Virus record (IMG/VR): IMGVR_UViG_2579778842_000003
Length of the DNA stretch: 64,000 nt
DNA from: a virus
Lineage: Duplodnaviria > Heunggongvirae > Uroviricota > Caudoviricetes
Strand: one strand, 5' to 3'
Part shown: in pieces, positions 1-64,000 of the stretch
Layout of the letters: the number at the start of each line of letters is the position of its first letter
Position numbering within the stretch: position 1 is the stretch's first letter
The notes under the pieces: model-generated
The model's database searches: none
What the model was told of the DNA's origin: nothing
The model's input: only the letters and a program-made list of their open reading frames with translations
Position numbers and translations under genes: made by a program

Positions 1-2621
<2,621 letters not shown>

Positions 2622-2687
2622 TTAATTAGAATAATTCGCATCGTGTTTGAACGGAATTTAACACTAGTCACTTGTTAAGGATTACCA

Positions 2688-5600
2688 ATGAACAAGCTAT
2701 CTATTGGGGTGTTTCGCTGTTCAAGTGTCAGCGAAATATTGAAATACATTAGGGCAATAACATCTCACCGAGCGCCGATTAAATACGGCGTGGAAAAGGT
2801 GGAAGGCAAAAGCTATGACCGACTGCGCCGGGAGGCGAATCAGAAGGCGATAGATTTGCTTAATTCACTGGTGGACAGCGCGACACTGACAGATGAACAG
2901 CGCCAGATCCTGGCTGGGTACACCGGTGAAGGCGGCATTGGCGGGTCCGTCTCCGAATATTACACACCAAAGCCGATCGCTGAAGGTGTCTGGGAGATCA
3001 TGAAGCTCTACGGCGCGGACGTAGGTAACACTCTGGAACCATCGGCGGGCACCGGCGTTTTTAATGAGACAAAACCGGTTGGTACGGTGATGACTGCGAC
3101 TGAGATCAGCAGTGTTTCCGGTCGTATAAACCAGTTGTTACACCCGGAAGACAGCGTACAGATTTCCCCGTTCGAACAGCTGGCTATAAGCACACCTAAC
3201 GATTCATTCGACCATGTTGTGGGTAACGTTCCGTTCGGCGGTCGTGATAACACACGCAACATCGATAAGCCTTACGCAGAAGAAACGGACATGGGTTCTT
3301 ACTTCATGCTCCGCATGCTGGACAAGATAAAGCCAGGCGGATTCATGTGCGTGATTGTGCCGCCGTCCATTGTTTCAGGTTCAAACATGAAGCGGTTACG
3401 CCTGCGCCTATCACGGAAAGCAGAATTTCTTGGTGCCCACCGCTTGCCTACCGGTACTTTTGACGCAAACGGGACCAGTACGGTCGTAGATGTGGTGCTG
3501 ATGCGCAAACATCCGGCAGAGATGGCTGAGAAAATCCCCCTGGTGGATGAAAGCACTCTTGAATCAGCAAATGTGCTTTGGCCAACGTTTATTTCTGGCA
3601 AGTGGTTTGAAAAGGATGGCCGCCGGTTTGTTCATGGCACCCAAGAAAAGGGCTTCCGGGGGCGTATTGAGGTTCGTGCCGACGGTCAGATTGATAACCA
3701 GGCTCTTAAAGCGAAGCTGATTCATCGTTTCGAAAGCCGTATCGACTGGTCTTTGCTCGATATGGCTGAACCGTCACCGACCGCAGACGTTGTTGGTGAA
3801 GGGGAAATGCGCCTGATTAATGGCGTATGGCAAAAATATGCTGGTGGTCGCTGGATTGAAGCTGATGCCGGGAAGGAACTTAAGATCGATGCTGCCAGTT
3901 ATGGCGCGGATAGCTGGGAGGCTCTTCAGCGTAACCTGACTACAACAGAAGGCCGTCTCGGTATGACATTTACCCAGATGGCAAATGTCCGCGATAAGTA
4001 CACCACATCAATCAGCGACGATATGGTGCAGCTGGTGGACTGGATTAACAGCCAGCCTGAAAAATACCGTGAACGCTTGTATCGCGGGGCGATGATTGGC
4101 CGGATGTTAATTGAATATCAGGATATGAAGGCCGCCGGGCATAGTGCTGAACAAATCGAACAGCAGCGCCTTTCTCTGGTATCCCGTTTGCAGGCAGAGA
4201 TTGACCGTTTTGGTAACCCCGGTCGCGGTCCGATAGCGAAATTATCGGGGAGCGGTGCGCGCGCCTGGTTTGCTTTCCGTGGTGCAATTAAGCTGGATGG
4301 CACTATTTCTGACGAGCTGACAGGAAAACTGGTTACGCATGATTCCAGCGCCAGTTATGACTCCACCAGCTATCAGGACACCCTGCGTTATCTCTACAGT
4401 GATCTCACTCGCGATCCAATCCAGCTCGATGATTTCCGCCTTGCGTTTACCGGCGAACTGCCAGCCAGTGATGATGAGTTGCTTAATTTATTGGCCAGCA
4501 CCCCTGGCATTGCGGTTTCACCGTATGGCGGGATTGTTCCGTTCGCCCGCGCCACCAGCGGCGACATTAACGAGATAGTGGCTCCAAAACAGGAATTCCT
4601 CGCCACGCTCCCCGACGGTCCAGTAAAGAACAACGTCCTTAATCAGCTGGCAGCGATCGAAGAGAAGCGCATCAAGACGCCAGCAGAGAATATCCGCTTT
4701 AAGCTCAATAGCCGTTGGTTCGACCGTTCCGTCATTCTGGAGTTTTTGCAGGAAAACGGCTATCCGGATCTGCGCTATGTGCAGTCAGTGCAGCTGGAAG
4801 GCGACGAAATGGTTTCTGACACCTATCACGGTGGTGATGGCCTGTTCGTCGGGCACCGATACGGTGTCGTCCAGCGCAAGGATAAAGAAACAGGCGAGAT
4901 CCGCTACGAGTGGGACCGTAAATCAGGAGAAAACGCGACCGGGTTCCCGGCACAGCTGGAAAAGTATCTCAATGGTGCGCGTATCGGTGGCAAAGATAGC
5001 GCGACGGCGAACGGCTATCGTGAGCAGATGGCACTGCTTGAGGACCAGTTCAATAAGTGGATCAAGACGCACGATCGCTACGATGAGCTGGTTGCCAAAT
5101 ACAACGATGTGTTCAATAGCAATATCCCGTATGAACACTCTGGCGATCCGCTTGGGTTGAAGGGATTAAGCGGTAAGCGCCAGCCATTTGATTACCAGAA
5201 TAGCGAGGTGCGCCGACTGTCCGAAGATGGGCGCGGCATCCTGGGCTTCGGTACCGGGCTGGGTAAAACCACGACCGCGCTGGCGCTTGAGACGTTCAAC
5301 TATGAGAACGGTCGCTCCACCCGTACTGCTTATGTAGTGCCTAAATCAGTGCTGGAAAACTGGTATTACGAAGCAAAAGAATTCCTGAGTGAAGAGGCAT
5401 TCAGTAACTACCTGTTCGTCGGTCTTGATGTGCTGATGGATGGCGATCAGATTCGCCAGGTGCCGGTGCTCGATGAGAACGGTAAACCTGTTCTTGGTAC
5501 TGATGGCACTCCAGTTATGCGCGATGCTCTTAAGCTGGCAGATGAAGCCACTATCACAGCGCGGATGAACGCGATCCCGCACTCAAACTACCGTGCAGTC

Positions 5601-8600
5601 GTGTTTACCAAAGAACAATACGCCCGCATTCCGCTACGTGATGACACCGTAGATGAGCATGCACAAGACATGCTTTATGACTTCGTTGCCGCCGGGCGCG
5701 TAGCCAGCGCAATGGATTCCGACTCCCATCGTAAAGAGGCGGCGCGTCGCTGGGTATTGTCGGAGTATTCAGATACCGGTACCGAAAAAGCAGAGAAGTA
5801 TCCGTACTTTGAGGATATGGGCTTCGATAGTGTGATCGCCGACGAAGGTCACAACTACCGCAATAGCTATAAAAATGGTCGCGAAGCGTCACAACTGGCC
5901 TATCTGCCCACCAGCGCGGTGGCGCAATCGGCGCGGGATATGGCAATCAAAAACGCGTACCTGATGAAAAAGAATGGCGGGCGCGGGCCGGTTCTCCTGA
6001 CTGCAACGCCAGTCGTTAACACCCCGATCGATGCATACAACATGCTTTCTCATGTTCTGCCGAAGGAATACTGGCAGAAGATGGGGATCTACGGTCCTGA
6101 TGACTTCGTTAAATTCTTCGGCAAGACCAGGCTGGAAACGGTACAGAAAATCAGCGGTGAAGTTGAAGAAAAAATGGCGCTGGTGGGCTTTGAAAACCTT
6201 GATGCGCTGCGCGGTATATTCCATCGCTGGGTAACGCTTAAAACGGCGGAAGACGTTAAGGATACCGTGGAGATCCCGGAACTGGACGAACACCAGCAGG
6301 ATGCACCACTTACTGAAGAACAACTGGCGGCGTATGAAGAATTGCGTCAGCAGGCGGAAGCGGCGGCCAAAGCCAACAATGGTGTAACGACCTCGGTCAA
6401 TGAAGACGGCGTGATTGAGCACGAGAAAGCCCGTCCGATCTTCTCAATAATCAGGGATATGGACCGCGTATGTACTGACATGGACCTGTACTATCGCCGG
6501 ATCACCTATCGTTTCCTGCCGGAGTACGCCGATGCGGTGCAGCAGCTGGCGGACAGTTTGCCTAAACAAGCCACCAGCGAAGACGACGACAGTGATGATT
6601 CAATCACGCAGCAATCGCAATACTCCCTGATAGATAAGGGCGAGTTTATTCAGTTGCAGGTTCCGGAAGCGTTCGAGCAGGAAGTGAATAAGCGCCTGGC
6701 CAGGTTTGGCATTGACGAACAGACCGTAACTCACCCCGTTACGCCGAAATACGCGAAGCTGATCGCCACGCTGAAGGAGTTTTTCCCGGAAGGGAAGCAA
6801 ATCATCTTCACCGACGAAAAAACGCAGCACCAGAAGCTCAAGCGCATTATCTGCAATGCTCTTAACCTTGAACCTTCAAAGGTAGGGATCCTGAATGCTC
6901 AGACTGTTGCCGAGGCAGGTAAAACCGGTAAGAAACTGAAAGCGGTTAAACCGCCGAAAGAGTTACCGGATGAACCAACAGATGCACAGATAGCGAAATA
7001 CAACGAGCAAATGGCTCTGTATGACGCCTATATCGCGCAGCAAAATGAAATGTCGTTGGGCGGTCTGGAAAAGATTGCAGCCGACTTCCAGGAGGGCCGG
7101 ACTCCGATCATCATCTGCAACAAAAAGGCAGAGGTGGGTATCAACCTGCATCGAGGAACGACTGACATCCATCATCTGACGTTGCCATGGACACCAGCCA
7201 GTATCGCACAGCGTAACGGTCGCGGTGCTCGAGTTGGCTCCAACCGTGCAAGCGTTCGCGTTCACTACTACTGCGGCAAGGGGTCTTTCGATGAATACCG
7301 ATTGAAGACGCTGAAGCGTAAAGCAGGCTGGATCTCCGATATCCTCCGTTCAGATAAGTCGGAAATGGAGAACGCCGACGCCAATGACATGATCGAAATG
7401 CAGATGTATACCGCGAAGGATGACGGCGAACGTCTGGCAATGATGCAGGTTCAAATGGATAAGGCGAAAGCTGCGAAACGCGCTCGCCAGAAAGAACAGG
7501 CTACTATCGACCTTCAGAATTACATCAAGGCGCAGCACGCAGCTGGCGAGGATGTGGAGGTACTTACCGCTGAATTAGAGCGAAGCAAAGCGGAACTTGA
7601 AAAGACCACCGCCGAGGTAGCTAAATTCAAACAGGCGGTAATGGCCAAAGCAGCTGATAACGCAGACTGGAAAGCCCGCTGGGGTAGCGTCCATCACACA
7701 GACCGTACGTTGTTAGCACAGTATCGCGCGTCGTTGAAAAGCGCCATTCAGCGCAAGGCTAATATCTCTCAGGCCATCTCCCGCTATGAGAAATTATTGA
7801 ACCGTACTCAGAAGGCCGCGACGGATATCAAACGCCTGCGCCCGCTGGTGGAGGATGCAATAAATAAAGGCATTCTGGATGTTGATCCTGATCTGGTTAA
7901 CCATGCGAATGAGTTCCTTGTTATCGGCGATCGCTCATGGCGTGTAGGCCAATACTACGATTGTGCCGGTGATATCGTTCGCATTAAGTCGCTGGACTTC
8001 GACAGCCAGCGCGCAGACGTGGAGATCATCTTTACCTTAAGAGGCACCAAATCGGGTAACTGGGATGTGAAGACGCTGGATAAACAGGTGGATGTAACTC
8101 CCGATGAAGATGCTGTTATGCAGAAAATCAGTGGTGGCGTCTCCATCGCCGGGATTAACGACATCATTTCCTGTGACGATTTCTACCGTTTCCAGCAGCG
8201 CGGCATGATCAAAATCACTGACTCGTACGGCGTTCAGACTACAGAGTCAGGCTATAGCATTGATTTTGTTGGTACCTATACGGACCCACTGAAGCATGCG
8301 GTTTACCCGGATCGCCGTGACGGCGCGCTGAAGTCGTCAATTGCAAAATGGGTGCTTGGTATGATGTCGGAAGGGAATAACCGCCAGATCCGTTCGGCAG
8401 AAACATTCCTGGTTGAATTGTTTGGCTCCAATTATGGCGATGTAATCGCGTCATACGGAGATACGCTATCCCCTGAAGCAATTCAGGAGAAAATAGCGGA
8501 TGCGATCGCCAGAATGCCGGAAAAAACAAGCCAGGGGTCTACTCGTAACGGGGATTCTGAACTTGAAGTCACCAATGCCATTTTCGGTACCAATGAGTTC

Positions 8601-9455
8601 CGGGCGTCAGATTATGAGATCACCACAGCACAGTTTGGCACCATTGGCATTTACAGCAATAAAGACGAGATCAAGCAGGCAATGGACGCAGCAAGTGCGC
8701 GCATTGCAGCAGAACGGAAAGCCAATCTGAATCATGCAGTCGCCGCGCTGACTCAATCGTGGGTAACAGCAATCAGGGAGGCCGCCACCACAGGAAAAAT
8801 CACACCGGCAATTGCGGATGTCGTAAACGACGGCTCTAAATTTATGGATGCCTATAAAATGGATGCGGTGCAGTTGCCATCAGTCTATGGCCAACTCAGC
8901 TATCGCATGACCTACAACCTGGTATCAATGTTTACTGACCTTGCCATCCTTGGGCTGGTGGACCTTAACGAGGTTACGCCGGAATTACTCAGCATGCGCA
9001 AGAATCATGTTGAGATATTGCAGAGAATTAACACGGTTCTTGCCGGGCGCACCGATGAAGAGAAACAGGCCGACGCTGATCGGATAAACCTGGCCCTAGG
9101 CAACATCACGGAGGAAGAAATTGCCGCCAGAAACGAGAAACAAGAAGAGTTATCATCAATACAGGGTGATGCCACCAGCATAGCTCAGTCTCTTGGGCTG
9201 AATTATCGCGTATCCACCGCCGACCTGAAGATGATGTACGCACCAAAATTCGCCGCTGGCGAGGTATTTGGGCTTCAGGAAGCCTCCGGCATGAAAGGGG
9301 TTCTTTTCCGTGCGAAAGACGCAATCAAGGCGAAATTCGGCGCTCGCTGGTTGCCAGCGAAGGCGAAGAACAGCGATTTCCCGGGTAACTGGTGGATTAT
9401 CGAGACAAAACACAACGTGGCGGACGTTCTGGCCGTCATCCAACAATACGCATAA
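2688..9455 (+). CDS. darB: DarB antirestriction protein, methyltransferase-helicase fusion, 2255 aa
   Basis: 2255 aa as recalled for P1 DarB; N-terminal adenine-MTase-like motif VGNVPFGG, Walker A GFGTGLGKT, DExH box DEGHNYRN; followed by ulx-lxc. Confidence 0.85.
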   Translation: MNKLSIGVFRCSSVSEILKYIRAITSHRAPIKYGVEKVEGKSYDRLRREANQKAIDLLNSLVDSATLTDEQRQILAGYTGEGGIGGSVSEYYTPKPIAEGVWEIMKLYGADVGNTLEPSAGTGVFNETKPVGTVMTATEISSVSGRINQLLHPEDSVQISPFEQLAISTPNDSFDHVVGNVPFGGRDNTRNIDKPYAEETDMGSYFMLRMLDKIKPGGFMCVIVPPSIVSGSNMKRLRLRLSRKAEFLGAHRLPTGTFDANGTSTVVDVVLMRKHPAEMAEKIPLVDESTLESANVLWPTFISGKWFEKDGRRFVHGTQEKGFRGRIEVRADGQIDNQALKAKLIHRFESRIDWSLLDMAEPSPTADVVGEGEMRLINGVWQKYAGGRWIEADAGKELKIDAASYGADSWEALQRNLTTTEGRLGMTFTQMANVRDKYTTSISDDMVQLVDWINSQPEKYRERLYRGAMIGRMLIEYQDMKAAGHSAEQIEQQRLSLVSRLQAEIDRFGNPGRGPIAKLSGSGARAWFAFRGAIKLDGTISDELTGKLVTHDSSASYDSTSYQDTLRYLYSDLTRDPIQLDDFRLAFTGELPASDDELLNLLASTPGIAVSPYGGIVPFARATSGDINEIVAPKQEFLATLPDGPVKNNVLNQLAAIEEKRIKTPAENIRFKLNSRWFDRSVILEFLQENGYPDLRYVQSVQLEGDEMVSDTYHGGDGLFVGHRYGVVQRKDKETGEIRYEWDRKSGENATGFPAQLEKYLNGARIGGKDSATANGYREQMALLEDQFNKWIKTHDRYDELVAKYNDVFNSNIPYEHSGDPLGLKGLSGKRQPFDYQNSEVRRLSEDGRGILGFGTGLGKTTTALALETFNYENGRSTRTAYVVPKSVLENWYYEAKEFLSEEAFSNYLFVGLDVLMDGDQIRQVPVLDENGKPVLGTDGTPVMRDALKLADEATITARMNAIPHSNYRAVVFTKEQYARIPLRDDTVDEHAQDMLYDFVAAGRVASAMDSDSHRKEAARRWVLSEYSDTGTEKAEKYPYFEDMGFDSVIADEGHNYRNSYKNGREASQLAYLPTSAVAQSARDMAIKNAYLMKKNGGRGPVLLTATPVVNTPIDAYNMLSHVLPKEYWQKMGIYGPDDFVKFFGKTRLETVQKISGEVEEKMALVGFENLDALRGIFHRWVTLKTAEDVKDTVEIPELDEHQQDAPLTEEQLAAYEELRQQAEAAAKANNGVTTSVNEDGVIEHEKARPIFSIIRDMDRVCTDMDLYYRRITYRFLPEYADAVQQLADSLPKQATSEDDDSDDSITQQSQYSLIDKGEFIQLQVPEAFEQEVNKRLARFGIDEQTVTHPVTPKYAKLIATLKEFFPEGKQIIFTDEKTQHQKLKRIICNALNLEPSKVGILNAQTVAEAGKTGKKLKAVKPPKELPDEPTDAQIAKYNEQMALYDAYIAQQNEMSLGGLEKIAADFQEGRTPIIICNKKAEVGINLHRGTTDIHHLTLPWTPASIAQRNGRGARVGSNRASVRVHYYCGKGSFDEYRLKTLKRKAGWISDILRSDKSEMENADANDMIEMQMYTAKDDGERLAMMQVQMDKAKAAKRARQKEQATIDLQNYIKAQHAAGEDVEVLTAELERSKAELEKTTAEVAKFKQAVMAKAADNADWKARWGSVHHTDRTLLAQYRASLKSAIQRKANISQAISRYEKLLNRTQKAATDIKRLRPLVEDAINKGILDVDPDLVNHANEFLVIGDRSWRVGQYYDCAGDIVRIKSLDFDSQRADVEIIFTLRGTKSGNWDVKTLDKQVDVTPDEDAVMQKISGGVSIAGINDIISCDDFYRFQQRGMIKITDSYGVQTTESGYSIDFVGTYTDPLKHAVYPDRRDGALKSSIAKWVLGMMSEGNNRQIRSAETFLVELFGSNYGDVIASYGDTLSPEAIQEKIADAIARMPEKTSQGSTRNGDSELEVTNAIFGTNEFRASDYEITTAQFGTIGIYSNKDEIKQAMDAASARIAAERKANLNHAVAALTQSWVTAIREAATTGKITPAIADVVNDGSKFMDAYKMDAVQLPSVYGQLSYRMTYNLVSMFTDLAILGLVDLNEVTPELLSMRKNHVEILQRINTVLAGRTDEEKQADADRINLALGNITEEEIAARNEKQEELSSIQGDATSIAQSLGLNYRVSTADLKMMYAPKFAAGEVFGLQEASGMKGVLFRAKDAIKAKFGARWLPAKAKNSDFPGNWWIIETKHNVADVLAVIQQYA

Positions 9456-9488
9456 CAGGAGCGCCCGGTTCGCCGGGCGTCGCATAAT

Positions 9489-9929
9489 ATGGCCACATTA
9501 TCTGATACAATAAAACCGAATAAAACATATCTTGAGGCGGTGCTGCGTACGGCGTTGTTAGGAAAGACAGAAGACGAATACGTTGATTTCTTCCTGTCAG
9601 GGCTACGCGGGCGATTACTGAAAAATCCCCGCCTGTACCGCAGTTATGGCCCATACTGGCCGGAAATTAAAAAATTATTACTGGAGCGCGGTTATGGTAA
9701 TTTCGGTCGTCTCGTTGACCGTGACGTTCGCAAAATTTACCGTTATGACCGCCCGGCGCTGACACTCATAGCCGCGACGCTCTACAGCCAGGAGCGTTTT
9801 GATAATGGTCAGATATACTCAGCCTGGCATTTACTGCCAGTGCCTGAAGAAGTTGACGACCAGGACTATGAGTTTGAGTCTTACGATTTGGAAGTTGAAG
9901 CCTTGGCACAGGCTGGAGAGAAAACTTGA
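9489..9929 (+). CDS. ulx: Ulx-like protein, 146 aa
   Basis: ORF between darB and lxc, stop overlaps lxc start; synteny only. Confidence 0.45.
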   Translation: MATLSDTIKPNKTYLEAVLRTALLGKTEDEYVDFFLSGLRGRLLKNPRLYRSYGPYWPEIKKLLLERGYGNFGRLVDRDVRKIYRYDRPALTLIAATLYSQERFDNGQIYSAWHLLPVPEEVDDQDYEFESYDLEVEALAQAGEKT

Positions 9930-10174
9930 AAAAGCGATACTACACAGTAAAGCATGGGACGCTACGAGCATTACAAGAGTTTGCTGACAAGCATAACGTT
10001 GAGGTGCGCAGGGAAGGGGGAAGTAAAGCTCTGCGTATGTACCGTCCGGATGGGAAATGGCGTACGGTCGTCGATTTCAAAACTAACAGCGTTCCCCAGG
10101 GCGTCCGTGACCGGGCATTCGAAGAATGGGAGCAGATCATCATAGATAACGCATTGCTCCTGAATGCTGATTAA
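9926..10174 (+). CDS. lxc: Lxc/Bof C1 co-repressor, 82 aa
   Basis: 82-aa ORF at the expected position, length as recalled for P1 Bof; followed by strong terminator. Confidence 0.6.
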   Translation: MKKRYYTVKHGTLRALQEFADKHNVEVRREGGSKALRMYRPDGKWRTVVDFKTNSVPQGVRDRAFEEWEQIIIDNALLLNAD

Positions 10175-10210
10175 TTTATCGGGCAGTTTTATCTGCCCGA
10201 TAAATTTTTA
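10175..10210. terminator. Bidirectional intrinsic terminator between lxc and the convergent SIR2-like gene
   Basis: Perfect 12-bp inverted repeat TTTATCGGGCAG / CTGCCCGATAAA with 6-nt loop, followed by TTTTTA. Confidence 0.6.
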
Positions 10211-10220
10211 TCGACCACAA

Positions 10221-11528
10221 TTACACTATATTCTTAACTATAAGGTTGGCGTCCTTCAAGGTGCCTAATGTTTCAATGTGGTTTTTTATCATTAATCTAT
10301 TTGAGGCAATTATTGCAGGCCATCGTGTTTCCCAAGCTCTGTAAGCATACCAAGAAACTCCCCAATTCCTTTCTTTACTCATATGACCCATCGAGTATTC
10401 AACTGCGTCTAAATATGTTTTTTCATACTTAGTATTGCTAACCTCTATGATGCTTCCAAAATATATAAGCCATTTTGCCAACTGTTCATATTGCTCCCAC
10501 GCTCCGTTATTCCTTGTTAACTTTCTCTTTTTTTCTATTATCCTTTCGAAAAGAGAAACGACTTTATCATCATTCCAATCTAAACCTTCCGATATAATTG
10601 ATGATATAATTTGATAAAATGAATCCTCTAATTTAAGATATTCATTTTTATAAGTATAAGCCCCCGAAACAACTTTTCTGATATTTTCGCGCGCTCTTTC
10701 AATGATGTCTTTAATGAGAGACATCTTATAACTTAATCGACTAAAGAAACAATCTATTTCTGTATTGTCAATTACCCTTATACCAAAGCAATAGAAGTAA
10801 TAATCCTTCATATCTTGACTTACTTTGTTGCGAGATATCAAAAAGATATTAGAGCACAGGGCATTATTTTTCGAAAATTTTTTATAGTCATTTATAATTG
10901 CTTTAAGATTTGTGTCGCTTAAAGAATACCCTAATATCGCAACTGTATTTTCATGCAGCATCGTACTAAGTTTTCGTGAAAAATAAGTATCGGAATTTAT
11001 AAATCTGAAGTAATCATCTGAAGTGACAATCATATTTTTTGGCGAATCAATAGAGCCATGAACATGATATATTTTCACCTTGGATGGATACTTTGGAATT
11101 GGCAGGCCGGGCGTGATAGACTGTACACTTTCATCTCCAACCAAGCATTCAGCCAACTTGTCATAATTTGTTGTAATGACACGGAATGAGTTTTTTTGGA
11201 AAAAATCTTTTATATTTGATATGTCTTCTCCAAGTTGAATTGGAGATATGATGTCAACAATTTCATCATAAATCGACTTACCCTCAATATTGAGCTTCAA
11301 AGATAGTATTTGTGCGGCTTCTTCAAGACTCAGTGCTGGTGGTTTATCATCAGGGAATAACGTGTCTTCCAACTTTTTGGCATTGTGAACTTTGCTGCAA
11401 ACTTTTTTTAATAGTTCCTTCCACGTTGGAGCTTCACCGTTCGAGACTGCCTTTGAAAAGCCAGTCCCGGTAAATAGACAAAGCCTGCTTGTAGCGGCAG
11501 CGTATGCTAACTCAACATATTCGCTCAT
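10221..11528 (-). CDS. SIR2-family (SIR2_2/ThsA-type) NAD-binding domain protein with uncharacterised C-terminal region, 435 aa
   Basis: Motifs in order: LFTGTGFS (GAGxS-like), PTWKELL, ITTNYDKLAE, YHVHGS (catalytic HG), ILGYSLSD; visibly AT-rich versus flanks; GGAG SD 8 nt before ATG. Confidence 0.7.
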   Translation of the reverse strand: MSEYVELAYAAATSRLCLFTGTGFSKAVSNGEAPTWKELLKKVCSKVHNAKKLEDTLFPDDKPPALSLEEAAQILSLKLNIEGKSIYDEIVDIISPIQLGEDISNIKDFFQKNSFRVITTNYDKLAECLVGDESVQSITPGLPIPKYPSKVKIYHVHGSIDSPKNMIVTSDDYFRFINSDTYFSRKLSTMLHENTVAILGYSLSDTNLKAIINDYKKFSKNNALCSNIFLISRNKVSQDMKDYYFYCFGIRVIDNTEIDCFFSRLSYKMSLIKDIIERARENIRKVVSGAYTYKNEYLKLEDSFYQIISSIISEGLDWNDDKVVSLFERIIEKKRKLTRNNGAWEQYEQLAKWLIYFGSIIEVSNTKYEKTYLDAVEYSMGHMSKERNWGVSWYAYRAWETRWPAIIASNRLMIKNHIETLGTLKDANLIVKNIV

Positions 11529-11584
11529 TACTTACTCCATTTACTTATAGTTCTATGGAGAAGTATACCCTAATGCATTGACGT

Positions 11585-12253
11585 TTATAGATAATTTCCT
11601 TTTCCAGTTAACTCCCCTTTAGGCACCCGTTTTTGTGCCAGTGTTTGGGTTCCGCGAATTATGTTAATCAGAGGGCTTAGTAACGATGATTCCTGGCGGG
11701 CATCAACTTCTCCTGCCATTGCCCTAATGTAGTCGGCGCTTGCAACGTTGTTATATTCCGTTGCGAAGCAGCATAACAACGTCAGAACGTGCTCTGTCGT
11801 TATTTCGCTCCAGTTGATGTTGAAAAATTCATCGCCTTTTTTGTCATGTTCGGAATCGAAGATGCTTTGGTGAAGGATGTATTTGCCGGATTCCTTGCGC
11901 GGTAACTTGATCGCTTTCTGGCGTTCCAATTCCTTGTAAATCTGCATCGCTTCAATCAGTACCGGTCTGCCGTTCATGAAGGGATCACGCAACCTTACAC
12001 GCTGGCCAACTCGACCGGTAATAAAGCTGTTTTCCTCTTCCACCAGCACGATAAAACCCTTTTCCTCTTTTTCTCGCAATTCGCGCAGCAGCTGGAGTTC
12101 CATATCGCGGCGGCGTTCAGGGTAGCTGGTCCGCTCAGCCATTATCAGCTCATTGTTGATCCATGCGGCAGTCATTGACGCCGGTTTGCCGACGCTCATC
12201 GAAACAACGCATATTTTCTTATCCATAGCGCCCCTACAAAAAAGAAAAGCCAC
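11585..12253 (-). CDS. Mat-like protein (position of P1 mat), 222 aa; true start may be internal Met
   Basis: ORF between ref and the cargo slot; synteny only. Confidence 0.35.
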   Translation of the reverse strand: MAFLFCRGAMDKKICVVSMSVGKPASMTAAWINNELIMAERTSYPERRRDMELQLLRELREKEEKGFIVLVEEENSFITGRVGQRVRLRDPFMNGRPVLIEAMQIYKELERQKAIKLPRKESGKYILHQSIFDSEHDKKGDEFFNINWSEITTEHVLTLLCCFATEYNNVASADYIRAMAGEVDARQESSLLSPLINIIRGTQTLAQKRVPKGELTGKGNYL

Positions 12254-12414
12254 CAGCGGCGGCTTAGCAATACAACTGAAGGTAGCGCCCGGTACTCAGA
12301 CTGTGCCGTCCATGGAATATTTGAAAAGGGATCCATCCGTACCGGGCGTGTGATGATTCTGACTGAAGTCACTTGTCAGTTGTCAATCATTTATCATTAA
12401 AAATAATATATTTA

Positions 12415-12975
12415 TTAGTGCATAATGTTTGTCATCTCATAGGCGTCAGCCAGTAACTCCATCTCTGACTTGTTCAGCAGGGTGAATTCTTTCTTGCCTC
12501 CAACCACACCATCGGCATGAACAGGGACCAGCCAGGGGTATTTTGCTCTTACTTCAGTCGGTGCTGCATGCTGGTGGTGCCATCTACAAAGTGGCAATTG
12601 CTTTTTATGACAACCCGGCGCAGTACGACCGGCGATATGGTGCAGAGACACCTCATTAGATATTACTCCATGCATATAGCAGGCAATGCAGGGGAGAGTG
12701 CCAAGAGCATTGGCGATGCGCCGTTCCTCCGCCGTTGGTGTTCTCCCCTTCAAGCCACGAGATTTTATTTTTACCGCGCTTTTCCGCGTTTTGCTGGCTG
12801 GTGGGCGCTCTTTCTGTTTAGCGATACGGCGGTCGATAGTATCCCGCATTTTCTGATATTGAGATTCTCGCCAGACCGGATCAGCCAACTTCTCCCGTTG
12901 CCGAGCGATCGCTCGTTCTCTGGCTGCCTTCTGCCACTTGCGGCACTGTTCAATTTTTTGTTCGATTGTTTTCAT
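12415..12975 (-). CDS. ref: Ref recombination enhancement function, HNH-type endonuclease, 186 aa
   Basis: 186 aa as recalled for P1 Ref; Cys/His-rich HNH-like segment CIACYMHG...HHIAG...CRWHHQH; downstream of cre. Confidence 0.75.
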   Translation of the reverse strand: MKTIEQKIEQCRKWQKAARERAIARQREKLADPVWRESQYQKMRDTIDRRIAKQKERPPASKTRKSAVKIKSRGLKGRTPTAEERRIANALGTLPCIACYMHGVISNEVSLHHIAGRTAPGCHKKQLPLCRWHHQHAAPTEVRAKYPWLVPVHADGVVGGKKEFTLLNKSEMELLADAYEMTNIMH

Positions 12976-12981
12976 ATGGTC

Positions 12982-13006
12982 AAAAAAAGGCGGCCTAATG
13001 GCCGCC
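12982..13006 (-). terminator. Terminator-like hairpin plus T7 run ending 6 nt upstream of the ref start codon
   Basis: Minus strand reads GGCGGCC-ATTA-GGCCGCC then TTTTTTT then GACC-ATG. Confidence 0.45.
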
Positions 13007-13221
13007 TATGATGTCAAGGAGTGAAGTAATGGCAACGTCTTCGTAGTTGACAAAAACTGCGACTCAATTATAGCAACCAATTAGAGCAATTAAAGTTGTT
13101 TATTTATCGCGAATCACATTTTTTCACTTCAGTACCTGTGTGCTATACTCCTTCTTGATTGATTGGATGCGGAATACAAACCCGCTCTTTTGTGCAGCCT
13201 GACTCCTTGCCAGGCTTTTTT

Positions 13222-13533
13222 TTATTTCATCATGGAAGCTGTTAACGCTTTGGACCTTGCTGAACTGATTGAGAGGGCTTTGTCAACGTGCCCCAAAAAT
13301 TCGCCAAACTCAGACATCACTTTAGCAAAACCGCGCCGTGCTTCTTCCTCGGTGGCATTCATCACGAAATGTTCAGCACCACGCATACTTTTGACAGGGA
13401 ACGCAACGGATATTGAATCAATATCAGGCATTCTATCGCTCAGCTTTACAGTGACAATGACGGCTGGCGACTGAATATTAGTGCTTACAGACAGCACTAC
13501 ATATTTTCCGTCGATGTTGAAATCCTTTCTCAT
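13222..13533 (-). CDS. Hypothetical protein downstream of cre (cra position), 103 aa
   Basis: ORF on cre strand between cre and ref; synteny only. Confidence 0.3.
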   Translation of the reverse strand: MRKDFNIDGKYVVLSVSTNIQSPAVIVTVKLSDRMPDIDSISVAFPVKSMRGAEHFVMNATEEEARRGFAKVMSEFGEFLGHVDKALSISSARSKALTASMMK

Positions 13534-13583
13534 ATGTCACCATAAATATCAAAGAATTAGAGCAATCATTTACGCGTTAATGG

Positions 13584-14615
13584 CTAATCGCCATCTTCCA
13601 GCAGGCGCACCATTGCCCCTGTTTCACTATCCAGGTTACGGATATAGTTCATGACAATATTTACGTTGGTCCAGCCACCAGCTTGCATGATCTCCGGTAT
13701 TGAAACTCCGGCACGGGCCATATCTCGCGCGGCTCCGACACGGGCACTGTGTCCAGACCAGGCCAGGTACCTCTGGCCAGAGTCATCCTTAGCCCCGTAA
13801 ATCAATCGGTGAGTTGCTTCAAAAATCCCTTCCAGGGCGCGAGTTGATAGCTGGCTGGTGGGTGATGGCGAGGCAACACCATTTTTTCTGACCCGGCAAA
13901 ACAAGTAGTTATTCGGATCATCAGCCACACCAGAGACAGAAATCCATCGCTCGACCAGTTTAGTTACCCCCAGGCTAAGTGCCTTCTCTACACCCGCGGT
14001 ACTAACCAGCGTTTTCGTTCTGCCAATATGGATTAACATTCTCCCACCGTCTGTACGTGAGATATCTTTAACCCTGATCCTGGCAATTTCGGCTATACGT
14101 AACAGGGTGTTATAAGCGATCCCCAGAAATGCCAGATTACGTATGTCCTGGCAGCGATCGCTATTTTCCATGAGTGAACGAACCTGGTCGAAATCAGTGC
14201 GTTCGAACGCCAATGCCTGTTTTGCACGTTCACCGGCATCAACGTTTTCTTTTCGAATCCGCCGCATGACCAGTGAAACAGCATTGCTGTCACTTGGTCG
14301 TGGCAGCCCGGACCGACGATGAAGCATGTTTAGCTGGCCCAAATGTTGCTGGATAGTTTTTACTGCCAGACCGCGCGCCTGAAGATATAGAAGATAATCG
14401 CGAACATCTTCAGGTTTTGCGGGAAACCATTTCCGGTTATTCAACTTGCACCATGCCGCCCATGACCGGCAAACGGACAGAAGCATTTTCCAGGTATGCT
14501 CAGAAAACGCCTGGCGATCCCTGAACATGTCCATCAGGTTCTTGCGAACCTCATCACTCGTTGCATCGACCGGCAATGCAGGCAAATTTTGGTGTACGGT
14601 CAGTAAATTGGACAT
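13584..14615 (-). CDS. cre: Cre tyrosine site-specific recombinase, 343 aa
   Basis: Protein begins MSNLLTVHQNLPALPVDATSDEVRKNLMDMFRDRQAFSEHTWKMLLSVCRSWAAWCKLNNRKWFPA and ends MVRLLEDGD, recognised as Cre; loxP lies about 420 bp upstream. Confidence 0.97.
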   Translation of the reverse strand: MSNLLTVHQNLPALPVDATSDEVRKNLMDMFRDRQAFSEHTWKMLLSVCRSWAAWCKLNNRKWFPAKPEDVRDYLLYLQARGLAVKTIQQHLGQLNMLHRRSGLPRPSDSNAVSLVMRRIRKENVDAGERAKQALAFERTDFDQVRSLMENSDRCQDIRNLAFLGIAYNTLLRIAEIARIRVKDISRTDGGRMLIHIGRTKTLVSTAGVEKALSLGVTKLVERWISVSGVADDPNNYLFCRVRKNGVASPSPTSQLSTRALEGIFEATHRLIYGAKDDSGQRYLAWSGHSARVGAARDMARAGVSIPEIMQAGGWTNVNIVMNYIRNLDSETGAMVRLLEDGD

Positions 14616-14622
14616 TTGACAC

Positions 14623-14844
14623 TCAGATAATGGTTTTAAGTAAAGTGTACAGGATCGGCTCTGCCTTTACCTGTTTATGGTTCTCGTCATAGAAACGCCA
14701 GCGACCGCGCGTGCGTTCTATTTTCTCTTCACCGCGCGATAATGACAGTTGACAACTATCACGATCAAACCCTTTTGCCCGCCAGTAACCACGGTTTTTC
14801 TCAAGCTCAATATGAGTGGACACTTTAGCAGCTGAATATCCCAT
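14623..14844 (-). CDS. Hypothetical small basic protein between loxP and cre, 73 aa
   Basis: ORF with SD GAGGTG 6 nt before ATG, preceded by CCAATCAATCA motif. Confidence 0.3.
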   Translation of the reverse strand: MGYSAAKVSTHIELEKNRGYWRAKGFDRDSCQLSLSRGEEKIERTRGRWRFYDENHKQVKAEPILYTLLKTII

Positions 14845-14941
14845 TTTTCACCTCTGATTGATTGGTGGTGCTAAGTGCGCTACGCGAAATCTAGAGCACA
14901 AACACTGCCAACATTTCGCAGATTTTACGTAGCGCAACCTT

Positions 14942-14961
14942 GATCAAATGATCAAGTGATC
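14942..14961. promoter_or_regulatory. Cluster of three GATC Dam sites within 20 bp in the region upstream of cre
   Basis: TGATCAAATGATCAAGTGATCAC; Dam control of cre promoters is described for P1. Confidence 0.4.
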
Positions 14962-15033
14962 ACTATTTGACCTGATAAGGTATTGAACTGTATGGATTTA
15001 CAGGTAAATTGATCATGTTCAATAACCCCTAAT

Positions 15034-15067
15034 ATAACTTCGTATAATGTATGCTATACGAAGTTAT
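15034..15067. other. loxP: loxP recombination site
   Basis: Exact ATAACTTCGTATA-ATGTATGC-TATACGAAGTTAT. Confidence 0.97.
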
Positions 15068-15110
15068 TAGGTCTGAAGAGGAGTTTACGTCCAGCTGCGC
15101 ATAAAAATCA

Positions 15111-15127
15111 ATAATTATTAGAGCAAT
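15111..15127 (-). promoter_or_regulatory. C1 operator-like site
   Basis: Minus strand ATTGCTCTAATAATTAT, 14 of 17 to recalled consensus ATTGCTCTAATAAATTT. Confidence 0.5.
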
Positions 15128-15193
15128 AAATTTTGAGAGAAAAATCCCACTCCACCAGCCAAAAACTGGATTGTTTTTCATAGTTGTTTGACA

Positions 15194-15210
15194 ATTGCTC
15201 TAATAAATTA
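15194..15210 (+). promoter_or_regulatory. C1 operator overlapping a TTGACA -35 element (coi-c1 promoter region)
   Basis: ATTGCTCTAATAAATTA, 16 of 17; TTGACA immediately upstream at 15189-15194. Confidence 0.7.
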
Positions 15211-15448
15211 TAGTTTTGCCGCCGTTTCGTAATACGACTTTGGATTCACTATTTAATGTGTCTTCAGCGTTGTAGAGCGGCTCAGAAGGAAATGAGCAAA
15301 CAGGGAAACCTTATACAACGGCATTACAGCTATGCATTGCTCATCTTACACACAGCGCAATGTTGTTAGATTACCCCAGCATGGATCATGGGTGAAACAG
15401 TAGGTCAGAGCTTCAGGCTCTGTGTTGTCAATACAGTGAGGCATAATT

Positions 15449-15658
15449 ATGGCTTTCATTCCACCAACCATCGACGACGTTAGACATTGCTCTAACGCTT
15501 TATCTGTAGACCCCGCCGAAACCGACGCTGCCCGCGCCATTGCTGAACACTACTCAAAGATATCCAATCAGGAGTACCGCATCACCCAAGACGACCTGGA
15601 TGATCTCACTGACACAATCGAATATCTCATGACCACTAACCAGCCAGACTCACAATAA
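15449..15658 (+). CDS. coi: Coi, C1 inactivator, 69 aa
   Basis: 69-aa ORF directly upstream of c1, length as recalled for P1 Coi. Confidence 0.7.
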   Translation: MAFIPPTIDDVRHCSNALSVDPAETDAARAIAEHYSKISNQEYRITQDDLDDLTDTIEYLMTTNQPDSQ

Positions 15659-15674
15659 ATGCACTAATAAATCT
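15658..15674 (+). promoter_or_regulatory. C1 operator-like site between coi and c1
   Basis: AATGCACTAATAAATCT, 14 of 17. Confidence 0.4.
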
Positions 15675-15768
15675 ATTATTTTCGTTGGATCCTTCTATAA
15701 TGGTGGCCAACAACTCCCAGCGTAATCCGCTGTGAGTTGTTGGCCATGTCAATTCTGGAGGAGGATCA

Positions 15769-16620
15769 ATGATAAATTATGTCTACGGCGAACAACTGTA
15801 CCAGGAGTTCGTCAGTTTCAGGGATCTCTTTCTAAAAAAAGCTGTTGCACGCGCCCAACACGTTGATGCCGCCAGCGACGGTCGTCCTGTTCGCCCGGTT
15901 GTCGTTCTGCCGTTCAAAGAAACGGACAGCATTCAAGCTGAAATTGATAAATGGACTTTAATGGCGCGGGAACTGGAACAGTACCCAGACCTCAATATCC
16001 CAAAGACTATTTTATATCCAGTGCCTAACATCCTTCGCGGTGTGCGTAAGGTTACAACTTATCAGACAGAAGCTGTGAACAGCGTCAACATGACCGCTGG
16101 CCGCATTATTCATCTGATTGATAAGGACATTCGCATCCAGAAAAGCGCGGGGATCAATGAGCACAGTGCGAAATACATAGAGAACCTGGAAGCAACAAAA
16201 GAGCTAATGAAGCAGTACCCGGAGGATGAAAAATTCCGTATGCGTGTACACGGCTTTAGCGAAACAATGCTGCGCGTCCATTACATTTCCAGTAGCCCTA
16301 ACTACAATGATGGTAAATCAGTTAGTTACCATGTGCCGCTGTGTGGTGTGTTTATCTGCGATGAAACTCTCCGTGATGGAATCATCATCAACGGTGAATT
16401 CGAGAAAGCAAAATTTAGCCTTTATGACTCTATAGAACCGATCATCTGCGACCGCTGGCCGCAGGCAAAAATATATCGCCTGGCAGATATTGAAAATGTA
16501 AAAAAACAAATTGCCATCACTCGCGAAGAGAAAAAGGTCAAATCAGCCGCATCAGTTACGCGCAGCCGTAAAACTAAGAAGGGGCAGCCAGTAAACGACA
16601 ACCCCGAAAGCGCGCAATAG
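15769..16620 (+). CDS. c1: C1 repressor of lytic functions, 283 aa
   Basis: 283 aa starting MINYVYGEQLYQEFVSFRDLFLKK, recognised as P1 C1; adjacent to coi and loxP. Confidence 0.9.
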   Translation: MINYVYGEQLYQEFVSFRDLFLKKAVARAQHVDAASDGRPVRPVVVLPFKETDSIQAEIDKWTLMARELEQYPDLNIPKTILYPVPNILRGVRKVTTYQTEAVNSVNMTAGRIIHLIDKDIRIQKSAGINEHSAKYIENLEATKELMKQYPEDEKFRMRVHGFSETMLRVHYISSSPNYNDGKSVSYHVPLCGVFICDETLRDGIIINGEFEKAKFSLYDSIEPIICDRWPQAKIYRLADIENVKKQIAITREEKKVKSAASVTRSRKTKKGQPVNDNPESAQ

Positions 16621-16644
16621 TTTCTATCCGGCATGGTCAATGAG

Positions 16645-18129
16645 TTATTCATTAAGCCATGCCAGAGCTTCATCAACCTGCGCTTCGTCTTCGACGCTAA
16701 GCACTTCATCCTGGGGAACATAATCCGCCAGCATAGCGAAACAATATGTATCCCAATGGTCTGGTGAGTGCAGGTTGAGTTTTTTCTTCATATCCTCCTT
16801 ACTCATCACCTTCCATTGACCTGCGGAGTTAATCCCTACAGGGATTTTCGACGCTTCCTCAATAGTTTCATTACCCTTATCCAGTCTCATACGACCAGAT
16901 TTTACGGCCTCTGCGGCTTGAACGTTGGCATAAGCACGTTTATCAAAGTACAGGCTCTTATCTTCACGGCTATGCATCTTTTTACCCCAGCGTATACGCT
17001 GTACGGTAATACCATAATACTCGTACATCAGATCCGCCGTTGCTTTACCCAGGCCATCGCCGTCTATCGCTATGGTGATATTTGGGAATCGCTCAGGATT
17101 ACATTCTGCGAAAATTTTGGCGGCAAGCTGCGTTTCTGTAACGTCTGTGTATTCCAGCATTCGATAGTTGATTACACGGCGTTTATTTCGCTGGCCGGAC
17201 ACCATCATGATATTGATAACGGACTTATCCCGTCCCGTACCACCAGCAACGTCCACACATGCAAGCCAGCCCCATCCTTTTGCAATCTTGACTTTCCGCC
17301 TCGTTGCACGTTCAACCTCATCACGTCCAAGAAGGAAGCCATCCTGTGATTTAGGGAATAGGCCGCGTACCTTAATCATGTACATAGGGTTATCACGCCC
17401 GCCGTACTCCGCCAGCTTCATTTTGATAAATGCTGGCGTTACCAGCGGTGATTCCTCACTGTTAAGCGTGATCGCCGTATAAACGCCATCAGGGTTACCA
17501 GGACGCTTGGCCAGTTTATGGTGAGTATCGTAGAAATAGCCGCTTGGGCGTGTAGGCTGTGACAGTAATAAGATGCGGTTATCCTGTCCGGTAAGAGCAC
17601 CGGTGATGATACCGAAAGCTCTATCACTGACACCGGAGGCTTCATCGATAATATACAGAAGATGATCTGCGTGTTCACCGGCGAGAGCTTCTTCACTTCC
17701 CAGACGAAAGCCCTTCGGTACTACAGTCCATACACCTTTACCAGTAACCTCATAGAAAGCGGTTTCTGTCAGAACAAAATAATCAGCAAGCCATGGAAAA
17801 CGGCTGGTGGCAGTAGCCCAGTTTATCTTGATGTACTTGAAAATACCGGTCATTACCTGCTGAATTTTGTTCGCAACGATAATGGCGCGGGCACCGGGAT
17901 ACATGATTATGAACAACATGATCATGATAGAAGTCATGTCTGATTTCCCGGTACCGTGACCAGACGAAACAGATGTCTTGCTACCCTGTTCCTGCACAGA
18001 CTCAATAATCAGATCCTGCTGCCAGGTAGGTGTTTTGCCGAACAAAACATCAGCGGCCGCAATCCAGTCATAACGATATAGCGCCACCAGCTCGCGCCAA
18101 CGTGGATCCGTTACGCAACTTCTGGCCAT
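16645..18129 (-). CDS. pacB: PacB, terminase large subunit, 494 aa
   Basis: 494 aa, start overlaps pacA stop, downstream of pac-containing pacA. Confidence 0.8.
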
Positions 18130-19322
18130 TAATCATCATCCCCGTATAGCTTGCGGGTAACTTCTTCGTCTTCCTCCTCGTCTTCGTCCAGGTCTTGTTC
18201 CAGCCATGGGTCGTTTGATACACCTTCAGTATCAACATCTCCATAACCGCCTGTATCAACGATATCGGCGATTTCTTCCCTACGCTGCTCAATCCACAAT
18301 GCGGCATCGGCGCGGCGGTTGGCGGCCCGTTCTCGCGCAACTTTATCCAGATCTTCAAGAGAAGGGCCACCGACGGCTGTTTGCCTTTCCTCATCATCGG
18401 TATTGGTCTTAGGAGCACGCAGATCGGCTTTGATTTGCTCCAGCATCAGGGGCGGAACTTTCCCACCATGCGCCTCGATGAATTCAGCTGCTTCCAGCAC
18501 TGACCAGTTATTTTCACGCTTTCGTTCGTATGCCAGCTTAACAATGCCAGCTTGCCCCATAGACAAAGCGTGCTTTTCCGCCTCCCGGCTTTCTTTTCGA
18601 TAGTTATTCCGGATGCTGTAAATGGTGTTGATCAGGCTGCTTATCTGCGCGGAACAGCTGTTTAGCATGCTCGCGATACGGTATTCAGGCGGAGTACCTT
18701 CATCATCGTCTTTTTGCTGATCGCGCATTTCCTGCACCAGGCGAATACACGTATCCCTGGCGTTCTCCAGCATAAGGAGATGAGAAAGAGACTTTTCAAG
18801 AAGAGTGGTTTCCAGAACATCGGCCCCGGACCGACGCAACATAGCGCGCGCGGCCTTCCGCGCTTCAACGTTATCTATCAGGTAATCGCCAGCTTCGAAT
18901 TCAAAGCGTTCACCATCATCATCCAGGGTGTCGCGTTCCAGGCGATCACGTAAGGTCCGGTGGGCGCGGGTGATCACGTCATGATCATCTGAACGATCAT
19001 TTATGCGCTTATTTTGGCGCTTCGCATTCTCGACTGCGGCACTGATAACGGCATTAACTCTCTGTTTTTCCGCTATTTCAGCCGCAATATGATCACCTGC
19101 ATGTTGATCATTAGAGTGATCAATGATCATGCTTTTTAGTGGCTTCCTGACTGGCTTATTTGGCTTGCGGCTGTCCGCAGTCCTGGAGTCTTCTTTGAAG
19201 GCACGGAGATAACGACGTGCGGTATTAGGGTTAAGATTAAACTCGGCGGCATACTGTGCGATGGTGTAACCACCATCTCGCGCCAGGCGAGCAAAATTCT
19301 TCTTGTGATCGTCCCAGGTCAC
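18129..19322 (-). CDS. pacA: PacA, terminase small subunit, 397 aa; contains the pac site
   Basis: 397 aa; coding sequence contains two clusters of TGATCA/TGATCG hexamers. Confidence 0.8.
18952..19129. other. pac: pac packaging site
   Basis: Four TGATC(A/G) hexamers at 18952-19000 and four at 19090-19129, about 90 bp apart, inside pacA. Confidence 0.7.
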
Positions 19323-19407
19323 TTATGCTTCCTTTCGTAAAAACTCTTTTTGACGCGAGGGTAACGAAAGTCACATGTCAAAAGGCCCGGAACGGGCAAG
19401 CAATCAA

Positions 19408-19860
19408 TCAGATACGTGCGGATGTGGCATTACCGTAATGACGGTGCTGACGGGCCACCTTATTGAAAAGTTGACGCGCCATTACCCAAGGCTGGTGCTC
19501 CCGGCGTTCCTTTTCGTCCTGCGTCATATAGAGTTCGTTCTGGAGTTTTTCATCAAACCGGCGCGGAGCGCGGCTACGGCGAAAGAATTCAGGATTCAGA
19601 GAGTGGATCTGAAATCTACGTGGGCGTGTACTGTCATCAATCAAAACAGACGAATACTTAGACACAGCGATAGCCTTTAAGCGCAGATAAACATCGCGCT
19701 TATCGACATCCAGATGCGGGTATTCCTTTTCAAGAATTGCTGCGAGTTCTTTCGCTGATAGAAGAGATTTAGTGCGGATCATGTAATCCGCAATCTCGTA
19801 CGATGTTATTCGTGAGTGATTTATTTCCATGAAGTGGCGTCCCTGCCAGTTAAGTAACAT
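19408..19860 (-). CDS. lpa: Lpa, late promoter activator candidate, 150 aa
   Basis: ORF immediately downstream of pacA operon region with a C1 operator-like site upstream; synteny. Confidence 0.5.
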   Translation of the reverse strand: MLLNWQGRHFMEINHSRITSYEIADYMIRTKSLLSAKELAAILEKEYPHLDVDKRDVYLRLKAIAVSKYSSVLIDDSTRPRRFQIHSLNPEFFRRSRAPRRFDEKLQNELYMTQDEKERREHQPWVMARQLFNKVARQHRHYGNATSARI

Positions 19861-19931
19861 CCTGTCACCTACTGATTAGCCCATGTCAACTAATCAACGT
19901 GGAATATAATACCCTCGATTAAAGAAATAGC

Positions 19932-19948
19932 AATACATTAGAGCAATT
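19932..19948 (-). promoter_or_regulatory. C1 operator-like site upstream of lpa
   Basis: Minus strand ATTGCTCTAATGTATTG, 14 of 17. Confidence 0.5.
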
Positions 19949-20992
19949 TTATATAACGCTCGACGAGTGACTTGTGATAGCGCCGACTCCAAGCGCGTAA
20001 TCAAAGAACAATCGTTGATGCATCGCCAGCCTACCGTGCGTCTTCTCCCAATTATCGCGGTCACGCTCAATATCACGCTGGCATGACTGGCACAGAGGAA
20101 TTGCGTAAATGTCATGCGCGCATAATCGACTATGACGAACGATATAAGGCGTAATGTGAGCGCCAGCTCCCGCCGCTCCACACCCACAGCATGGACGGGA
20201 AGCAACAAAGTCCATGTACTCAGGTAATTTTAGCGATTGCAGTTTTGGTATTTTGAAATGCGCCATGCCAGGGTCGGAGTCAACATCCACAGGGCATACT
20301 TTTGCACGCATCGGCGCGGCGCGTTCTTCCATCATCTGAACATATGCTGTAGCGCGATCGTCATACGGGCGAATATCCGCCTCTTTCAGAGGTCCGCTAT
20401 CCTGCGTTGCGGCTTTCATCTTATTTATTGATATACGGCAAACTTCTTCCGGCATCAGGTGCATCATGTTGCGCATGAAAGCCCACCAGCACAGTTCCTG
20501 AATACTTAGATCATGGCCATCTGAAAGCCCCATTTCCTGACGGGCGACATCCAGTATCCAGTTAACGCGATTATTATGCAGCGTTTCTTTCAGCTCATTA
20601 AAACCACGCATCCGGTAATGGTTATCGTGATGCCAGCACAACAACACCGCGCTATTGTCTCGTTCTGCGTGGACAATATGGTTGTCACACCAGCTACGAT
20701 CTGCGGCCTGGCATTGCCCCTCTTTCCTGCGCAACCACGCCACCAGCGCGTCAATTCCACCAATACGGCGAAACAGTTCATCGCTGTTAAAAAACGGCTG
20801 CAACGCCTCATTTGTTGCCATGGTTTGCTCGGTAACAACGAGGCCGTCTTCCATGTGCTCGATTAACTCGCGCGGCACCGGCTCCATAATAAATTTACGG
20901 CCAGCCTCCACCAGCTTTCTGACCTCCTGATCCACTTTGAACGTGGCGAGGCCAAGCTCTTTCTGTACAAAGGGAGTAATTACGGCTTTCAC
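19949..20992 (-). CDS. PdcB-like Cys-rich protein, 347 aa (GTG start)
   Basis: ORF downstream of doc; synteny with P1 pdcB. Confidence 0.4.
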
Positions 20993-21019
20993 ATCACACC
21001 TTTCATCACTGATTGGGCT

Positions 21020-21220
21020 TTATCTGCTGCCCGGCATTCTCTGTTTAAGCGCAACCATTTCCTGACGGCATAACACAGCAATAGCGGTCCTGACTCCAAT
21101 TTGCTTACCAACCAGGTATTGCTTTACCTTGCGGCGACTCACGCCATCAAGAAGCATCTTTAACGCTTCACGGGACAATTTGTTGTATTTGCGTGCCATT
21201 AATCTACTCCGCAGAACCAT
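21020..21220 (-). CDS. Small basic protein (pdcA position), 66 aa
   Basis: ORF overlapping doc 3' end; synteny only. Confidence 0.3.
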
Positions 21221-21584
21221 ACAATCTACGTAACGTGTCGGCGACAGAAGATACAGATATCTCTCCGGTCGCAGCCCCTACGGTAAGGTCTGCCAGTTCA
21301 GGTGAATCAAATACCTGCACCCCGTTACGGCGTAGAAATAACAGCGCACTGTTTAGCGCGGTACGCTTATTGGCATCATTGAATATATGCCCTCTCGCTG
21401 TAGCCACCAGGTAGGTGGCGGAGACTTCGAAAAGGTCGGTGATCTCTTCGTAGGCAACTCTGGCCTGAACTCTCCCGATAATGGCCTCTGCCCTACCAGG
21501 ATCTGACATTCCCGGCAGGCCGCCGTAGCGGTTTATATTCGCATCATGAAGCGCAATAAGTTCTTCCGGTGATATATGCCTCAT
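21204..21584 (-). CDS. doc: Doc toxin (Fic-fold kinase), 126 aa
   Basis: 126 aa starting [22 protein letters not shown], recognised as P1 Doc; stop-start overlap with phd. Confidence 0.92.
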
Positions 21585-21805
21585 TATCGGTTAACCAGTT
21601 CCTTGTTGGTGGAGTCCAGGGTGTCAAACAGGGATGCAAATTCAGCATCCAGCGCCGCTTTTTTGTAGGCTTCGAAAGTAGCCTTGCTGACAATTACTGC
21701 TGGCTCACGGCCTCTGCGGGTGATTTCAACCTCTTCCCCGGCTTCAACATTGTTGAGCACTTCAGAAAGGTTGCCGCGCGCGGTACGGAAGTTAATGGAT
21801 TGCAT
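21584..21805 (-). CDS. phd: Phd antitoxin, 73 aa
   Basis: Starts at internal Met of the 75-aa track ORF: [26 protein letters not shown], recognised as P1 Phd. Confidence 0.9.
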
Positions 21806-21811
21806 AAACAC

Positions 21812-21840
21812 CTCGTGTACTCGTTATGTGTACACAATTA
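21812..21840. promoter_or_regulatory. phd-doc promoter/operator region with GTGTAC palindromic repeats
   Basis: CGTGTACTCG and TGTGTACACA just upstream of phd start. Confidence 0.5.
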
Positions 21841-21877
21841 TAAACTTCACAGGCATAAAGCACCAGCACTTTGCAGC

Positions 21878-22267
21878 TTAAATGACCGGACAATCATCAA
21901 ACTCTCCACTCCGGGCATCATTGATGACATGAGTGATCACACCAAAAACAGCATTACTACCCGTGTAACCATCGTCATCTACTGGTAACGCCTCTTTCTT
22001 CCCGGTGCTTAAATCCTCCAGGTGCTGGCGCGGATACTTCCTGTATCTCTTTATGCGATATTCACCCTCCATAGCGCACACAAGCAGAGAACCATCAACC
22101 GGAGTAAGCGAGGAATCAACCACCAGCAAAGCACCCTGCAATATTCCCTCACGGTGATGGCTATCAGTTGCCCGCATGAAGTAGGTTGCTGATGGATGCC
22201 TGATTAGTTGCTGATCAAGAGAAATTCGGCTTTCAACATAATCCGCCGCAGGAGAAGGGAAGCCCAT
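21878..22267 (-). CDS. humD: HumD, UmuD'-like protein, 129 aa
   Basis: 129-aa ORF at the P1 humD position next to phd-doc; LexA box 22 bp upstream of start. Confidence 0.8.
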   Translation of the reverse strand: MGFPSPAADYVESRISLDQQLIRHPSATYFMRATDSHHREGILQGALLVVDSSLTPVDGSLLVCAMEGEYRIKRYRKYPRQHLEDLSTGKKEALPVDDDGYTGSNAVFGVITHVINDARSGEFDDCPVI

Positions 22268-22288
22268 AGCGTTTTCACCTCAATAATA

Positions 22289-22304
22289 CTGTTCATTTAT
22301 ACAG
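22289..22304. promoter_or_regulatory. LexA box (SOS operator) upstream of humD
   Basis: CTGTTCATTTATACAG fits CTGT-N8-ACAG. Confidence 0.65.
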
Positions 22305-22714
22305 TATACATTAAAGAGACACCTTTGGTGCAAACGCGTTACGTACATCAACCACCGCTGATGATTTTGTGCTCTTTGCTACTATTCATCACCAACGGAT
22401 CAGCGTAACCTCGTTGCCAATCAGTTAATAAGGAGATGCCGCAGCGACCGGATCATCAACAAGAAATTGTTGCTGAATTTTCCTCAAGGGATGAGATGAA
22501 TCTCTTCTCATTAAAGCAGGAAGAAAGGGATCGCGTCGAAGTGTCTCCAACTCTCGACCACAACCGGATGAACCTGGCCCAACTCGCCTAGTACAGCAAA
22601 GAATTAGAGATGTCTATTGCCCGACTTGAAAACGAAAAAGCCGCTATCCAAGTCCAGCACGAAGTAGTTCTGAACCGGATTAGAGAAATGCAAAACGATA
22701 ACAGGGGATTTTGA

Positions 22715-23071
22715 ATGGCTAAAGTCGAGTACCATCGCGATCGCGGTAATTACCTGGAAATATACGATCATGAATCTCTTAACGATATCAACGATGCGTT
22801 ATATGAATACTGTGAAAAAACGAGCATCACAGATGCACCTGATGCATTTGTCGAGCTGCCGGTATATCTCCGCGACATCTATGCAATACGAACACCGCCC
22901 GTATCGGTGATTCACATTGGCTATGTCCGCCTGTCCATCGAAGAAGATGAAGATCGTTATATCGTGCGCCACTATACATTGGACAGAAAAGAACTTCCTA
23001 ATGAATGGAACATGAGTAATTTCTACAACGGTGAATATGGCTTAAAATCCGCTAATAATTTACGGTCATAA
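22715..23071 (+). CDS. Hypothetical protein, 118 aa
   Basis: ORF on the opposite strand to humD, ATG overlaps stop of a small upstream ORF. Confidence 0.4.
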   Translation: MAKVEYHRDRGNYLEIYDHESLNDINDALYEYCEKTSITDAPDAFVELPVYLRDIYAIRTPPVSVIHIGYVRLSIEEDEDRYIVRHYTLDRKELPNEWNMSNFYNGEYGLKSANNLRS

Positions 23072-23933
23072 TCTATACAGGCATGTATAACAACAACGAG
23101 CCTATTAGCTGTCAACAACATTATTTTCTCAAATAAGAAAAAGCAGAAAACAAATTGTTTAAGATCACAAATTGTGGCCTTGATGGAGGAGGGAGGCTTA
23201 TTGGCTATGGCTAAAAATCAAATTAGACACTTCATGTTGCTGTAGCTCATCAAGATCCGAGGCCACAAAACCTTTTCCGAAAAACTTCACAAGTAACTCA
23301 CTAGCTGCATCATTGTCACCTATTACACGAAAGTCATACGGCAACGTCGCAAGTTGACGATGTAATCCTGCTGAGAAAGTCGAATCTAACAGCGCCCAGA
23401 ATTCCCACCGCAGGATAATACTCGCCTCTTAATACTGTATATATGTTGTTACGATATGTTTTTCTGTCTCTAAAAAAAGATGTTAATAGAATGCTAACCA
23501 TTGAAGGGGATAAAAATATACAATTCCAACAAACGTTATTTTTAACAATTTTTTTCTTTGCGTTGACTTTCCCTGACACCTTGTCTGACCGAAGGTGCGC
23601 GAAAGCCACTTTTTCCTTCCTGAGTTATCCACAAAGTTATGCACTTGCAAGAGGGCCATTTTCTACATATTGTGGTGGCTAACAGATGAAATGAATGTAG
23701 ATTAATTGAAGATAAGGAGAAAATTTGAGATGCAATCATGACGTTAATAGATAGGGTCTGCATTACAGACCCCACCCGCATCAAGGAATTAGCCGTTCCC
23801 TGATGTTTTTCCGAAAACATGTGCCGTAAGCTCACGTTAACGACTTTCATTCACCGAATCCAACTATATAGGGGTTGGGTTTCTACGTCAACGTGAGCAA
23901 GTGCACCTTTACATTTGACAAGGAACCACCTGA

Positions 23934-24071
23934 ATGAACGCTTTTTTTCAGTTCCTGAGTGCATTTTTAGATGCGCCTGTTATTAGCCAGATTCTGGCTA
24001 TTATCCTCATCATCGTTTTGATTTTGCTTTTAAGGTCAGTAAAAAATGGAATTATGCACTGGCTTACTTAA
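23934..24071 (+). CDS. Small hydrophobic single-TM peptide, 45 aa (candidate membrane toxin or small membrane protein)
   Basis: Own translation MNAFFQFLSAFLDAPVISQILAIILIIVLILLLRSVKNGIMHWLT; AAGGA upstream; perfect 8-bp inverted repeat hairpin just downstream; below the 60-aa track cutoff. Confidence 0.3.
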   Translation: MNAFFQFLSAFLDAPVISQILAIILIIVLILLLRSVKNGIMHWLT

Positions 24072-24146
24072 TGTTTCAGTGAAACATTAAAATATCCTTG
24101 ATGAGGAAACAATCATTTTCTGTATGTGCTGGTGGGCACCTGTAGT

Positions 24147-24509
24147 TCAGCTTTCGTTGGCATTTAACTTCGTCTTTGCTTTCTCCACCAGCAACTTCCA
24201 GATGCCTATTTCATTAGCAGCCGCCTTGATGGCGGCATAAAAAGCATCTTGCTGATCGTAACGCTGGATCTGTTTTTTCAGTTTTGCCTCCACCAATTTA
24301 ATTTCATTACGTGCTTTCTGAATCCGCATCACCGCCCGGTTACGTCTGTTCTTGTATAGCGTGTTAATCTCTGACAATTGCTTTAATTTACCAGCCTGAC
24401 TGCGGATTATCGCCTCCCTGGCTTCTGCCGTGCGTCTCATCTGATCTCTTAAGAGTTCACCGTTTTCGATAATTCTTTCAAGGTGTTTGATGTGATCTGC
24501 AACTCTCAT
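24147..24509 (-). CDS. Hypothetical coiled-coil protein, 120 aa
   Basis: ORF at downstream end of a long minus-strand gene block. Confidence 0.4.
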   Translation of the reverse strand: MRVADHIKHLERIIENGELLRDQMRRTAEAREAIIRSQAGKLKQLSEINTLYKNRRNRAVMRIQKARNEIKLVEAKLKKQIQRYDQQDAFYAAIKAAANEIGIWKLLVEKAKTKLNANES

Positions 24510-25180
24510 ACTTCACCCTCGCTTGTATCACCAGCGTCCACCAACGACAATAAAGCCCTGGCCATCTTATGAACCAACAGTGCATCAATAATGCCAAGCG
24601 TATGCCCCGGCTTAATGTTTAATGCTGCCTCAAGATGACACCTTTCCAGACCGCTTTTCTCGGCTTGTTTATGATGATATGGCGTAATAACGTCGCCCAA
24701 AACACGGCTAATTCTTTCTCGTAATTGCTGGGTGCCAGCACACTTGATCGCTGTATCGTGGAGACGGTTAACCAGTTCGCGATAAACATGCGGTTTAATG
24801 CGGATACGTTCACCGGTGACGCCCTTTCCTGGCCCTGGCACCGAACTATCCGGAATATCCGGATAGTTGCCAGCCTCGTAAGCTACCCGCAGCCAGTGCA
24901 TGAATGTTTCAGTAGACACACAACCACAGTCCACATCGATTTTTCCGCGTTGCTGTTCCAGCCACTGCTCAAAATTCAATCTACACGTATTACTTTCATG
25001 TTGCTCTTTTTGTCTTAAGGCCAGCACCTGTTGGGCCAGTTCCAGAACGATACCGGGTGACGCTAACCTCTCAAATTCCAATAAATAGTTTGCGTCAGGA
25101 TGACAAGTAGCCTCGCCTGCAAAAAATACCAATTGCTGTAAGTATGCTGTCGTTAGAGTAGTCATTTCTTTTTGCGCCAT
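24506..25180 (-). CDS. Hypothetical protein, 224 aa
   Basis: ORF with 4-nt stop-start overlap to the next gene. Confidence 0.45.
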   Translation of the reverse strand: MAQKEMTTLTTAYLQQLVFFAGEATCHPDANYLLEFERLASPGIVLELAQQVLALRQKEQHESNTCRLNFEQWLEQQRGKIDVDCGCVSTETFMHWLRVAYEAGNYPDIPDSSVPGPGKGVTGERIRIKPHVYRELVNRLHDTAIKCAGTQQLRERISRVLGDVITPYHHKQAEKSGLERCHLEAALNIKPGHTLGIIDALLVHKMARALLSLVDAGDTSEGEV

Positions 25181-25536
25181 TTCTTTTCACATTCCTTAGT
25201 CCATTTTTCAATGTTCATTTTGGCAATATCAGTCATTCCATCACCTAAGAAATACTTTTTCCGGTACGTCTTGCACTTAAACCACACTACAACAGCCACC
25301 AGCCAGAAAATAAAAGGCCATACAGCAATACCAACGACAGCCGCGATAAAGCCCAATAGCCATAAATGAAGCTCTCCAACTTCTGTTTCCGGCAATATTC
25401 TTAAAGAATTAAACAGCAGGCTGAACGAATGGTCGTATGCATTGGCAGTATAAGACATGCAATCCATATAATTAAAGTCATAGCCTGCGGCTGCCGCCCA
25501 TAATGGGCGGTCAAGAAAATGTTTTAGTGTCATCAT
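25162..25536 (-). CDS. Hypothetical membrane protein, 124 aa
   Basis: Hydrophobic segment LWLLGFIAAVVGIAVWPFIFWLVAVVVWF. Confidence 0.4.
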   Translation of the reverse strand: MMTLKHFLDRPLWAAAAGYDFNYMDCMSYTANAYDHSFSLLFNSLRILPETEVGELHLWLLGFIAAVVGIAVWPFIFWLVAVVVWFKCKTYRKKYFLGDGMTDIAKMNIEKWTKECEKKWRKKK

Positions 25537-25542
25537 ATAAAT

Positions 25543-25932
25543 TTAAGGTTCAGACCAGTTATCTTCAATAGCAATGCTTAATCTTTGTAGCCATTCTGCT
25601 AATTTCAGCATTGCTTCTCTTTCGCTTAAACCACGAGGAAAATCATCAAGCGAAATTGTTGGCTTGAATCCCCCGCAATTATCCATTTCAACTGTCAGAT
25701 TTTGTTCCAGCACGGTATTTCTTACGCGGCTATTGTGCCGGAGCAAATATACTGAGCATGATTTATTGGTTTTGTGGTCTAGCTTATATTCGGTAAGTAT
25801 CATCTGGCTTTTGCCATGATTATTACCTCTCCACATACTTACCTCACTTAATAAAACAACTCCATGCGTAGTTGATGATTTTTTCCCACGTAATATAAAT
25901 CTGCACTCCGGCAGTAAAACCAAAGCCAACAA
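25543..25932 (-). CDS. Hypothetical protein, 129 aa
   Basis: ORF in co-directional block. Confidence 0.3.
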   Translation of the reverse strand: MLALVLLPECRFILRGKKSSTTHGVVLLSEVSMWRGNNHGKSQMILTEYKLDHKTNKSCSVYLLRHNSRVRNTVLEQNLTVEMDNCGGFKPTISLDDFPRGLSEREAMLKLAEWLQRLSIAIEDNWSEP

Positions 25933-26014
25933 TTGCTGAAAAAATCAAAACATTTACTTTTGACATTATAAACTTTCTCTCGGTGTCGTAGGTGATAGCA
26001 CCATAATTGATAAT

Positions 26015-26248
26015 TTAGTGAGTTAGCAGTTCCATTTTTTTGATGATTTCCGCATGAGCATCATCGTTATCAACACTTAGCTCGTTTAATGCTTCTCGCA
26101 CTACATCAACTTCTTCAGGCTGAAAGAAGTCGTCGCGGTAATCACCAAATAGAACCGAAACCAGCCTGCTACCAGCAACATCAAGATTGGCGCTAACAGG
26201 TGGCTCTTTGCCATCCTCAAATTCGACTACAAAAGTTAATTTTCCCAT
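26015..26248 (-). CDS. Hypothetical acidic protein, 77 aa
   Basis: ORF in co-directional block. Confidence 0.3.
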   Translation of the reverse strand: MGKLTFVVEFEDGKEPPVSANLDVAGSRLVSVLFGDYRDDFFQPEEVDVVREALNELSVDNDDAHAEIIKKMELLTH

Positions 26249-26324
26249 CGTTACCCCCAGAAGATAAAAATAGCGGCAATCGCCATAGCTACGCCTACAA
26301 TCGCAAATGCTTCAGGCCAGCTTA

Positions 26325-26585
26325 TTACCTCACCTCCAGTCTCCATACCGCCTGACCAATCCGGCTGGCATGGGTATCTTTGGATACTGTTCCATCTTTA
26401 GCCAGCTCCATAAGAATTTTGCGCAAATCTGCCGAACGCCATTCTTCATCAGGAAATTCCTTCTCCATTGCCAACCGCAGATTCCAGGTTGCTATCGTGA
26501 ATGGATATTCCCCGCCGAGAGCTTTCTCTTGCAGGGCAGCACGGGAACGTATCACCTGCAAAACCTTCTCTTTTACATCCATCAT
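26325..26585 (-). CDS. Hypothetical protein, about 86 aa from internal Met
   Basis: Internal ATG forms ATGA overlap with stop of the upstream gene. Confidence 0.35.
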   Translation of the reverse strand: MMDVKEKVLQVIRSRAALQEKALGGEYPFTIATWNLRLAMEKEFPDEEWRSADLRKILMELAKDGTVSKDTHASRIGQAVWRLEVR

Positions 26586-27769
26586 TTTGCCTCCTGCGGC
26601 GGTTCTGGTAGCGGCATCCAGTGTGATGGTATCCACGACGCACCAGGTATTACCCACCCATCATTAGCGTCAGGATGCCCCGGGATGTAAGTCGCCCATT
26701 TCATTCGCCAGTCACCTTTCCTGTCAAACTCCCTGGCAACAAGAACGGCTGTTTTGGTATCCGGCATTCGCTCACTACAGCTTATCCAACTATCCGGAAT
26801 TACCGGAAAGTTGCGCATTGCGACCTTTAATGCCTCATAGAAGCACTCTTTCAAATTGTTGAACTGACACCCATTTAGAGGACCGTGTTCAGTCAGCATG
26901 TTGTGTAATTTCCATGCCGCGTCGTTTACTGCGTTGGATGACATGGGAGGCAACTTGTAAGCCTGGCTTACAGGCTCGGAACCATGAAGAATGGCGGCGC
27001 GGCAGGCATCCTCTACGCCCTTAACTGCATCTGCGCAGTAGTTATAGCGATTGCATTCCACTAACTTCTGCTTGAGATTTTCAATTGCTTGTGCGACATC
27101 AGCCTGTATTGGTGGAACGGCTGTCTGCTGCTCTCGAACGTCATTAGTCGCTATCGGTTCTGCTGCCAACTGACTGGCATATTTGTTAATGGTAACGATA
27201 AGCTCTTGCTCAGCCTCATCCAGACAATCACCGATACCTCGTCTGTCGCCGTCAAAATCATCGAAATCAGCACGAACTCTGGCAAACTTCAGGATTGCGG
27301 ACAACACCTCACCAGGAATTACCGGAGAGTTGGTTGACGTTTCCGCAATTTCCCGAAAATTATTGGTTGACGCATTCGCGTTTTTCCGAAAGTTTCCGGC
27401 ATGAAGCATAGCCGCGCGGCAGGCGTTCCAGCCTCTCACCTCTGCAATAGCGGCAACAGCATCGACCGCGTACATGCTAAGAGGGTTAGGCATTGGTTTT
27501 TCTTCCGGTACTACTGGCGCTGGAGGGGCAGTGTAAAGCTGGTGCGTTCCATCAGGTAGCGAGTGACCCACATACTCACCGACCCCGTCAATACACATGC
27601 CCCCATCTTCAACAATGCATTCCGCTACAGGCTCTGCTTCCAGTGATGCCAGCGCAATCCGTGCCAGCTCTTCCGCTTCTTCTGCTGGCAGTACAACGTT
27701 GCTACCAGGTCCGTATGTTTCGCGCCACTCCTTGATTGTCAGCAGTCGCTCTTTGGTAATAGTGATCAT
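26582..27769 (-). CDS. Phage protein with DUF551-like C-terminus, 395 aa
   Basis: C-terminal WIPSHWMPLPEPP pattern typical of a common phage domain. Confidence 0.45.
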   Translation of the reverse strand: MITITKERLLTIKEWRETYGPGSNVVLPAEEAEELARIALASLEAEPVAECIVEDGGMCIDGVGEYVGHSLPDGTHQLYTAPPAPVVPEEKPMPNPLSMYAVDAVAAIAEVRGWNACRAAMLHAGNFRKNANASTNNFREIAETSTNSPVIPGEVLSAILKFARVRADFDDFDGDRRGIGDCLDEAEQELIVTINKYASQLAAEPIATNDVREQQTAVPPIQADVAQAIENLKQKLVECNRYNYCADAVKGVEDACRAAILHGSEPVSQAYKLPPMSSNAVNDAAWKLHNMLTEHGPLNGCQFNNLKECFYEALKVAMRNFPVIPDSWISCSERMPDTKTAVLVAREFDRKGDWRMKWATYIPGHPDANDGWVIPGASWIPSHWMPLPEPPQEAK

Positions 27770-28281
27770 GCCGCGTTTCCTTCTTTCTTATTAACAATTA
27801 CACCGTCATATATTTCATTAAGGTGCCCTCTCAACTCCATGCGCCTTAATGCAGATAACATGTAATCGCATTCAACCTGCTTATTCCCAATAAAAGGTTT
27901 ATCTTCAGGGTTACCCCAACAGCAATTCCCCTTGGGCCATCCATGTACTTTCCGTACTCTTCCGTTAACAACGTGAAGTAATCCCCAGCCAGGAGGTAAA
28001 TCCTCAATTGAAATAATTCCCGGCTCACTAATAAAGAATCGCCAGTCGCCCATGCCAAGTGAGGGATTTTTACGGAAACGCTTTTTTCTATCTGCCAACA
28101 AATCAGCACGAGAACACTTCGCCTCTATCAGGCATGATGCTGAATTTCTGAATCCCATAGCATCTGGCTGTTCTCCGGTACTGGTTACAGCTATAAAGCG
28201 GTCATGAAAACAAACCTTGAACCCGTTGCGCTTAAGGAACTTGTACGCAATCTGACAGAGTTCGCGGTGTGTTAACGCCAT
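27766..28281 (-). CDS. PD-(D/E)xK nuclease-like protein, about 172 aa
   Basis: D...E-x-K arrangement (PDAMGF ... LIEAKCSRADL); start taken at internal Met just after upstream stop. Confidence 0.4.
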   Translation of the reverse strand: MALTHRELCQIAYKFLKRNGFKVCFHDRFIAVTSTGEQPDAMGFRNSASCLIEAKCSRADLLADRKKRFRKNPSLGMGDWRFFISEPGIISIEDLPPGWGLLHVVNGRVRKVHGWPKGNCCWGNPEDKPFIGNKQVECDYMLSALRRMELRGHLNEIYDGVIVNKKEGNAA

Positions 28282-28282
28282 A

Positions 28283-28951
28283 TCACTCTCCTTTGATGCG
28301 AATGCCAGCGGCGCGTGGCACATTAACTTCCACGATGCGCACAGTTGGTTTGTACATCTCAATCGCAGTCAGCCAGTCAGCGCCAGTCATGCGCTTTTCT
28401 GCATCGCCATTAGTCCACTTAACCGGTACACCAATAGCCTTCATCGCGATTTCTATTTCCCCGGCAATGGCGCTTTTTCCGCAACCAGTAAAACCAGATA
28501 CAACGACCAGAACTTCACCTTTGGCTGGTTTTATTTCCCGCGCTTCCAGTTCTGCTATGCGCTTACTTCCATCCGAGATAACACCTTCGTAATACTCACG
28601 CTGCTCGTTGAGTTTTGATTTTGCTTCCTCAAGCTCAACTCTCAGCTTCCCTACCGTTAGCGCAATATCCTCGTTCTCCTGGTCACGGCGTTTGATGTAT
28701 TGCTGGTTTCTTTCCCGTTCATCCAGTAGTGCCAGCACGGTTTCTGGTCCGGCCAGAAATTTGAAGGCGTTGAGCGCATCAATATCCACACCGTAATCTT
28801 TAAGTTCCTGTTCACTTAACAAATCATCATCAGCTGGCAACATTAACAGGCGTTCCATTGCTGGAATTGCACGTTCCGCCGCCTCACGCAGTGCCTGATA
28901 GTCAATCTTGCTCACTGGTTGCCTCCTTGGCGGAGTTGCGCTGCGATGCAT
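28283..28951 (-). CDS. Coiled-coil protein with C-terminal P-loop NTPase motif, 222 aa
   Basis: Walker A-like GFTGCGKS. Confidence 0.4.
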   Translation of the reverse strand: MHRSATPPRRQPVSKIDYQALREAAERAIPAMERLLMLPADDDLLSEQELKDYGVDIDALNAFKFLAGPETVLALLDERERNQQYIKRRDQENEDIALTVGKLRVELEEAKSKLNEQREYYEGVISDGSKRIAELEAREIKPAKGEVLVVVSGFTGCGKSAIAGEIEIAMKAIGVPVKWTNGDAEKRMTGADWLTAIEMYKPTVRIVEVNVPRAAGIRIKGE

Positions 28952-29151
28952 GAAAAAAAAGACTCCCGAGTGTGACAGTTAAGAGCTGGTGCGAACGCCG
29001 CGTTAAGAACGGCGGCATCACAGCCGTCATCAATATAGAGCGCAATTTTTTTCTCCAGGCGCGCTTTGGCTTCCTGCAACTGCATACCCCGGCACGCACG
29101 CGGGATATAATCAGCAATTTGAGCGATAGCTTTTTCGTTCTGTTTAAACAT
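28912..29151 (-). CDS. Hypothetical protein, 79 aa
   Basis: Small ORF with overlap coupling in the block. Confidence 0.25.
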   Translation of the reverse strand: MFKQNEKAIAQIADYIPRACRGMQLQEAKARLEKKIALYIDDGCDAAVLNAAFAPALNCHTRESFFSCIAAQLRQGGNQ

Positions 29152-29347
29152 GCTTCACCTCGATAGGCTTGATGGTGTCTAACAGCAGTCGGCGGCGCGT
29201 ATTTTCTGCAAAATGGCGGCGCCCAGTTTCTTTGTGGTAAAACTCGTTTTTGCCGACGACCCACATCCGCTCTGTTTGGTGCAGTTTTTTTACCTTCGGG
29301 CCATCTTTGGTGATCACGGTACCGGTATGGGTTTTTACGATTGTCAT
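29144..29347 (-). CDS. Hypothetical protein, 67 aa
   Basis: ATGA overlap with upstream PP-loop gene. Confidence 0.3.
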   Translation of the reverse strand: MTIVKTHTGTVITKDGPKVKKLHQTERMWVVGKNEFYHKETGRRHFAENTRRRLLLDTIKPIEVKHV

Positions 29348-30222
29348 TCCACTACCTCTTCGAATTTCAACTCCAATTGGTCACCCCAGATTTCACATGA
29401 TTCGGAACACGAACCAGTATCAAACCGCTTGGCCAGCACCATCGCCTGATACAAATTTCTGTAGTCACTGTCGGCATACATTCTGGCAATCCCGTCAAGC
29501 GTCAGGTGGCCACGGTACATAACGTCTTTACCTGTTCTGCGCTGACCATCCCTGACGTGTTTGCCTGTAACCAGTTCATTAAAAACCCGCATCAGACCTG
29601 GTTCGTCTTTACATGCAAGCCCCAGCTTTTGCGTTGACTTTTTGATGCAAAAAACACAGTTCCCGAGGTGCTCCGGGATTTGCAAATCAAAAGGTTGTTT
29701 TCGCCACCACCGGATAACATCCGACTTATCAAAATCTGACAGTTCGGCAAGATACCGGACGCCCGGTTTCGGTTTCAGCCTACGGGGTTCGTCCGCACGA
29801 ATACCGAGCCATGTGATGTAATTCCCTCGCCCAAAATGATCATCGCAATATTTCGTGAAAGGGGTGAGTTTTAGCCTGTCGGTACAGAACGCGCCGCCGA
29901 TGTATGGCGTACCGTACTTTTTAACCATGTCCATAAACGGTTTAAGCACCGGCATTCGCGTCTGAATATCCTTTGGTTCCCATTCCGTATAACCATTTGG
30001 CTGCCCAAGTTCTGGATTTATATCGACCTGCAACACCGTTAGCGGTACGTTCCAGAACTTCACAACCTCACGAATAAAGCGATACGTCAGAGGATGTTCA
30101 CAGCCGGTATCCATAAAAATGAAATGGACGCTAGCGCCAGCTTTTCGCTGTGCTTCCATCAGATGAACGAGATAAGCCGATGTTCGTCCACCTGAAAAGC
30201 TGACAACTTGATGCATACTCAC
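29344..30222 (-). CDS. PP-loop ATPase, PAPS reductase-like family, 292 aa
   Basis: N-terminal VSFSGGRTS PP-loop motif. Confidence 0.55.
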   Translation of the reverse strand: MSMHQVVSFSGGRTSAYLVHLMEAQRKAGASVHFIFMDTGCEHPLTYRFIREVVKFWNVPLTVLQVDINPELGQPNGYTEWEPKDIQTRMPVLKPFMDMVKKYGTPYIGGAFCTDRLKLTPFTKYCDDHFGRGNYITWLGIRADEPRRLKPKPGVRYLAELSDFDKSDVIRWWRKQPFDLQIPEHLGNCVFCIKKSTQKLGLACKDEPGLMRVFNELVTGKHVRDGQRRTGKDVMYRGHLTLDGIARMYADSDYRNLYQAMVLAKRFDTGSCSESCEIWGDQLELKFEEVVE

Positions 30223-30225
30223 GGT

Positions 30226-30954
30226 TTATTCCTGAATGCGCTTAAACTCGATTACCCACACCCAGGGATTAGCGTTCCAGCTTTCTTCACCATAGATGGA
30301 TTCCCACAGGCGCTGGAACGCAACCTTGGCCATTGCGAAATCCCCCTTGGGAGTAAGGAATGTTCCCGGGTGATCAGGAAGCAAACTTCCAGCAGGCGGA
30401 ACGCCCTCATCCCTTGCATCGCATTCGCTGATATCGTTCAACCGCTCAACGCGCACGTTGGTAATTTCCAACAGGATGCGTGATGCCCATCGCGGCATGT
30501 GAATTGATGGACGCCACCCACCATCAAACTTTTCATTCACTGTGTGAGGTTTCCAGTCGGCATCATCTGGTATCGACCATAAACCGTAATCACCAGGCTT
30601 TTGCTCACAACTGGCCCGATAAATCCTTGCTGCGTTCTTCTCATCGCCACGACAAAGGTTGTCGTTCCAGTCCACACTGCAACCATCTTCATTGCCTAAT
30701 ATCGCCCATGTTTCACGAACCCAAATTCGATCGCCGACGATACCAAAGGGGCAATTGAAAACACTGCTTACACCATCAGCCCCGTACCACTGAAAACCTG
30801 CACCAATTTTTCTAACCATCACTGGTGCTTCTGGACCAACTTCCGCAGGCTGATTTTTCATTATCCGCCGCGTCTGCGTTTTCCTTCCTTCGAGGATGGC
30901 CCGGACCATCTCATCGTTGAAAATCATGCCGCGCTCTTTCACTTCGCCTTTCAT
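30226..30954 (-). CDS. Phage protein with ASCH-like N-terminus, 242 aa
   Basis: N-terminal FNDEMVRAILEGRKTQTRR pattern common in phage ASCH-like proteins. Confidence 0.4.
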   Translation of the reverse strand: MKGEVKERGMIFNDEMVRAILEGRKTQTRRIMKNQPAEVGPEAPVMVRKIGAGFQWYGADGVSSVFNCPFGIVGDRIWVRETWAILGNEDGCSVDWNDNLCRGDEKNAARIYRASCEQKPGDYGLWSIPDDADWKPHTVNEKFDGGWRPSIHMPRWASRILLEITNVRVERLNDISECDARDEGVPPAGSLLPDHPGTFLTPKGDFAMAKVAFQRLWESIYGEESWNANPWVWVIEFKRIQE

Positions 30955-31079
30955 GCATCCCCCTTACCCATGCGCGACGATGCCGCCAAAAGTGATAGAG
31001 AACAGCCAGAAATAGATCGCGGCCATAATGATTTTGAATGCCGTGTTCATATTTTCAGCTCCTGTGATTGATTGGATAC

Positions 31080-31104
31080 ATGCCGCGCCTTGCGGCATGT
31101 TTTT
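31080..31104 (+). terminator. Orphan plus-strand intrinsic terminator directly after a GATTGATTGG motif
   Basis: ATGCCGC-GCCTT-GCGGCAT then G TTTTT; no plus-strand gene upstream. Confidence 0.5.
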
Positions 31105-31132
31105 ATTTTCACTTTCTCTGTTTTAAAAATCA

Positions 31133-31149
31133 AGATTTATTAGAGCAAT
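31133..31149 (-). promoter_or_regulatory. C1 operator
   Basis: Minus strand ATTGCTCTAATAAATCT, 16 of 17. Confidence 0.65.
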
Positions 31150-31655
31150 TATTGTTGATGAAGAAGCGCATTTTCATACTCCCTGACCATTAACGTAAGC
31201 ACGCCGTGCCTCCTGAAAACACGCGCCACTTCAATCTTATCTTCCAGCGCGAACGCGATTTTACTTAGACCAATTTTCTTAAGGAGATCAATCTTTGCTG
31301 GGCCGTCATTTCTGTCATCGGTGGCAGGACGCATAGATAGCAAAGGCTCAGCCCCGTTTGTTACGTACTTCCGCAGCCAGGCTCGTGTTTTATCCCTTGC
31401 GATCTCACAGCGCCCGGTTACAAACCAGACCGTGTAAACGCTAAATAACTGGCGCACCATATCAATAACTGGAGTGATGGGAGTATCGGTGTCACAGGCG
31501 AGATTAAACTCGTTCCAGTCCTTTGTTAATGCACCTTTACTTGGTGGCGGAAGCAAATGCAGTCTGTCTTCAGTTGCCTCTGATATTGTTCCATCAATAT
31601 CGACTATGACGATATACGGACGTTCCTGGTGTGCATGTTTATTGAAAATACTCAA
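31149..31655 (-). CDS. HAD-superfamily phosphatase-like protein, 168 aa
   Basis: DxDGT motif in VDIDGTIS near N-terminus. Confidence 0.5.
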   Translation of the reverse strand: MSIFNKHAHQERPYIVIVDIDGTISEATEDRLHLLPPPSKGALTKDWNEFNLACDTDTPITPVIDMVRQLFSVYTVWFVTGRCEIARDKTRAWLRKYVTNGAEPLLSMRPATDDRNDGPAKIDLLKKIGLSKIAFALEDKIEVARVFRRHGVLTLMVREYENALLHQQ

Positions 31656-31727
31656 ATGCCCTCCTCATTGGATGAAAAAAATGCTGGTGGGCGCACTCCA
31701 CCAGCATTAAAAGTGACACTGTAACTA

Positions 31728-32990
31728 TCAGCGGACGTAAATAGTGCCGCCGTTCTCTTTTTCCCATGCATCGCTACGTGCATAGCAAACATCGAGAAGT
31801 CTTCTTGCCGCTGTTTCCTCTAAACCCAATTCGACAACCAACTGCTCATGACGGCGGGTAACCACATCAAACAGGGTATGCAACCCTTTAGTTGCCAGAT
31901 CATCAATGAATTCCGGTTCGAACGGCAGCTCTGCATCTGCCAACATAACCTCTTGCGCCCACTCAACTCGACGGACCAATTCCGGGCGGCGGCTTTCCAT
32001 CTCTTTACAGATCAATTCATGGAAGAACTCTACCCAACCTTCCGGCTGGAACTCGCGGAAAATTGCCAACGGCTGGAAGTTTGGCATCAACCATTCGTTG
32101 ATTCGGATATCAATGGCATAGCCCATGTCGCAGCAGAACTGATAAGCAAAGTCCAGCTTAGAAACGATATAAGGACGCTCGTTATTGAACTCTTTAGGCG
32201 ATGAGATCCCATAAGCCAGGAGGCGCGGGAAGAAGGAGATTTGCCCTAACGTCGGATGAAGTTTGCTTGCAGGGAAACGGCGCTCAGTAATGCCATACAT
32301 TTCCTTCTTGAGCGTCGCAAATTTGGCATTCTCATTAACCAGCGCGGTAACCTCTGCTTTTTTATTAGCAAATGCCACGCGCGCCTCGCTTGCATCTTTA
32401 ATAGTTTTTTTGAGCTGTTGGTTAAGGTCGGCGACCTGCTTACGCAGTTCCTGTCGCTCGCTTTTAGCTTTGTTATAGCGTTTCTCAAGGTTAAAAGGAT
32501 CAAGTTTCATGATCTCTTTATATTGAGATTTTAGCGTTGAAATCTGTGAGTTCCGCAGTTCAACCATCGCGGTCATTTCATTGAGTTTTGTTTCCAGCTC
32601 AATGCTTATACGTTCGGCATTATCAGCACGCTGGTTGGCGTCATGCGTCGCATCGTCGATCGCGTCCTGTTGCTGGCGTTTCAAATGTTCAATTTGCAGC
32701 TGAAGCTCTTCAATTTCTTTACCCTTCAGACCGAGATCCAACTGCATATTTTCAGCTGCATCTACCAGGGAGTTATGGCTATCAGCTTCTGCGTTATAAA
32801 CATCAATAAGCTGTGCGTGAAGCATCTCCGCTGACTGAACCGCATTATCAAAAAAACGTGCTGTGAGGTCATCACAACTAACGCGGCGTTGCGCGGCCCG
32901 GATGTTCTGGATAATGGCCGGGATACCGGCATTCAGGACGTCAGGGATAGATACATTTTCGATTGATTGGTTTTGTGCTGAAGTGCTCAT
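31728..32990 (-). CDS. Coiled-coil protein with C-terminal globular domain, 420 aa
   Basis: Large ORF; Q/E/K-rich heptad-like central region. Confidence 0.45.
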   Translation of the reverse strand: MSTSAQNQSIENVSIPDVLNAGIPAIIQNIRAAQRRVSCDDLTARFFDNAVQSAEMLHAQLIDVYNAEADSHNSLVDAAENMQLDLGLKGKEIEELQLQIEHLKRQQQDAIDDATHDANQRADNAERISIELETKLNEMTAMVELRNSQISTLKSQYKEIMKLDPFNLEKRYNKAKSERQELRKQVADLNQQLKKTIKDASEARVAFANKKAEVTALVNENAKFATLKKEMYGITERRFPASKLHPTLGQISFFPRLLAYGISSPKEFNNERPYIVSKLDFAYQFCCDMGYAIDIRINEWLMPNFQPLAIFREFQPEGWVEFFHELICKEMESRRPELVRRVEWAQEVMLADAELPFEPEFIDDLATKGLHTLFDVVTRRHEQLVVELGLEETAARRLLDVCYARSDAWEKENGGTIYVR

Positions 32991-32991
32991 T

Positions 32992-33210
32992 TCAAAGTTC
33001 CGTATTAGCTTGTGCTTCGGTCATTTTTCCTAAGTATGAAGGTGGAAGGACTACGCAATTTGTATCCAGCCCCTCACCCAGGGCAGCCTGTAAAATTCTG
33101 GCTAAGGAGAGTCTCTTGTTGCGATACCGGGTGATGACATGCCTGATATCGCCGGACGGCGTAACAAAGGCGATCAGCCAGTAGTGATATTTCCGTCGGA
33201 ATGGCCACAT
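32992..33210 (-). CDS. Hypothetical protein, 72 aa
   Basis: Small ORF directly upstream of the 420-aa gene. Confidence 0.3.
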   Translation of the reverse strand: MWPFRRKYHYWLIAFVTPSGDIRHVITRYRNKRLSLARILQAALGEGLDTNCVVLPPSYLGKMTEAQANTEL

Positions 33211-33224
33211 AGTGCACCTTATGG

Positions 33225-33241
33225 ATTGCTCTAATAAAAAA
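33225..33241 (+). promoter_or_regulatory. C1 operator-like site
   Basis: ATTGCTCTAATAAAAAA, 14 of 17. Confidence 0.5.
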
Positions 33242-33262
33242 CGTGATGAGTGTACATCACGT
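33233..33262 (-). terminator. Intrinsic terminator flanked by two C1 operator-like sites
   Basis: ACGTGATG-AGTGTA-CATCACGT with T-run on the minus strand. Confidence 0.5.
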
Positions 33263-33273
33263 TTTAAAAATAT

Positions 33274-33290
33274 GGAATTATTAGAGCAAT
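33274..33290 (-). promoter_or_regulatory. C1 operator-like site
   Basis: Minus strand ATTGCTCTAATAATTCC, 14 of 17. Confidence 0.5.
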
Positions 33291-33291
33291 A

Positions 33292-33993
33292 TTATTCTGA
33301 TTCTTGCTCAAAAAACGCGCTAATGAGAGGAAGCCAATCCTCTGACACTTCACGCGGTCGCGGTTTGCCATGGAAGAAGATTATTCGGCAGTCTTTTGGT
33401 AATGCCCCATTCCCCCTGGAGTAGCGCGCACTTGCATATTTCGAACCAGGTTCCACAACATCGGCCTTGTAACTTACAAACCATCCCGGATACAGATCCT
33501 GAAATGCTGGTGTATCATCGCCCATAACCTTCCGTAAGAACCCCTGATCACCCCAGCATTCAGTAGTAACACAATGAGCAATCCAACCTTCCGGATCTTG
33601 CCAGAATGCACTCCAGATATGCGCTTTTACACTATTTGGTATCCACAGGGCACCGCTGCCACGATATTGTGGATGGTAAAAATCCCTAAGCATGGTGAAG
33701 CTGGTTGGTGGATCCTCAAGGATTGGGCGTATATCACCGGCAATAACCGTGTCCAAATCCAGATAAAACAGATCATCGGTTATATCCGGTCGGAACAACT
33801 CGATTTTCGCCCACCAGCCACGGCACTTTTGCCACTGGTTGATCAATGGGATAACTTTGACGCCAGGTACATGTAAACGCTTCAGGTCTGTCAGGCAAAT
33901 AATTTCATAGCCTTTTGGCAGTTGATTAACCAGCCACTGCACATCGGAAGCGTTATAGTCGCCACCAGAGCGAAGAACTAAAGCAATCTTCAT
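33292..33993 (-). CDS. Putative nucleotide-sugar transferase-like protein with DxD motif, 233 aa
   Basis: [14 protein letters not shown]-terminus and FYLDLDTV DxD-like motif; assignment tentative. Confidence 0.35.
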
Positions 33994-34682
33994 GCTGCAC
34001 CATCACCTTTCACTTTCATCAATGTCAGGTTTCCGCAAAATACGGCACCAGTGTCGATATAATGCTGATTCCAGAATGTCTTCGGGCTTTTCACCGGAGT
34101 GTGACCAAAGATAAAACGATCTGCGCCCGAAATTTCGCCACCAATATCATCCATCGAATCACTGATACGCTCGCGCGCCCAGACAACGTTGAAAAGCGGC
34201 ACCTCCTTACCGAATTGATATTCATTATCCGGATAGTCGGCATGGGCTATAACGATAGTTTCTTGCCCGGTGTTCAACTCAATGATATAGGGCAGTCGTC
34301 TTACCAACTCCACCAGCGCCCTGGCTAATATTTCCTGATCAGTGTCCAGCATGAAGAACCATTGTCCGCCATTCATTAGCCAGTTATTCACGTTGCCATC
34401 AGGACTTAACGCATCGAGCATCAACCGCTCATGGTTCCCCATTACTGCCCTGAACCAGGGCATCTGCAATAGTTCCAGACATTCGACATTTTCAGTACCG
34501 CGATCGATAAGGTCGCCGACCGATATCAGTAAATCCTGCGCCGGGTCAAAATCCACACGATGGAGTTCGGACATCAGTCTGGTGTAGCAACCATGCAGAT
34601 CACCAACAACCCAGATATTCCTGTATTTGGTACCGTCGATACGGTGATAAATTGTTGGTGCCATCATGTATTCTTCAGCCAT
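33990..34682 (-). CDS. ppp: Ser/Thr protein phosphatase (lambda PPase-like calcineurin fold), 230 aa
   Basis: Metallophosphatase motifs GDLHG, GDLIDRG, GNHE. Confidence 0.8.
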
Positions 34683-35290
34683 TCTTTAAGAGTCATCTGC
34701 GGAATACCTCCCATTTTCCCGCATGAAACAACGTCAATCTGTTCACGCGCAGACTGGAATAACAAAGGCAGGTGACTTAGATTTTTTGGCGTGCCGCCGG
34801 AGTGAACGCGTGGTTCTTGCGTAGCGTCAACGCCCACCAGGGCGACATGTTTGAATCCGATATGGAAAGCCAGGTTCAGAGCACCATATGCACTATTGCC
34901 GCTGGCAATTTCATTCTCATCTTCACAAAGGCCGAAATGTGCGGACCAGCGCCACGCCCACCACTCGGGAGAATTCGTATTTTTTGGCTCCGTGCCGCGT
35001 TCAGCCACACGACGGAAGCACAGAACGCCATCTCTGACTTCACGTTCTTTAACATCGGGTAGTGCCATGCAATAACAAACACCACGGCGACGGCGGCCAC
35101 GACCAACGCGCCGCATATTGTCTGGCGATGGATCAAGTGTGAAAAAATAAGAAGCGCGGTTAAGCCAGTCGATGGCCCCATTGACCGCTATAATCGGCAC
35201 TCCGCGCGGCGCAACAAAGTTTGCGGCGCTTGGGCCACTGCCGACGATAATAACGCGATCACTGCCTCTAAATTTATTCTTGGGAAACAT
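34664..35290 (-). CDS. MptE/Maf-like (DUF115-type) protein, 208 aa
   Basis: IIVGSGPSA motif; paralogue of adjacent gene. Confidence 0.4.
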
Positions 35291-35850
35291 TGAATTGCAC
35301 TGCTCCTACTTGCATTCAAAATATGTAAATCTGCGTGTTTTTTGCGGGTATCCAGGAACTGCTGTTGCCATTTTGAAATAGACACCTGCGTTGGATTCCG
35401 TAGTGCTTGAGGGTGCGCGCCATGCCAATGAAGGCCGTTTTGCAGAGAACAGTCATAGCCGACTAATACCACTACTTCAGCCCCTGATTCAGCAGCCAGA
35501 CTGATAGCCTGCGCGCCGCTATTTACCCCTTCCGCCGGTCCACAATATCGCCTGTACTCCAACGAAAATGATTTCGCCGCCGCCAGGTTGGCTGTCACTT
35601 TGCGGAATCTCCCTCCCGGTATGGTGGATCCGTATTGCTTCCACCATGACAAATCACCGGCGTATAAGGCATAAATGTCATCGAACATCTGCCAGGAATT
35701 GTTAACCGCGATGATTGAACAGCCAGTTTTTTCTATAGCAGCACAGTCCTCACGAGTGAGTGACGGACCGCTACCGACACAAAAAACAGTCCTAGTCGCC
35801 CTGGGTGGTATGTTCATTCTCAGCTGCAAATTCAGCCTCCAGGCGAGCAT
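35188..35850 (-). CDS. MptE/Maf-like (DUF115-type) protein, 220 aa
   Basis: VFCVGSGPSL motif; 3' end overlaps paralogue by about 100 nt in another frame. Confidence 0.4.
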   Translation of the reverse strand: MLAWRLNLQLRMNIPPRATRTVFCVGSGPSLTREDCAAIEKTGCSIIAVNNSWQMFDDIYALYAGDLSWWKQYGSTIPGGRFRKVTANLAAAKSFSLEYRRYCGPAEGVNSGAQAISLAAESGAEVVVLVGYDCSLQNGLHWHGAHPQALRNPTQVSISKWQQQFLDTRKKHADLHILNASRSSAIQCFPRINLEAVIALLSSAVAQAPQTLLRRAECRL

Positions 35851-36013
35851 TCATTTCAGCGATTACAGGGTCCACTACAGCATCTGTTTCCTGTTCATTA
35901 CGCGGCATGACCGATGCCAGCGACTCATAATTAACCTTGGATGACACGATTATTCTCCCGATGTTAAAGTGCACTACCACAAAGAGCGTACATGCACTAA
36001 TTAATTTATTATT

Positions 36014-36592
36014 TTAAGCAGCATGCAACCACTTATCGCCGTTCAATACATGCTCAATAGCCTCACCCTTTTTAAGACTTATGTATTCCAGGATGGCGGT
36101 AATCGCTTGTTCTGCACCATACGCAAGAACAACGTAGTAGCCTTCCTCTCTAAGCCTGCGCATCCAGGCGATCTGCTCTTTCGTCGGGGCTTTACCATTT
36201 GGTTCTTTAAGCTCAATTCGCATGCCGTGATAAATACCGCATGCTTTATCGAGACTCATGTCCGGATAACCTTTTTTCTGCCCTTCAGCCTTCATTTTCC
36301 CGGCGGTTGCTTTTGAACGTTTCCCTCCGTTAGGCGTTGCATGCAACAGCTCATAGATGTCAGGGTGCTTGCGTTCGAAGTAATCAAAAATGAAAACCTG
36401 CTCGAAGTGCTCGCAATTTCCGTCGCGCAGGTCTGGGTTCTTTGCAAGTGCTGCAAGTGCCTTCGCATGTGGAGAAACTTCTTTTACCGGCGCAAGCGAT
36501 AAGAATGGATCCTTTTTGGTTTTTGGCCTGGACCGCCCCTTATTTCGACGCTCACTAAAAGCCTGAAACTCTTCCTCAGTAAAGCGCAACAT
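36014..36592 (-). CDS. VRR-NUC-like nuclease domain protein, 192 aa
   Basis: PD-(D/E)xK-like D...E-L-K pattern (DMSLDKACG ... RIELKE). Confidence 0.4.
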   Translation of the reverse strand: MLRFTEEEFQAFSERRNKGRSRPKTKKDPFLSLAPVKEVSPHAKALAALAKNPDLRDGNCEHFEQVFIFDYFERKHPDIYELLHATPNGGKRSKATAGKMKAEGQKKGYPDMSLDKACGIYHGMRIELKEPNGKAPTKEQIAWMRRLREEGYYVVLAYGAEQAITAILEYISLKKGEAIEHVLNGDKWLHAA

Positions 36593-36594
36593 AA

Positions 36595-36840
36595 TCAGTC
36601 AAATCCTGCCGGTCGCATGCCATATTTACGCTGTTTTGCGGCCTGCTCTTCCCTGTGCCATTGCGCACATTCAGCGTCACAATAAATGCCTGATTCAATC
36701 GATTCATTGCAGTAACGACACTTCCCTGTAAATACCTGGCTCACGACCTGTGCCTGCTTTCTGATGTTATCGATGGCCATGTCTTTGAGAGCTTCTAACT
36801 GATTCATGCTCAGCTCTGCATCATCAACACGTTCTGCCAA
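36595..36840 (-). CDS. TraR/DksA-like C4 zinc-finger protein, 81 aa
   Basis: CRYC ... CDAEC paired cysteines; first gene of minus block. Confidence 0.45.
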   Translation of the reverse strand: MAERVDDAELSMNQLEALKDMAIDNIRKQAQVVSQVFTGKCRYCNESIESGIYCDAECAQWHREEQAAKQRKYGMRPAGFD

Positions 36841-36897
36841 TTTTGTTTCCTCGTGAAGAACCTACTTAAGGGCAGAATGATACATTTCACAATCAAA

Positions 36898-36914
36898 ATT
36901 GCACTAATAATTTT
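36898..36914 (+). promoter_or_regulatory. C1 operator-like site in divergent promoter region
   Basis: ATTGCACTAATAATTTT, 15 of 17; between divergent gene blocks. Confidence 0.5.
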
Positions 36915-36986
36915 CTTTTATTGAGTTAAATATTCAACAAATGACTAGCGGTAGAATCACCATCATCTATTTCTGGCAGGCTGACT

Positions 36987-37364
36987 ATGGCTACATCAAT
37001 CACTACAACCCAAAGCACCCGGCAATATCCTCTGTCGCGGTATGACGACCGCAACATAGCCGATCCAATACTCAGGGCAGAGCTACGCAAAGAGGTGATG
37101 CTTATGTGTGAATCGAACGACAAGAATATGACGATTTATTACGTTCTTCCCGATGAGCAATATCGCCCGGATTTGCTGGCTTACCGTATGTGGGGCATAG
37201 CAGAGCTACGCTGGGTTGTGACGCTCGCCGCCGGGCTTGAGGATGAGTCTCAGGGTATGACTGTTGGCAAAAAATTAAAACTCCCACCTGCCACCTGGAT
37301 CCGCGAAATGATTCGCCATTTCCAATACGACGGCCAGGTAATAGGGACATTATCCATTGCGTAA
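36987..37364 (+). CDS. Hypothetical protein, 125 aa
   Basis: First ORF of plus-strand structural block. Confidence 0.4.
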   Translation: MATSITTTQSTRQYPLSRYDDRNIADPILRAELRKEVMLMCESNDKNMTIYYVLPDEQYRPDLLAYRMWGIAELRWVVTLAAGLEDESQGMTVGKKLKLPPATWIREMIRHFQYDGQVIGTLSIA

Positions 37365-37373
37365 GGGAAATGA

Positions 37374-38591
37374 ATGCCAACTGAATATGCTCGCGACAAC
37401 CTTGGTCGCTATCAGACTGATGGATTAAGTGCAAAAGACTTTAACAAGGTCTTCGATCTTATCCGTAAACAGCAGCGTCAGAATCGGCGAAACGCGCGAC
37501 GTACACTCACCCCAAGGATTATGGGGATGCGTAACCGCGAACTTGAGGCATTCCTCAGCCTTGGGAAAAAGAAAGATGGCACCTACTTTACGCCCGAAGA
37601 TATACGCAGTTTCAACACCTCAAGGCAGGCTCATAAAACCAAATTCAAGAGCACGGTACCCGGCATTACCTATGCTCAGCTGGTGGCGCAGTCCACCAGC
37701 ATTGATATAAAACGCGCTAACAACAAGGTTTCTGATGGCACAGGGATCAAAGCCGCGACATTCCTCGGGCTAAAACACAACCTTGCATTGATATCTGTTA
37801 ATGCCTCGGATGAGTCGGTCCACCAGCATCACCGTGTCAGAATTCGATTTGAGGAATGGGATAAAGCCGTTGAGGAAATTGCTGAAGACGGTGCGAAAAA
37901 AGCCCGAATCGCTGCCGATCTCTGCAAGGGCCGGGTATCTTTCGACTGTGATTGTGGACGCCATCAATACTGGTATCGTTATATGGCCACTGCTGGTAAC
38001 TATGCTGTCGCGCCGCCAAAAGAGTATGCATTCCCCAAGATCCGCAACCCTGATCTGACTGGTGTAGCCTGCAAACATGTGTTGCACGCTATGACGCGTT
38101 TTCAGTCTCCCACATGGCACAAGGCCATCATTATTGCCCTGGAAAAAGCAGCTGAACAGGTAGCCTTCGGCGATGACAAGCGGAAGACAACAACCTATTT
38201 CAAAGGCGAACTGGCTAAATCGCTCGCGCGCAACCGGACAACAACGACGGATCAGGCTAAAGCGGCGCGTGAGTATGAGTTATATCTGAAATCTCAGGAT
38301 GCATTAGGCAAAAAACTACGCGCCAAAGATAGCGCCACGGACAACGTTCGCCGGTTGTTAAAAAAAGCTCGCACCACGGCAAACAGGAAGAATGCCGAAC
38401 TAAAAGCATCGCGGGTGAGGGAAGCCCAGGCTCGCGCTGAAGCCGACGCTCTCAAAAAAGCCCTGCAAACGCAGGCGAACAACCTCATAAAGTTTTTCAT
38501 GAGTCAGGGAATGGACAAGGCCGCTGCCACTGCGCAGGCGCGAAGCATTCTTGAGACACAAATTAACGAAGCCCGTAAACGGAAAGGATAA
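37374..38591 (+). CDS. SWIM zinc-finger protein with basic coiled-coil C-terminus, 405 aa
   Basis: CDCGRHQYW ... CKHVLHAM (CxC ... CxH SWIM pattern). Confidence 0.45.
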   Translation: MPTEYARDNLGRYQTDGLSAKDFNKVFDLIRKQQRQNRRNARRTLTPRIMGMRNRELEAFLSLGKKKDGTYFTPEDIRSFNTSRQAHKTKFKSTVPGITYAQLVAQSTSIDIKRANNKVSDGTGIKAATFLGLKHNLALISVNASDESVHQHHRVRIRFEEWDKAVEEIAEDGAKKARIAADLCKGRVSFDCDCGRHQYWYRYMATAGNYAVAPPKEYAFPKIRNPDLTGVACKHVLHAMTRFQSPTWHKAIIIALEKAAEQVAFGDDKRKTTTYFKGELAKSLARNRTTTTDQAKAAREYELYLKSQDALGKKLRAKDSATDNVRRLLKKARTTANRKNAELKASRVREAQARAEADALKKALQTQANNLIKFFMSQGMDKAAATAQARSILETQINEARKRKG

Positions 38592-41738
<3,147 letters not shown>

Positions 41739-41784
41739 GAAAAGCCCGGCGATCGGGCTTTTCTGTTATGACGGGTTCAATTTT

Positions 41785-42783
41785 TTATCCGTTACCGCGC
41801 GACGGTTTCTGCGTGATAAACGTCTCAAGCATCTTTTCCGCAATTGCCGACCAGGTGTGACACTGGACCTTTTCAGCATTTTTCACGCGATCAACGCGAG
41901 CAATAACCTCATCCCAATCAATCCGCGACTTGATAACCATATGGTTCACCAACTCCAGGCGATCCGGCGGAAGGCAATCGGGCGGAGTTAATATCAACGC
42001 TCCACACATTGCCGCCTCAAGAACAGTTAATCCAAGGCTTTCGGGATGCGTAACGATAAAAACGTCACTCTTACGCAATTCAGCTGCAAATTCGGTTGCT
42101 GGCACCGGCGTCCGCCTGTATGGAGTTACCGAAATATTCCCCGGATCAATGGTAACCAATCCGTCATCAGTCAACGTTCTGGCCTCATACGGAACGGTCA
42201 GACGCTGAAGGTTCATAAGGATACTTAAGGAGTGATCAAAACCACTAACATCAAATGCAGCGTGGTCTACAAAAATACGCAGAATATCGTCTGTTTTGGT
42301 TTCCAGATGGAACAGCTCCTGATTCGCTGCCCATCCAACATGTTTGTTAAAACGATTATGACGCTCTAACCTGCCGGGATTATCCAGGTACCGCCAGGTA
42401 TCATCGCGGACAGTAAAAGTAATATCGACTGGTGCCGAATCCAGCATAGAACCGTCATATACCTGGGCTACCCATCCAGAGAATCGGCGACACAGTTGCA
42501 TGCCTATTTCCCTGGGTACCGTAGTAAAATACCTCAATCCTGGTGCCAAAATGGCCTTCGCAGAACATGCGGTCGCAGCAGTCAACACAGCTTCAACATA
42601 ATCCTCCGGGCTTTCGACGCCAGGGGAATATGGACGATGGTATTGCAATGTTACCCCTGCCTCACTAAAGGCGCAGGCCAGGTTATAAGCCCACATTTCC
42701 GTATATGTTTTCACATCACTGATAGCTTCAAATTTTCGCCCAATGATCAGGATGTTCATCGGCTTTTCCTCATTCCATTGCAT
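41785..42783 (-). CDS. GT-B (GT4-like) glycosyltransferase, 332 aa
   Basis: C-terminal E-x7-E motif THPESLGLTVLEAAMCG; start overlaps ban stop. Confidence 0.5.
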   Translation of the reverse strand: MQWNEEKPMNILIIGRKFEAISDVKTYTEMWAYNLACAFSEAGVTLQYHRPYSPGVESPEDYVEAVLTAATACSAKAILAPGLRYFTTVPREIGMQLCRRFSGWVAQVYDGSMLDSAPVDITFTVRDDTWRYLDNPGRLERHNRFNKHVGWAANQELFHLETKTDDILRIFVDHAAFDVSGFDHSLSILMNLQRLTVPYEARTLTDDGLVTIDPGNISVTPYRRTPVPATEFAAELRKSDVFIVTHPESLGLTVLEAAMCGALILTPPDCLPPDRLELVNHMVIKSRIDWDEVIARVDRVKNAEKVQCHTWSAIAEKMLETFITQKPSRGNG

Positions 42784-44153
42784 TAATAATCCTCTTGCCA
42801 GTCAGCACCAGCATAGTTATCAAACCGTGAGTATTGGCCGTTAAAAGCCAATCTCACCGTGCCAATTGGGCCATTTCGTTGCTTTCCGATAATTACCTCG
42901 GCAATGCCCTTCATTTCGCTATCCGGGTGATAAACTTCGTCGCGATACAGAAACATGATCAGGTCTGCGTCCTGCTCAATTGCTCCTGATTCACGTAAAT
43001 CTGAATTTACCGGTCGTTTGTCCGCACGCTGTTCAAGCGATCGATTAAGTTGTGACAATGCCACCACCGGTACTTGTAATTCCTTCGCCAACGCCTTCAG
43101 TGAGCGAGAAATCTCGGCAATTTCCAGCGTTCGGTTATCTTGCAGCTCGGGGACGCGCATAAGTTGCAGGTAGTCGATCATAATCATGCTCAAACCACCA
43201 TTTTCTTTATAAACACGACGAGCGCGGGAACGAAGCTCTGTAGGTGTCAGGGCGCTTGAGTCATCAATAAAAATATTCTGCTTGTCCAACAGAATACCCA
43301 TTGCGCCAGAAACCCGCGCCCAATCCTCGTCGTTAAGTTGCCCTGTCCGAATACGAGTCTGATCAACGCGTGCAAGAGAAGCCAGTGAGCGCATCATCAG
43401 CTGGTGGCTCGGCATCTCAAGGCTAAAAACCAATACGGGCTTATCGTTACGAACTGCGGCATTTTCGACGAGATTCATCGCAAACGTGGTCTTCCCCATA
43501 GATGGGCGGGCGGCGACAATGATGAGATCGGACGGCTGAAGCCCTGCCGTCTTCTTATTGAGATCGGTAAATCCCGTATCAAGCCCCGTTACACCATCAT
43601 GTGGTCGCTGAAACAACTCTTCTATGCGAGATACCGTTGCATCGAGAATGCTGGCGATATCTTTTGGACCACTACCGCTCTTTTGTCGTTTTTCAGCTAT
43701 TTCAAAAACGCGGCGCTCGGCCATATCTAGCAATTCATTGCTGCCCCTGCCATCCTGCGCATATCCAGCTTCGGCTATTTCATTTGCGACGGAAATCATT
43801 TCACGAACAACCGCGCGTTCACGAACGATATCCGCATAAGCACAAATATTTGCCGCGCTGGGCGTGTTCTTTGACATCTCCGCAAGGTACGCAAAACCAC
43901 CGGCGCGTTCTAATTTACCGTTCTGTTCAAGTGCTTCAGCAAGTGTTATCAAATCAATCGGTTTGCCATGACTTAATAACCTCTCCATCTCACTGAAAAT
44001 TTCACGATGAGCACTGGTATAAAAATCATCAGCAACTATACGATCTGCAACTTCATCCCAGCGGCAGTTATCAAGCATTAAGCCACCAAGTACAGCTTGT
44101 TCTGCACTAAGGGAATTTGGCATGGATTCAAGAGGGGATGCAGACATTAGCAC
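42783..44153 (-). CDS. ban: Ban, DnaB-family replicative helicase, 456 aa
   Basis: N-terminus SAEQAVLGGLMLDN ... DDFYT and Walker A ARPSMGKTTFA are DnaB hallmarks. Confidence 0.9.
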   Translation of the reverse strand: MLMSASPLESMPNSLSAEQAVLGGLMLDNCRWDEVADRIVADDFYTSAHREIFSEMERLLSHGKPIDLITLAEALEQNGKLERAGGFAYLAEMSKNTPSAANICAYADIVRERAVVREMISVANEIAEAGYAQDGRGSNELLDMAERRVFEIAEKRQKSGSGPKDIASILDATVSRIEELFQRPHDGVTGLDTGFTDLNKKTAGLQPSDLIIVAARPSMGKTTFAMNLVENAAVRNDKPVLVFSLEMPSHQLMMRSLASLARVDQTRIRTGQLNDEDWARVSGAMGILLDKQNIFIDDSSALTPTELRSRARRVYKENGGLSMIMIDYLQLMRVPELQDNRTLEIAEISRSLKALAKELQVPVVALSQLNRSLEQRADKRPVNSDLRESGAIEQDADLIMFLYRDEVYHPDSEMKGIAEVIIGKQRNGPIGTVRLAFNGQYSRFDNYAGADWQEDY

Positions 44154-44433
44154 TCCACCCAGGCGTGCTGAATGTCAGATATAATCGGCATACTCAAATC
44201 ACTCCTAACGATATGAGTCATCACCAGAAAATCAGGATTAATGCGCCGGACTCTTCCCGGCTGTCACACCGAATCGCCAGGATGGTGAATCCCTTTACCC
44301 GAGAAACAACAAACGGTGGCTTGCACATTCCGGCTACCTGGTTCGTTGCCTGAGCTAGGGGCAAGGTTCCCCCCTTTTAACGTCACCAGACCGCTAACGA
44401 CGCATGTGCCAGACGCCGTGTTACAACCAAATA

Positions 44434-44509
44434 TGGTGGCCCCTACCGGACTTGAACCGGTGACCGTGCGATTATGAGTCGCCAGCTCTAACCACTGAGC
44501 TAAAGGGCC
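44434..44509 (-). tRNA. trnI: tRNA with CAU anticodon, Ile2-like (lysidine type)
   Basis: 76-nt cloverleaf ending CCA, anticodon loop CTCATAA; resembles E. coli ileX as recalled. Confidence 0.7.
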
Positions 44510-44536
44510 GGATTACTGCCAATTTTGCTTACGCTT

Positions 44537-45364
44537 TTATTTCACCGGAACAAACGGAACAGCGGTATTACTGGTCATATACTGCGGTAATGTACCGTTC
44601 CATTTGTTGATCGCTTCCAACTCCATAACACCGGGGTTCTGGCGCAGAGCTTCACCACGTAAACGAATGGCATCAGCTTCGGCCTGGGCTTTTGTGCGAA
44701 TAGCATCAGCCTGTCCGGCAGCTTCCGCGCGCAGCATGTTGGCCTCTGCTTCACGTTGTTTGACCTCTTGCTCGCGTTGCAGGGTTTTTTGGTTTGCCGT
44801 GACTTTGGCGTTAATACTGTCAATAACTGTTGGCGGGTATTCTGGCTTACCTACATAAGAGAGGCTCATCACCTGAATGCCGATTGGCGTCATTTCTTCC
44901 TGAATGTCTTTAAGGGCTGCATCAAGCAATTCAGATTTGCCACCGTCGATAAATTTGTCGGTGGTCATTTTGCTGGCTAACCGGTTCAGAGCATCTGCAA
45001 CCTTCTGGCGTAGATCGGTATCAGTAATATCATCTACACCTTTGCGATAGGTCTGAAATACCGTTGTGACTTTTGCTGGATCAACCTTGTAGGCTACGCC
45101 GATGTGGTAACCAATGGTTGTTCCGTCGCTCATCTGGAAGCTGAACGGCTCATCGTATGTCTTCATTTGCTTAAAGGTCGGGAAGATATAAACTTCAGTA
45201 TTCAAGCCTGTCCAGTAGCGACCAACGCCAACTACTTCACCGATACCTTTATCATCCCCCAGCTTATTTACTTTGATCCCTACGTTACCTGGCTCTACCC
45301 GATCGCATCCGGTCAGACATAAAGAACCCAAAATAATCGCTGCACTAATCAACGTTTTTTTCAT
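44537..45364 (-). CDS. plp: SPFH/band-7 domain lipoprotein, 275 aa
   Basis: Lipobox LCLTGC after signal peptide; position as P1 plp. Confidence 0.55.
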   Translation of the reverse strand: MKKTLISAAIILGSLCLTGCDRVEPGNVGIKVNKLGDDKGIGEVVGVGRYWTGLNTEVYIFPTFKQMKTYDEPFSFQMSDGTTIGYHIGVAYKVDPAKVTTVFQTYRKGVDDITDTDLRQKVADALNRLASKMTTDKFIDGGKSELLDAALKDIQEEMTPIGIQVMSLSYVGKPEYPPTVIDSINAKVTANQKTLQREQEVKQREAEANMLRAEAAGQADAIRTKAQAEADAIRLRGEALRQNPGVMELEAINKWNGTLPQYMTSNTAVPFVPVK

Positions 45365-45581
45365 TAATTAATTTCCTGGTTTTTTCACGAAAAAAGACTA
45401 CTGCGAAAGCCGGGTAAATGAGCGCGAGAAGGACTCCCAACAATACAAGTATTGTGCTGTTAGATGAGATCATATTTGGCAAAAGCCAAACATACAGAAC
45501 CAGTGACACAATCAAACAGAGGACGGCATAAATATATAACCGCACCCATAGCGTTCGACATTTGTTCGGATTGTTCTGCAT
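45345..45581 (-). CDS. upl: Small membrane protein, 78 aa
   Basis: Two hydrophobic helices; directly upstream of plp. Confidence 0.4.
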   Translation of the reverse strand: MQNNPNKCRTLWVRLYIYAVLCLIVSLVLYVWLLPNMISSNSTILVLLGVLLALIYPAFAVVFFREKTRKLINEKNVD

Positions 45582-45740
45582 CCTCTCACTCCATTATTTA
45601 ACGAATAAAAAAGCTGCGGTGCCGGGTGCCTCCCGGTGTCCTTTGGCTGGTTATCCACCGTGGACGGGGAAACAAGGAGAAATGAATGGACTGATATAAC
45701 CATTTCCCCGCGTGCGCTTAGCCGCATTCACCGCAACGGA

Positions 45741-46310
45741 AAGAGCATTCTTGGTGGACCTGTAGATTGGGATATGAACCCGTTACAGGAGAATGCTCTT
45801 ACCTGTTACGTGCTCCGTTTCGTGGAGCTAACGGCGGGTGATCGGGCCGCACCAGGCTGGACTTATTTCAGCGTTATGCTCATGCCAGAGAATCAAACTG
45901 TGATGGTCGGTGCTGAACTCCGACACAGGGTTGTAGCAAGCCCCGCAAAGCGCGCACTACTGTAGTTGCGGCACATCAGCCTGTGCATTCACCACAATGT
46001 TGAGAACACTGGTTGTCACGCTGCAACGCAACATTTATTCGTAGATTGGGATATGACCCCGTTACGCCAGTGTTCTCAACGTTGTAGTGCCGGTTACGGT
46101 TCCGGCCAGGCCTCTTCCTCAACGGGGTGTTCTCCATACGGACTACCGTTTATTGGTCGTTCCTGCGGTTTATGTTGTGAAGCCAGATGCTTATCTTCTG
46201 GTTGCTTCAAAGAGCTGCACTTCATCACAACGGTAAGGGTACTTCGTAGGGATTCGAACCCTCTGCCAAGCTCGGCGATCTCCGACGTCGCAAAATACCC
46301 TTACCTGTTG
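45741..46310 (-). repeat. Three tRNA-like minihelix elements (long stem enclosing a T-arm-like hairpin) upstream of the tRNA pair
   Basis: Direct repeats GTAGATTGGGATATGA(A/C)CCCGTTAC at 45762-45786 and 46041-46065 inside long inverted repeats; third at 46236-46310 with GGGTTCGAATCCC; none folds as a canonical cloverleaf. Confidence 0.45.
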
Positions 46311-46313
46311 TGC

Positions 46314-46389
46314 TGGTGCCGATTAACGGACTCGAACCGCTGACATCCTGCTTACAAGGCAGGCGCTCTACCAACTGAGCTAAACCGGC
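46314..46389 (-). tRNA. trnT: tRNA-Thr (UGU)
   Basis: 76-nt cloverleaf with CCA, anticodon loop CTTGTAA, T-loop TTCGAGT. Confidence 0.8.
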
Positions 46390-46391
46390 AT

Positions 46392-46467
46392 TGGCGATGG
46401 TGGATGGATTTGAACCATCGACCCGTTGATTAACAGTCAACCGCTCTAACCGCTGAGCTACACCATC
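46392..46467 (-). tRNA. trnA: tRNA-Asn (GUU)
   Basis: 76-nt cloverleaf with CCA, anticodon loop CTGTTAA, T-loop TTCAAAT. Confidence 0.8.
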
Positions 46468-56797: not shown

Positions 56798-58504
56798 TTG
56801 AGTAACTTACGCGAATACCAGAATCGTATTGCAGATATCGCAAAACGCTCTAAAGCTGTGCTTGGCTGGGCAAGCACTGCGCAGTTCGGTACTGATAACC
56901 AATTCATTAAAGATGATGCCGCGCGTGCCGCATCTATCCTTGAAGCTGCACGTAAAGACCCGGTTTTTGCGGGTATCTCTGATAATGCCACCGCTCAAAT
57001 CGCTACAGCGTGGGCAAGTGCACTGGCTGACTACGCCGCAGCACATAAATCTATGCCGCGTCCGGAAATTCTGGCCTCCTGCCACCAGACGCTGGAAAAC
57101 TGCCTGATTGAGTCCACCCGCAATAGCATGGATGCCACTAATAAAGCGATGCTGGAATCCGTCGCAGCAGAGATGATGAGCGTTTCTGACGGTGTTATGC
57201 GTCTGCCTTTATTCCTCGCGATGATCCTGCCTGTTCAGTTGGGGGCAGCTACCGCTGATGCGTGTACCTTCATTCCGGTTACGCGTGACCAGTCCGACAT
57301 CTATGAAGTCTTTAACGTGGCAGGTTCCTCTTTTGGTTCTTATGCTGCTGGTGATGTTCTGGACATGCAATCCGTCGGTGTGTACAGCCAATTACGTCGC
57401 CGCTATGTGCTGGTGGCAAGCTCCGATGGCACCAGCAAAACCGCAACCTTCAAGATGGAAGACTTCGAAGGCCAGAATGTACCAATCCGAAAAGGTCGCA
57501 CTAACATCTACGTTAACCGTATTAAGTCTGTTGTTGATAACGGTTCCGGCAGCCTACTTCACTCGTTTACTAATGCTGCTGGTGAGCAAATCACTGTTAC
57601 CTGCTCTCTGAACTACAACATTGGTCAGATTGCCCTGTCGTTCTCCAAAGCGCCGGATAAAGGCACTGAGATCGCAATTGAGACGGAAATCAATATTGAA
57701 GCCGCTCCTGAGCTGATCCCGCTGATCAACCACGAAATGAAGAAATACACCCTGTTCCCAAGTCAGTTCGTTATCGCGGCTGAGCACACGGTACAGGCGG
57801 CGTATGAAGCACAGCGTGAATTTGGTCTGGACCTGGGTTCCCTACAGTTCCGCACCCTGAAGGAATACCTGTCTCATGAACAGGATATGCTGCGTCTTCG
57901 CATCATGATCTGGCGCACTCTTGCGACCGACACCTTTGACATCGCTCTGCCGGTTAACCAGTCCTTTGATGTATGGGCAACCATCATTCGTGGCAAATTA
58001 CAGACTGTATATCGCGACATTATTGAGCGCGTTAAATCTTCTGGTGCGATGGGGATGTTTGCTGGTGCTGATGCAGCATCTTTCTTCAAACAGTTGCCGA
58101 AGGATTTCTTCCAGCCAGCCGAAGACTATATCCAGACTCCGTATGTTCACTACATCGGTACCCTGTTCGGTAACGTGAAAGTGTACGAAGTACCTGCTGG
58201 TATTTGTAAGAACTTAACGACAGATAACATTCAGTTCAGCTCGATGGATGTGCTGTGCTACGTCCGTGATGAAAATCCGGGTAAAGCAGGCTTCGTGACT
58301 GGTGATGCTGTCCCGGCCATCCCGTTCCAGCATCCAACCACTCCGGCGCTGGTCAACCGTACCACGCTGTGGGGTTCGGCTATCAACGATATGCACCCAC
58401 GCAACGGCGCTGATTACTTCACTCGTGTAACGCTGACAATGGCCAAAAAAGGCGGGCTTAACTTCATAAGCGGCGACACGATTGATGCCGGTGACTCTGA
58501 GTAA
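56798..58504 (+). CDS. Major structural protein (P1 gene 23 position, putative major head protein), about 568 aa; start uncertain (TTG at 56798 or 56777)
   Basis: Large ORF after parS; AAGGAAG SD 6 nt before TTG; no in-frame ATG near the 5' end. Confidence 0.45.
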   Translation: MSNLREYQNRIADIAKRSKAVLGWASTAQFGTDNQFIKDDAARAASILEAARKDPVFAGISDNATAQIATAWASALADYAAAHKSMPRPEILASCHQTLENCLIESTRNSMDATNKAMLESVAAEMMSVSDGVMRLPLFLAMILPVQLGAATADACTFIPVTRDQSDIYEVFNVAGSSFGSYAAGDVLDMQSVGVYSQLRRRYVLVASSDGTSKTATFKMEDFEGQNVPIRKGRTNIYVNRIKSVVDNGSGSLLHSFTNAAGEQITVTCSLNYNIGQIALSFSKAPDKGTEIAIETEINIEAAPELIPLINHEMKKYTLFPSQFVIAAEHTVQAAYEAQREFGLDLGSLQFRTLKEYLSHEQDMLRLRIMIWRTLATDTFDIALPVNQSFDVWATIIRGKLQTVYRDIIERVKSSGAMGMFAGADAASFFKQLPKDFFQPAEDYIQTPYVHYIGTLFGNVKVYEVPAGICKNLTTDNIQFSSMDVLCYVRDENPGKAGFVTGDAVPAIPFQHPTTPALVNRTTLWGSAINDMHPRNGADYFTRVTLTMAKKGGLNFISGDTIDAGDSE

Positions 58505-58564
58505 TCAGGGGAAGTTCTCCGTTTAACATAGCGCCCCCGTGCGGGGCGCATAACAGGGAAAGTT

Positions 58565-60154
58565 ATGTCTCAATATTCAATTCAACAGTCATTAGGTAAT
58601 GCATCCGGCGTCGCGGTTAGCCCGATCAATGCCGATGCGACGTTATCTACCGGTGTTGCATTAAATAGCAGCTTGTGGGCTGGTATTGGCGTATTTGCGC
58701 GTGGCAAGCCGTTTACTGTTCTTGCGGTTACTGAGTCCAATTACGAAGATGTTCTCGGCGAACCGCTGAAGCCGTCTTCCGGCTCACAGTTCGAACCAAT
58801 TCGCCATGTATACGAAGCTATTCAGCAAACGTCTGGTTATGTTGTTCGCGCTGTTCCGGATGATGCGAAGTTCCCGATTATTATGTTCGATGAATCAGGC
58901 GAACCGGCTTACAGTGCGTTGCCATACGGTTCTAAAATTGAACTTGATAGTGGCGAAGCCTTTGCTATCTACGTTGATGATGGTGATCCGTGTATTTCAC
59001 CTACCCGTGAGTTAACCATCGAAACGGCAACAGCGGACAGCGCGGGTAATGAACGCTTCCTCTTAAAACTGACCCAGACGACTTCGCTCGGCGTGGTAAC
59101 GACCCTGGAGACACACACTGTGTCTTTGGCGGAAGAAGCGAAAGATGACATGGGCCGCTTGTGTTATCTGCCTACGGCTCTGGAAGCCCGTTCTAAATAT
59201 CTGCGCGCGGTTGTTAATGAAGAGCTGATTTCGACAGCGAAAGTAACAAACAAAAAATCGTTGGCGTTCACTGGCGGTACCAACGGCGATCAGTCGAAAA
59301 TCTCAACCGCTGCGTACCTGCGTGCGGTGAAAGTGCTGAACAATGCGCCGTACATGTACACCGCTGTTCTTGGCTTGGGCTGCTATGACAATGCGGCTAT
59401 CACCGCATTAGGTAAAATCTGTGCAGATCGCCTGATTGATGGCTTCTTTGATGTCAAACCGACATTGACGTACACGGAAGCGATCTCTGCTGTTGAAGAT
59501 ACCGGTTTACTTGGTACCGATTATGTAAGCTGTGCTGTCTATCACTACCCGTTCTCCTGCAAAGACAAATGGACCCAATCCCGTGTGGTCTTTGGTCTGT
59601 CTGGCGTGGCGTATGCGGCGAAAGCTCGTGGCGTCAAGAAAAACTCTGATGTCGGCGGTTGGCATTACTCACCGGCTGGTGAAGAACGTGCCGTCATTGC
59701 TCGTGCGTCAATTCAACCGCTGTATCCGGAAGATACCCCGGACGAAGAAGCTATGGTCAAGGGCCGTCTCAATAAAGTATCTGTTGGCACCTCTGGCCAG
59801 ATGATCATCGACGATGCTTTAACTTGCTGCACGCAGGATAACTATCTGCACTTCCAGCACGTCCCATCCCTGATGAATGCAATCAGCCGTTTCTTTGTCC
59901 AGTTAGCCCGACAGATGAAGCATAGCCCGGACGGTATTACTGCGGCTGGCCTGACTAAAGGGATGACCAAACTTTTAGATCGCTTTGTCGCCTCCGGCGC
60001 TCTGGTGGCTCCTCGTGATCCTGATGCTGACGGTACAGAACCGTATGTGCTGAAAGTTACGCAGGCGGAATTCGATAAATGGGAAGTAGTCTGGGCCTGC
60101 TGCCCGACTGGCGTAGCCCGTCGTATCCAGGGCGTACCGCTGCTTATTAAGTAA
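58565..60154 (+). CDS. Putative tail sheath protein (P1 gene 22 position), 529 aa
   Basis: Size and position consistent with contractile sheath; synteny-based. Confidence 0.4.
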   Translation: MSQYSIQQSLGNASGVAVSPINADATLSTGVALNSSLWAGIGVFARGKPFTVLAVTESNYEDVLGEPLKPSSGSQFEPIRHVYEAIQQTSGYVVRAVPDDAKFPIIMFDESGEPAYSALPYGSKIELDSGEAFAIYVDDGDPCISPTRELTIETATADSAGNERFLLKLTQTTSLGVVTTLETHTVSLAEEAKDDMGRLCYLPTALEARSKYLRAVVNEELISTAKVTNKKSLAFTGGTNGDQSKISTAAYLRAVKVLNNAPYMYTAVLGLGCYDNAAITALGKICADRLIDGFFDVKPTLTYTEAISAVEDTGLLGTDYVSCAVYHYPFSCKDKWTQSRVVFGLSGVAYAAKARGVKKNSDVGGWHYSPAGEERAVIARASIQPLYPEDTPDEEAMVKGRLNKVSVGTSGQMIIDDALTCCTQDNYLHFQHVPSLMNAISRFFVQLARQMKHSPDGITAAGLTKGMTKLLDRFVASGALVAPRDPDADGTEPYVLKVTQAEFDKWEVVWACCPTGVARRIQGVPLLIK

Positions 60155-60163
60155 GGGAATACA

Positions 60164-60979
60164 ATGAGCAAAAACTTTTTTCAATCCGGGGCATTTTTGG
60201 GGAATGGACTGTCCCGTTTCGCTTTGAACTCTGATCCTGTGCAGCTGATGGAGTCTGCCCGAGCAAGCGCCGAACCGCCAACAGATCCGGTTATTAATAA
60301 TAATCCGGAACCGGCGGCACAGACTAACGATAACGTTCCATCTGATCCGGCTCCTGAGCAAATCCTGGAAGAGAAAGACGGTAAAGAATGGACCGTTGAA
60401 CAGGCGCACCAGATGATTCTGGAAGCTGCAAATCGAAGTGCGATGCAGAATGCGTTGAGTGATGCGGCCGACGCCGTTTTCGCCTGGGCTGATAGCGGTG
60501 ATCTGACTTTCGACTCCCTTGATGGTTTCGTTCAGGCTATCGCTGGTATCTCTGATGACGACGACTCCGAAGTTACAGAAGAACAGGACGATGCCTATAA
60601 CGAAGCATGGGCAAATGTTGCTGACTTCCTCGCAGCATGCGGTGTAGATGATGACATGATCGAAGCACTGGCTGACGATGAAGACGACGACGCTGCTGCT
60701 GATGTTGGTGCCTCTATCGCTGGTTTAGATAGCGACGACCGCGACGAACTGGAAGCGGCGTTTGTTGTTGCTGGCACTTCTGATGAAATGCTGACTGAAG
60801 CATTTAAGAAGGTTGTTCGTAACGGTGAGATCAAACTCATCCGTAAACGCCTGCGGAAAAAACGTCTGACTGCGGCTCAAAAATCGGCGCTGAAAAAAGC
60901 GCGTCGAAAAGCCCAGACCGGCGCGGCAAAACTTGCCCGCAAAAAGTCAATGAAACTGCGCCGTAAGCGCCTTGGCTAA
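60164..60979 (+). CDS. Structural-module protein with acidic body and highly basic C-terminal tail, 271 aa
   Basis: C-terminus KLIRKRLRKKRLTAAQKSALKKARRKAQ. Confidence 0.4.
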   Translation: MSKNFFQSGAFLGNGLSRFALNSDPVQLMESARASAEPPTDPVINNNPEPAAQTNDNVPSDPAPEQILEEKDGKEWTVEQAHQMILEAANRSAMQNALSDAADAVFAWADSGDLTFDSLDGFVQAIAGISDDDDSEVTEEQDDAYNEAWANVADFLAACGVDDDMIEALADDEDDDAAADVGASIAGLDSDDRDELEAAFVVAGTSDEMLTEAFKKVVRNGEIKLIRKRLRKKRLTAAQKSALKKARRKAQTGAAKLARKKSMKLRRKRLG

Positions 60980-61014
60980 AGGAGGAGGCCGGAGAACTCC
61001 GGCCTTTAACTTGA

Positions 61015-61596
61015 ATGGCACCTATACCTTATGGGGTTTACAGCCAGGCTGATGGTGTATCGCCATTTCTGAAAGTTACTTTAACGAACTCTCAGTACCA
61101 GGTTACCGGATATATCAGCCAGGGGGCAGCAATGAACATGGCCCAGAATTGGGAAGCGCCGTTTACCGGTATGTCCATGGGGTCTGTTGCTGGTGCTTTC
61201 AGTGGTTTTGCGCAGGTTGGTACTGAAACAACGTCGGTGGCCCGTTGGAACAGCTTAATGGTTTGGGAGGGGGGAACACCGCCGACTTTCACGCTGCCAG
61301 TAACTTTCATCGCTTTGTTTGACCCATTCACGGAGGTTTCAGGAGCTATCGCCGCATTGTCAGCGATGATTAGCCCGGAACTTAAAGATGCCAGTATTGG
61401 TGGTCGAATCCCGGAGCGTGTGACGCTAAACATTGGTCGCCGGATCAACATCATTGATGTCGCTATCCAGGACATAAGTTTCGATCTCGATGCACCCAGG
61501 GACAGCAATGGGCATTTCCTGAAAAACACCGTCAACCTCCAGTTGACCGGTTCTTCGATATATAACAGCTCCGATATTGTTCGGGCGTTCCAGTAA
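61015..61596 (+). CDS. Structural-module protein, 193 aa
   Basis: ORF with SD in the structural operon. Confidence 0.4.
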   Translation: MAPIPYGVYSQADGVSPFLKVTLTNSQYQVTGYISQGAAMNMAQNWEAPFTGMSMGSVAGAFSGFAQVGTETTSVARWNSLMVWEGGTPPTFTLPVTFIALFDPFTEVSGAIAALSAMISPELKDASIGGRIPERVTLNIGRRINIIDVAIQDISFDLDAPRDSNGHFLKNTVNLQLTGSSIYNSSDIVRAFQ

Positions 61597-61607
61597 AAGG
61601 ATTTTAT

Positions 61608-62117
61608 ATGGGGCACAATAACACTAAGGGAAACCGTAAATTTATTAAGGGCCGCTATACTGCCAACGCGGCCAAAGGCGAACGACTGGTATCTTCTGAA
61701 TTCCAGCTCACTTTTGCAGGCCATGAAGATATCAGCGTACTGGTTCGCACGTCGCAAATTCCTGAAATGACCCGCGAGGATGTGGAGGACTATGGTCCGA
61801 ATGGTGTGAAGTTCAACCAGCACGGTCCAATTCGAAACTCTGGGGAAATCCAGGTCCAGTGCGTGGAGACTATCGAAGGCGATATTCTTCAGTTCATTAA
61901 AGATCGCATTGCGGCGAAGGACTATGTTGATATCACGATGGCTGCTACCCCTGAATCCAAATCTTCCGGGGTTAACGCTGTGACAAAAGCTGCTACAACA
62001 ATTGAAATGTTGGACTGCAAAATCTACAGTGATGCAATCGACTTTAGTACCGAAGATGTGACTGCCGCTGTGCGCCCGTCACTTCGTATCGTCTACAACT
62101 GGATTGAGTGGGATTAA
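61608..62117 (+). CDS. Structural-module protein, 169 aa
   Basis: Last gene of operon, followed by terminator. Confidence 0.4.
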   Translation: MGHNNTKGNRKFIKGRYTANAAKGERLVSSEFQLTFAGHEDISVLVRTSQIPEMTREDVEDYGPNGVKFNQHGPIRNSGEIQVQCVETIEGDILQFIKDRIAAKDYVDITMAATPESKSSGVNAVTKAATTIEMLDCKIYSDAIDFSTEDVTAAVRPSLRIVYNWIEWD

Positions 62118-62148
62118 GTGTTATCCCTTGTACTTTTAATCTTCTTCG

Positions 62149-62166
62149 GGGGAGGTTTACCTCCCC
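62149..62166 (+). terminator. Terminator hairpin at the end of the structural operon
   Basis: GGGGAGGT-TT-ACCTCCCC then TTGA. Confidence 0.5.
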
Positions 62167-62414
62167 TTGATACAACCGCATTCCACCGCCTAGCGAATAG
62201 AGTAAAATAACATCTTGTAAATACTCTGGTATGAAGTGAGTGTAAACTAACAGTTACCTATTAATAAATACTCCTATACTTTTCTACCTTAAATATTTAG
62301 TATGCACATGGTTAAATTTATGTAGCGTCAAAGTTTGTGAAGGCAAGATGTCCGTTAATCTTTGTCGAAGCATATATGGTTCTAGGAAGTATTGGCTTAT
62401 TTAAGAGGAATGTC

Positions 62415-63407
62415 ATGTTACGTATCAATGATATGAGCAATATTATTGTAGGTATTTACAGCAAAAAAAATGAAGAAAAATCATTTGAGTATATGTACTC
62501 TTATCTGACAAGGAAAACAGCTTATTTAACACGTGAGTTTATTCGTGATGGTAATCAGGATAAAGAATTATTAAAAAATACCTATATAGAAGCATTGTCT
62601 TGGCTTTTTGCAATCTGTGATAAACTTGAAATACAACCACAGGAAGCATTTTATAAAAAATTTCCTAGTTGCTGTCCTTATTGCTTAGGGGCGCCTTGTT
62701 CCTGTTCTCAAACACACAGAAAGCCAGAGAAAATAAGAAGCGCAAAAGGAATTAAAGATGAGCTTTTCAATAAATATAACGCTATTAAACCTATGCAATT
62801 TCCGCCTTATGCGCCACGAATGATTAATGACATCTATCCGTCGAATAGAACCATTTGGTCTACTTTTGGTGGGTTTTATCATTCATCCAGGTTATTCGAA
62901 GAGTTGGGTGAGTTGCAAGAGGCTTATGCTAAATCAATTGAAGATAAAAATTACAACAAAGAAAATCTTCATGAAGAGTGTGCTGATATATATGCTTGGT
63001 TGTTTTCTTTATGGGGGATTATTTTTAAAGATGATGATCTTGGCGAGGCGTTTGAAAGTTATTATCTAAATGGTTGTCCTGTCTGCAATAAAAGAGAATG
63101 TGTTTGTGTCAGTTATTCAGGGAAGATTAGTAAAACTGATGAGAAAAGAGCATCATTGGAAAAACTTAAACAAGAGTTAGAACTTCTCTTGAAGGATGAG
63201 ACGACAGGTGAGTTTAAGGAGAATTTAGAGTCTGCTATATCTGCAATTAAAGATGCGATAGACTCAGGAAAAGATGCAGATAGCAGAAGAACTTTATCGG
63301 AAGTCGAAAGTGTTCTTGACTCAATCGAAAAAAATTCAGCCAAGATGTCTAGTGTGGCAAGTAACGCCCTTAATGTTTTTAATGTAATCAGTAAGTTATT
63401 CCAATAA
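62415..63407 (+). CDS. AT-rich cargo protein with MazG-like NTP-pyrophosphohydrolase motifs and two Cys clusters, about 330 aa
   Basis: FEELGELQEAY and HEECADIYAWLFSL resemble the paired MazG/HisE helices; CCPYCLGAPCSC and CPVCNKRECVC; AAGAGGA SD before ATG at 62415; strongly AT-rich. Confidence 0.5.
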   Translation: MLRINDMSNIIVGIYSKKNEEKSFEYMYSYLTRKTAYLTREFIRDGNQDKELLKNTYIEALSWLFAICDKLEIQPQEAFYKKFPSCCPYCLGAPCSCSQTHRKPEKIRSAKGIKDELFNKYNAIKPMQFPPYAPRMINDIYPSNRTIWSTFGGFYHSSRLFEELGELQEAYAKSIEDKNYNKENLHEECADIYAWLFSLWGIIFKDDDLGEAFESYYLNGCPVCNKRECVCVSYSGKISKTDEKRASLEKLKQELELLLKDETTGEFKENLESAISAIKDAIDSGKDADSRRTLSEVESVLDSIEKNSAKMSSVASNALNVFNVISKLFQ

Positions 63408-63749
63408 TGGTGCCCACCGGTTTGTTAGAAAATGAACCGGTGTTGTATTATTTATTATTAAATTAATTTTAATCCTAATAGATGGATGTTTGTTGTGGAT
63501 ATAATTTGTTTAAGTTTTAGGTGTATTTTTCCATATATAATCTAGGTGGTATTAGCAAAGCAAGTATGGAATTTTGTTAACAGCTAGATATTTCTGAAAG
63601 TCATCATGTCGCGAAGGCTATTGGGAGATATGGTCTGAATCTTTGCATGATGTGAAATAACTCCTTCTACTTCATTGTGTTTTACACTATTGGGGAGAAA
63701 AGGGTGCATTGAGGTTACCAGACACACGAAGAGTGGCGGGGATCACTCC

Positions 63750-64000
63750 CATAAGCGCTAACTTAAGGGTTGTGGTATTACGCCTGATATGATTTAACGT
63801 GCCGATGAATTACTCTCACGATAACTGGTCAGCAATTCTGGCCCATATTGGTAAGCCCGAAGAACTGGATACTTCGGCACGTAATGCCGGGGCTCTAACC
63901 CGCCGCCGCGAAATTCGTGATGCTGCAACTCTGCTACGTCTGGGGCTGGCTTACGGCCCCGGGGGGATGTCATTACGTGAAGTCACTGCATGGGCTCAGC
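63750..64000 (+). mobile_element. IS186 (IS4 family), left end, truncated by window edge
   Basis: Terminal repeat CATAAGCGCTAACTTAAGGGTTG at 63750; flanking G/C-rich target GGCGGGGATCACTCCC. Confidence 0.75.
63805..64000 (+). CDS. IS186 transposase, N-terminal part only
   Basis: Own translation MNYSHDNWSAILAHIGKPEELDTSARNAGALTRRREIRDAATLLRLGLAYGPGGMSLREVTAWAQ, recognised as IS186 transposase N-terminus. Confidence 0.75.
   Translation, partial: MNYSHDNWSAILAHIGKPEELDTSARNAGALTRRREIRDAATLLRLGLAYGPGGMSLREVTAWAQ

Follow-up and report, generated by a model that had tools for sequence, protein, structure and literature searches.

What is a lone SIR2-family gene doing in the place where phage P1 keeps its restriction-modification genes? 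The question is raised by a 64,000-nucleotide stretch of DNA (the window) from a virus of the Caudoviricetes, IMG/VR record IMGVR_UViG_2579778842_000003, in which an earlier reading of the sequence had proposed a compact NAD-depleting defence between lxc and mat. The explanation that best fits the data is probably that the gene encodes a self-contained, single-protein abortive-infection NADase of DSR-like design, carried as swappable cargo in the lxc-mat hotspot of a P1-like phage-plasmid.

The original prediction described a 435-aa open reading frame at 10221..11528, and this ORF is present with an ATG start; the strand, which had not been given, is minus. Three features define the slot:

9926..10174, plus strand: lxc, the left backbone edge of the slot, an ORF with 98.7% identity to RCS47 and SJ46 as far as 10174.
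10221..11528, minus strand: the SIR2-family ORF from the ORF list (435 aa; stop codon at 10221-10223), allele class A of the P1 slot.
11585..12226, minus strand: mat in its 213-aa form, the right backbone edge of the slot, recognised from the ORF, the annotations of relatives and an alignment to P1.

Alignment to RCS47 and SJ46 places the swapped interval at 10175..11584. Homology to RCS47, in which the slot is empty, ends at 10174 and restarts at 11589, and homology to SJ46 ends at the same position and restarts at 11585; the left homology edge coincides with the stop codon of lxc, and the right one lies within ~4 nt of that of mat. The ORF fills the interval between these two stop codons, in agreement with the location first proposed for it. 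It is co-directional with mat and lies 56 nt downstream of it, and the Omat/Pmat/LPmat region upstream of mat is 98% identical to P1. The AT-richness that had been noticed by eye is borne out by measurement: the ORF has 34.8% GC vs 47.8% for the whole window, and a sliding profile shows a trough of 29-38% at the gene against ~50% in the flanks. This low GC content indicates horizontal acquisition. No TIR, HerA, Argonaute or STAND gene adjoins the ORF, again as claimed; its flanks are lxc and mat.

The lxc-mat slot is a real cargo hotspot. P1 had been said to hold res, mod and IS1 here, and res and mod do lie between mat and lxc, but the P1 reference record has IS5 rather than IS1. P1 res and mod are read in the lxc direction and the SIR2 gene the opposite way. 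That cargo is swapped into this slot is apparent from its occupants, which are EcoP1I in P1 and CapRel in SJ46, with none in RCS47; CapRel-SJ46 is an experimentally validated defence (PMC9712102). The SIR2 gene was looked for in canonical P1 and is missing there, as expected, and it was not found in any GenBank phage record searched. Among P1-like plasmids, ~122 of 686 (~18%) carry a SIR2-family gene in the slot, in three allele classes (100%, ~85% and ~58% amino-acid identity).

The N-terminal part of the protein can be assigned with some precision, and three features describe it:

10764..11528, minus strand: SIR2_2 / SIRim domain (aa 1-255), a predicted NADase, delimited by an AF2 model, Foldseek, a PDB profile search and alignment.
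11166..11168, minus strand: codon for Asn121 (in TTNYD), predicted to be catalytic, which aligns with the TTNYD of ThsA and DSR2.
11058..11060, minus strand: codon for His157 (in HVHGS), predicted to be catalytic, aligned with the histidine of (K/M)HGD in ThsA and DSR2.

The five motifs quoted in the original prediction occur in the order given there (LFTGTGFS at residue 18, PTWKELL at 34, ITTNYDKLAE at 118, YHVHGS at 154 and ILGYSLSD at 198), and the profile search suggested as a check on family membership returned Pfam SIR2_2 (PF13289) over aa 117-252 with E=1.1e-23 and 84.3 bits against a cutoff of 24.5. The catalytic residues are intact: G21, G23, N121 and H157 are invariant across 56 aligned homologues. 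His157 would correspond to H171 of DSR2, an equation drawn from PDB entry titles ('DSR2 (H171A)') and not from alignment numbering. In the AF2 model (pLDDT 83.5) strands and helices alternate through the N-terminal domain in a Rossmann-type arrangement; the pTM of 0.66 makes the orientation between the two domains only moderately confident. Foldseek matched the SIR2 domain to that of DSR2 at TM ~0.7 on 271-277-residue chains and also to ThsA and KomC, and the PDB profile search matched ThsA, DSR2 and KomC as well. All of the closest relatives by sequence or structure (ThsA, DSR2, KomC, LmuA and PDC-S25) are defence NADases. The immune SIRim subfamily is told from deacylase sirtuins by the missing Zn-binding cysteine tetrad (10.1101/2024.09.18.613514), and a search of the protein sequence for this tetrad found no CxxC pairs. 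The PF13289 match, the catalytic Asn and His, the Gly-rich NAD loop and the lack of the Cys tetrad place the protein, as far as sequence can do so, in the SIR2_2 / SIRim group.

The remainder of the protein forms a second domain:

10224..10763, minus strand: C-terminal domain (CTD; aa 256-435, 180 aa), all-alpha, alpha-solenoid / HEAT-like, a proposed sensor or regulatory domain.

The earlier reader had recognised no motif in this half, and the searches agree: no Pfam, PADLOC or PDB relative of the CTD was found. Structure prediction yields an all-alpha solenoid whose HEAT-repeat resemblance is generic only, and no SLOG or Macro nucleotide-binding fold was found in it. A DSR-type sensor was considered and rejected for this domain, in which neither sequence similarity nor any specific resemblance in fold to the helical domains of DSR was detected; those of DSR2 are not among the best CTD fold matches, and the analogy with DSR2 sensing therefore rests on architecture, not homology. 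The CTD is likewise not a shuffled module, since an exhaustive profile search of 1.84 billion cluster representatives places it only behind this SIR2 domain; short matches that seemed to be CTD-only were 5′-truncated fragments that begin within the SIR2 domain or at the end of a contig, and so give no evidence of standalone decoys. Identity across the family is 45% in the CTD vs 62% in the SIR2 domain, and between alleles A and B it is 76.7% vs 93.3%, from which the CTD is judged the faster-evolving of the two. Positive selection on the CTD was rejected, its dN/dS of 0.18 showing purifying selection. Such selection, and a level of conservation that is fairly high for a sensor, count against reading the domain as one. 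Its dS is threefold higher, which points to a mosaic origin by recombination rather than to positive selection, and the A/B mosaic has an intragenic breakpoint near codon 100-120.

The protein belongs to a well-populated family. Residues 1-434 align to positions 1-434 of the 434-position profile of PHROG 7567 (function unknown; E=5.5e-247), 685 homologues of ~434 aa with full-length identities of 52-62% are widespread in Proteobacteria, and ~120 PLSDB plasmids annotate the gene as 'SIR2 family protein'. The proposal that the system is undescribed holds in part: no named system matches the full length, and no paper describing the SIR2 + CTD family was found in the literature searched, but the PHROG, the PLSDB annotation and the homologues were already in databases. 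Mechanistically, the protein is a compact version of the known layout of SIR2 plus helical sensor, not a new kind of system. The single-gene organisation that had been suggested is upheld by 20 independent genomic contexts, ranging from chromosomes of Pantoea, Halomonas, Vibrio, Paracidovorax and Pseudoalteromonas to several prophage types, across which no adjacent gene recurs; the gene is thus a single-gene unit. The sole family that recurs is a YfdR-like HD prophage gene ~2.5 kb away. The small ORFs beside the homologues in Halomonas and Pseudoalteromonas were considered as a conserved partner and rejected, being unrelated to each other. Homologues in E. coli lie at the end of lambdoid prophages, adjoining the integrase; the Halomonas homologue lies in an island with HNH, HsdR_N and DUF87 genes, and the one in V. 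cholerae is near GmrSD_N.

How such a protein might act can be sketched from its closest structural match. In this scheme, the SIRim-type SIR2 domain would be an NAD+ hydrolase that is held inactive in healthy lysogens, with the family-specific C-terminal alpha-solenoid as its sensor or regulatory module. Binding of a protein of a superinfecting phage to the CTD would, on the model of DSR2, release or assemble the NADase, and the resulting NAD+ depletion would abort the infection, so that both the clonal population and the P1-like element residing in it are protected. An anti-phage phenotype would be expected on this scheme, and the contextual evidence for one is the placement in a cargo hotspot and, for homologues, in defence islands.

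Comparison with named systems shows where the likeness to each begins and ends. DSR1 and DSR2 are also encoded by single genes, and in them too an N-terminal SIR2 domain with these catalytic Asn and His residues precedes a repeat region made up entirely of helices; structurally, the SIR2 domain is closest to DSR2, which is also the basis for the presumed mode of action and whose structures have been solved bound to a phage tail tube protein (PDB entry titles). Both are nevertheless ~1000-1260 aa long against 435 aa here, and the NCBIfam models score 26.2 (Dsr1) and 22.6 bits (Dsr2) against cutoffs of 1400, matching the SIR2 motifs only. This protein and all family members tested have their best PADLOC match in PDC-S25 (E=1e-26 to 1e-28), a single-gene SIR2 candidate whose profiles span 517-528 positions. 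The best aligned stretch is profile 127-289 of 517 here and at most ~26-326 in relatives; alignments never extend into the C-terminal ~200 positions of PDC-S25, and the isolated CTD has no PADLOC match. On profile comparison, the SIR2 + CTD family is a sister of PDC-S25 with a different C-terminal domain. ThsA of Thoeris has a homologous SIR2 domain (PDB 6lhx, E=2.9e-11; PADLOC ThsA, E=1.8e-17) and a similar size (~476 aa), but ThsA alignments stop at ~227 of 478, the C-terminal domain here is an alpha-solenoid and not SLOG/STALD or Macro, and no ThsB/TIR gene adjoins the ORF here or in any other context.

Other assignments were likewise set aside. SIR2-HerA (Nezha) and PD-T7-2 were rejected on finding no HerA (DUF87) gene in the slot; the Halomonas context does include a DUF87 gene, three genes from the homologue and paired with a 401-aa partner of its own, an arrangement that no other context shows. 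For Lamassu, the LmuA profile aligns only aa 13-241, the CTD is unmatched and no SMC gene adjoins, and for short pAgo-SIR2 (SPARSA) there is no APAZ/pAgo match in Pfam or PADLOC and no adjoining gene. AbiH, a lactococcal single-gene Abi protein, is counted among the SIRim-fold proteins (10.1101/2024.09.18.613514). It resembles the present protein as a single-gene abortive-infection protein with a SIRim-type fold and differs in host range and C-terminal region; it is absent from the Pfam and PADLOC scans at E<=1, assuming that both libraries include an AbiH model. The closest parallel in position is CapRel-SJ46, validated as a phage-protein-triggered abortive system (PMC9712102), which in its P1-like phage fills the identical lxc-mat slot, oriented alike, and also joins an effector and a C-terminal sensor in one polypeptide (the sensor being only proposed for the SIR2 protein). 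It differs as a RelA/SpoT toxSAS (PADLOC PDC-S33), an unrelated family with different effector chemistry and an unrelated leader.

The expression of the gene bears on what it is for, and one further feature is relevant:

11529..11584, minus strand: the 56-nt leader from the mat stop codon to the SIR2 ATG, defined by sequence, leader BLAST and an identity profile.

The leader contains a GGAG Shine-Dalgarno sequence 8 nt upstream of the ATG and is 95-100% identical among all three SIR2 allele classes that P1-like elements carry; leader BLAST across loci did not find it at family members outside them. A consensus scan of the minus strand upstream of the gene gave no sigma-70 promoter match, and no terminator was found between mat and the SIR2 ORF. 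Expression in the lysogen may therefore depend on C1-repressed or late mat transcription. We infer low constitutive expression from the leader. By eye, TATACT and a TATAAA across the mat stop codon are weak promoter candidates. An RNA element in the cassette was also sought, and Rfam gave a chance miRNA match only (E=0.98).

This arrangement is what might be expected if the gene served the phage-plasmid itself, as a toxin-like addiction or exclusion factor, or by metabolising NAD in the P1 lytic cycle when read through from the late promoter LPmat: the gene is co-directional 56 nt after mat with no terminator in between, it lacks its own consensus promoter, upstream of mat the Omat/Pmat/LPmat region of P1 is retained, and the leader is conserved only within P1-like elements. 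Such a function is nonetheless unlikely. The same family is common outside P1, on chromosomes and in unrelated prophages behind unrelated upstream DNA, the other occupants of the slot are defence genes, and the empty slot of RCS47 means that the P1 life cycle can do without the gene. A role as an ordinary NAD-dependent protein deacylase (sirtuin), which is what the RefSeq product name 'SIR2 family NAD-dependent protein deacylase' would suggest, is scarcely credible for a protein that matches PF13289 and not the classical sirtuin family, lacks the CxxC Zn-binding tetrad, has defence NADases as its closest structures and is encoded in mobile-element hotspots.

A different possibility is that defence is distributed, with the SIR2 protein as an effector switched on by a small-molecule signal or by a partner whose gene lies elsewhere, in the host or in the P1 backbone, on the model of ThsA activated by ThsB or SIR2 by HerA and with no phage sensing of its own. 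The SIR2 domain is indeed closest to ThsA, LmuA and KomC-type effectors, all of them partner-dependent, and the CTD is unusually conserved and never shuffled. Against this stand the 20 contexts without a recurring neighbour, the mutually unrelated small ORFs of Halomonas and Pseudoalteromonas, and a CTD that is all-alpha with no SLOG or Macro nucleotide-binding fold; the distributed arrangement is accordingly given little weight. Within the preferred account of a self-contained NADase, a more specific reading is that the protein is a minimal pattern-recognition NADase whose CTD directly binds a conserved phage protein and that the deeply diverged alleles A, B and C are a balanced polymorphism of recognition specificities, which is possible but rather doubtful. 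On this reading, alleles would be swapped between P1-like plasmids by homologous recombination anchored on the leader/mat side and on the lxc side.

If active, the protein would be among the smallest self-contained SIR2 sensor-effector defences and a tractable model of how a short helical repeat gates an NADase, with a proposed sensor domain found nowhere else. Of the P1-like phage-plasmids sequenced from E. coli, Salmonella and Klebsiella, about one-fifth have a SIR2 gene in the slot. Resistance genes are present on some P1-like phage-plasmids, and the SIR2 gene could shape which phages, therapeutic ones included, infect such strains. Three allele classes behind one conserved leader make a natural experiment on the exchange of defence specificity at a phage hotspot, and were the specificity-polymorphism reading true, the system would be naturally modular for specificity swapping. 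EcoP1I and CapRel-SJ46 have already come from the lxc-mat slot, which looks productive for mining further systems.

One structural element of the cassette remains to be described:

10173..10209, no strand assigned: a GC-rich hairpin of 14 bp with a T-run after it, located where lxc and the SIR2 gene converge, identified by sequence and RNA folding.

With a folding energy of -23.3 kcal/mol (z=-6.6), the hairpin looks like a bidirectional terminator whose T-tail is better for lxc. Only this cassette has it; at the same point RCS47, SJ46 and allele B have other hairpins.

The window represents a P1-like (IncY) phage-plasmid. Its plus strand carries darB, ulx and lxc, after which the SIR2 gene, mat, ref, c8 and cre follow on the minus strand; the E. 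coli plasmid NZ_CP091040.1 is identical (100%) to the window over 10100-11700. The original prediction placed a 435-aa ORF with five SIR2 motifs in canonical order in an AT-rich segment between lxc and mat, and this observation is confirmed. The ORF has an ATG start with a Shine-Dalgarno GGAG 8 nt upstream, and the start is supported by family-wide conservation of the N-terminus (MSEY/MSEI). All five motifs are present (beginning at residues 18, 34, 118, 154 and 198), and the gene has 34.8% GC (window, 47.8%), forming a trough of 29-38% between flanks of about 50%. BLAST homology to the window stops at 10174 in both RCS47 (P1-like, with an empty site) and SJ46, and restarts at 11589 and 11585, respectively. 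These limits coincide with the stop codons of lxc and, to within some 4 nt, of mat, so 10175..11584, the interval originally proposed, is a variable cassette. It has three parts:

10173-10209: hairpin with T-run directly 3' of lxc (14-bp stem; -23.3 kcal/mol, z = -6.6)
10221..11528, minus strand: SIR2 ORF, 435 aa, ATG start
11529-11584: 56-nt leader upstream of the SIR2 ORF

The slot had been described as a swap-in site for defence genes, and its contents in relatives agree. P1 carries EcoP1I res and mod, transcribed opposite to the SIR2 gene (the res-mod content was as predicted, but the insertion sequence in the P1 reference record is IS5, not IS1). SJ46 carries a RelA/SpoT gene oriented as the SIR2 gene is; this is CapRel-SJ46, which matches the PADLOC candidate defence profile PDC-S33 and is a defence validated by experiment (PMC9712102). 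JL22 has a PIN-domain protein, MH422554 a DUF2971 protein, and RCS47 no cargo, just 39 nt. In two other phages (Ro157c2YLVW and the record “P1 isolate del res del mod”) the slot holds a divergently transcribed pair, one gene encoding an AraC-type HTH regulator and the other an EAL-domain protein akin to c-di-GMP phosphodiesterases (1114-2688 in locus L019; 2314-3939 in locus L016), with no obvious link to defence. Given such varied cargo, the slot is a true hotspot for cargo, defence-rich yet not exclusively defence. The neighbourhood also varies. One P1-like contig (L050, 6875-10181) with a 99% identical SIR2 allele lacks ulx and darB 3' of the gene and has unrelated ORFs (315, 213 and 185 aa) in their place; its backbone is rearranged on the lxc side. 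In two P1-like IMG/VR contigs with the class C allele described below (L026, 2059-3581; L030, 2432-3954), ref, between c8 and mat, is replaced by two small ORFs and a gene whose 352-aa product has a KilAC/ANT antirepressor domain, which suggests a second variable slot directly beside the first.

Three allele classes of the SIR2 family occupy this slot in P1-like elements, all in one orientation. With a query of class A, the window allele, some 57 PLSDB plasmids match over at least 80% of its length (most of them class A, at least one class B), and 65 carry class C; combined, the alleles occur in ~122 of ~686 P1-like plasmids, roughly 18%. Class C has ~58% protein identity to the window allele and diverges from the ATG onward (42-78% nucleotide identity in 60-nt windows). 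Class B has 84-86% protein identity and is a mosaic of class A, sharing its leader and codons 1-100 without a difference; over the remainder, identity per 60-nt window ranges from 67 to 95%, with most windows at 73-88%. Between A and B, the SIR2 part (aa 1-255) has a dS of 0.33 and the C-terminal domain (aa 256-435) one of 0.99, with dN/dS of 0.07 and 0.18, respectively. Together, the mosaic, the dS contrast and the low dN/dS point to a recombination breakpoint inside a gene under purifying selection; these ratios reject positive selection.

The leader is common to all three classes at 95-100% identity (compared as a 62-nt stretch including the last mat codons), and the upstream DNA of family members outside P1 is unrelated to it. 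Conservation this extreme suggests that the leader carries expression signals, acts as a recombination anchor, or both. A consensus scan found no sigma-70 promoter upstream of the ORF, a scan for terminators found none after mat, and the C1-controlled and late mat promoters are conserved further upstream. A further element lies on that path and could act as a transcriptional attenuator ahead of mat and the SIR2 gene:

12247-12265, minus strand: terminator-like hairpin AAGCCGCCGCTGGTGGCTT then a T-run, between the conserved LPmat/Pmat region and the start codon of the 213-aa mat

A few bases 5' of the mat ATG (~12230-12240), a G-run differs from P1 by 1 nt, which probably explains why Mat is annotated as 250 aa in P1 and 213 aa in most relatives.

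The first 255 residues are a SIR2_2 domain (PF13289, E=1.1e-23, Pfam), as predicted. A profile of 56 homologues matches ThsA, DSR2 and KomC in the PDB, and the AlphaFold model (pLDDT 83.5) superposes best on the DSR2 SIR2 domain (TM ~0.7 on SIR2-only chains). The predicted catalytic residues Asn121 (TTNYD) and His157 (HVHGS) are invariant among the 56 homologues, and their motifs align with those of ThsA and DSR2. The protein sequence has no CxxC Zn-binding tetrad, a feature whose absence assigns SIR2 proteins to the immune SIRim branch of the fold instead of the deacylase sirtuins (10.1101/2024.09.18.613514); because of this grouping, the RefSeq product name, “NAD-dependent protein deacylase”, is probably wrong. 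The remainder is an alpha-solenoid that diverges faster than the SIR2 domain (45% vs 62% identity family-wide). In an exhaustive HMM search of 1.84 billion cluster representatives, its profile matched just 98 proteins. Full-length matches were all 406-480 aa with the domain in the C-terminal half, ten of ten distant matches scanned (346-480 aa) had an N-terminal SIR2_2, and short matches were 5'-truncated fragments. The domain is therefore private to this family, not a shuffled module.

The original prediction also set the protein apart from named systems, and every comparison agreed. It scores 26 and 23 bits against DSR1 and DSR2 (cutoffs of 1400); SLOG and ThsB are absent, excluding Thoeris; the partners of SIR2-HerA, Lamassu and pAgo-SIR2 are missing; no AbiH family was among the scan matches; and the candidate profile PDC-S25 aligns with the SIR2 half only. 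PADLOC-DB of 2023 gave no named system, though a more recent name is possible. We found no publication describing the family, and a 2026 domain-centric E. coli screen explicitly left out single-gene systems (PMC13069673). A SIR2 NADase fused to a helical sensor is a known layout, of which this uncharacterised family is a variant and not a new category.

The 685 members detected (~434 aa, 52-62% full-length identity) occur in Enterobacterales, Vibrio, Halomonas, Pseudoalteromonas, Pseudomonas, Marinobacter, Paracidovorax/Delftia and Rhizobium, and PHROG 7567, of unknown function, matches the window protein over its entire length. Homologues adjoin the terminal integrase of E. coli lambdoid prophages, lie in several other prophage backgrounds, have a GmrSD_N gene nearby in V. 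cholerae, share a Halomonas island with HNH, HsdR_N-like and DUF87 genes, and in Pantoea (L001, 4628-5857) come immediately after an HD + HD_assoc (dGTPase-like) gene. In the Halomonas island (L007, 8700-11667), three genes downstream, a 401-aa gene is paired with the DUF87/HerA-like gene; this pair and the Pantoea gene may be defence systems in their own right that cluster with the SIR2 gene. Clustering of flanking ORFs sorted 36 loci into 20 separate context groups, across which no family recurred beside the gene; where two genomes had small ORFs adjacent to it, these were unrelated to one another. The unit is thus a single gene, as had been proposed.

The best-supported prediction is a single-protein, DSR-like abortive-infection NADase; the original reading as a single-gene SIR2 defence candidate is supported. 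The C-terminal solenoid would detect an infection cue and the SIRim domain would then hydrolyse NAD+; we infer this activity, the anti-phage phenotype and the nature of the trigger. A phage protein is the most plausible cue; DSR2 responds to a phage tail tube protein, and CapRel-SJ46, which occupies the same slot in SJ46, to a phage capsid protein. That the protein depends on a distant partner is unlikely, and it is similarly improbable that it serves the phage-plasmid itself as a toxin or in exclusion or the lytic cycle. A true deacylase, as the RefSeq name has it, is very improbable. For a specialist, a SIR2 gene in a phage hotspot is no surprise; as a predicted NADase it is a worthwhile, easily testable target, being compact and prevalent in P1-like plasmids, with a private putative sensor domain and three alleles behind one leader.

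Elsewhere in the window, tRNA genes Met-CAT, Thr-TGT and Asn-GTT lie on the minus strand (44434-44509 and 46314-46467), three genes that resemble the tRNA set of P1. The annotation of NZ_CP091040.1 (L022) lists among its accessory genes a MazG-like family protein and a PAPS-reductase-family protein (594-1586 and 33785-34657; by extrapolation, ~62415-63407 and 29300-30200 in the window).

Follow-up and report, generated by a model that had tools for sequence, protein, structure and literature searches.

A predicted trans-acting small RNA of P1-like phage-plasmids and its candidate target sites in mRNAs of the same element

A recurrent motif in a P1-like element

The window analyzed here, a stretch of 64,000 nucleotides of viral DNA (IMG/VR record IMGVR_UViG_2579778842_000003), belongs to a P1-like phage-plasmid and is reverse-complemented relative to P1. 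It contains five exact copies of GATTGATTGG, compared with a mean of 0.24 expected from dinucleotide shuffles (none of 100 shuffles reaches five), so that the recurrence far above chance claimed in a preliminary description of this DNA is confirmed. Four copies are on the plus strand (13157-13166, 14856-14865, 31066-31075 and 32961-32970); three of these, at 13157, 14856 and 31066, extend to the exact 11-mer TGATTGATTGG, whereas the 32961 site reads CGATTGATTGG. The fifth copy, overlooked previously, is on the minus strand (41914-41923) inside a 332-aa minus-strand ORF, and the single orientation reported for the motif accordingly applies to four of the five copies. The mRNA at 41914 carries the same sense as the small RNA (sRNA) described below, which makes pairing with that RNA impossible there, and this copy is probably a chance occurrence outside the system.

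The positions originally given for the four plus-strand copies, next to the SD sequences of the ORFs starting at 14844 and 31050, upstream of ref and inside a 420-aa gene, are all correct, and so is the presence of plus-strand hairpins with T-runs, at 13196-13216 (followed by T8) and 31078-31100 (followed by TTTTTATTTT). The longest stretch common to motif sites is the 13-mer TGATTGATTGGAT, at the 13157 and 31066 sites, and the flanks are unrelated, which rules out a shared duplicated segment as the source of the copies. A motif search of P1 found no copy between 3 and 50 kb.

A candidate sRNA gene between c8 and ref

The 13157 copy is situated between c8 and ref, 181 nt ahead of the ref ATG (12975). 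We predict that it belongs to a small RNA gene of P1-like phage-plasmids that has so far escaped annotation. The candidate RNA of ~68 nt (13156-13224, plus strand; complement(1828..1896) of P1, AF234172) is encoded antisense on the strand opposite to all neighboring genes. It is absent from the P1 annotation (AF234172) and matches no Rfam family, and we found no paper that describes such an RNA. The promoter scan identified an extended -10 element, TGcTATACT (13141-13149, plus strand), which is followed by 7 nt and then the motif, and a weak -35-like hexamer, TTTTCA (13121-13126, plus strand). Given this weak -35, the predicted promoter activity would have to come from the extended -10 element by itself; the hexamer appears to be dispensable because in two relatives (L045 and L079) the upstream DNA is unrelated as far as ~9 nt before the -10. 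The arrangement of TG-n-TATACT, exactly 7 nt and GATTGATTGG is kept in P1-type, JK004-type, L216-type and pCVMN1543-type elements, with variable sequence in the 7-nt spacer. The C1 operator Oref and the divergent ref promoter P2ref (13074-13090, minus strand, from the P1 annotation) are back-to-back with the sRNA promoter, and there is no overlap between Oref and the sRNA -10.

At its predicted 5' end, the RNA carries the seed GAUUGAUUGG (13157-13166, plus strand), which is identical in all four sRNA lineages. All MFE structures leave the first 8-9 nt unpaired, and the seed as a whole is mostly unpaired (mean P(unpaired) 0.5-0.7), its two 3' G bases forming the foot of hairpin 1 (13165-13188, plus strand). 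The sequences of hairpin 1 are unrelated among the lineages (GCGG..CCGC, UGUAG..CUACA and UGCAGGA..UCCUUGCA) but the fold is the same, with compensatory changes at three of the four consensus pairs. The intrinsic terminator (13196-13224, plus strand) consists of a stem-loop at 13196-13216 and U8, and its U-tract overlaps the c8 stop codon (13222-13224, minus strand). As expected of a terminator, there is a GC-rich 8-bp stem with U8 in the P1 type (UCUUUCUUUU or UUUUUCUUUU in the other lineages), and one pair is compensatory, U-A in the P1 type vs C-G elsewhere. In the window, the stem is weakened by a G-to-A mismatch, with a whole-RNA MFE of -16.0 kcal/mol vs -23.2 kcal/mol in P1. Altogether, 4 of the 12 consensus pairs show compensatory changes across the four lineages, and the covariation statistics are thin because only these four lineages exist.

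Among P1-like elements, the nucleotide diversity of the sRNA transcript is low (pi = 0.008), with values of 0.058 in the ref leader, 0.071 in the c8 CDS and 0.118 in the c8-cre spacer that flank it. Rare seed variants occur in P1-like contigs (GATTGATTGA, GATTGATTGT and GATTTATTGG) without a matching change at the cra site described below.

Complementary sites in mRNAs and their covariation with the sRNA

The minus-strand complements of the copies at 14856, 31066 and 32961 suggest candidate CCAAUCAAUC docking sites for this RNA. The sequence CCAAUCAAUC(A) is located either just 5' of the SD, for cra and for a 28-aa ORF at the head of the pmgT operon, or, in pmgS, within the first ten codons, and most of the putative target transcripts combine a C1-repressor-controlled promoter, a 5' hairpin and then the motif. 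The first site, CCAAUCAAUCA (14855-14865, minus strand), is part of the cra-cre leader, where it follows a long hairpin and directly precedes the cra SD. The start region reads CCAATCAATCA-GAGGTG-AAAA-ATG, with the SD GAGGUG at 14854-14849 and the AUG at 14844. This site is invariant in 72 P1-like loci and is kept in the homologous leaders of Cronobacter phage JK004 (47836) and Salmonella plasmid pCVMN1543 (12603).

The second site, again CCAAUCAAUCA (31065-31075, minus strand), is directly 5' of the SD (AGGAG, 31063-31059) of a hydrophobic 28-aa ORF, MNTAFKIIMAAIYFWLFSITFGGIVAHG (30964-31050, minus strand; start region CCAATCAATCA-CAGGAG-N8-ATG), which is the first cistron before pmgT and is absent from the P1 annotation. 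The pCVMN1543 relative of this ORF starts with MHTVFKLAMAAFYIWIF, and a small ORF in the same position in JK004 reads MHLIFKLAITAFYAW... when translated by eye. Pairing of the sRNA with this site reaches 15 bp at a predicted -22.8 kcal/mol, and the site has a P(unpaired) of 0.80. The promoter of the transcript is overlapped by the C1 operator OpmgT (Op88; 31133-31149, minus strand), transferred from P1 AF234172, with the sequence ATTGCTCTAATAAATCT in the window. The third site, CCAAUCAAUC (32961-32970, minus strand), is in the 420-aa gene, which is pmgS (31728-32990), where it covers codons 7-10 (nt +21 to +30). In JK004 and pCVMN1543, pmgS has the same 10-mer in the corresponding position although the adjoining codons diverge, and the codon-7 change AAC/AGC tracks nt 11 of the sRNA.

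In the P1 lineage, two of the three targets pair over 10-11 bp only, because nt 11 of the sRNA (A) is a mismatch. The motif is partly base-paired in some leaders (P(unpaired) 0.34-0.55), and duplex energies separate motif sites poorly from the best background windows.

The same arrangement is seen in diverged relatives. JK004, the Ref protein of which is 64% identical, has six motif copies vs 0.15 expected, all in one orientation; one of them is a homologous sRNA gene (TGaTATACT-N7-GATTGATTGG-hairpin-terminator), and the other five are in mRNA leaders or at the 5' end of pmgS. In pCVMN1543, there is also one sRNA gene, and the sites in homologous places include three exact copies, one with 9/10 and one with 8/10 matching bases. 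In these relatives, the motif is present also at ref and at another small ORF (JK004 gene_104). Both elements thus have a single sRNA gene in which the seed is identical and the fold is preserved while the hairpin sequence differs, and the seed, the -10 element and the overall architecture are common to all four lineages. The CM yields one strong match per related genome (85.6, 73.6 and 61.4 bits), the highest of these scores being that of CM R1 at 13156-13224 in the window. In the more distant phage D6, used as a negative control, CM and motif searches detected neither the sRNA gene nor the motif.

The target flanks change together with the RNA. In JK004, nt 11 of the sRNA is C and all five targets have the pairing G; in pCVMN1543, UUU in the sRNA gives three further pairs with all three exact targets; and the three homologous targets switch together with the sRNA. 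Pairing is extended at nt 11-13 of the sRNA in a lineage-specific way. In both elements, complementarity ends exactly at the predicted +1. Of the features by which a trans-encoded base-pairing sRNA (Hfq/ProQ-type) is recognized, three are present, namely a Rho-independent terminator with a U-tract, an accessible conserved seed in an RNA that otherwise varies with its structure preserved, and co-evolving sites at the translation initiation regions of several mRNAs.

Proposed function, rival readings and known regulatory RNAs

We consider it probable, on the basis of these sequence comparisons, that the motif reflects the seed and the targets of a conserved trans-acting sRNA of P1-like phage-plasmids. 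The preliminary description envisaged short plus-strand RNAs pairing with CCAAUCAAUCA near ribosome-binding sites; this idea gains support at the 13157 locus from the promoter, the terminator, the seed conservation, the compensatory changes and the covariation, and does not extend to the RNA proposed to end at 31104. The ~68-nt RNA would start 7-8 nt downstream of TGnTATACT, exactly at GAUUGAUUGG, and would consist of an unpaired 5' seed followed by one internal hairpin and a Rho-independent terminator. By pairing over 10-15 bp, it might block 30S binding and/or trigger decay. This would add post-transcriptional control to that by C1 and dampen the expression of accessory early operons when it is leaky or early. 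We infer repression rather than activation, and a dependence on Hfq or, in JK004 and pCVMN1543, on a phage ProQ/FinO protein. Since the RNA is fully antisense to c8-ref read-through transcripts, it may also act in cis at its own locus. Predicted from sequence only as it is, such an RNA suggests that a classic model phage has a further level of control based on RNA.

Alternatively, CCAAUCAAUC could act in cis within the mRNA, where the ribosome or a protein would recognize it as a translational enhancer or standby site rich in C/A, as a site at which a phage translational regulator binds, or as one that is processed by an RNase. The c8-ref read-through transcript would then contain just a further site of this kind, the 13157 copy, whose antisense promoter and terminator would be coincidental. 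All functional-looking copies are indeed in the mRNA sense between a 5' hairpin and an SD, the 13157 copy in the window is followed by an SD-like AAGGAG, and in JK004 the motif abuts the ref AUG without any SD, suggesting that the motif itself can support initiation. We nevertheless regard this reading as unlikely because it leaves unexplained the opposite-strand TGnTATACT at a fixed 7 nt combined with a GC-stem/U-tract terminator in four lineages with differing hairpin sequences, the target flanks that vary with the base following GG in the cognate sRNA, and the complementarity ending at the predicted +1. A motif may serve as an enhancer and as an sRNA target at the same time. Even less probable, and the least so of the readings considered, is a DNA-level site located ~58 bp from C1 operators, i.e., a protein-binding, recombination or module-boundary sequence. 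The operator-motif distance is constant at Op88 of the window and at pCVMN1543 85020, the Op88/small-ORF segment in the P1 record is near-identical to DNA beside the EcoDXXI and R124 hsd loci, and the divergence of P7 and SJ46 just beyond this segment indicates a mosaic boundary. However, the constant spacing is to be expected from the succession of operator/-35, -10, +1, a ~23-nt hairpin and the motif. Furthermore, the motif is non-palindromic and by eye does not fit the IHF consensus, the functional-looking copies are all strictly oriented relative to transcription, one is within the pmgS coding sequence, and the sRNA-like gene and the covariation would remain without explanation.

The hairpin at 31078-31100, described earlier as a second orphan plus-strand terminator, raises the question of two sRNA genes, the second producing either a ~40-nt plus-strand RNA from 31065 to this hairpin or a longer RNA antisense to the 28-aa ORF, akin to a type I toxin-antitoxin pair. 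The strength of the plus-strand hairpin with its TTTTTATTTT (z = -3.9), the small size and hydrophobicity of the adjoining ORF, reminiscent of type I toxins, and the 13-mer common to the 13157 and 31066 sites are in line with this scheme. Yet there is no plus-strand transcription unit upstream of the hairpin, the promoter scan of 30000-33500 found no plus-strand promoter and no TGnTATACT, and the bases upstream of 31065 are the start of the ORF. The leaders of JK004 and pCVMN1543 each have a hairpin in the corresponding position, with a different sequence and without the T-run; in the window, this T-run is complementary to the AT-rich -10/start region that the P1 annotation assigns to PpmgT. 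The CM score of 15.5 bits (E about 1), against 85.6 bits at the 13157 locus, likewise argues against an sRNA ending at 31104. We accordingly consider a second sRNA gene, and with it a type I toxin-antitoxin system at the 31050 ORF, very unlikely; 31078-31100 is more likely a 5'-UTR hairpin of the target mRNA, i.e., of the minus-strand Op88/PpmgT transcript, than a terminator.

By analogy with the C4 antisense RNA of the P1/P7 immI region, the candidate sRNA is short and phage-encoded and would add a post-transcriptional layer to C1 immunity. C4 is cut out of the c4-icd-ant transcript and represses translation of the icd-ant mRNA, to whose ribosome-binding region it base-pairs over short segments. 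In the P1 record, it is annotated within this transcript, downstream of P1c4/P2c4, and two of its sequences, a' and b', pair with a2 and b2 of a single operon, whereas the sRNA has its own predicted promoter and terminator, a single seed at its 5' end and several scattered candidate targets. GATTGATTGG is absent from the P1 C4 sequence, which has no sequence in common with the sRNA; the window does not include immI, and the Rfam search returned no C4 match at gathering or E-value thresholds. The C4-like logic put forward in the preliminary description is thus retained as a functional analogy, without the two-loop pairing or any shared sequence.

The enterobacterial trans-acting sRNAs RybB, OmrA/OmrB and MicC use a seed at the extreme 5' end. 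The candidate resembles them in its predicted independent promoter, ~10-nt single-stranded 5' seed, U-tailed terminator and multiple candidate targets at or near translation initiation regions, but has no sequence homology to them and is encoded by a phage-plasmid, and its candidate targets recognized so far are early genes of the element itself. GcvB pairs through a G/U-rich seed with C/A-rich elements that immediately precede the SD and can themselves enhance translation. The same combination of seed and element is seen here, with the seed at the 5' end rather than internal as in GcvB; homology to GcvB was rejected, the sub-threshold Rfam scores being 10-20 bits vs a gathering score of 42. 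Prophages encode further regulatory RNAs, such as DicF, IsrK and lambda OOP / P22 Sar, of which OOP and Sar are cis-antisense. Like these, the candidate is phage-borne, carries a terminator and would be able to act on phage transcripts, and it shares with OOP and Sar full complementarity to a read-through transcript of its own locus. It differs from all of them in sequence, seed and regulon, its candidate trans targets being spread over ~20 kb of the phage genome.

Copies of the motif and the candidate small RNA gene

Both regions considered here match P1-like phages with 95–98% identity (megablast), and run in the opposite direction to P1 coordinates, with window 12500-15050 corresponding to P1 2552-1 (ref, c8, cre, cra) and window 30500-33500 to P1 84942-81942 (pmgT, pap, pmgS, pmgR). 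The left end of the window also covers P1 19923-9750. The EcoPI res/mod segment of P1 (3468-9750) is absent, and in its place is ~1.4 kb of DNA (10174-11585) with a 435-aa minus-strand ORF (10221-11528).

The exact 10-mer GATTGATTGG is present in five copies in the window vs. 0.24 expected, a count that no shuffled sequence reached, and three sites match the 11-mer TGATTGATTGG exactly. Four plus-strand copies (13157, 14856, 31066 and 32961) sit where the preliminary description placed them, but its statement that the orientation is always the same holds for these four only: a fifth copy (41914-41923), which it overlooked, lies on the opposite strand inside a 332-aa coding region. The mRNA there bears the same sense as the small RNA discussed below and therefore would not pair with it; this copy is probably due to chance. 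The genes neighboring the four plus-strand copies are all on the minus strand, which means that their mRNAs carry CCAAUCAAUC(A): it abuts the 5′ side of the SD both in cra (AUG at 14844) and in an unannotated 28-aa ORF (AUG at 31050), occupies codons 7-10 of pmgS, and lies in the c8-ref interval. No further copy of GATTGATTGG was found in P1 3000-50000. Flanking homology between the sites does not exceed 13 nt, which excludes a duplicated segment as the source of the copies; nor does the motif, compared by eye, fit the IHF site WATCAANNNNTTR.

The copy in the c8-ref interval looks, from its sequence features, like the 5′ end of a gene for a small RNA (sRNA) of ~68 nt (13156-13224, plus strand; complement(1828..1896) of P1, NC_005856). 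An extended -10 element, TGcTATACT (13141-13149, plus strand), precedes the motif by exactly 7 nt, with a weak -35 (TTTTCA), and the fold predicted for a transcript from 13156/13157 leaves the 5′ end unpaired and then has a hairpin (13165-13188), a U-rich spacer, a GC-rich stem-loop (13196-13216) and U8. The U-tract overlaps the c8 stop codon, and no U residues follow the hairpin on the c8 strand, so the terminator is directional. The P1 record, although it lists 44 features across these 3 kb, shows none at this locus. In a set of 51 distinct, full-length P1-like sequences, the predicted transcript has a nucleotide diversity of 0.008, compared to 0.058 in the ref leader, 0.071 in the c8 coding sequence and 0.118 in the c8-cre spacer.

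In two P1-like IMG/VR contigs (L045 and L079), the DNA is unrelated from ~9 nt upstream of the -10, beyond CCTGTGTGCTATACT, so that rearrangement breakpoints lie immediately upstream of the extended -10, a situation that fits a -35-independent promoter. At 13202, in the terminator stem, the window itself carries an A in place of the G of P1 and most relatives (CCTGACTCC vs. CCTGGCTCC), and the whole RNA is predicted to be less stable as a result (-16.0 vs. -23.2 kcal/mol).

Diverged relatives

With Ref as the query, tblastn turned up two P1-like phages that are further removed, Cronobacter phage JK004 (64% identity) and D6 (54%). The motif search in P1 relatives that the preliminary description proposed yielded an excess of copies in JK004, and a candidate sRNA gene with putative target sites there and in the plasmid pCVMN1543. 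JK004 contains six copies of the 10-mer where 0.15 are expected, and every copy has the same orientation, which is opposite to that of the genes. The copy at 44881 is preceded by TGaTATACT with the same 7-nt spacing; after it come a hairpin with a wholly different sequence, the conserved UGUGC spacer and a terminator consisting of a GC-stem with a GAAA loop and a U-rich tail; judging by this layout, it is the same gene as that in the c8-ref interval. The other five copies in JK004 are in mRNAs, as putative target sites. One abuts the ref AUG and one falls on the same codons of pmgS as in the window. The remaining three are each 5′ of an SD: that of the gene heading the cre operon, within a GCGCUACG-hairpin leader like that of P1 cra; that of the homolog of the small ORF; and that of a further small ORF, which follows a C1-operator-like sequence.

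Two further sRNA variants came from pattern scans of viral and metagenome contigs, and a blast search against plasmids matched five Salmonella plasmids. The complete plasmid pCVMN1543 encodes one sRNA gene and three exact sites, in a cra-type leader, in pmgS and at a small ORF downstream of a consensus C1 operator, along with partial sites at the small-ORF leader (9/10) and at the next gene (8/10). The loose pattern TATACT-N5-11-GATTGATTGG returned chance matches on genome contigs, and tighter scans of viral and metagenome contigs recovered only the same four lineages (P1-type, JK004-type, L216-type and pCVMN1543-type) and ~10 chance matches. The common architecture was predicted for all 10 representative sRNAs folded; RNAalifold recovered both hairpins, and 4 of the 12 pairs show compensatory changes among few independent lineages. 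A covariance model of the sRNA gave one strong match per genome (85.6, 73.6 and 61.4 bits), nothing above seed-level noise at the remaining motif sites, and no match in D6 or P1 3-50 kb; the motif, an sRNA homolog and a homolog with an alternative seed were all sought in D6 and not found. Taken together, the comparison with diverged relatives decides the question of the c8-ref locus in favor of a predicted sRNA gene. A weak match to the model in JK004 (83989-84100, 23.7 bits, E ~0.015; L092 36989-37100, minus strand), between two convergent genes, is probably only a terminator.

Target sites and their covariation with the sRNA

The base after the seed varies by lineage, and the targets follow. 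The JK004 sRNA reads UUGG-C and all five of its targets G-CCAA, whereas in pCVMN1543 the sRNA has UUGG-UUU and each of the three exact targets gains three pairs (AAA or GAA before CCAA). Thus, the G to A changes in the cra-type leader, pmgS and small-ORF targets occur jointly with C to U in the sRNA; in pmgS, the switch is a codon change (AGC vs. AAC). In JK004 and pCVMN1543, complementarity ends exactly at the predicted first transcribed base. The P1-lineage sRNA has an extra A directly after the seed, so that only the site at the 28-aa ORF extends (15 bp, -22.8 kcal/mol) while those in cra and pmgS stay short (10-11 bp); in a P1-like variant without the extra A, two pairs with cra are regained. 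The pmgS 10-mer is invariant in three lineages amid differences in codons 2-5 and 11-15, which points to selection on this site at the nucleotide level.

Within the P1-like sequences, diversity is too low for covariation, and the rare seed variants are uncompensated: a GATT triplication (TTGATTGATTGATTGG), GATTTATTGG, GATTGATTGT and GATTGATTGA, seen among plasmid pA409_p0 (L006), L007, L033 and L035/L040, have no matching change at the cra site in the loci where this site is present. Where the variant is GATTGATTGA, the extended -10 has also lost its TG. In genome-wide duplex energies, the motif sites rank high, albeit not exclusively.

The 28-aa ORF (30964-31050, minus strand) is hydrophobic, has a good SD and is the first cistron after the C1 operator Op88 and PpmgT, before pmgT; a related small ORF is found at the same place in pCVMN1543 and JK004. 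The annotated PpmgT -10 elements precede the hairpin at 31078-31100 and the motif follows it, which puts the hairpin at the 5′ end of the target mRNA. The proposal that it is a second orphan plus-strand terminator found little support: neither a plus-strand promoter nor a match to the sRNA model was found at this locus, the T-run in the window is the complement of the AT-rich promoter/start region, and JK004 and pCVMN1543 have hairpins of other sequence at the same position with no T-run after them. We therefore read it as a 5′-UTR stem-loop of the target mRNA. Several target leaders share this layout, namely C1 operator/promoter, 5′ hairpin, CCAAUCAAUC, SD and AUG. In the P1 record, the segment with the 28-aa ORF is described as near-identical to DNA that flanks the hsd loci of EcoDXXI and R124; P7 and SJ46 become divergent immediately past this segment, which marks a mosaic junction.

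Possible roles of the sRNA

With gene anatomy, seed conservation, target positions and covariation all apparent from sequence alone, we consider it likely that the P1-like phage-plasmids encode a trans-acting sRNA with seed-complementary targets; our confidence is tempered by the few lineages, the short pairing at two P1 targets, the uncompensated seed variants, the non-exclusive duplex energies and the kind of evidence. The sRNA would have a promoter free of operators (the C1 operator closest to the -10 is Oref, ~50 bp away, and there is none near the gene in JK004) and would pair with its targets beside the SD or within the first ten codons, lowering translation and/or stability of mostly C1-controlled transcripts as a second layer of control. 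It would also be antisense to c8-ref read-through RNA. The predicted probability that the motif is unpaired varies across leaders (0.34-0.80), some of which hold part of it in a stem, and hence the sRNA may activate its targets rather than repress them.

Such a mode of action resembles that of enterobacterial 5′-seed sRNAs. The analogy with C4, the antisense RNA of the P1/P7 immI region, drawn in the preliminary description, applies to the functional logic and not to family membership, against which the tests spoke: the only Rfam gathering-threshold matches in the whole window are three minus-strand tRNA genes (44437-44509, 46317-46389 and 46395-46467), E-value searches at both loci returned only sub-threshold noise (SorX, 15.9 bits; GcvB, 10-20 bits), and the immI region with C4 is outside the window.

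A broader and rather doubtful proposal is a second RNA-based immunity/maintenance circuit, in which a constitutive 5′-seed sRNA would co-repress C1-controlled accessory early operons (cra-cre, ref, pmgT and pmgR-pmgS, with small membrane peptides) and set an expression threshold in lysogens and after induction. As parts of the same proposal, the c8 “establishment of lysogeny” phenotype might partly stem from the sRNA, given that the c8 ORF ends inside its terminator, and host mRNAs may be reached by the same seed.

P1 is among the best-studied temperate phages, the source of Cre-lox and a workhorse of generalized transduction, and P1-like phage-plasmids are common carriers of resistance genes in Enterobacteriaceae. 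A conserved trans-acting sRNA would add a post-transcriptional layer to the control of P1 early genes through a small regulon that would include the cra-cre leader and, in relatives, ref, with possible relevance to Cre dosage and plasmid-prophage maintenance. It would also offer a concrete and cheap experimental handle, in which three reporter fusions would go with one 68-nt gene and its 10-nt seed, for example, changed from GAUUGAUUGG to GAUUCAUUGG. The P1 annotation misses the conserved small ORF as well as the 5′-UTR design (5′ hairpin, C/A-rich site and SD) common to several C1-controlled transcripts. A full-text literature search on small RNAs of P1/punaviruses and on the motif found nothing relevant; an earlier description is possible because most subscription journals were outside its scope. 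The candidate sRNA locus is not analyzed in an RNA-seq preprint on P1vir and hfq (bioRxiv 10.64898/2025.12.28.696737). Plaque formation does not require the target genes (PMC10695390), and Pfam searches assigned the target proteins to no family, with a sub-threshold coiled-coil match for PmgS only.

A ProQ/FinO-family protein is encoded in pCVMN1543 (72985-73515; L219 29985-30515) and JK004 (81956-82486), with 75% mutual identity, and none was found in the window, P1 3-50 kb or D6; it could be a phage-borne chaperone for the candidate sRNA or for other RNAs. Finally, a strong terminator-like hairpin with U7 (AGGCGGCCATTAGGCCGCCT TTTTTTT; 12988-13007, minus strand) separates the C1-controlled ref promoters from the ref ATG (12975), and JK004 has the same arrangement, a hairpin with U8, just before the ref start. 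Attenuation may control ref, or transcription may yield a short leader RNA.

Follow-up and report, generated by a model that had tools for sequence, protein, structure and literature searches.

A conserved membrane-peptide gene, its highly conserved leader and two facing candidate promoters in P1-like phage-plasmids

Several described systems resemble parts of the locus analysed here. In the type I loci hok/sok, ldr/rdl and zorO/orzO, an antisense RNA targets the mRNA leader of a small hydrophobic peptide; in prgQ/prgX of pCF10 and pR/pL of coliphage 186, face-to-face promoters serve separate genes; and the E. coli nrdAB promoter carries two DnaA boxes directly upstream of its -35 element. Addiction of the host to P1 itself is attributed genetically to phd-doc.

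P1 is among the most used and best annotated phages, and P1-like phage-plasmids are found in roughly 3–4% of complete E. coli genomes (193 of 5426). Such phage-plasmids often bear resistance genes. One interval of P1 and P7 nonetheless carries three to five non-conserved ORFs in its annotation, and a conserved 45-codon ORF on the opposite strand (ORF45) and a far more conserved 187-nt leader are without described function. The window, i.e. the whole stretch of 64,000 nucleotides that was analysed (IMG/VR record IMGVR_UViG_2579778842_000003), is a P1-like phage-plasmid of the P7/SJ46 type. The features of the interval are collected in Table 1.

Table 1. Features of the interval in window coordinates, with the basis of each assignment.
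Feature	Position	Strand	Basis
Pseudogene remnant: C-terminal 66 residues (109–174) of a 174-aa hypothetical protein of phage PhiR41_1	23201..23398	-	tblastn
Copy of the sequence immediately 5' of nrdA in the E. coli chromosome (under ypaB)	23535..23663	+	alignment
Two DnaA boxes, TTATCCACA (23625–23633) and TTATGCACT (23637–23645)	23625..23645	+	sequence match
Candidate sense promoter, TTGCAA-17-TATTGT	23645..23673	+	nrdA alignment, hexamer survey, M95666
Ultra-conserved non-coding core: predicted ORF45 mRNA leader, overlapping the minus-strand promoter and its predicted transcript	23711..23897		divergence
Shine-Dalgarno-like TAAGGAG, mini-ORF and 21-codon upstream ORF	23713..23803	+	clade comparison
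Very stable stem-loop of 13–14 bp in minus-strand RNA	23749..23777	-	folding energy, z, compensatory pair
Second hairpin, CATCAAGGAA / TTCCCTGATG	23779..23805		clade comparison
Long stem-loop in plus-strand RNA, CTCACGTTAACG...CGTCAACGTGAG	23831..23897	+	RNAalifold
'upfM' (P1) / 'upf91.3' (P7), antisense to the start of ORF45	23851..23964	-	annotation; clade comparison
Predicted sigma-70 promoter TTGACG-17-TATAGT ('PupfN' of the P1 annotation)	23863..23891	-	promoter scan, P1 annotation
ORF45, 45-aa single-pass membrane peptide	23934..24071	+	conservation, TM prediction, existing annotation
AU-rich 10-bp stem-loop including the stop codon	24068..24090	+	folding energy, z

The interval and its small gene

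The interval had been described as AT-rich, and its GC content is 0.35–0.43 as against 0.45–0.53 in the flanks. It had also been called gene-poor, which is only partly apt: it is not empty, and holds both a gene remnant and the copy of the nrdA upstream region. Part of it is recombination debris. The remnant is 88% identical to the PhiR41_1 protein (E = 6e-36, tblastn) and the N-terminal 108 codons are absent. Taken literally, the statement that there is no ORF of 60 aa or more fails, as ORFs of 79, 91 and 102 aa exist, but it stands in the sense that none of them keeps its length or its frame across clades. By sequence conservation, a cassette of approximately 510 bp (23625–24137) is a unit of P1-like phage-plasmids, with boundaries that stay constant in three contexts, namely beside pmgV, beside a type I restriction-modification operon, or beside a 71-aa ORF.

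ORF45 was found at the coordinates and with the peptide given in the preliminary description. Dozens of ORFs of 25–100 aa lie within the same stretch, and therefore a 45-codon ORF alone is not beyond chance; ORF45 is credible because it is conserved across clades. The Shine-Dalgarno sequence AAGGA that had been noted lies at 23920–23924, 9 nt 5' of the ATG, and is GAGGA in the divergent clade. Conservation in P1-like genomes, proposed earlier as a check, is found throughout: the ORF is intact in all 76 related loci (six variants) and full-length in 228 of 229 plasmids. The divergent clade is approximately 77% identical in DNA, and the length, the Shine-Dalgarno sequence and the TM character of ORF45 are retained in it. 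All comparisons cover only three clades, effectively two lineages. The predicted peptide has an amphipathic N-terminal segment, a TM core at about residues 16–33, a basic C-terminus and a conserved Trp43, and the core averages a Kyte-Doolittle hydropathy of 3.3 in the window, compared with 2.8 for the divergent clade.

The frame might survive untranslated, through other constraints on the DNA (RNA structure, promoters), with the hydrophobicity following from a T-rich composition. Such a view would fit the near-even spread of the differences between clades over codon positions 1, 2 and 3 (11, 8 and 13), the 42% of random mutation sets that leave the frame open, the single stop per clade in a second frame of the same strand, and the helices that the sense-strand RNA model puts inside ORF45. 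Against it, dN/dS is 0.39 (dS 0.56), the TM core is kept in only 2.9% of the simulated mutation sets (the observed BLOSUM score is reached in 5%), and despite a nucleotide divergence of 23% the start, the stop position, the length and the Shine-Dalgarno sequence persist without a single indel, while the adjoining spacer has indels. Moreover, both PGAP and the SJ46 authors call a gene here (WP_000123562.1 in RefSeq plasmids and J46_0085, respectively, each as a hypothetical protein). We consider an untranslated ORF45 quite improbable. On the comparative evidence, ORF45 is a real and conserved small single-pass membrane-protein gene of P1-like phage-plasmids, and selection on its peptide appears moderate only.

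The records of P1 and P7 leave ORF45 unannotated and give opposite-strand ORFs instead. Probably upfM is not a gene, as the divergent clade lacks this ORF owing to a frame-shifting indel of 1 nt; upfN measures 102 aa in the window, 65 aa in P1 and 42 aa in the divergent clade. Across clades, upfM, upfN and upfO are not constant in length or frame, and they were rejected as conserved coding genes, as were the 21-aa and 25-aa ORFs on the plus strand. P1 deletions or knock-downs of upfM, upfN and upfO are viable (PMC10695390), which is uninformative for ORF45 because each would take out promoter and ORF elements together.

At the 3' end, a perfect 8-bp hairpin had been noted following the ORF. 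The inverted repeat is there, but it is of 10 bp (24068–24077 / 24081–24090) and takes in the stop codon. Its folding energy is -8.6 kcal/mol (z = -3.0), and the divergent clade shows one compensatory pair and one wobble change; in one divergent locus (L003) another fold has the minimum energy. As the stem-loop has no U-tract, it does not qualify as a canonical terminator.

The likeness to type I toxins or small membrane-protein genes that had been proposed holds for the second half of that phrase: ORF45 fits a conserved small single-pass membrane-protein gene, and as a hydrophobic peptide of fewer than 60 aa, predicted to be membrane-targeted, it has the general form of a type I toxin, but no similarity to known type I toxin families was found. 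No resemblance to Hok/Gef, Ldr, Fst, TisB, Ibs, ShoB, DinQ or ZorO was seen; an Ldr-like identity was rejected when BLASTP against LdrD gave no alignment. Searches of Pfam and NCBIfam returned no toxin family at E up to 10, PHROGs no family, the PDB sequences no match, and PADLOC nothing for the window peptide at E up to 1; there the divergent peptide drew only a weak TM match (E = 0.11). An exhaustive search of 1.84 billion representative proteins and a word-indexed protein search brought up nothing but four variants of this peptide with altered C-termini. In genome contigs, the back-translated ORF45 pattern gave 188 matches, none confirmed, and a conserved 20-mer of the cassette gave none; scans of IMG/VR and metagenomes returned the same three clades only, and tblastn at E up to 10 nothing beyond P1-like elements. 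In Rfam, the region 20000–27000 has no match at E up to 1 and no antitoxin RNA. A literature search found no paper on ORF45, on a type I toxin-antitoxin system of P1, or on the nrdA-like promoter.

Candidate facing promoters and the conserved leader

A TTGACA element (23915–23920) had been taken for part of the ORF45 promoter. It runs into the Shine-Dalgarno sequence and stops 13 nt short of the ATG, and it cannot be the -35 element because the -10 would fall within the ORF; part of the divergent clade has TAGACG at this place. The plausible promoter for ORF45, judged by sequence, is the nrdA-like one approximately 255 nt upstream. The phage copy of the nrdA region is 95% identical to E. coli over 130 bp and 100% identical over 23600–23663, which includes the two DnaA boxes directly 5' of the -35 element TTGCAA (23645–23650, the host nrdA -35). 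The homology ends at 23663–23664, and the 36 nt that are absent relative to E. coli nrdA are the native -10 (TATCTT) and the sequence just downstream; the phage -10 would be TATTGT (23668–23673). Of the 76 loci, 75 carry the DnaA boxes without change and one gave no match to the pattern; together with the -35 the boxes have a Jukes-Cantor (JC) distance of 0.097 between clades as against a neutral value of about 0.5. The GenBank record M95666, the P1 counterpart, annotates an 'nrdA-like promoter' and a 'dnaA box' on the strand of ORF45. By its hexamer the -10 is weak, and in the divergent clade (TACTGT or TACCGT) very weak, and a stricter consensus promoter scan did not flag this candidate. A sense transcript would start near 23680.

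A link to the LexA-regulated humD region had also been drawn. The humD LexA box (22289–22304) is the sole perfect one nearby and lies 1.6 kb off; near the cassette only one-mismatch matches occur, at 23464 and 23670, which are not above chance. With no LexA box by the cassette there is no link to SOS control, and the LexA box at the toxin promoter that marks SOS-induced membrane toxins (tisB/istR, dinQ/agrB) was not found here. Control by LexA or by a C1 operator was rejected, as no sites were found.

The most constrained feature of the locus is the core at 23711–23897. It shows 15 differences in 187 nt from the divergent clade (JC 0.085), which is lower than the neutral references (dS of 0.46–0.57 for hot and 0.42–0.83 for humD; P = 2e-19), and its flanks are near neutral. 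Conservation of this leader is about six times that of synonymous sites, and it also exceeds that of ORF45. Both of its strands fold better than shuffled sequence, with z of about -3.7. TAAGGAG (23713–23719), a strong Shine-Dalgarno-like sequence, is invariant. The mini-ORF ATG CAA TCA TGA (23730–23741), ATG TAA in the divergent clade, overlaps by ATGA the start of the 21-codon upstream ORF (23738–23803). In the latter, 6 of 21 residues differ, mostly through codon positions 1 and 2, so that it is without amino-acid constraint; if anything, only the act of its translation could matter.

The strongest hairpin of the leader belongs to the minus strand. With its core GGGTCTG/CAGACCC at 23754–23772, it has an energy of -20.4 kcal/mol in the window (z = -5.3) and of -21.2 kcal/mol in its divergent counterpart (z = -5.9), and one compensatory pair between clades, T-A to C-G. 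It was rejected as an intrinsic terminator, as it has no U tail once the stem is extended, and for this reason a discrete antitoxin-like small RNA is not predicted. The second hairpin has an invariant stem and a loop that varies between clades at 3 of its 7 bases. The long plus-strand stem-loop encloses an inner 10-bp hairpin with G-U pairs, and a C-to-U change in it keeps a pair (U-G) on the plus strand only. The sense-strand RNA model has 3 compensatory pairs and 17 pairs that change on one side only, nearly all of these changes leaving the pair intact (4 of 611 cells are unpaired); covariation has little power here, because there are only three clades, effectively two lineages. A conserved hairpin sequestering the ORF45 Shine-Dalgarno sequence is unsupported by folding.

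The predicted minus-strand promoter (23891..23863) matches the consensus at 10 of 12 positions and is invariant in 76 of 76 loci. Its transcript would start near 23855 and read leftward, back through the leader, so that the two transcripts, if both are made, would overlap by approximately 176 nt. The expectation of an antisense partner thus has good sequence evidence, but the span is probably 23680–23855 and not 23850–24100 as had been proposed. The P1 upfM promoter was rejected as an antisense promoter, being destroyed in the divergent clade. In P1, the antisense RNA probably does not end as a discrete small RNA but continues into hot, a homolog of the Pol III theta subunit gene.

Wherever a P1-type or divergent locus has enough flank, the promoter is directed towards hot, which lies directly downstream of it. 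It may be, therefore, that the core serves hot: the promoter would drive hot in lysogens, 23711–23855 would be a structured 5' UTR, and ORF45 would be separate or barely expressed and not regulated by the overlap. The strongest hairpin is consistent with this, since it lies on the minus strand without a terminator tail and transcription should continue through it. Chikova and Schaaper (2007) reportedly observed hot expression both late in infection and in lysogens, and lysogenic expression would require such a promoter. Transcription into hot would also place the DnaA boxes in the path of the transcript. On the other side, approximately 40 P7-type loci, including the window, are without hot and keep the core, the minus-strand promoter and ORF45 unchanged, an argument weakened by the youth of that clade. 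Moreover, several one-sided changes are compatible with pairing in the plus-strand RNA alone, the DnaA boxes and the -35 are maintained as elements of a promoter on the plus strand, and ORF45 is conserved in its own right. We regard this explanation as somewhat unlikely; it is compatible with the one preferred below, as the 5' UTR of hot could itself serve as the antisense RNA.

Alternatively, ORF45 may be an ordinary moron-type small membrane protein, driven by the captured host promoter, non-toxic and without antisense control, perhaps with a role in phage exclusion or in the modulation of a membrane protein of the host. In favour of a moron, the cassette has its own candidate promoter, low GC, a 3' stem-loop (albeit without a U-tract), a place between operons, constant boundaries in the three contexts and a mosaic distribution; and it matches no toxin family. 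Many harmless small proteins are peptides with one TM helix and a C-terminus that is basic. A simple moron, however, leaves unexplained why the leader is so much more conserved than synonymous sites and than ORF45, and why a strong invariant promoter faces the sense promoter. We hold it to be unlikely.

A proposed arrangement

ORF45, the leader, both promoter hexamer sets and the hairpins are conserved, and the sense promoter is of host origin. The cassette would be read in the order of an nrdA-derived promoter with two DnaA boxes, a structured leader of approximately 255 nt, ORF45 and a short stem-loop. Inside the leader, the strong sigma-70 promoter would fire against the sense direction, and nothing else in the locus is as conserved as the resulting overlap. 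The minus-strand transcript would run on into hot in P1 and in the divergent clade, whereas the window has lost hot. An abundant minus-strand transcript would keep the peptide silent, through cis-antisense RNA and through convergent transcriptional interference with a weak sense promoter controlled by the DnaA boxes. Tentatively, we favour this reading, in which convergent or antisense transcription would gate ORF45, a small membrane peptide, in a layout like that of a type I toxin-antitoxin locus or a gated small membrane protein, and consider it possible, short of probable. From the sequence we infer both transcripts, the translation of ORF45 and the antisense effect, and any toxicity would likewise be inferred.

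Nothing marks the ORF45 peptide as a toxin. Lehnherr et al. (1993) reportedly found that doc mutations abolish the killing that follows loss of P1, and this dependence argues against a strong second post-segregational killer in P1. A bolder version of the convergent-promoter scheme, which we think doubtful, would make the cassette an orphan type I toxin-antitoxin-like family of P1-like phage-plasmids, with a DnaA-responsive toxin promoter captured from nrdA and, as antitoxin, the 5' UTR of the lysogenic hot mRNA. A replication-fidelity factor, the initiation potential of the host and a membrane-active peptide would then be joined in one convergent-promoter switch.

If the convergent-promoter model is true, it would correct the reference annotation, account for hot expression in lysogens and supply a further case of a phage reusing a host cell-cycle (DnaA-controlled) promoter; it might also add a new antisense-gated membrane peptide on phage-plasmids. 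If it is false, ORF45 is an ordinary small hypothetical membrane protein.

Comparison with known systems

The DNA of the cassette interval is that annotated as upfM, upfN and upfO in P1 and as upf91.3–91.7 in P7, but those ORFs lie on the strand opposite to ORF45. Relative to the E. coli nrdAB promoter, 23535–23663 is a near-exact copy that includes both DnaA boxes and the -35 TTGCAA. In contrast to the host arrangement, the copy ends 5 nt before the native -10, lacks the 36 nt mentioned above and would use its own -10, and as a candidate promoter it precedes a small membrane-peptide gene, not ribonucleotide reductase.

As in prgQ/prgX and pR/pL, the predicted promoters stand face to face for separate genes (ORF45 and hot), with a conserved overlap of approximately 176 nt. 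Unlike in those systems, no repressor or operator was found, and the only recognisable protein sites of the cassette are the two host DnaA boxes at the predicted sense promoter.

The cassette differs from hok/sok, ldr/rdl and zorO/orzO in having no family or Rfam match and in that no discrete terminated small RNA is predicted, its stably structured minus-strand leader RNA having no predicted terminator. It is like them in its hydrophobic single-helix peptide of fewer than 60 aa with a basic C-terminus, in its predicted mRNA of approximately 400 nt, whose long leader is structured, highly conserved and endowed with small upstream ORFs, in the weak candidate sense promoter faced by a strong opposite-strand promoter inside that leader, and in its presence on a plasmid-type element.

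Locus identity and the AT-rich interval

Over 23080-24146 the window shares 99% identity with P7/SJ46-type P1-like phage-plasmids, and over 23595-24146 about 95% with P1 itself. The flanking genes doc, phd, humD, upf93.6 and pmgV (see the table) are consistent with a P7/SJ46-type identity, and pmgT-humD is a variable region among P1-like plasmids (PMC9603915). Three tRNA genes (Met-CAT, Thr-TGT and Asn-GTT; 44434-44509 and 46314-46467, minus strand) are usual for a P1-like genome. The upf94.2 homolog (194 aa in P7) is broken in the window (22305-22714, plus strand): its N-terminal 102 codons are gone, residues 103-194 alone match, and an in-frame TAG (22589-22591) stands in place of Trp154. 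A perfect LexA box (22289-22304) lies between it and humD.

The AT-richness reported in the preliminary description is borne out by composition. The term 'gene-poor' is apt in part, inasmuch as the interval is partly recombination debris, including a 5'-truncated PhiR41_1-type remnant, but dozens of ORFs of 25-102 aa are also found on both strands. The Cyrano-like stretch looks like a duplicated relic of a humD control region. The LexA box is intact in phage Cyrano (CTGTATACACATACAG), and its counterpart in the window, around 23433-23448, is decayed. P7 carries IS903 (L002 1444-2500) at the position equivalent to 23326, a site uninterrupted in the window, SJ46 and many plasmids.

Features of the locus, with JC distances where calculated
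Feature	Coordinates	Strand	Description	JC distance
doc + phd	21204-21811	minus	flanking genes	
humD	21878-22267	minus	flanking gene	
118-aa ORF (P7 upf93.6)	after humD	plus		
Gene remnant	23201-23398	minus	last 66 residues (109-174) of 174-aa PhiR41_1 protein XSB42472.1; 88% identity, E = 6e-36	
Cyrano-like stretch	23415-23649		L085 1437-1687, beside humD-like gene; 82% identity	
Copy of the E. coli region immediately upstream of nrdA	23535-23663		95% identity; last 64 bp 100%	
DnaA boxes + -35	23621-23664			0.097
Leader core	23711-23897		15/187 differ; P = 2e-19	0.085
ORF45	23934..24071	plus	45 codons	0.277
Left flank, spacers, region past stop codon			4 segments	0.33-0.72
pmgV	24147..24509	minus	right-hand end of interval	

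ORF45 as a coding sequence

ORF45, which encodes a single-TM peptide, and its AAGGA are both present as first described; among so many ORFs in the same kilobase, its size alone is unremarkable. The relatives fall into three clades only: a P7/SJ46 type with at least 97% identity, a P1 type with about 95% and a divergent one with about 77%. Conservation in P1-like genomes, which the preliminary description had proposed to check, was found: ORF45 is intact in all 76 loci holding the whole region, which contain six peptide variants, and full-length in 228 of 229 plasmids. Compared with the divergent clade, it shows 32 nucleotide and 18 amino-acid differences and zero indels. The start, stop and Shine-Dalgarno (AAGGA or GAGGA) occupy constant positions across the clades, and replacements between clades are mostly hydrophobic for hydrophobic. 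The dN/dS is 0.39 (dS 0.56); the TM core survives in 2.9% of simulated random mutation sets, and the observed BLOSUM score is reached by 5%. The case for coding selection from dN/dS and simulation is moderate rather than overwhelming. That ORF45 is not translated is quite improbable beside the constant initiation signals and the intact frame. On sequence grounds, ORF45 is a real, conserved and family-specific gene with a predicted small membrane peptide as its product. It is already annotated as 'hypothetical protein' (PGAP WP_000123562.1; J46_0085 of the SJ46 authors).

Four database variants with altered C-termini (P0001-P0004) keep the first 31-37 residues and then diverge. The pattern resembles a frameshift, an insertion or a truncation within the TM helix or immediately after it, and could reflect assembly errors or inactivation now and then.

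The P1 and P7 records place upfM/N/O and upf91.3-91.7 on the strand opposite ORF45. These were rejected as the conserved genes in its place, because their lengths shift or the ORFs disappear between clades. By CRISPRi and by deletion upfN and upfO are non-essential, as is upfM by deletion alone, upfM being outside the CRISPRi set (PMC10695390). Such lesions would take out promoter and ORF elements together, and are therefore uninformative.

Constraint, predicted facing promoters and folding of the leader

The neutral yardstick was the synonymous divergence of adjacent genes, with P1 compared against the divergent clade (dS 0.46-0.57 for hot, a homolog of the Pol III theta subunit, and 0.42-0.83 for humD). 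By the JC distances, the strongest conservation signal at the locus is non-coding, and the segments point to a unit under selection extending from the DnaA boxes to just beyond ORF45. The boundaries of this cassette are constant with three right-hand neighbours, namely pmgV, a type I restriction-modification operon and a 71-aa ORF. In one divergent-clade plasmid (L004 3400-5421), hsdM and hsdS directly follow the cassette, replacing pmgV-pmgT, in agreement with P1-record notes on similarity to EcoDXXI hsd flanks.

The TTGACA-like element (23915-23920) earlier proposed as the ORF45 promoter cannot be its -35, because it overlaps the Shine-Dalgarno and stops 13 nt short of the ATG. A plus-strand scan nearer ORF45 found no promoter better than the nrdA-like candidate, to which the nrdA copy contributes both the native -35 TTGCAA and two DnaA boxes (23625-23633, 23637-23645). 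The E. coli homology breaks off 5 nt before the native -10; in its stead the phage has TATTGT, correctly spaced at 17 nt. GenBank M95666 already labels an 'nrdA-like promoter' and a 'dnaA box' on the sense strand. Sense transcription would start near 23680, about 255 nt upstream of the ATG. The minus-strand candidate TTGACG-17-TATAGT (23891..23863) agrees with consensus at 10 of 12 positions, corresponds to PupfN, a promoter predicted in the P1 record, and is invariant in 76/76 loci; its transcript would start near 23855. The two predicted transcripts would overlap over 23680-23855, and the leader core comprises most of this overlap together with the minus-strand promoter.

Cyrano (L085 1650-1800) has nrdA-like DnaA boxes and -35 with the native -10 TATCTT; the terminator about 90 nt past them is strong and GC-rich (AAAAAGCCCAG...CTGGGCTTTTT). 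Together they could yield a small RNA from a captured host promoter.

Folding of both strands beats shuffled sequence (z about -3.7). The stem at 23754-23772 is GGGTCTG/CAGACCC in the window, where the divergent clade has GGGCCTG/CAGGCCC, a compensatory pair. On the minus strand each clade extends it to 13-14 bp, with energies of -20.4 and -21.2 kcal/mol (z = -5.3 and -5.9) and no U tail. A second hairpin (23779-23805) has a constant stem and a variable loop, and in a long plus-strand stem-loop (23831-23897) and several helices one-sided changes are tolerated only as G-U pairs. In the whole-mRNA model, compensatory pairs number 3 of 102 against 0-2 in slid controls, a covariation that is suggestive only, because there are effectively two lineages. 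No conserved helix hiding the ORF45 Shine-Dalgarno was found in folding of both clades. The inverted repeat described after ORF45 is present, with 10 bp rather than 8 and the stop codon included (24068-24090); its folding energy is -8.6 kcal/mol (z = -3.0), and it lacks a U-tract. TAAGGAG (23713-23719), invariant and resembling a strong Shine-Dalgarno, lies ahead of a mini-ORF; the window encodes MQS-stop in it, the divergent clade Met-stop. The mini-ORF abuts a 21-codon upstream ORF of unconstrained amino-acid sequence.

Possible roles of the two transcripts

The hot gene is directly downstream of the minus-strand promoter in all P1-type and divergent loci with enough flank, and absent from all P7-type loci, the window included. 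From this position, the predicted minus-strand RNA would most simply be the sigma-70 (lysogenic) hot mRNA, with the leader core as its 5' UTR. Chikova and Schaaper (2007) are said to have described hot expression in lysogens, which would agree with this reading. That the leader core serves hot alone would suit such an arrangement, and is on the unlikely side.

We tentatively propose that the strong minus-strand promoter represses ORF45 by antisense pairing and convergent transcriptional interference, a reading possible if somewhat short of probable. The minus-strand transcript would pair with the ORF45 leader, repressing the peptide, and its promoter would interfere with the weak, DnaA-box-bearing sense promoter.

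Membership of any known family, type I toxins included, was not supported: ORF45 has no match in Pfam, NCBIfam or Rfam, no BLASTP alignment with LdrD, zero matches in PHROGs, PADLOC and PDB, and no distant relative among 1.84 billion representative proteins. Nor was a LexA/SOS link borne out, neither a LexA box nor a C1 operator being found at the cassette. Across the window, the P1 C1 operator consensus (up to 3 mismatches) has 12 matches against 0.27 expected by chance, for example 47134-47150 and 15194-15210, with 0/12 inside the cassette interval. The literature search found no paper on ORF45, a P1 type I toxin-antitoxin system or the nrdA-like promoter.

The phd-doc addiction module is located some 2.1 kb to the left of ORF45. 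In P1, doc mutations abolish post-segregational killing, a point against a strong second killer. That ORF45 is a harmless accessory membrane protein of the moron type is unlikely when set beside the constrained leader. The cassette is a plausible candidate for antisense gating of ORF45, through a leader under unusually strong constraint that predicted promoters read in both directions, and the proposed mechanism would work like a type I toxin-antitoxin locus aimed at the 5' leader.

Follow-up and report, generated by a model that had tools for sequence, protein, structure and literature searches.

The closest described systems fall into two groups, enzymes that resemble the products of this locus and phages or viruses whose particles are glycosylated. 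Among the enzymes, the Maf flagellin glycosyltransferases (PF01973/DUF115) carry flanking domains that are absent from PmgO and PmgP, which are single domains of about 200 residues. To our knowledge, E. coli K-12 makes neither CMP-pseudaminic nor CMP-legionaminic acid, the donors used by Maf, and the donor of PmgO and PmgP must therefore be a different one. The Campylobacter sialyltransferases Cst-I and Cst-II (GT42) have a catalytic histidine, whose equivalent in PmgO and PmgP is not established; their similarity to both proteins was not significant (E 0.19) and sialic acid is not available in most hosts of the genes described below. WaaZ, the proposed KdoIII transferase of the lipopolysaccharide core, is likewise a small soluble enzyme whose donor is a CMP-activated ulosonic acid, although its gene belongs to the chromosomal waa operon and its acceptor is lipid A-core. 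Compared with the GT8 enzymes (glycogenin, Skp1 alpha-galactosyltransferase, GlyE, LgtC, WaaJ/WaaO), PmgQ is shorter, with 233 residues. With regard to particles, mycobacteriophage capsid and tail proteins are reportedly O-glycosylated. In actinobacteriophages and chloroviruses the transferase genes adjoin capsid genes and are co-expressed with structural proteins; capsid glycosylation was inferred from two putative glycosyltransferases in the genome report of mycobacteriophage Maravista, and the PBCV-1 capsid protein is glycosylated by virus-encoded enzymes, as cited in PMC5852040. These systems use other enzyme families in other hosts, whereas the hosts of the P1-type genes are Gram-negative and glycosylation by their products is putative.

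The window (the whole stretch of 64,000 nucleotides that was analysed) belongs to a P1-like phage, and its positions 33000-36200 are 98% identical to canonical P1. All the open reading frames named by the original prediction were present at the positions given there, on the minus strand, and the region is the P1 lytic-cycle operon pmgN-pmgO-pmgP-ppp-pmgQ (Table 1). Since 2004 the pmg genes have been known by a provisional label, "putative morphogenetic function".

Table 1. Features of the operon, of its flanking C1 operators and of the ban-dbn locus (window coordinates).
Feature	Position	Strand	Description
pmgN	35792..35947	-	P1 annotation; phrog_2350
pmgO	35188..35850	-	putative glycosyltransferase, single-domain Maf/MptE-like (DUF115, GT42-like)
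pmgO/pmgP overlap	35188..35290	-	103 nt, out of frame
pmgP	34664..35290	-	second Maf/MptE-like enzyme, distant pmgO paralogue
ppp	33990..34682	-	lambda NinI-like Ser/Thr metallophosphatase; PF00149 E 6e-16; phrog_246
pmgQ	33292..33993	-	GT8-like retaining GT-A glycosyltransferase, DxD at residues 79-81
ban	42783-44153		upstream neighbour of dbn
dbn	41785..42783	-	putative GT4-like (GT-B) glycosyltransferase
Oppp (former Op83)	35991..36007	+	C1 repressor operator upstream of operon; P1 annotation
OpmgRb/OpmgRa	33225..33290		C1 operator pair directly downstream of pmgQ; operator scan and P1 annotation

The operator scan gave matches at 33225-33241 (+) and 33274-33290 (-), in agreement with the OpmgRb/OpmgRa pair annotated in P1, and this pair marks the boundary at which the operon ends and pmgR-pmgS begins. 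Oppp has four mismatches to the operator consensus and was consequently missing from the scan, which allowed three; its position was carried over from the P1 annotation (locus coordinate + 23999 = window coordinate). The small pmgN gene overlaps the start of pmgO by 59 nt and was seen in P1-like phages only; in the mechanical list of open reading frames it appears in a longer form with a GTG start at 35980. No membrane-spanning segment was found in any of the module proteins examined. The features described here exceed chance: the homologue clusters of PmgO, PmgP, PmgQ and Dbn number from dozens to hundreds per family, and motif residues are invariant in each.

Two adjacent paralogues with the GSGPS motif of Maf/MptE-like (DUF115) proteins had been proposed from the sequence, and this was upheld: the motif is present (residues 26-30 of PmgO and 17-21 of PmgP) and the paralogy in that fold class is supported. 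Alignment of the two families with hhalign covered their whole length with 97.9% probability and an E value of 5e-13. The G-P-S residues are invariant or nearly so in both families, and the G-x-G-P-S loop follows the first strand. In the structural comparison PmgO came closest to a Maf glycosyltransferase (163 aligned residues), with MptE and Cst-I next, so that its fold is that of the Maf central domain or MptE. A search of a viral fold library matched only uncharacterised DUF115-like phage proteins, the PmgP profile search of the PDB returned nothing useful, and neither NCBIfam nor PADLOC gave a match for PmgO, PmgP, PmgQ or Dbn. The P1 proteins themselves lie below the cut-off of PF01973: PmgO and PmgP scored 23.4 and 20.9 bits against a gathering threshold of 34.6, whereas weak matches were obtained for 32 of the 33 PmgO-family members (best E 3e-8) and for all 41 of the PmgP family (best E 9e-7), and precomputed PF01973 matches are present on some homologues. 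The conserved motifs GxGPS, N, S-G and G-x-D correspond to those with which Cst-II binds its CMP-sugar, in an alignment whose E value is not significant alone. The two proteins are diverged enzymes of the Maf-like (DUF115/GT42-like) kind and most likely work as a physical pair. Maf flagellin glycosyltransferases in the strict sense were also considered and rejected, as PmgO (220 residues) and PmgP (208 residues) lack the three-domain architecture of about 600 residues and are equivalent to the Maf catalytic domain only.

The DxD protein predicted as a transferase is PmgQ, whose motif reads D-L-D. By structure and by profile it is a GT-A, GT8-like protein with similarity to solved GT8 enzymes, and its comparison with Pfam, Glyco_transf_8 (PF01501) included, gave no match at E values up to 1. 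The neighbouring Ser/Thr phosphatase was not upheld as a member of the set: ppp is missing from most versions of the module, and it is inserted between pmgP and pmgQ in the P1/P7 lineage only and is probably not core to it.

The proposed E-x7-E motif of Dbn was found at E248-x7-E256; both glutamates, like H246 and G261, are the same in all 60 homologues compared. The likeness of Dbn to GT4/GT-B glycosyltransferases holds at motif level, but its Glycos_transf_1 score lies below the cut-off (23.9 against 26.4 bits), with weak matches to this family in 13 of the 60 homologues. The Dbn family profile matched the solved putative glycosyltransferase 8xsg of the PDB in the motif region only (E 6e-4), and a single-sequence search of the PDB yielded nothing useful. 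As for the translational coupling to ban, the stop codon of ban and the start annotated for dbn do share one base (TAATG), but the latter is itself questionable: homologues begin at residue 9 of Dbn, so that the true start may be the ATG at 42759. Grouping dbn with pmgO, pmgP and pmgQ was nevertheless justified, because in coliphage EP_H11 the P and Q genes enclose an orthologue and others lie near the module in three further loci (L004, L103 and L123).

As a new result, the O-P-Q module proved to be conserved among phages whose hosts are diverse Gram-negative (diderm) bacteria. The trio is adjacent in Citrobacter rodentium phage phiNP, in phages or prophages assigned to Zhongshania, Commensalibacter, Methylophilaceae, Microbulbifer and Brevundimonas, and in those of Sinomicrobium, Pseudomonas and Ochrobactrum. 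Viral contigs were scanned with a distant first sequence, since near-identical relatives of P1 otherwise fill the result; all the hosts assigned so far are diderm, which a bias of the search pattern may explain. Several versions have inserted methyltransferases and extra transferases, and one phage carries a natural in-frame O-P fusion (P0051). A combined alignment of this fusion with both families put the PmgO homologues wrongly on its PmgP half, and that alignment was kept out of structure prediction. In six loci (L190, L191, L192, L117, L112 and L100) the module comes immediately after a major capsid gene of family PF05065, and Pseudomonas phage D3 has a PmgO-like gene in a comparable position with a methyltransferase nearby. 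In others it stands between the lysis cassette and terminase, after terminase/portal genes or among head-tail joining genes. The modules of EP_H11 and Sinomicrobium do not adjoin head genes; that of EP_H11 is surrounded by small genes annotated only as hypothetical proteins, and that of Sinomicrobium adjoins an open reading frame which by eye resembles a ribonucleotide reductase subunit. Jumbo phage XacN1 also has a homologue of PmgP. All this shows a conserved, mobile, multi-enzyme set predicted to transfer sugars, to which Dbn belongs together with O-P-Q.

The idea of a modification capacity not assigned to any system thus stands, and our literature searches found no functional study of pmgO, pmgP, pmgQ or dbn. 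The best reading, to which we assign a probability of about 0.4, is that the set builds glycans in the cytoplasm and so modifies virion proteins in the lytic cycle. The operon and dbn would encode soluble cytoplasmic glycosyltransferases forming one pathway, with PmgQ as a putative GT8-type retaining hexosyltransferase and Dbn as a putative GT4-type transferase. As no genes for sugar-nucleotide synthesis travel with the module, its enzymes must use nucleotide sugars already made by the host; CMP-Kdo for PmgO and PmgP and UDP-hexose for PmgQ are guesses from the family types. The product would be a short oligosaccharide, which would be methylated in the relatives carrying a methyltransferase. 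The folds, the paralogy, the conserved module and overlap, the O-P fusion and the recurrent gene order are results of the analysis, whereas we infer transferase activity, donor identity and, above all, the acceptor. The latter is most likely a virion (head) protein, because the module lies mostly in the late head-building block, often right after the major capsid gene, and in P1 also because C1 operators flank the operon, which stands immediately upstream of pmgR. Such a protein would receive its glycan in the cytoplasm, ahead of assembly or in the course of it, much as flagellin is glycosylated by Maf prior to its export and assembly.

Several observations bear on this reading. In many relatives the transferase genes lie beside capsid or other structural genes; the P1 operon adjoins not a capsid gene but pmgR, which is required for head completion (PMC9024508). 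At least two glycoproteins have been reported in XacN1 virions (PMC5852040), a circumstantial link. No glycosylated virion protein has been reported for P1, and the paper on the P1 virion proteome mentions none. Since the module accompanies unrelated capsids (HK97-type, lambda E-type, P22/SU10-type and P1 gp23), there is no conserved acceptor protein. HK97-type capsids were compared for a distinctive Ser-rich C-terminus: Ser is the last residue in all 7 from module-bearing phages and in 1 of 8 controls, a weak, post hoc comparison that serves as a hint only; short C-terminal tails are common to both groups. Against the virion as acceptor, a position in a late operon fits any late-needed function equally well, and each enzyme family also has members acting on the lipopolysaccharide core (WaaZ, by a faint match; LgtC and WaaJ in GT8; and members of GT4). 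Knock-downs of pmgO, pmgP, ppp, pmgQ and dbn plated normally (PMC10695390), as did the knock-outs that this paper cites, and hence no phenotype anchors the function. Taken together, the travel of the module and its location near head genes suggest that these phages may glycosylate their own particles. It is possible, and we propose it more tentatively, that P1 and many Gram-negative phages coat virion proteins with a short glycan made from the sugars of host lipopolysaccharide precursors (for instance Kdo and hexose) by means of the coupled Maf-like pair and its GT8/GT4 partners.

The main rival is remodelling of the envelope, in which the enzymes would act on the lipopolysaccharide core from the cytoplasmic side of the inner membrane in the lytic cycle, for instance by adding one more Kdo or hexose, masking the receptor on infected cells and debris or altering the surface in another way. 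P1 adsorbs to the lipopolysaccharide core, and overexpression of waaZ is said to shorten the outer core. Among the precomputed matches of the O-P fusion P0051 is a faint one to PF27901 (WaaZ_KDO_III), a profile that was absent from local Pfam scans of the P1 proteins and of the PmgO and PmgP families. In addition, hhalign aligned the motif conserved in the two families with a single WaaZ sequence from E. coli, with E values of 1.5e-3 to 2.4e-3. However, the corresponding probabilities of 12-17% lie at the boundary of noise, and the diderm host range, which would also agree with an envelope target, is subject to the search bias mentioned above. Moreover, the known surface-conversion genes of temperate phages are expressed in lysogens, whereas the P1 operon has annotated C1 repressor operators, and lipopolysaccharide made late would not replace the existing stock of the outer membrane. 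Envelope remodelling also leaves the repeated placement between capsid and connector genes unexplained, and we consider it unlikely.

A glycosyltransferase set acting on another acceptor (phage DNA, a host protein or a small molecule), as in counter-defence by glycosylating an immune signal or sensor, is less probable still. The genes are dispensable for plaques on laboratory E. coli, which is typical of counter-defence and host-range genes, and the genomic settings of the EP_H11 and Sinomicrobium modules would also be compatible with such a role. However, the six operon and Dbn proteins gave only two chance-level matches (E > 0.01) among the PADLOC defence families. The relevant passage of PMC9024508 reports 24 single-gene knock-outs of P1 with no plating defect and unchanged antirestriction activity; it gives no gene names, and it is PMC10695390 that attributes the module-gene knock-outs to that work. 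As regards DNA, transferases that modify it usually cluster with replication genes and not with head genes, and no base-modification genes accompany the module.

It is improbable to a much greater degree that PmgO and PmgP are not glycosyltransferases at all and act as nucleotide-dependent pyrophosphokinases or the like, within the fold class of MptE and thiamine pyrophosphokinase: the Maf glycosyltransferase was both the best and the longest structural match, the motifs line up with those of Cst-II (an alignment that is not significant by itself), and the pair is constantly accompanied by glycosyltransferases, PmgQ and Dbn among them, and by methyltransferases.

Finally, pmgO and pmgP do overlap in different frames, as originally noted; relative to pmgO, pmgP is read in the -1 frame. 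The pair is intact in canonical P1, where the overlap DNA is identical (AF234172) and the same overlap is annotated, and P7 differs from it by a single base. The overlap codes for the variable C-terminal tail of PmgO and for the N-terminal nucleotide-binding loop of PmgP, whose ATG falls within the codons for the conserved C-F-P motif of PmgO, 13 nt downstream of an AGGAG. It recurs among relatives with lengths of 4-133 nt, and a GGAG upstream of the pmgP ATG is conserved in them. It also gives rise to annotation errors: the EP_H11 annotation lacks the pmgP homologue and orf7 of D3 is truncated. A sequencing error splitting one gene, or a programmed -1 frameshift producing an O-P fusion, had been suggested, and neither is credible: independently sequenced P1 carries the same DNA, relatives of 40-60% identity carry the overlap, and pmgP has its own ATG and the conserved GGAG. 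The frameshift could draw on the -1 phase found in nearly all pairs, on an A_AAT_TTA heptamer in the P1 overlap and on the natural fusion P0051; however, this heptamer is absent from relatives and no slippery heptamer is conserved, the overlap length drifts, a shift at the P1 heptamer would remove the conserved C-terminal helix of PmgO, and an ancestral ATGA-type overlap of 4 nt would leave the same phase.

If the reading of virion glycosylation is true, this would be the first such system to be reported from phages that infect Gram-negative bacteria, and it would lie in a much-studied phage. In any case, orphan P1 genes are turned into an experimentally approachable question. Glycosylated virions would be relevant to phage therapy, through antibody recognition, to defence systems that sense capsids and to P1-based transduction tools; if the target were instead lipopolysaccharide, the module would represent a new kind of late receptor masking.

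The window represents a P1-like phage, with 98% identity to canonical P1 over 33000-36200. In the P1 annotation, pmgN-pmgO-pmgP-ppp-pmgQ form a single operon behind the C1 repressor operator Oppp, and the OpmgRa/b operator pair lies immediately past pmgQ (33225-33241 and 33274-33290), the pmgO-pmgP-pmgQ module being flanked on both sides by annotated C1 operators. Each gene of the operon overlaps the next one, the shared stretch being 59 nt for pmgN/pmgO, 103 nt for pmgO/pmgP, 19 nt for pmgP/ppp and 4 nt for ppp/pmgQ. The motifs named in the original prediction were confirmed, namely GSGPS in PmgO and PmgP, D-L-D in PmgQ and E-x7-E in Dbn, and no membrane-spanning segments were found in any of these proteins. 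The start codon of pmgN (region 35792-35980) was ambiguous, being GTG at 35947 in P1 and GTG at 35980 in the ORF list. Pap (31149-31655) resembled the phosphatase domain of polynucleotide kinase-phosphatase (PF25109, E 6.5e-12) and PmgM (36014-36592) gave a sub-threshold match to VRR-NUC nucleases; these matches suggest enzymes acting on nucleic acids in both cases, and not an "acid phosphatase" and a "morphogenetic" protein. Of region 44000-64000, 84% aligned to canonical P1, in three pieces, so part of the window's sequence, within or close to the replication/partition region, is unlike that of P1.

Genes of the window and position of the module in other phages and loci (L-numbers)
Feature	Coordinates	Strand	Description
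pmgQ	33292-33993	minus	P1 counterpart; putative GT8-like DxD transferase
ppp	33990-34682	minus	P1 counterpart; Ser/Thr phosphatase
pmgP	34664-35290	minus	P1 counterpart; putative Maf/MptE-like (DUF115)
pmgO	35188-35850	minus	P1 counterpart; putative Maf/MptE-like (DUF115)
dbn	41785-42783	minus	P1 counterpart; putative GT4-like
L190 (Ochrobactrum), L191 (Pseudomonas), L192, L117, L112, L100			Module directly 3' of PF05065 major capsid gene, ahead of head-tail connector genes
L114, L115			Module past protease and capsid region
Phage D3			PmgO-like orf7 downstream of capsid gene, behind orf6 and orf6.5; methyltransferase orf13 nearby
phiNP, L006			Module between lysis cassette and terminase
L099, L118			Module past terminase or portal genes
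L104, L102			Module amid head-tail joining genes

Homologues of PmgO, PmgP and PmgQ were adjacent, without ppp, in the lambdoid Citrobacter rodentium phage phiNP, and the trio recurred side by side in phages or prophages whose assigned hosts are Zhongshania, Commensalibacter, Methylophilaceae, Microbulbifer, Brevundimonas, Sinomicrobium, Pseudomonas and Ochrobactrum. Certain loci carried only pmgP and pmgQ, lone PmgO-like genes were more widespread (D3-like Pseudomonas phages and several jumbo phages), and ppp was limited to the P1/P7 lineage and near relatives. In one metagenomic phage, PmgO and PmgP were fused in frame into one protein of 376 residues (P0051), adjoined by a PmgQ homologue and another small DxD protein. 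Insertions into the module included SAM-dependent methyltransferases, an FkbM-type methyltransferase, and GT2-like and Nucleotid_trans-like proteins. A 20.6-kb locus of the Serratia plymuthica chromosome contained a scrambled version of the system: PmgP- and PmgQ-like genes adjoin lysis genes, a Dbn-like gene lies about 3 kb off, two PmgO-like genes occur separately, and the pieces are interrupted by a fragment of a group II intron maturase.

In P1, dbn lies 6 kb away from the module, behind ban. Despite this separation, it is grouped functionally with pmgO, pmgP and pmgQ, because Escherichia phage EP_H11 has a Dbn orthologue between its PmgP and PmgQ homologues (48% identity, E 2e-107; hhalign probability 100%) and a Dbn profile search located copies within a few kb of the module in one locus each of Serratia and Buttiauxella and in a distant P1-like contig. 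Regarding the proposed translational coupling of dbn to ban, the annotated start (ATG at 42783, minus strand; 42757-42783) does share TAATG with the ban stop. However, the coupling by one base is uncertain, since Dbn homologues, that of EP_H11 among them, start at what is residue 9 of the annotated product, an ATG codon (42759) with GAGGA ahead of it, and the annotated start may be wrong.

The co-occurrence of four transferase-type folds or motifs, together with methyltransferases and extra transferases that vary between loci as in other glycan loci, makes it probable that the module is a glycan-assembly set; as no sugar-activation genes accompany it, its soluble enzymes would draw on nucleotide sugars made by the host. 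Virion proteins are the favoured acceptor because the module is repeatedly placed in the head-gene block, because the P1 operon is operator-flanked and beside pmgR, and because there are precedents: Maf enzymes modify subunits of a self-assembling structure, and transferase genes adjoin capsid genes in actinobacteriophages. The whole proposal, acceptor included, is tentative (probability roughly 0.4). Its main rival, remodelling of the lipopolysaccharide core, is considered less probable; in its favour, every enzyme family of the set also has core-biosynthesis members, a faint WaaZ signal was seen and the assigned hosts are all diderms. Another acceptor, or a kinase-type activity of PmgO and PmgP, is even less likely.

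The pmgO/pmgP overlap had been taken as a possible frameshift, recoding site or sequencing error. The last of these was discarded, since the same 103 nt occur without differences in canonical P1 and with one changed base in P7. In phiNP, the two proteins share 41% and 58% identity with their P1 counterparts and the genes overlap by 94 nt, and among non-redundant loci the overlap ranged from 4 to 133 nt, with pmgP nearly always in the -1 frame relative to pmgO. Recoding is also less likely and was not borne out: no slippery heptamer is common to the overlaps, that of P1 (A_AAT_TTA) being missing from relatives; a shift there would delete the conserved C-terminal helix of PmgO; and pmgP has its own ATG, within the codons of the conserved C-F-P motif of PmgO, with GGAG about 13 nt upstream. 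The part of PmgO encoded past the minimal overlap is a variable-length tail, and the arrangement is most simply explained as translational coupling that goes back to a short overlap in an ancestor, the pmgO stop codon having drifted. The existence of the P0051 fusion argues that PmgO and PmgP act together physically. Conserved overlaps also lead to annotation errors: the PmgP homologue of EP_H11 (L194, 7001-7636) is wholly unannotated, and the annotation of D3 orf7 (L196, 5637-6355) leaves out the N-terminal GPS-loop region, whose coding sequence is shared with orf6.5 in a different frame.

P1 plating was not reduced when pmgO, pmgP, ppp, pmgQ or dbn was knocked down by CRISPRi, and the knock-outs that the same table cites are likewise entered as non-essential (PMC10695390). 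That table gives pmgN as essential by CRISPRi and non-essential in the knock-out study, a discrepancy that a polar effect does not account for, because all downstream genes are dispensable. According to that knock-out study (PMC9024508), antirestriction was unchanged in its 24 dispensable P1 single-gene knock-outs. At least two glycoproteins were reported in virions of jumbo phage XacN1 (PMC5852040), which encodes a PmgP homologue; this evidence is only circumstantial because XacN1 has other transferases.

In HK97-type phages, proteins of 93-95 residues adjoin the module (L196 5637-5924, L192 8283-8567 and L191 10843-11124), each made up of a conserved domain of the R-S-Y-L-D-G-G type and a low-complexity stretch rich in Ser, Ala and Pro, and may serve as decoration proteins or as acceptors of the glycan. 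For D3, and apparently also for L192, some of this low-complexity tail is encoded in a frame overlapping the PmgO-like gene. A conserved 275-residue protein (D3 orf12, L196 7694-8521; ORF011 of Pseudomonas phage PAJU2, L195 6525-7352), which immediately precedes the methyltransferase gene in D3 and sits between the PmgO-like and methyltransferase genes in PAJU2, resembled heptosyltransferase-type (GT9) enzymes at its N-terminus by eye, with no Pfam match. HK97-type capsid proteins accompanied by the module ended in Ser in 7/7 cases (four lineages) vs 1/8 module-free relatives, the nearest pair, 70% identical, being D3 (...TGSLTAS) and Vibrio phage Her (...TGELKTA); this pattern is too small and post hoc to carry weight.

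The genes and their approximate labels are already known in databases ("alpha-2,3-sialyltransferase" and "glycosyltransferase" in RefSeq and PHROG; "possible glycosyltransferase" for Dbn in the 2004 annotation). Our literature search found no functional assignment for pmgO, pmgP, ppp, pmgQ or dbn, nor any description of the three-gene module and its breadth, the fusion and conserved coupling, the Dbn link or the head-gene synteny. The system is best classed as putative phage-encoded glycosylation machinery. The PmgO homologue of PAJU2, ORF010 (L195 5974-6543), is labelled "structural protein" in GenBank, and if virion protein analysis is the basis of this label, the particles may contain the enzyme itself.

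Follow-up and report, generated by a model that had tools for sequence, protein, structure and literature searches.

In the early RNA of phage T7 (R1.1 and other signals) and in the stems flanking 16S and 23S rRNA, host RNase III cuts a helix that separates units of the transcript and spans about two turns. RNAs that are not themselves tRNAs can also be co-transcribed with, and lie directly after, viral tRNAs or tRNA-like units, as for species 1 and 2 of phage T4 (rnaC and rnaD) and the tRNA-pre-miRNA hairpins of MHV68. Processing sites for RNase III in the phage lambda late transcript were reportedly described in 1988 by Daniels, Subbarao, Blattner and Lozeron. A 1988 study is cited for such sites in the relevant passage of PMC7547250, and the account in PMC6212723, citing Faubladier 1990, has RNase III maturing the DicF RNA. 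In rRNA operons, the transcript that is cut by RNase III also has tRNAs embedded in it (PMC8708148), and passages in PMC6212723 and PMC11780869 give RNase III duplexes a G-C or C-G pair between the two cuts and an enrichment of U-G wobbles in the distal box. The sRNAs STnc100 and PasD are outlined as prophage-borne in bioRxiv 10.64898/2026.05.13.724894.

In the present paper we describe four hairpins in the ban operon of phage P1. The explanation that we favour as a whole, with a probability of roughly 0.55, is that they belong to one family of structured RNAs at which RNase III would process the ban-operon RNA.

Four hairpins in the ban operon

The window (the whole stretch of DNA that was analysed, 64 kb) carries the operon in the order Pban, a dicF-like region, E4, tRNA-Asn, tRNA-Thr, E3, E2, E1, an STnc100-like domain, downstream genes, a tRNA(CAU) and ban, with terminator-like sites at 46960-46941 and at approx. 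45615. We propose that the hairpins E1, E2 and E3, together with the leader copy E4, would act as minus-strand RNA elements in the long untranslated part of this C1-repressed operon. Both tRNA-Asn(GUU) (46467-46392, minus strand) and tRNA-Thr(UGU) (46389-46314, minus strand) are genuine operon tRNAs by ARAGORN and Rfam. A sequence-only reading had described three tRNA-like minihelices upstream of this pair, and all of its strings lie where it had placed them and on the tRNA strand; in the direction of transcription, however, the elements are downstream of tRNA-Thr and tRNA-Asn, and their stems, described as 11 to 15 bp, actually extend over 19-24 bp when the pairing may include one mismatch and a bulged A that is conserved. 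Folding statistics were obtained for the minus strand with 200 shuffles, of which at most one matched any of E1, E2 or E3, and the 731-nt stretch taken together also folds well above its shuffles (z −5.85).

E3 (46226-46312, minus strand), found by folding and with the covariance model R1 that is described below, starts 1 nt past the CCA end of tRNA-Thr and has a 21-bp stem, CACAAC(A)GGUAAGGGUAUUUUG / CGAAGUACCCUUACCGUUGUG, with a ΔG of −41.6 and a z value of −5.4 over 46312-46226. Its layout is that of the family, except that a paired base replaces the mismatch. Each of the three elements had been credited with a T-arm-like hairpin, and this holds for E3, where alone the T-arm is canonical (GGGUUCGAAUCCC). 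On inspection, its T-loop hairpin, AGGG-UUCGAAU-CCCU (46248-46262, minus strand), adjoins a 7-bp acceptor-like helix, UAUUUUG/CGAAGUA, which runs on into the long stem; the 3′ side of the would-be acceptor is CCC and is base-paired, and 28 nt lie between helix and T-arm. In Klebsiella the homologous element has a degenerate T-loop, and one P1-like contig carries a mutated one. Beyond E3, the sequence and its relatives reveal a small spacer hairpin, GAAGCaaCCAGA...UCUGGCUUC (46179-46208, minus strand), after which stands an orphan CACAAC (46179-46174) resembling a broken 5′ arm, and the same 51-nt spacer is found in relatives ahead of another hairpin or of tRNA-Ser.

E2 (45990-46089, minus strand), recovered by folding, by an inverted-repeat search and by R1, is the longest inverted repeat in the whole window. 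Its 22-bp stem is formed by the 'type B' arms CACUACAACGUUGAGAACACUGG / CCAGUGUUCUCAACAUUGUGGUG, which are without the bulge and contain one C·A mismatch (ΔG −54.2, z −6.3, 46089-45990, minus strand). The apical module, CGUA-ACGGGGUCAUAUCCCAAUC-UACG (46040-46066, minus strand), holds one copy of a 25-bp repeat (46041-46065), and the conserved 3′ flank (45971-45993, minus strand) consists of GGUGAAU and a small hairpin, GCACA-GGCUGA-UGUGC, which in other genera reads GCGCA-GGCUGA-UGCGC, a compensatory change. Directly 5′ of E2 lies what may be the remains of a tRNA-Thr 3′ end (46085-46105, minus strand; CCGGAACCGUAACCGGCACUA compared with ..CCGUUAAUCGGCACCA), and in CMS-2020a an intact tRNA-Thr abuts an E2-type hairpin; the relic is suggestive only, because its alignment score equals that of the best shuffle.

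E1 (45732-45810, minus strand), identified by R1 and folding, has the arms CGUAAC(A)GG.AAGAGCAUUCU / AGAAUGCUCUU.CCGUUGCG, fits the family layout exactly and can be extended in its pairing to 45812 and 45729 (ΔG −37.4, z −3.75, 45810-45732, minus strand). On its 5′ side is the small hairpin GCUCC-ACGAAAC-GGAGC (45812-45828, minus strand), and its apical module, CCUGUA-ACGGGUUCAUAUCCCAAUC-UACAGG (45759-45789, minus strand), contains the second copy of this 25-bp repeat (45762-45786). This direct repeat, already pointed out by the sequence-only reading, is real, since the copies are 96% identical and none of 100 shuffles gave a match. A third version of the module, with a compensated sub-stem, occurs at the locus L122, so that ACGGGNUCAUAWCCCAAUC is found in three contexts. 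In E1 and E2 the loop (GGGKUCAUAUCCC; UUCAUAU and GUCAUAU) has a U at position 58, relatives differ at position 54 (U, G, C or A), and there is no acceptor-like helix. Judged by these features of sequence, the 'T-arm' of E1 and E2 is a different conserved module, and the label of tRNA-like minihelix fits E3 at most. Phage Ro157c2YLVW carries a clean deletion of 13 nt, GGGUUCAUAUCCC, which is the E1 apical hairpin, and in SJ46 E1 and E2 have been fused through recombination between the 25-bp repeats. When the window was searched for a site complementary to the module, just the two copies themselves were returned.

The STnc100-like domain that follows E1 (45609-45735, minus strand; Rfam RF02076) opens with the GGUGAAU flank of E1 and is closed by UGCGGUG/CACCGCA, after which comes a terminator-like U-run. 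Its match to RF02076 (45735-45615; model positions 31-147 of 206) reaches 37.8 bits (E 3e-6) against a gathering score of 47, and it can be aligned with the dicF-dicB spacer of K-12 Qin, with D6 and with the STnc100 of 933W. At the level of sequence, homology of its core to STnc100 appears clear despite the sub-gathering score.

E4 (46671-46751, minus strand), the fourth family member, was found with R1 in the operon leader, where approx. 200 nt separate it from tRNA-Asn downstream. Most P1-like loci carry it; its interior is not T-arm-like, and the 'bulge' position is paired. A 16-mer of E3 had been noted to recur in the leader; this recurrence is real, although it lies at 46737-46752 rather than at 46738-46755, and it represents the 5′ arm of E4, a hairpin that had gone unrecognized.

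A family of hairpins with a covarying stem

The model R1 was built from phage lambda and 20 chromosomal enterobacterial prophage copies and contains no P1-like sequence. Over the 64 kb it returned exactly four significant sites, all on the minus strand, with scores of 67.4 bits for E1 (E 2e-15), 49.2 bits for E3 (E 8e-11), 30.2 bits for E4 (E 5e-6) and 27.8 bits for E2 (E 2e-5), the next match in the window scoring 10.8 bits. At these sites the minus strand scored 2-3 times higher than the plus strand, on which the values were 20.8, 20.9, 13.9 and 11.7 bits respectively. The motif CACAAC by itself is not enriched across the genome (31 observed compared with 33 expected).

The stem of the family comprises 6 bp, a bulged base, 2 bp, a mismatch and 10 bp with a U·G pair third from the top, and it spans approximately two turns (19-21 bp in 13 of the 19 interior types). 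At least 19 unrelated interior types are carried by the same arms, and close relatives, P1 and P7 among them, differ in the interiors that these arms enclose. Across genera, sequence is conserved in the lower stem (CACAAC.GGUAAG / CUUACCGUUGUG), at the bulge and at the mismatch; a mid-stem G-C pair is present in all 20 element types and in 65 of 70 sequences, and the U·G wobble, fixed three pairs from the stem top, in 43 of the 70.

Pairing held in 97.4% of cells across 70 distinct sequences of the family, compared with 37-59% in slid controls, and both sides had changed in 12 of 18 pairs, values that none of 500 shuffles reached; this alignment was fitted to the model and thus leans towards structure. 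An independent arms-only alignment of 20 element types, made with MAFFT and RNAalifold after replacing the interiors by GAAA, gave compensation in nine of 13 pairs. In addition, of 69 unique variants 57 folded more stably in the sense than in the antisense orientation and 11 less stably, with 186 G·U pairs in sense and 121 in antisense. On the opposite strand the conserved U·G would be a C·A mismatch. The RNA structure of the family is under selection. The earlier suggestion of small structured RNAs is borne out by the strand-specific model scores, the G·U asymmetry and the covariation, and we consider it highly probable that E1-E4 are members of a structured-RNA family and not tRNAs.

Family members occur in the lambda late leader, the Qin dicB operon, enterobacterial prophages and phage-plasmids of the P1 and SSU5 types; 933W and DLP12 were found to have none. 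The prophage copies are located between Q-like antiterminator genes and lysis genes. Where tRNAs precede them, hairpins start 1 nt past tRNA-Thr, 2 nt past tRNA-Ser or with a 2-nt overlap with the CA of tRNA-Asn, whereas E1 and E4 follow small hairpins and other members have a small hairpin or an intrinsic terminator upstream. One interior type, H11, is a canonical T-loop hairpin, GYAGRG-UUCGACU-CYCURC, which is shared by E. coli phage-plasmids, Kluyvera and Erwinia and shows covariation of its own. As some interior types are conserved in this way, the interiors are not all free-drifting filler. A search of Rfam at E values up to 10 gave noise-level miRNA-like matches only for the hairpins and nothing for the lambda copy; the family has no Rfam entry and is widespread and uncatalogued. 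A genome-wide pattern scan yielded mostly chance matches (approx. 67 expected, by our own estimate) and lambda contamination, and only Enterobacterales hits that fold as hairpins were used.

Proposed processing by RNase III and alternative explanations

For the function of the hairpins we propose that host RNase III would make staggered mid-stem cuts in each helix, the hairpins serving to separate the tRNAs, sRNA-like domains and mRNA of the C1-controlled ban operon. Such cuts would detach the upstream unit, whether a CCA-ending tRNA, an sRNA or the hairpin of a terminator, leaving it a short tail that exonucleases could trim; the apical hairpin would come free as a small RNA, and the downstream RNA would be left with a new 5′-monophosphate end. 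The nuclease and these consequences we infer. The stems are of a size that suits RNase III (19-24 bp, interrupted by no more than one bulge and one mismatch), and the mid-stem G-C pair and distal U·G are in agreement, though a qualitative one only, with the RNase III in vivo motif (Altuvia et al. 2018). Processing modules for RNase P or RNase E had been suggested previously, and processing is favoured here too, but the anatomy, a helix of about two turns with homologues in lambda and Qin, suits RNase III. We would give RNase III processing an even chance of being what the hairpins are for, and the RNase III sites of lambda and DicF may coincide with the family hairpin. The conservation in sequence of the lower stem, bulge and mismatch, although RNase III needs little sequence, is a hint of a more specific partner. 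A CRISPRi knock-down across the trnT, plp and upl region left P1 plating unaffected, according to the data given in PMC10695390, and any role of the hairpins would thus be dispensable in the laboratory.

The stem might instead be a scaffold, with the apical domains as functional small stable RNAs cut out of the tRNA operon, some of them mimics of the tRNA elbow (T-loop), base-pairing regulators or decoys, for instance for nucleases of the host or of competitors that attack tRNAs. This reading, which we consider rather unlikely, is compatible with excision by RNase III and places the function in the interior. It draws on the H11 T-loop type, kept across genera with compensatory changes, on the three contexts of the E1/E2 module with its compensated sub-stem, on the perfect T-loop of E3 stacked on a 7-bp helix and on the allele-like differences between P1 and P7 on the same arms; yet the E1 apical hairpin is lost in Ro157c2YLVW, the E1-E2 fusion has occurred in SJ46, the T-loop of E3 has decayed in Klebsiella and in the mutated P1-like contig, and the window holds no second complementary site for the E1/E2 module. 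Still more speculative, and in our view doubtful, is the idea that the stem is the bacterial counterpart of a pri-miRNA stem, an RNase III 'cassette holder' with which lambdoid, P1- and SSU5-type phages would express interchangeable small RNA domains and excise them from transcripts of tRNAs and of late or early leaders, and in which E3 and H11 would be tRNA-elbow mimics engaging tRNA-binding host factors or tRNA-directed defence nucleases.

Generic structure, keeping some 2 kb of untranslated RNA folded against Rho loading and exonucleases without a specific nuclease or partner, would account for the z value of the 731-nt stretch and for the need of the polymerase to pass a long untranslated leader and the two terminator-like sites in order to reach ban. 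We regard this as improbable, as it leaves unexplained the fixed stem length, the positions of bulge and mismatch, the conservation of sequence across genera and the exact abutment to upstream 3′ ends.

Little credence can be given to the view that the elements are pseudo-tRNAs left from a longer array and without a function of their own. Relatives do hold extra tRNAs here (Tyr, Ser and Arg), E3 retains its canonical T-arm and acceptor-like helix, a possible tRNA-Thr relic lies ahead of E2, and the region is a patchwork of modules. The sequence-only reading had listed degenerate tRNA genes among its options while finding no canonical cloverleaf; the second point is confirmed, and the first lacks support. 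ARAGORN and RF00005 detect just the two known tRNAs here, with introns allowed too, and tRNA-Thr, tRNA-Asn and tRNA-Met(CAU) were their only finds overall; ARAGORN runs in the default, lowered-threshold, intron, mitochondrial and tmRNA modes revealed no intron-containing tRNA that had been missed. A 'tRNA-Tyr' at 46238-46332, called by ARAGORN at an 80% threshold, overlaps tRNA-Thr by 19 nt and was taken as spurious. RF00005 did not match E1-E3 even at E values up to 10 (threshold 29 bits), and the elements do not combine a free discriminator-CCA 3′ end with D and anticodon arms, the acceptor end of E3 being paired. Local alignment of the interiors with the tRNAs of the array gave no excess over shuffles, the likeness in E3 being limited to the T-loop, and the loop of E1 and E2 has no A58 and a variable position 54. 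Moreover, the part that covaries is the long stem, which is absent from any tRNA and in relatives encloses unrelated interiors, among them the non-tRNA interiors of lambda, Qin and prophages that have no array. The pseudo-tRNA description is thus largely refuted.

A role at the level of DNA, with the arms as MITE-like terminal inverted repeats, attC-like sites or 'boundary sequences' for module shuffling, is very improbable. The AAC...GTT arm cores, bulged base and variable centres give the elements a superficial likeness to the attC sites of integrons, the strongly mosaic region breaks at the hairpin arms, and differing interiors sit between identical arms. However, the scores are strongly strand-asymmetric and only the transcribed strand preserves the G·U wobbles, the orientation is invariably that of the operon, the rest of the 64 kb holds no copy by R1, and the distance from the elements to the adjoining CCA end or terminator U-tract is fixed; conserved patches of sequence would be expected to give rise to mosaicism as a by-product. 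The outer repeats read GTTGTGR and not GTTRRRY, so that the attC boxes RYYYAAC / GTTRRRY fail against GCACAAC / GTTGTGR by one non-fitting base on each side. A MITE was rejected as a candidate, the four copies lying in one operon and one orientation with flanks that carry no target-site duplications.

Finally, it is scarcely credible that the hairpins are incidental to protein-coding upl and plp on the plus strand, which are annotated in NC_005856 with predicted promoters and are present as ORFs in the window (45774-45965 and 45966-46343, plus strand), as neither has a Pfam match or an excess of third-codon changes among relatives (codon positions 1/2/3: upl 6/11/11, plp 13/17/22), tRNA-Thr is crossed by plp in antisense, the start codon of upl falls within the E1 apical loop and has been lost from Ro157c2YLVW, most of upl is replaced by a tRNA-Ser module in P7 and D6, where the ORFs are unannotated, and covariation is seen in the RNA structure of the other strand. 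These antisense P1 ORFs are probably spurious, which suggests that their annotations would be better replaced by non-coding RNA features.

Relation to known systems

One hairpin family links a P1 stretch of approx. 700 nt with the late leader of lambda and the operon of DicF. The tRNA arrays of enterobacterial phage-plasmids are composed of 'tRNA + hairpin' modules that recombine at conserved arms and, if the apical domains are functional, the hairpins would be a general phage device for small-RNA delivery.

Among the more distant likenesses, YrlA/Y RNA (RF02553) also has a long stem of its 5′ and 3′ ends around a tRNA-like T-arm module, but its sole weak match falls on the real tRNAs and not on the hairpins, which have no D-arm mimic; to our knowledge E. 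coli has no orthologue of the Ro protein Rsr. In the T4 and MHV68 systems, as proposed for P1, the 3′ end of the tRNA sets the start of the hairpin RNA, although maturation is by RNase P for the T4 species RNAs and by tRNase Z and Dicer for the MHV68 hairpins, and neither is homologous to the P1 hairpins. The T7 signals and rRNA stems likewise have no sequence similarity to them; the T7 signals are cut at an internal loop, and the rRNA stems are formed by distant flanks enclosing the product. The STnc100 (RF02076)/PasD comparison concerns the neighbour of E1 and not the hairpins: GGUGAAU...CACCGGGAGGCACCCGGCACC is common to the 933W STnc100 and the domain after E1, and the match is to the core only, the domain having a U-run of its own.

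The closest counterparts are those in Qin and lambda. In K-12 Qin the family member lies between ydfC and dicF, approx. 100 nt upstream of dicF, and has the compensated arms CAUAAC-G-CG.AAGCGCAUGG / CCGUGCGCUU.CGGUUGUG. Homology also links the dicF-dicB spacer with the domain after E1, and a dicF-like region is annotated in the P1 leader; the modules are ordered differently, however, and tRNAs are absent from Qin. The lambda hairpin (J02459, approx. 44787-44863) is situated in the late leader 7 nt past the U-tract of tR′ and scores 75.9 bits under R1, although this copy is itself in the training set of the model. It follows the 6S RNA terminator, whereas the P1 hairpins follow tRNAs or small hairpins, and its interior is unrelated. 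The arms, CACAAC-A-GGUAAGAGCAUUG / CAGUGCUCUUUCCGUUGUG, nevertheless have the same 6-bulge-2-mismatch-10 layout and, as in P1, the hairpin stands in a long untranslated phage leader directly after an independently folded RNA unit.

Long hairpins of the ban operon

Beside the genuine minus-strand tRNA-Thr (46389-46314) and tRNA-Asn (46467-46392) genes, a sequence-only reading had pointed out three hairpin elements on the same strand, E1 (45810-45732), E2 (46089-45990) and E3 (46312-46226), and all the sequence strings that it listed were found in the window. Each element folds far more stably than its shuffles (z values of −3.75, −6.3 and −5.4 for E1, E2 and E3 respectively), and the arms of E2, i.e. 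the two sides of its stem, form the longest inverted repeat of the whole 64 kb. The long stems are real, but they measure 19-24 bp, and not the 11-15 bp first given, when a conserved bulge and a single mismatch are tolerated. We also confirmed the 25-bp direct repeat shared by E1 (45762-45786) and E2 (46041-46065), the copies of which are 96% identical, with a match absent from all shuffles. A 16-mer noted as recurring in the leader does recur there, as the 5′ arm of a complete fourth hairpin, E4 (46751-46671).

The window represents a phage-plasmid of the P1 type, and Punavirus P1 (MH422554) is 100% identical to it over the query. E1-E3 lie on the minus strand within the C1-repressed ban operon, the order of which, from the P1 and P7 annotations, is Pban and its C1 operators, a leader in which a ‘dicF-like region’ is annotated, tRNA-Asn, tRNA-Thr, approx. 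700 nt without a convincing gene, the downstream genes, tRNA(CAU) and ban. The elements had been placed upstream of the tRNA pair; by the direction of transcription they are downstream of both tRNAs.

Several features of the operon were noted in passing. A terminator-like hairpin (UGCCCAUCUUCGGGUGGGCG followed by U7; 46941-46960, minus strand) lies inside the annotated dicF-like region of P1 (about 46922-47023), approx. 170-190 nt 3′ of Pban, and may yield a short DicF-like RNA, in which case tRNA synthesis would depend on read-through. The tRNA(CAU) (44434-44509, minus strand) is called Met by ARAGORN and tRNA-Ile2 (lysidine type) in the P1 annotation. Minus-strand positions 44537-45581 hold an SPFH/Band_7 lipoprotein-like gene and a 78-amino-acid membrane ORF, in the place taken by tciA, tciB and tciC in reference P1; these two genes are entered in some records as ‘Plp’ and ‘Upl’, in conflict with the original P1 naming.

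In the reference P1 annotation, upl (45774-45965) and plp (45966-46343) occupy the plus strand and span exactly the hairpin stretch. We rejected a coding reading of this strand on three grounds: variable sites at codon positions 1/2/3 (6/11/11 for upl and 13/17/22 for plp) show no third-codon excess, a Pfam search of the two ORFs gave no family match, and the plp ORF crosses tRNA-Thr antisense. In addition, the upl ATG falls in the apical loop of E1 and is deleted in the phage Ro157c2YLVW. Both ORFs are antisense to the hairpin RNA and are probably not genes. CRISPRi across trnT, plp and upl left P1 plating unaffected, as stated in passages of PMC10695390, so that the region can be dispensed with under laboratory conditions.

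The long-hairpin family

A genome scan taking one genome per species returned chiefly chance matches, together with two informative groups. The first comprises approx. 20 Enterobacterales species with shared arms around an interior (the sequence enclosed by the stem) that is particular to each; these copies have in common a conserved 3′ flank, made up of GGUGAAU and a small hairpin with a GGCUGA loop, and carry a small hairpin or terminator directly upstream. The second is a single 71-nt copy, identical across many unrelated low-coverage contigs, which proved to be phage lambda (J02459, about 44787-44863), where the hairpin begins 7 nt past the U-tract of tR′, the 6S RNA terminator. In the chromosomal prophages, Q-like antiterminator genes precede the copies and a holin gene follows them, a position in the late leader, as in lambda.

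A covariance model, R1, trained solely on the lambda copy and the 20 from chromosomes, found exactly four sites in the window, each lying on the minus strand, with scores of 67.4 bits for E1, 49.2 bits for E3, 30.2 bits for E4 and 27.8 bits for E2. The next-best window match scored 10.8 bits and the plus strand at the four hairpin sites 11.7-20.9 bits. R1 also detected a member with compensated arms in the Qin prophage of Escherichia coli K-12, between ydfC and dicF (locus L226, 13169-13283, corresponding to MG1655 1649168-1649282), approx. 100 nt upstream of DicF, and no member in 933W or DLP12. The family is widespread and without an Rfam entry.

Pairing was assessed in two alignments. In an arms-only alignment of 20 element types, with interiors swapped for GAAA, nine of 13 pairs show compensatory changes; this serves as the independent check on an alignment of 70 distinct sequences that was fitted to the model and is thus biased towards structure, in which 97.4% of cells are paired (37-59% in slid controls) and 12 of 18 pairs show double changes, values reached by none of 500 shuffles. 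Stem lengths cluster at 19-21 bp whatever the interior. Among 69 unique variants, the tRNA-strand fold beats the complementary fold in 57 and the reverse holds in 11, with 186 G·U pairs on the tRNA strand against 121 on the complement.

Degenerate tRNA genes had been offered as one interpretation. Neither ARAGORN, with introns allowed, nor Rfam, at E values up to 10, finds a tRNA in any element, in agreement with the lack of a cloverleaf remarked on earlier. The original interpretation, taken as a whole, is supported in part: strand-specific R1 scores, G·U asymmetry and covariation uphold a structured RNA of the tRNA strand, and the degenerate-tRNA reading finds no support. We put the probability that E1-E4 belong to the long-hairpin RNA family, and are not tRNAs, at roughly 0.9.

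Two observations concern lambda itself. The late-leader stretch, found on short contigs of low coverage in unrelated genomes, is lambda DNA contamination of public assemblies (loci L132, L162 and about 20 more, from Pseudomonas, Oceanobacillus, Bradyrhizobium, Enterococcus, Kitasatospora and others). A second GCACAAC motif lies approx. 60 nt 3′ of the lambda hairpin (locus L224, about 1125-1145; lambda about 44925-44945) and can pair with its 3′ arm (GUUGUGCUG/CAGCACAAC); the global minimum-free-energy fold favours this pairing, a possible alternative structure.

Interiors and mosaic relatives

Among relatives the hairpin stretch is a mosaic. In D6 and P7 a true tRNA-Ser separates E2 from an E1-type hairpin whose interior differs. 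Two phages that are otherwise intact carry deletions: in SJ46 a loss of 279 bp, lying exactly between the paired 25-bp repeats, fuses E1 and E2 (locus L005, about 1647-1671), and Ro157c2YLVW, which has an additional tRNA-Tyr, shows a clean 13-nt deletion removing the E1 ‘T-arm’ (locus L002, about 1460-1525). The same hairpin kinds stand beside Asn, Tyr, Thr and Ser tRNAs in phage CMS-2020a (E. coli host) and the Klebsiella phage-plasmid pJN2-26. Hairpins start 1 nt past tRNA-Thr, 2 nt past tRNA-Ser or overlapping the terminal CA of tRNA-Asn, and an IMG/VR pattern scan followed by our own hairpin extraction gave approx. 19 interior types on the same arms.

A T-arm-like character is clearest in E3, where a perfect T-loop is stacked on a 7-bp helix; this helix runs on into the long stem, its 3′ side being the paired CCC, and the Klebsiella homologue has a degenerate loop. 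The E1/E2 loop is without A58 and varies at position 54, and the similarity of E1-E3 interiors to tRNAs of the same array was not above that of shuffles. An interior type with a canonical T-loop hairpin, absent from the window, occurs in E. coli phage-plasmids, Kluyvera and Erwinia (loci L172, 6215-6332; L179, 6734-6852; L009, about 3799-3916; L006, 2410-2527); the stem of this hairpin varies with compensation around an invariant UUCGACU loop, and the interior further contains another hairpin and the conserved sequence AUGCGAG. This type is a candidate for a functional small RNA domain, and some apical domains may therefore have a function of their own.

Proposed processing and lambdoid parallels

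The long hairpins would act as RNase III processing signals. A helix of approx. two turns and fixed length, an exchangeable interior and a place between independently folded RNA units are the features expected of such a signal. Two systems holding a family member also have reported RNase III processing, namely the lambda late transcript (Daniels et al., 1988, by its title in the reference list of PMC7547250) and DicF, the maturation of which involves RNase III according to passages of PMC6212723. According to parts of PMC6212723 and PMC11780869, in vivo RNase III motifs show G-C/C-G pairs in the segment that separates the two cleavage points, and their distal box is enriched in U-G. In the family, a G-C pair stands at mid-stem in 20/20 element types (arms-only alignment) and 65/70 sequences (model-fitted alignment), and a U·G close to the top of the stem is conserved, being retained at one fixed position in 43/70 sequences. 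Processing of the hairpins by RNase III, the nuclease that we infer, is the most likely mode of action, at about even odds. Two rival readings, repeats that act as DNA and non-specific structure that keeps Rho off the RNA, were weighed as well and rated unlikely.

An STnc100-like domain lies 3′ of E1 (45609-45735, minus strand; Rfam STnc100 core match at 45735-45615, 37.8 bits, which is under the gathering score). A U-run closes the domain, which should therefore act as a terminator before the downstream genes. A leader-proximal type I-E CRISPR spacer of E. coli EC-1639 (NZ_LR025101.1, about 3872432-3872465) matches 45613-45646 at 34/34 positions, and a second chromosome has the same spacer match; natural E. 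coli CRISPR immunity thus targets the STnc100-like end of the hairpin region.

E1-E4 are most likely processing hairpins of the phage RNase III type, with a homologue in the lambda late leader. The STnc100-like domain aligns with STnc100 of the Stx phage 933W, and its alignment with the dicF-dicB spacer of the K-12 prophage Qin is close. Thus the untranslated ban-operon RNA of P1 is put together from non-coding modules shared with the leaders of lambdoid phages, both early and late, and from tRNAs in addition.
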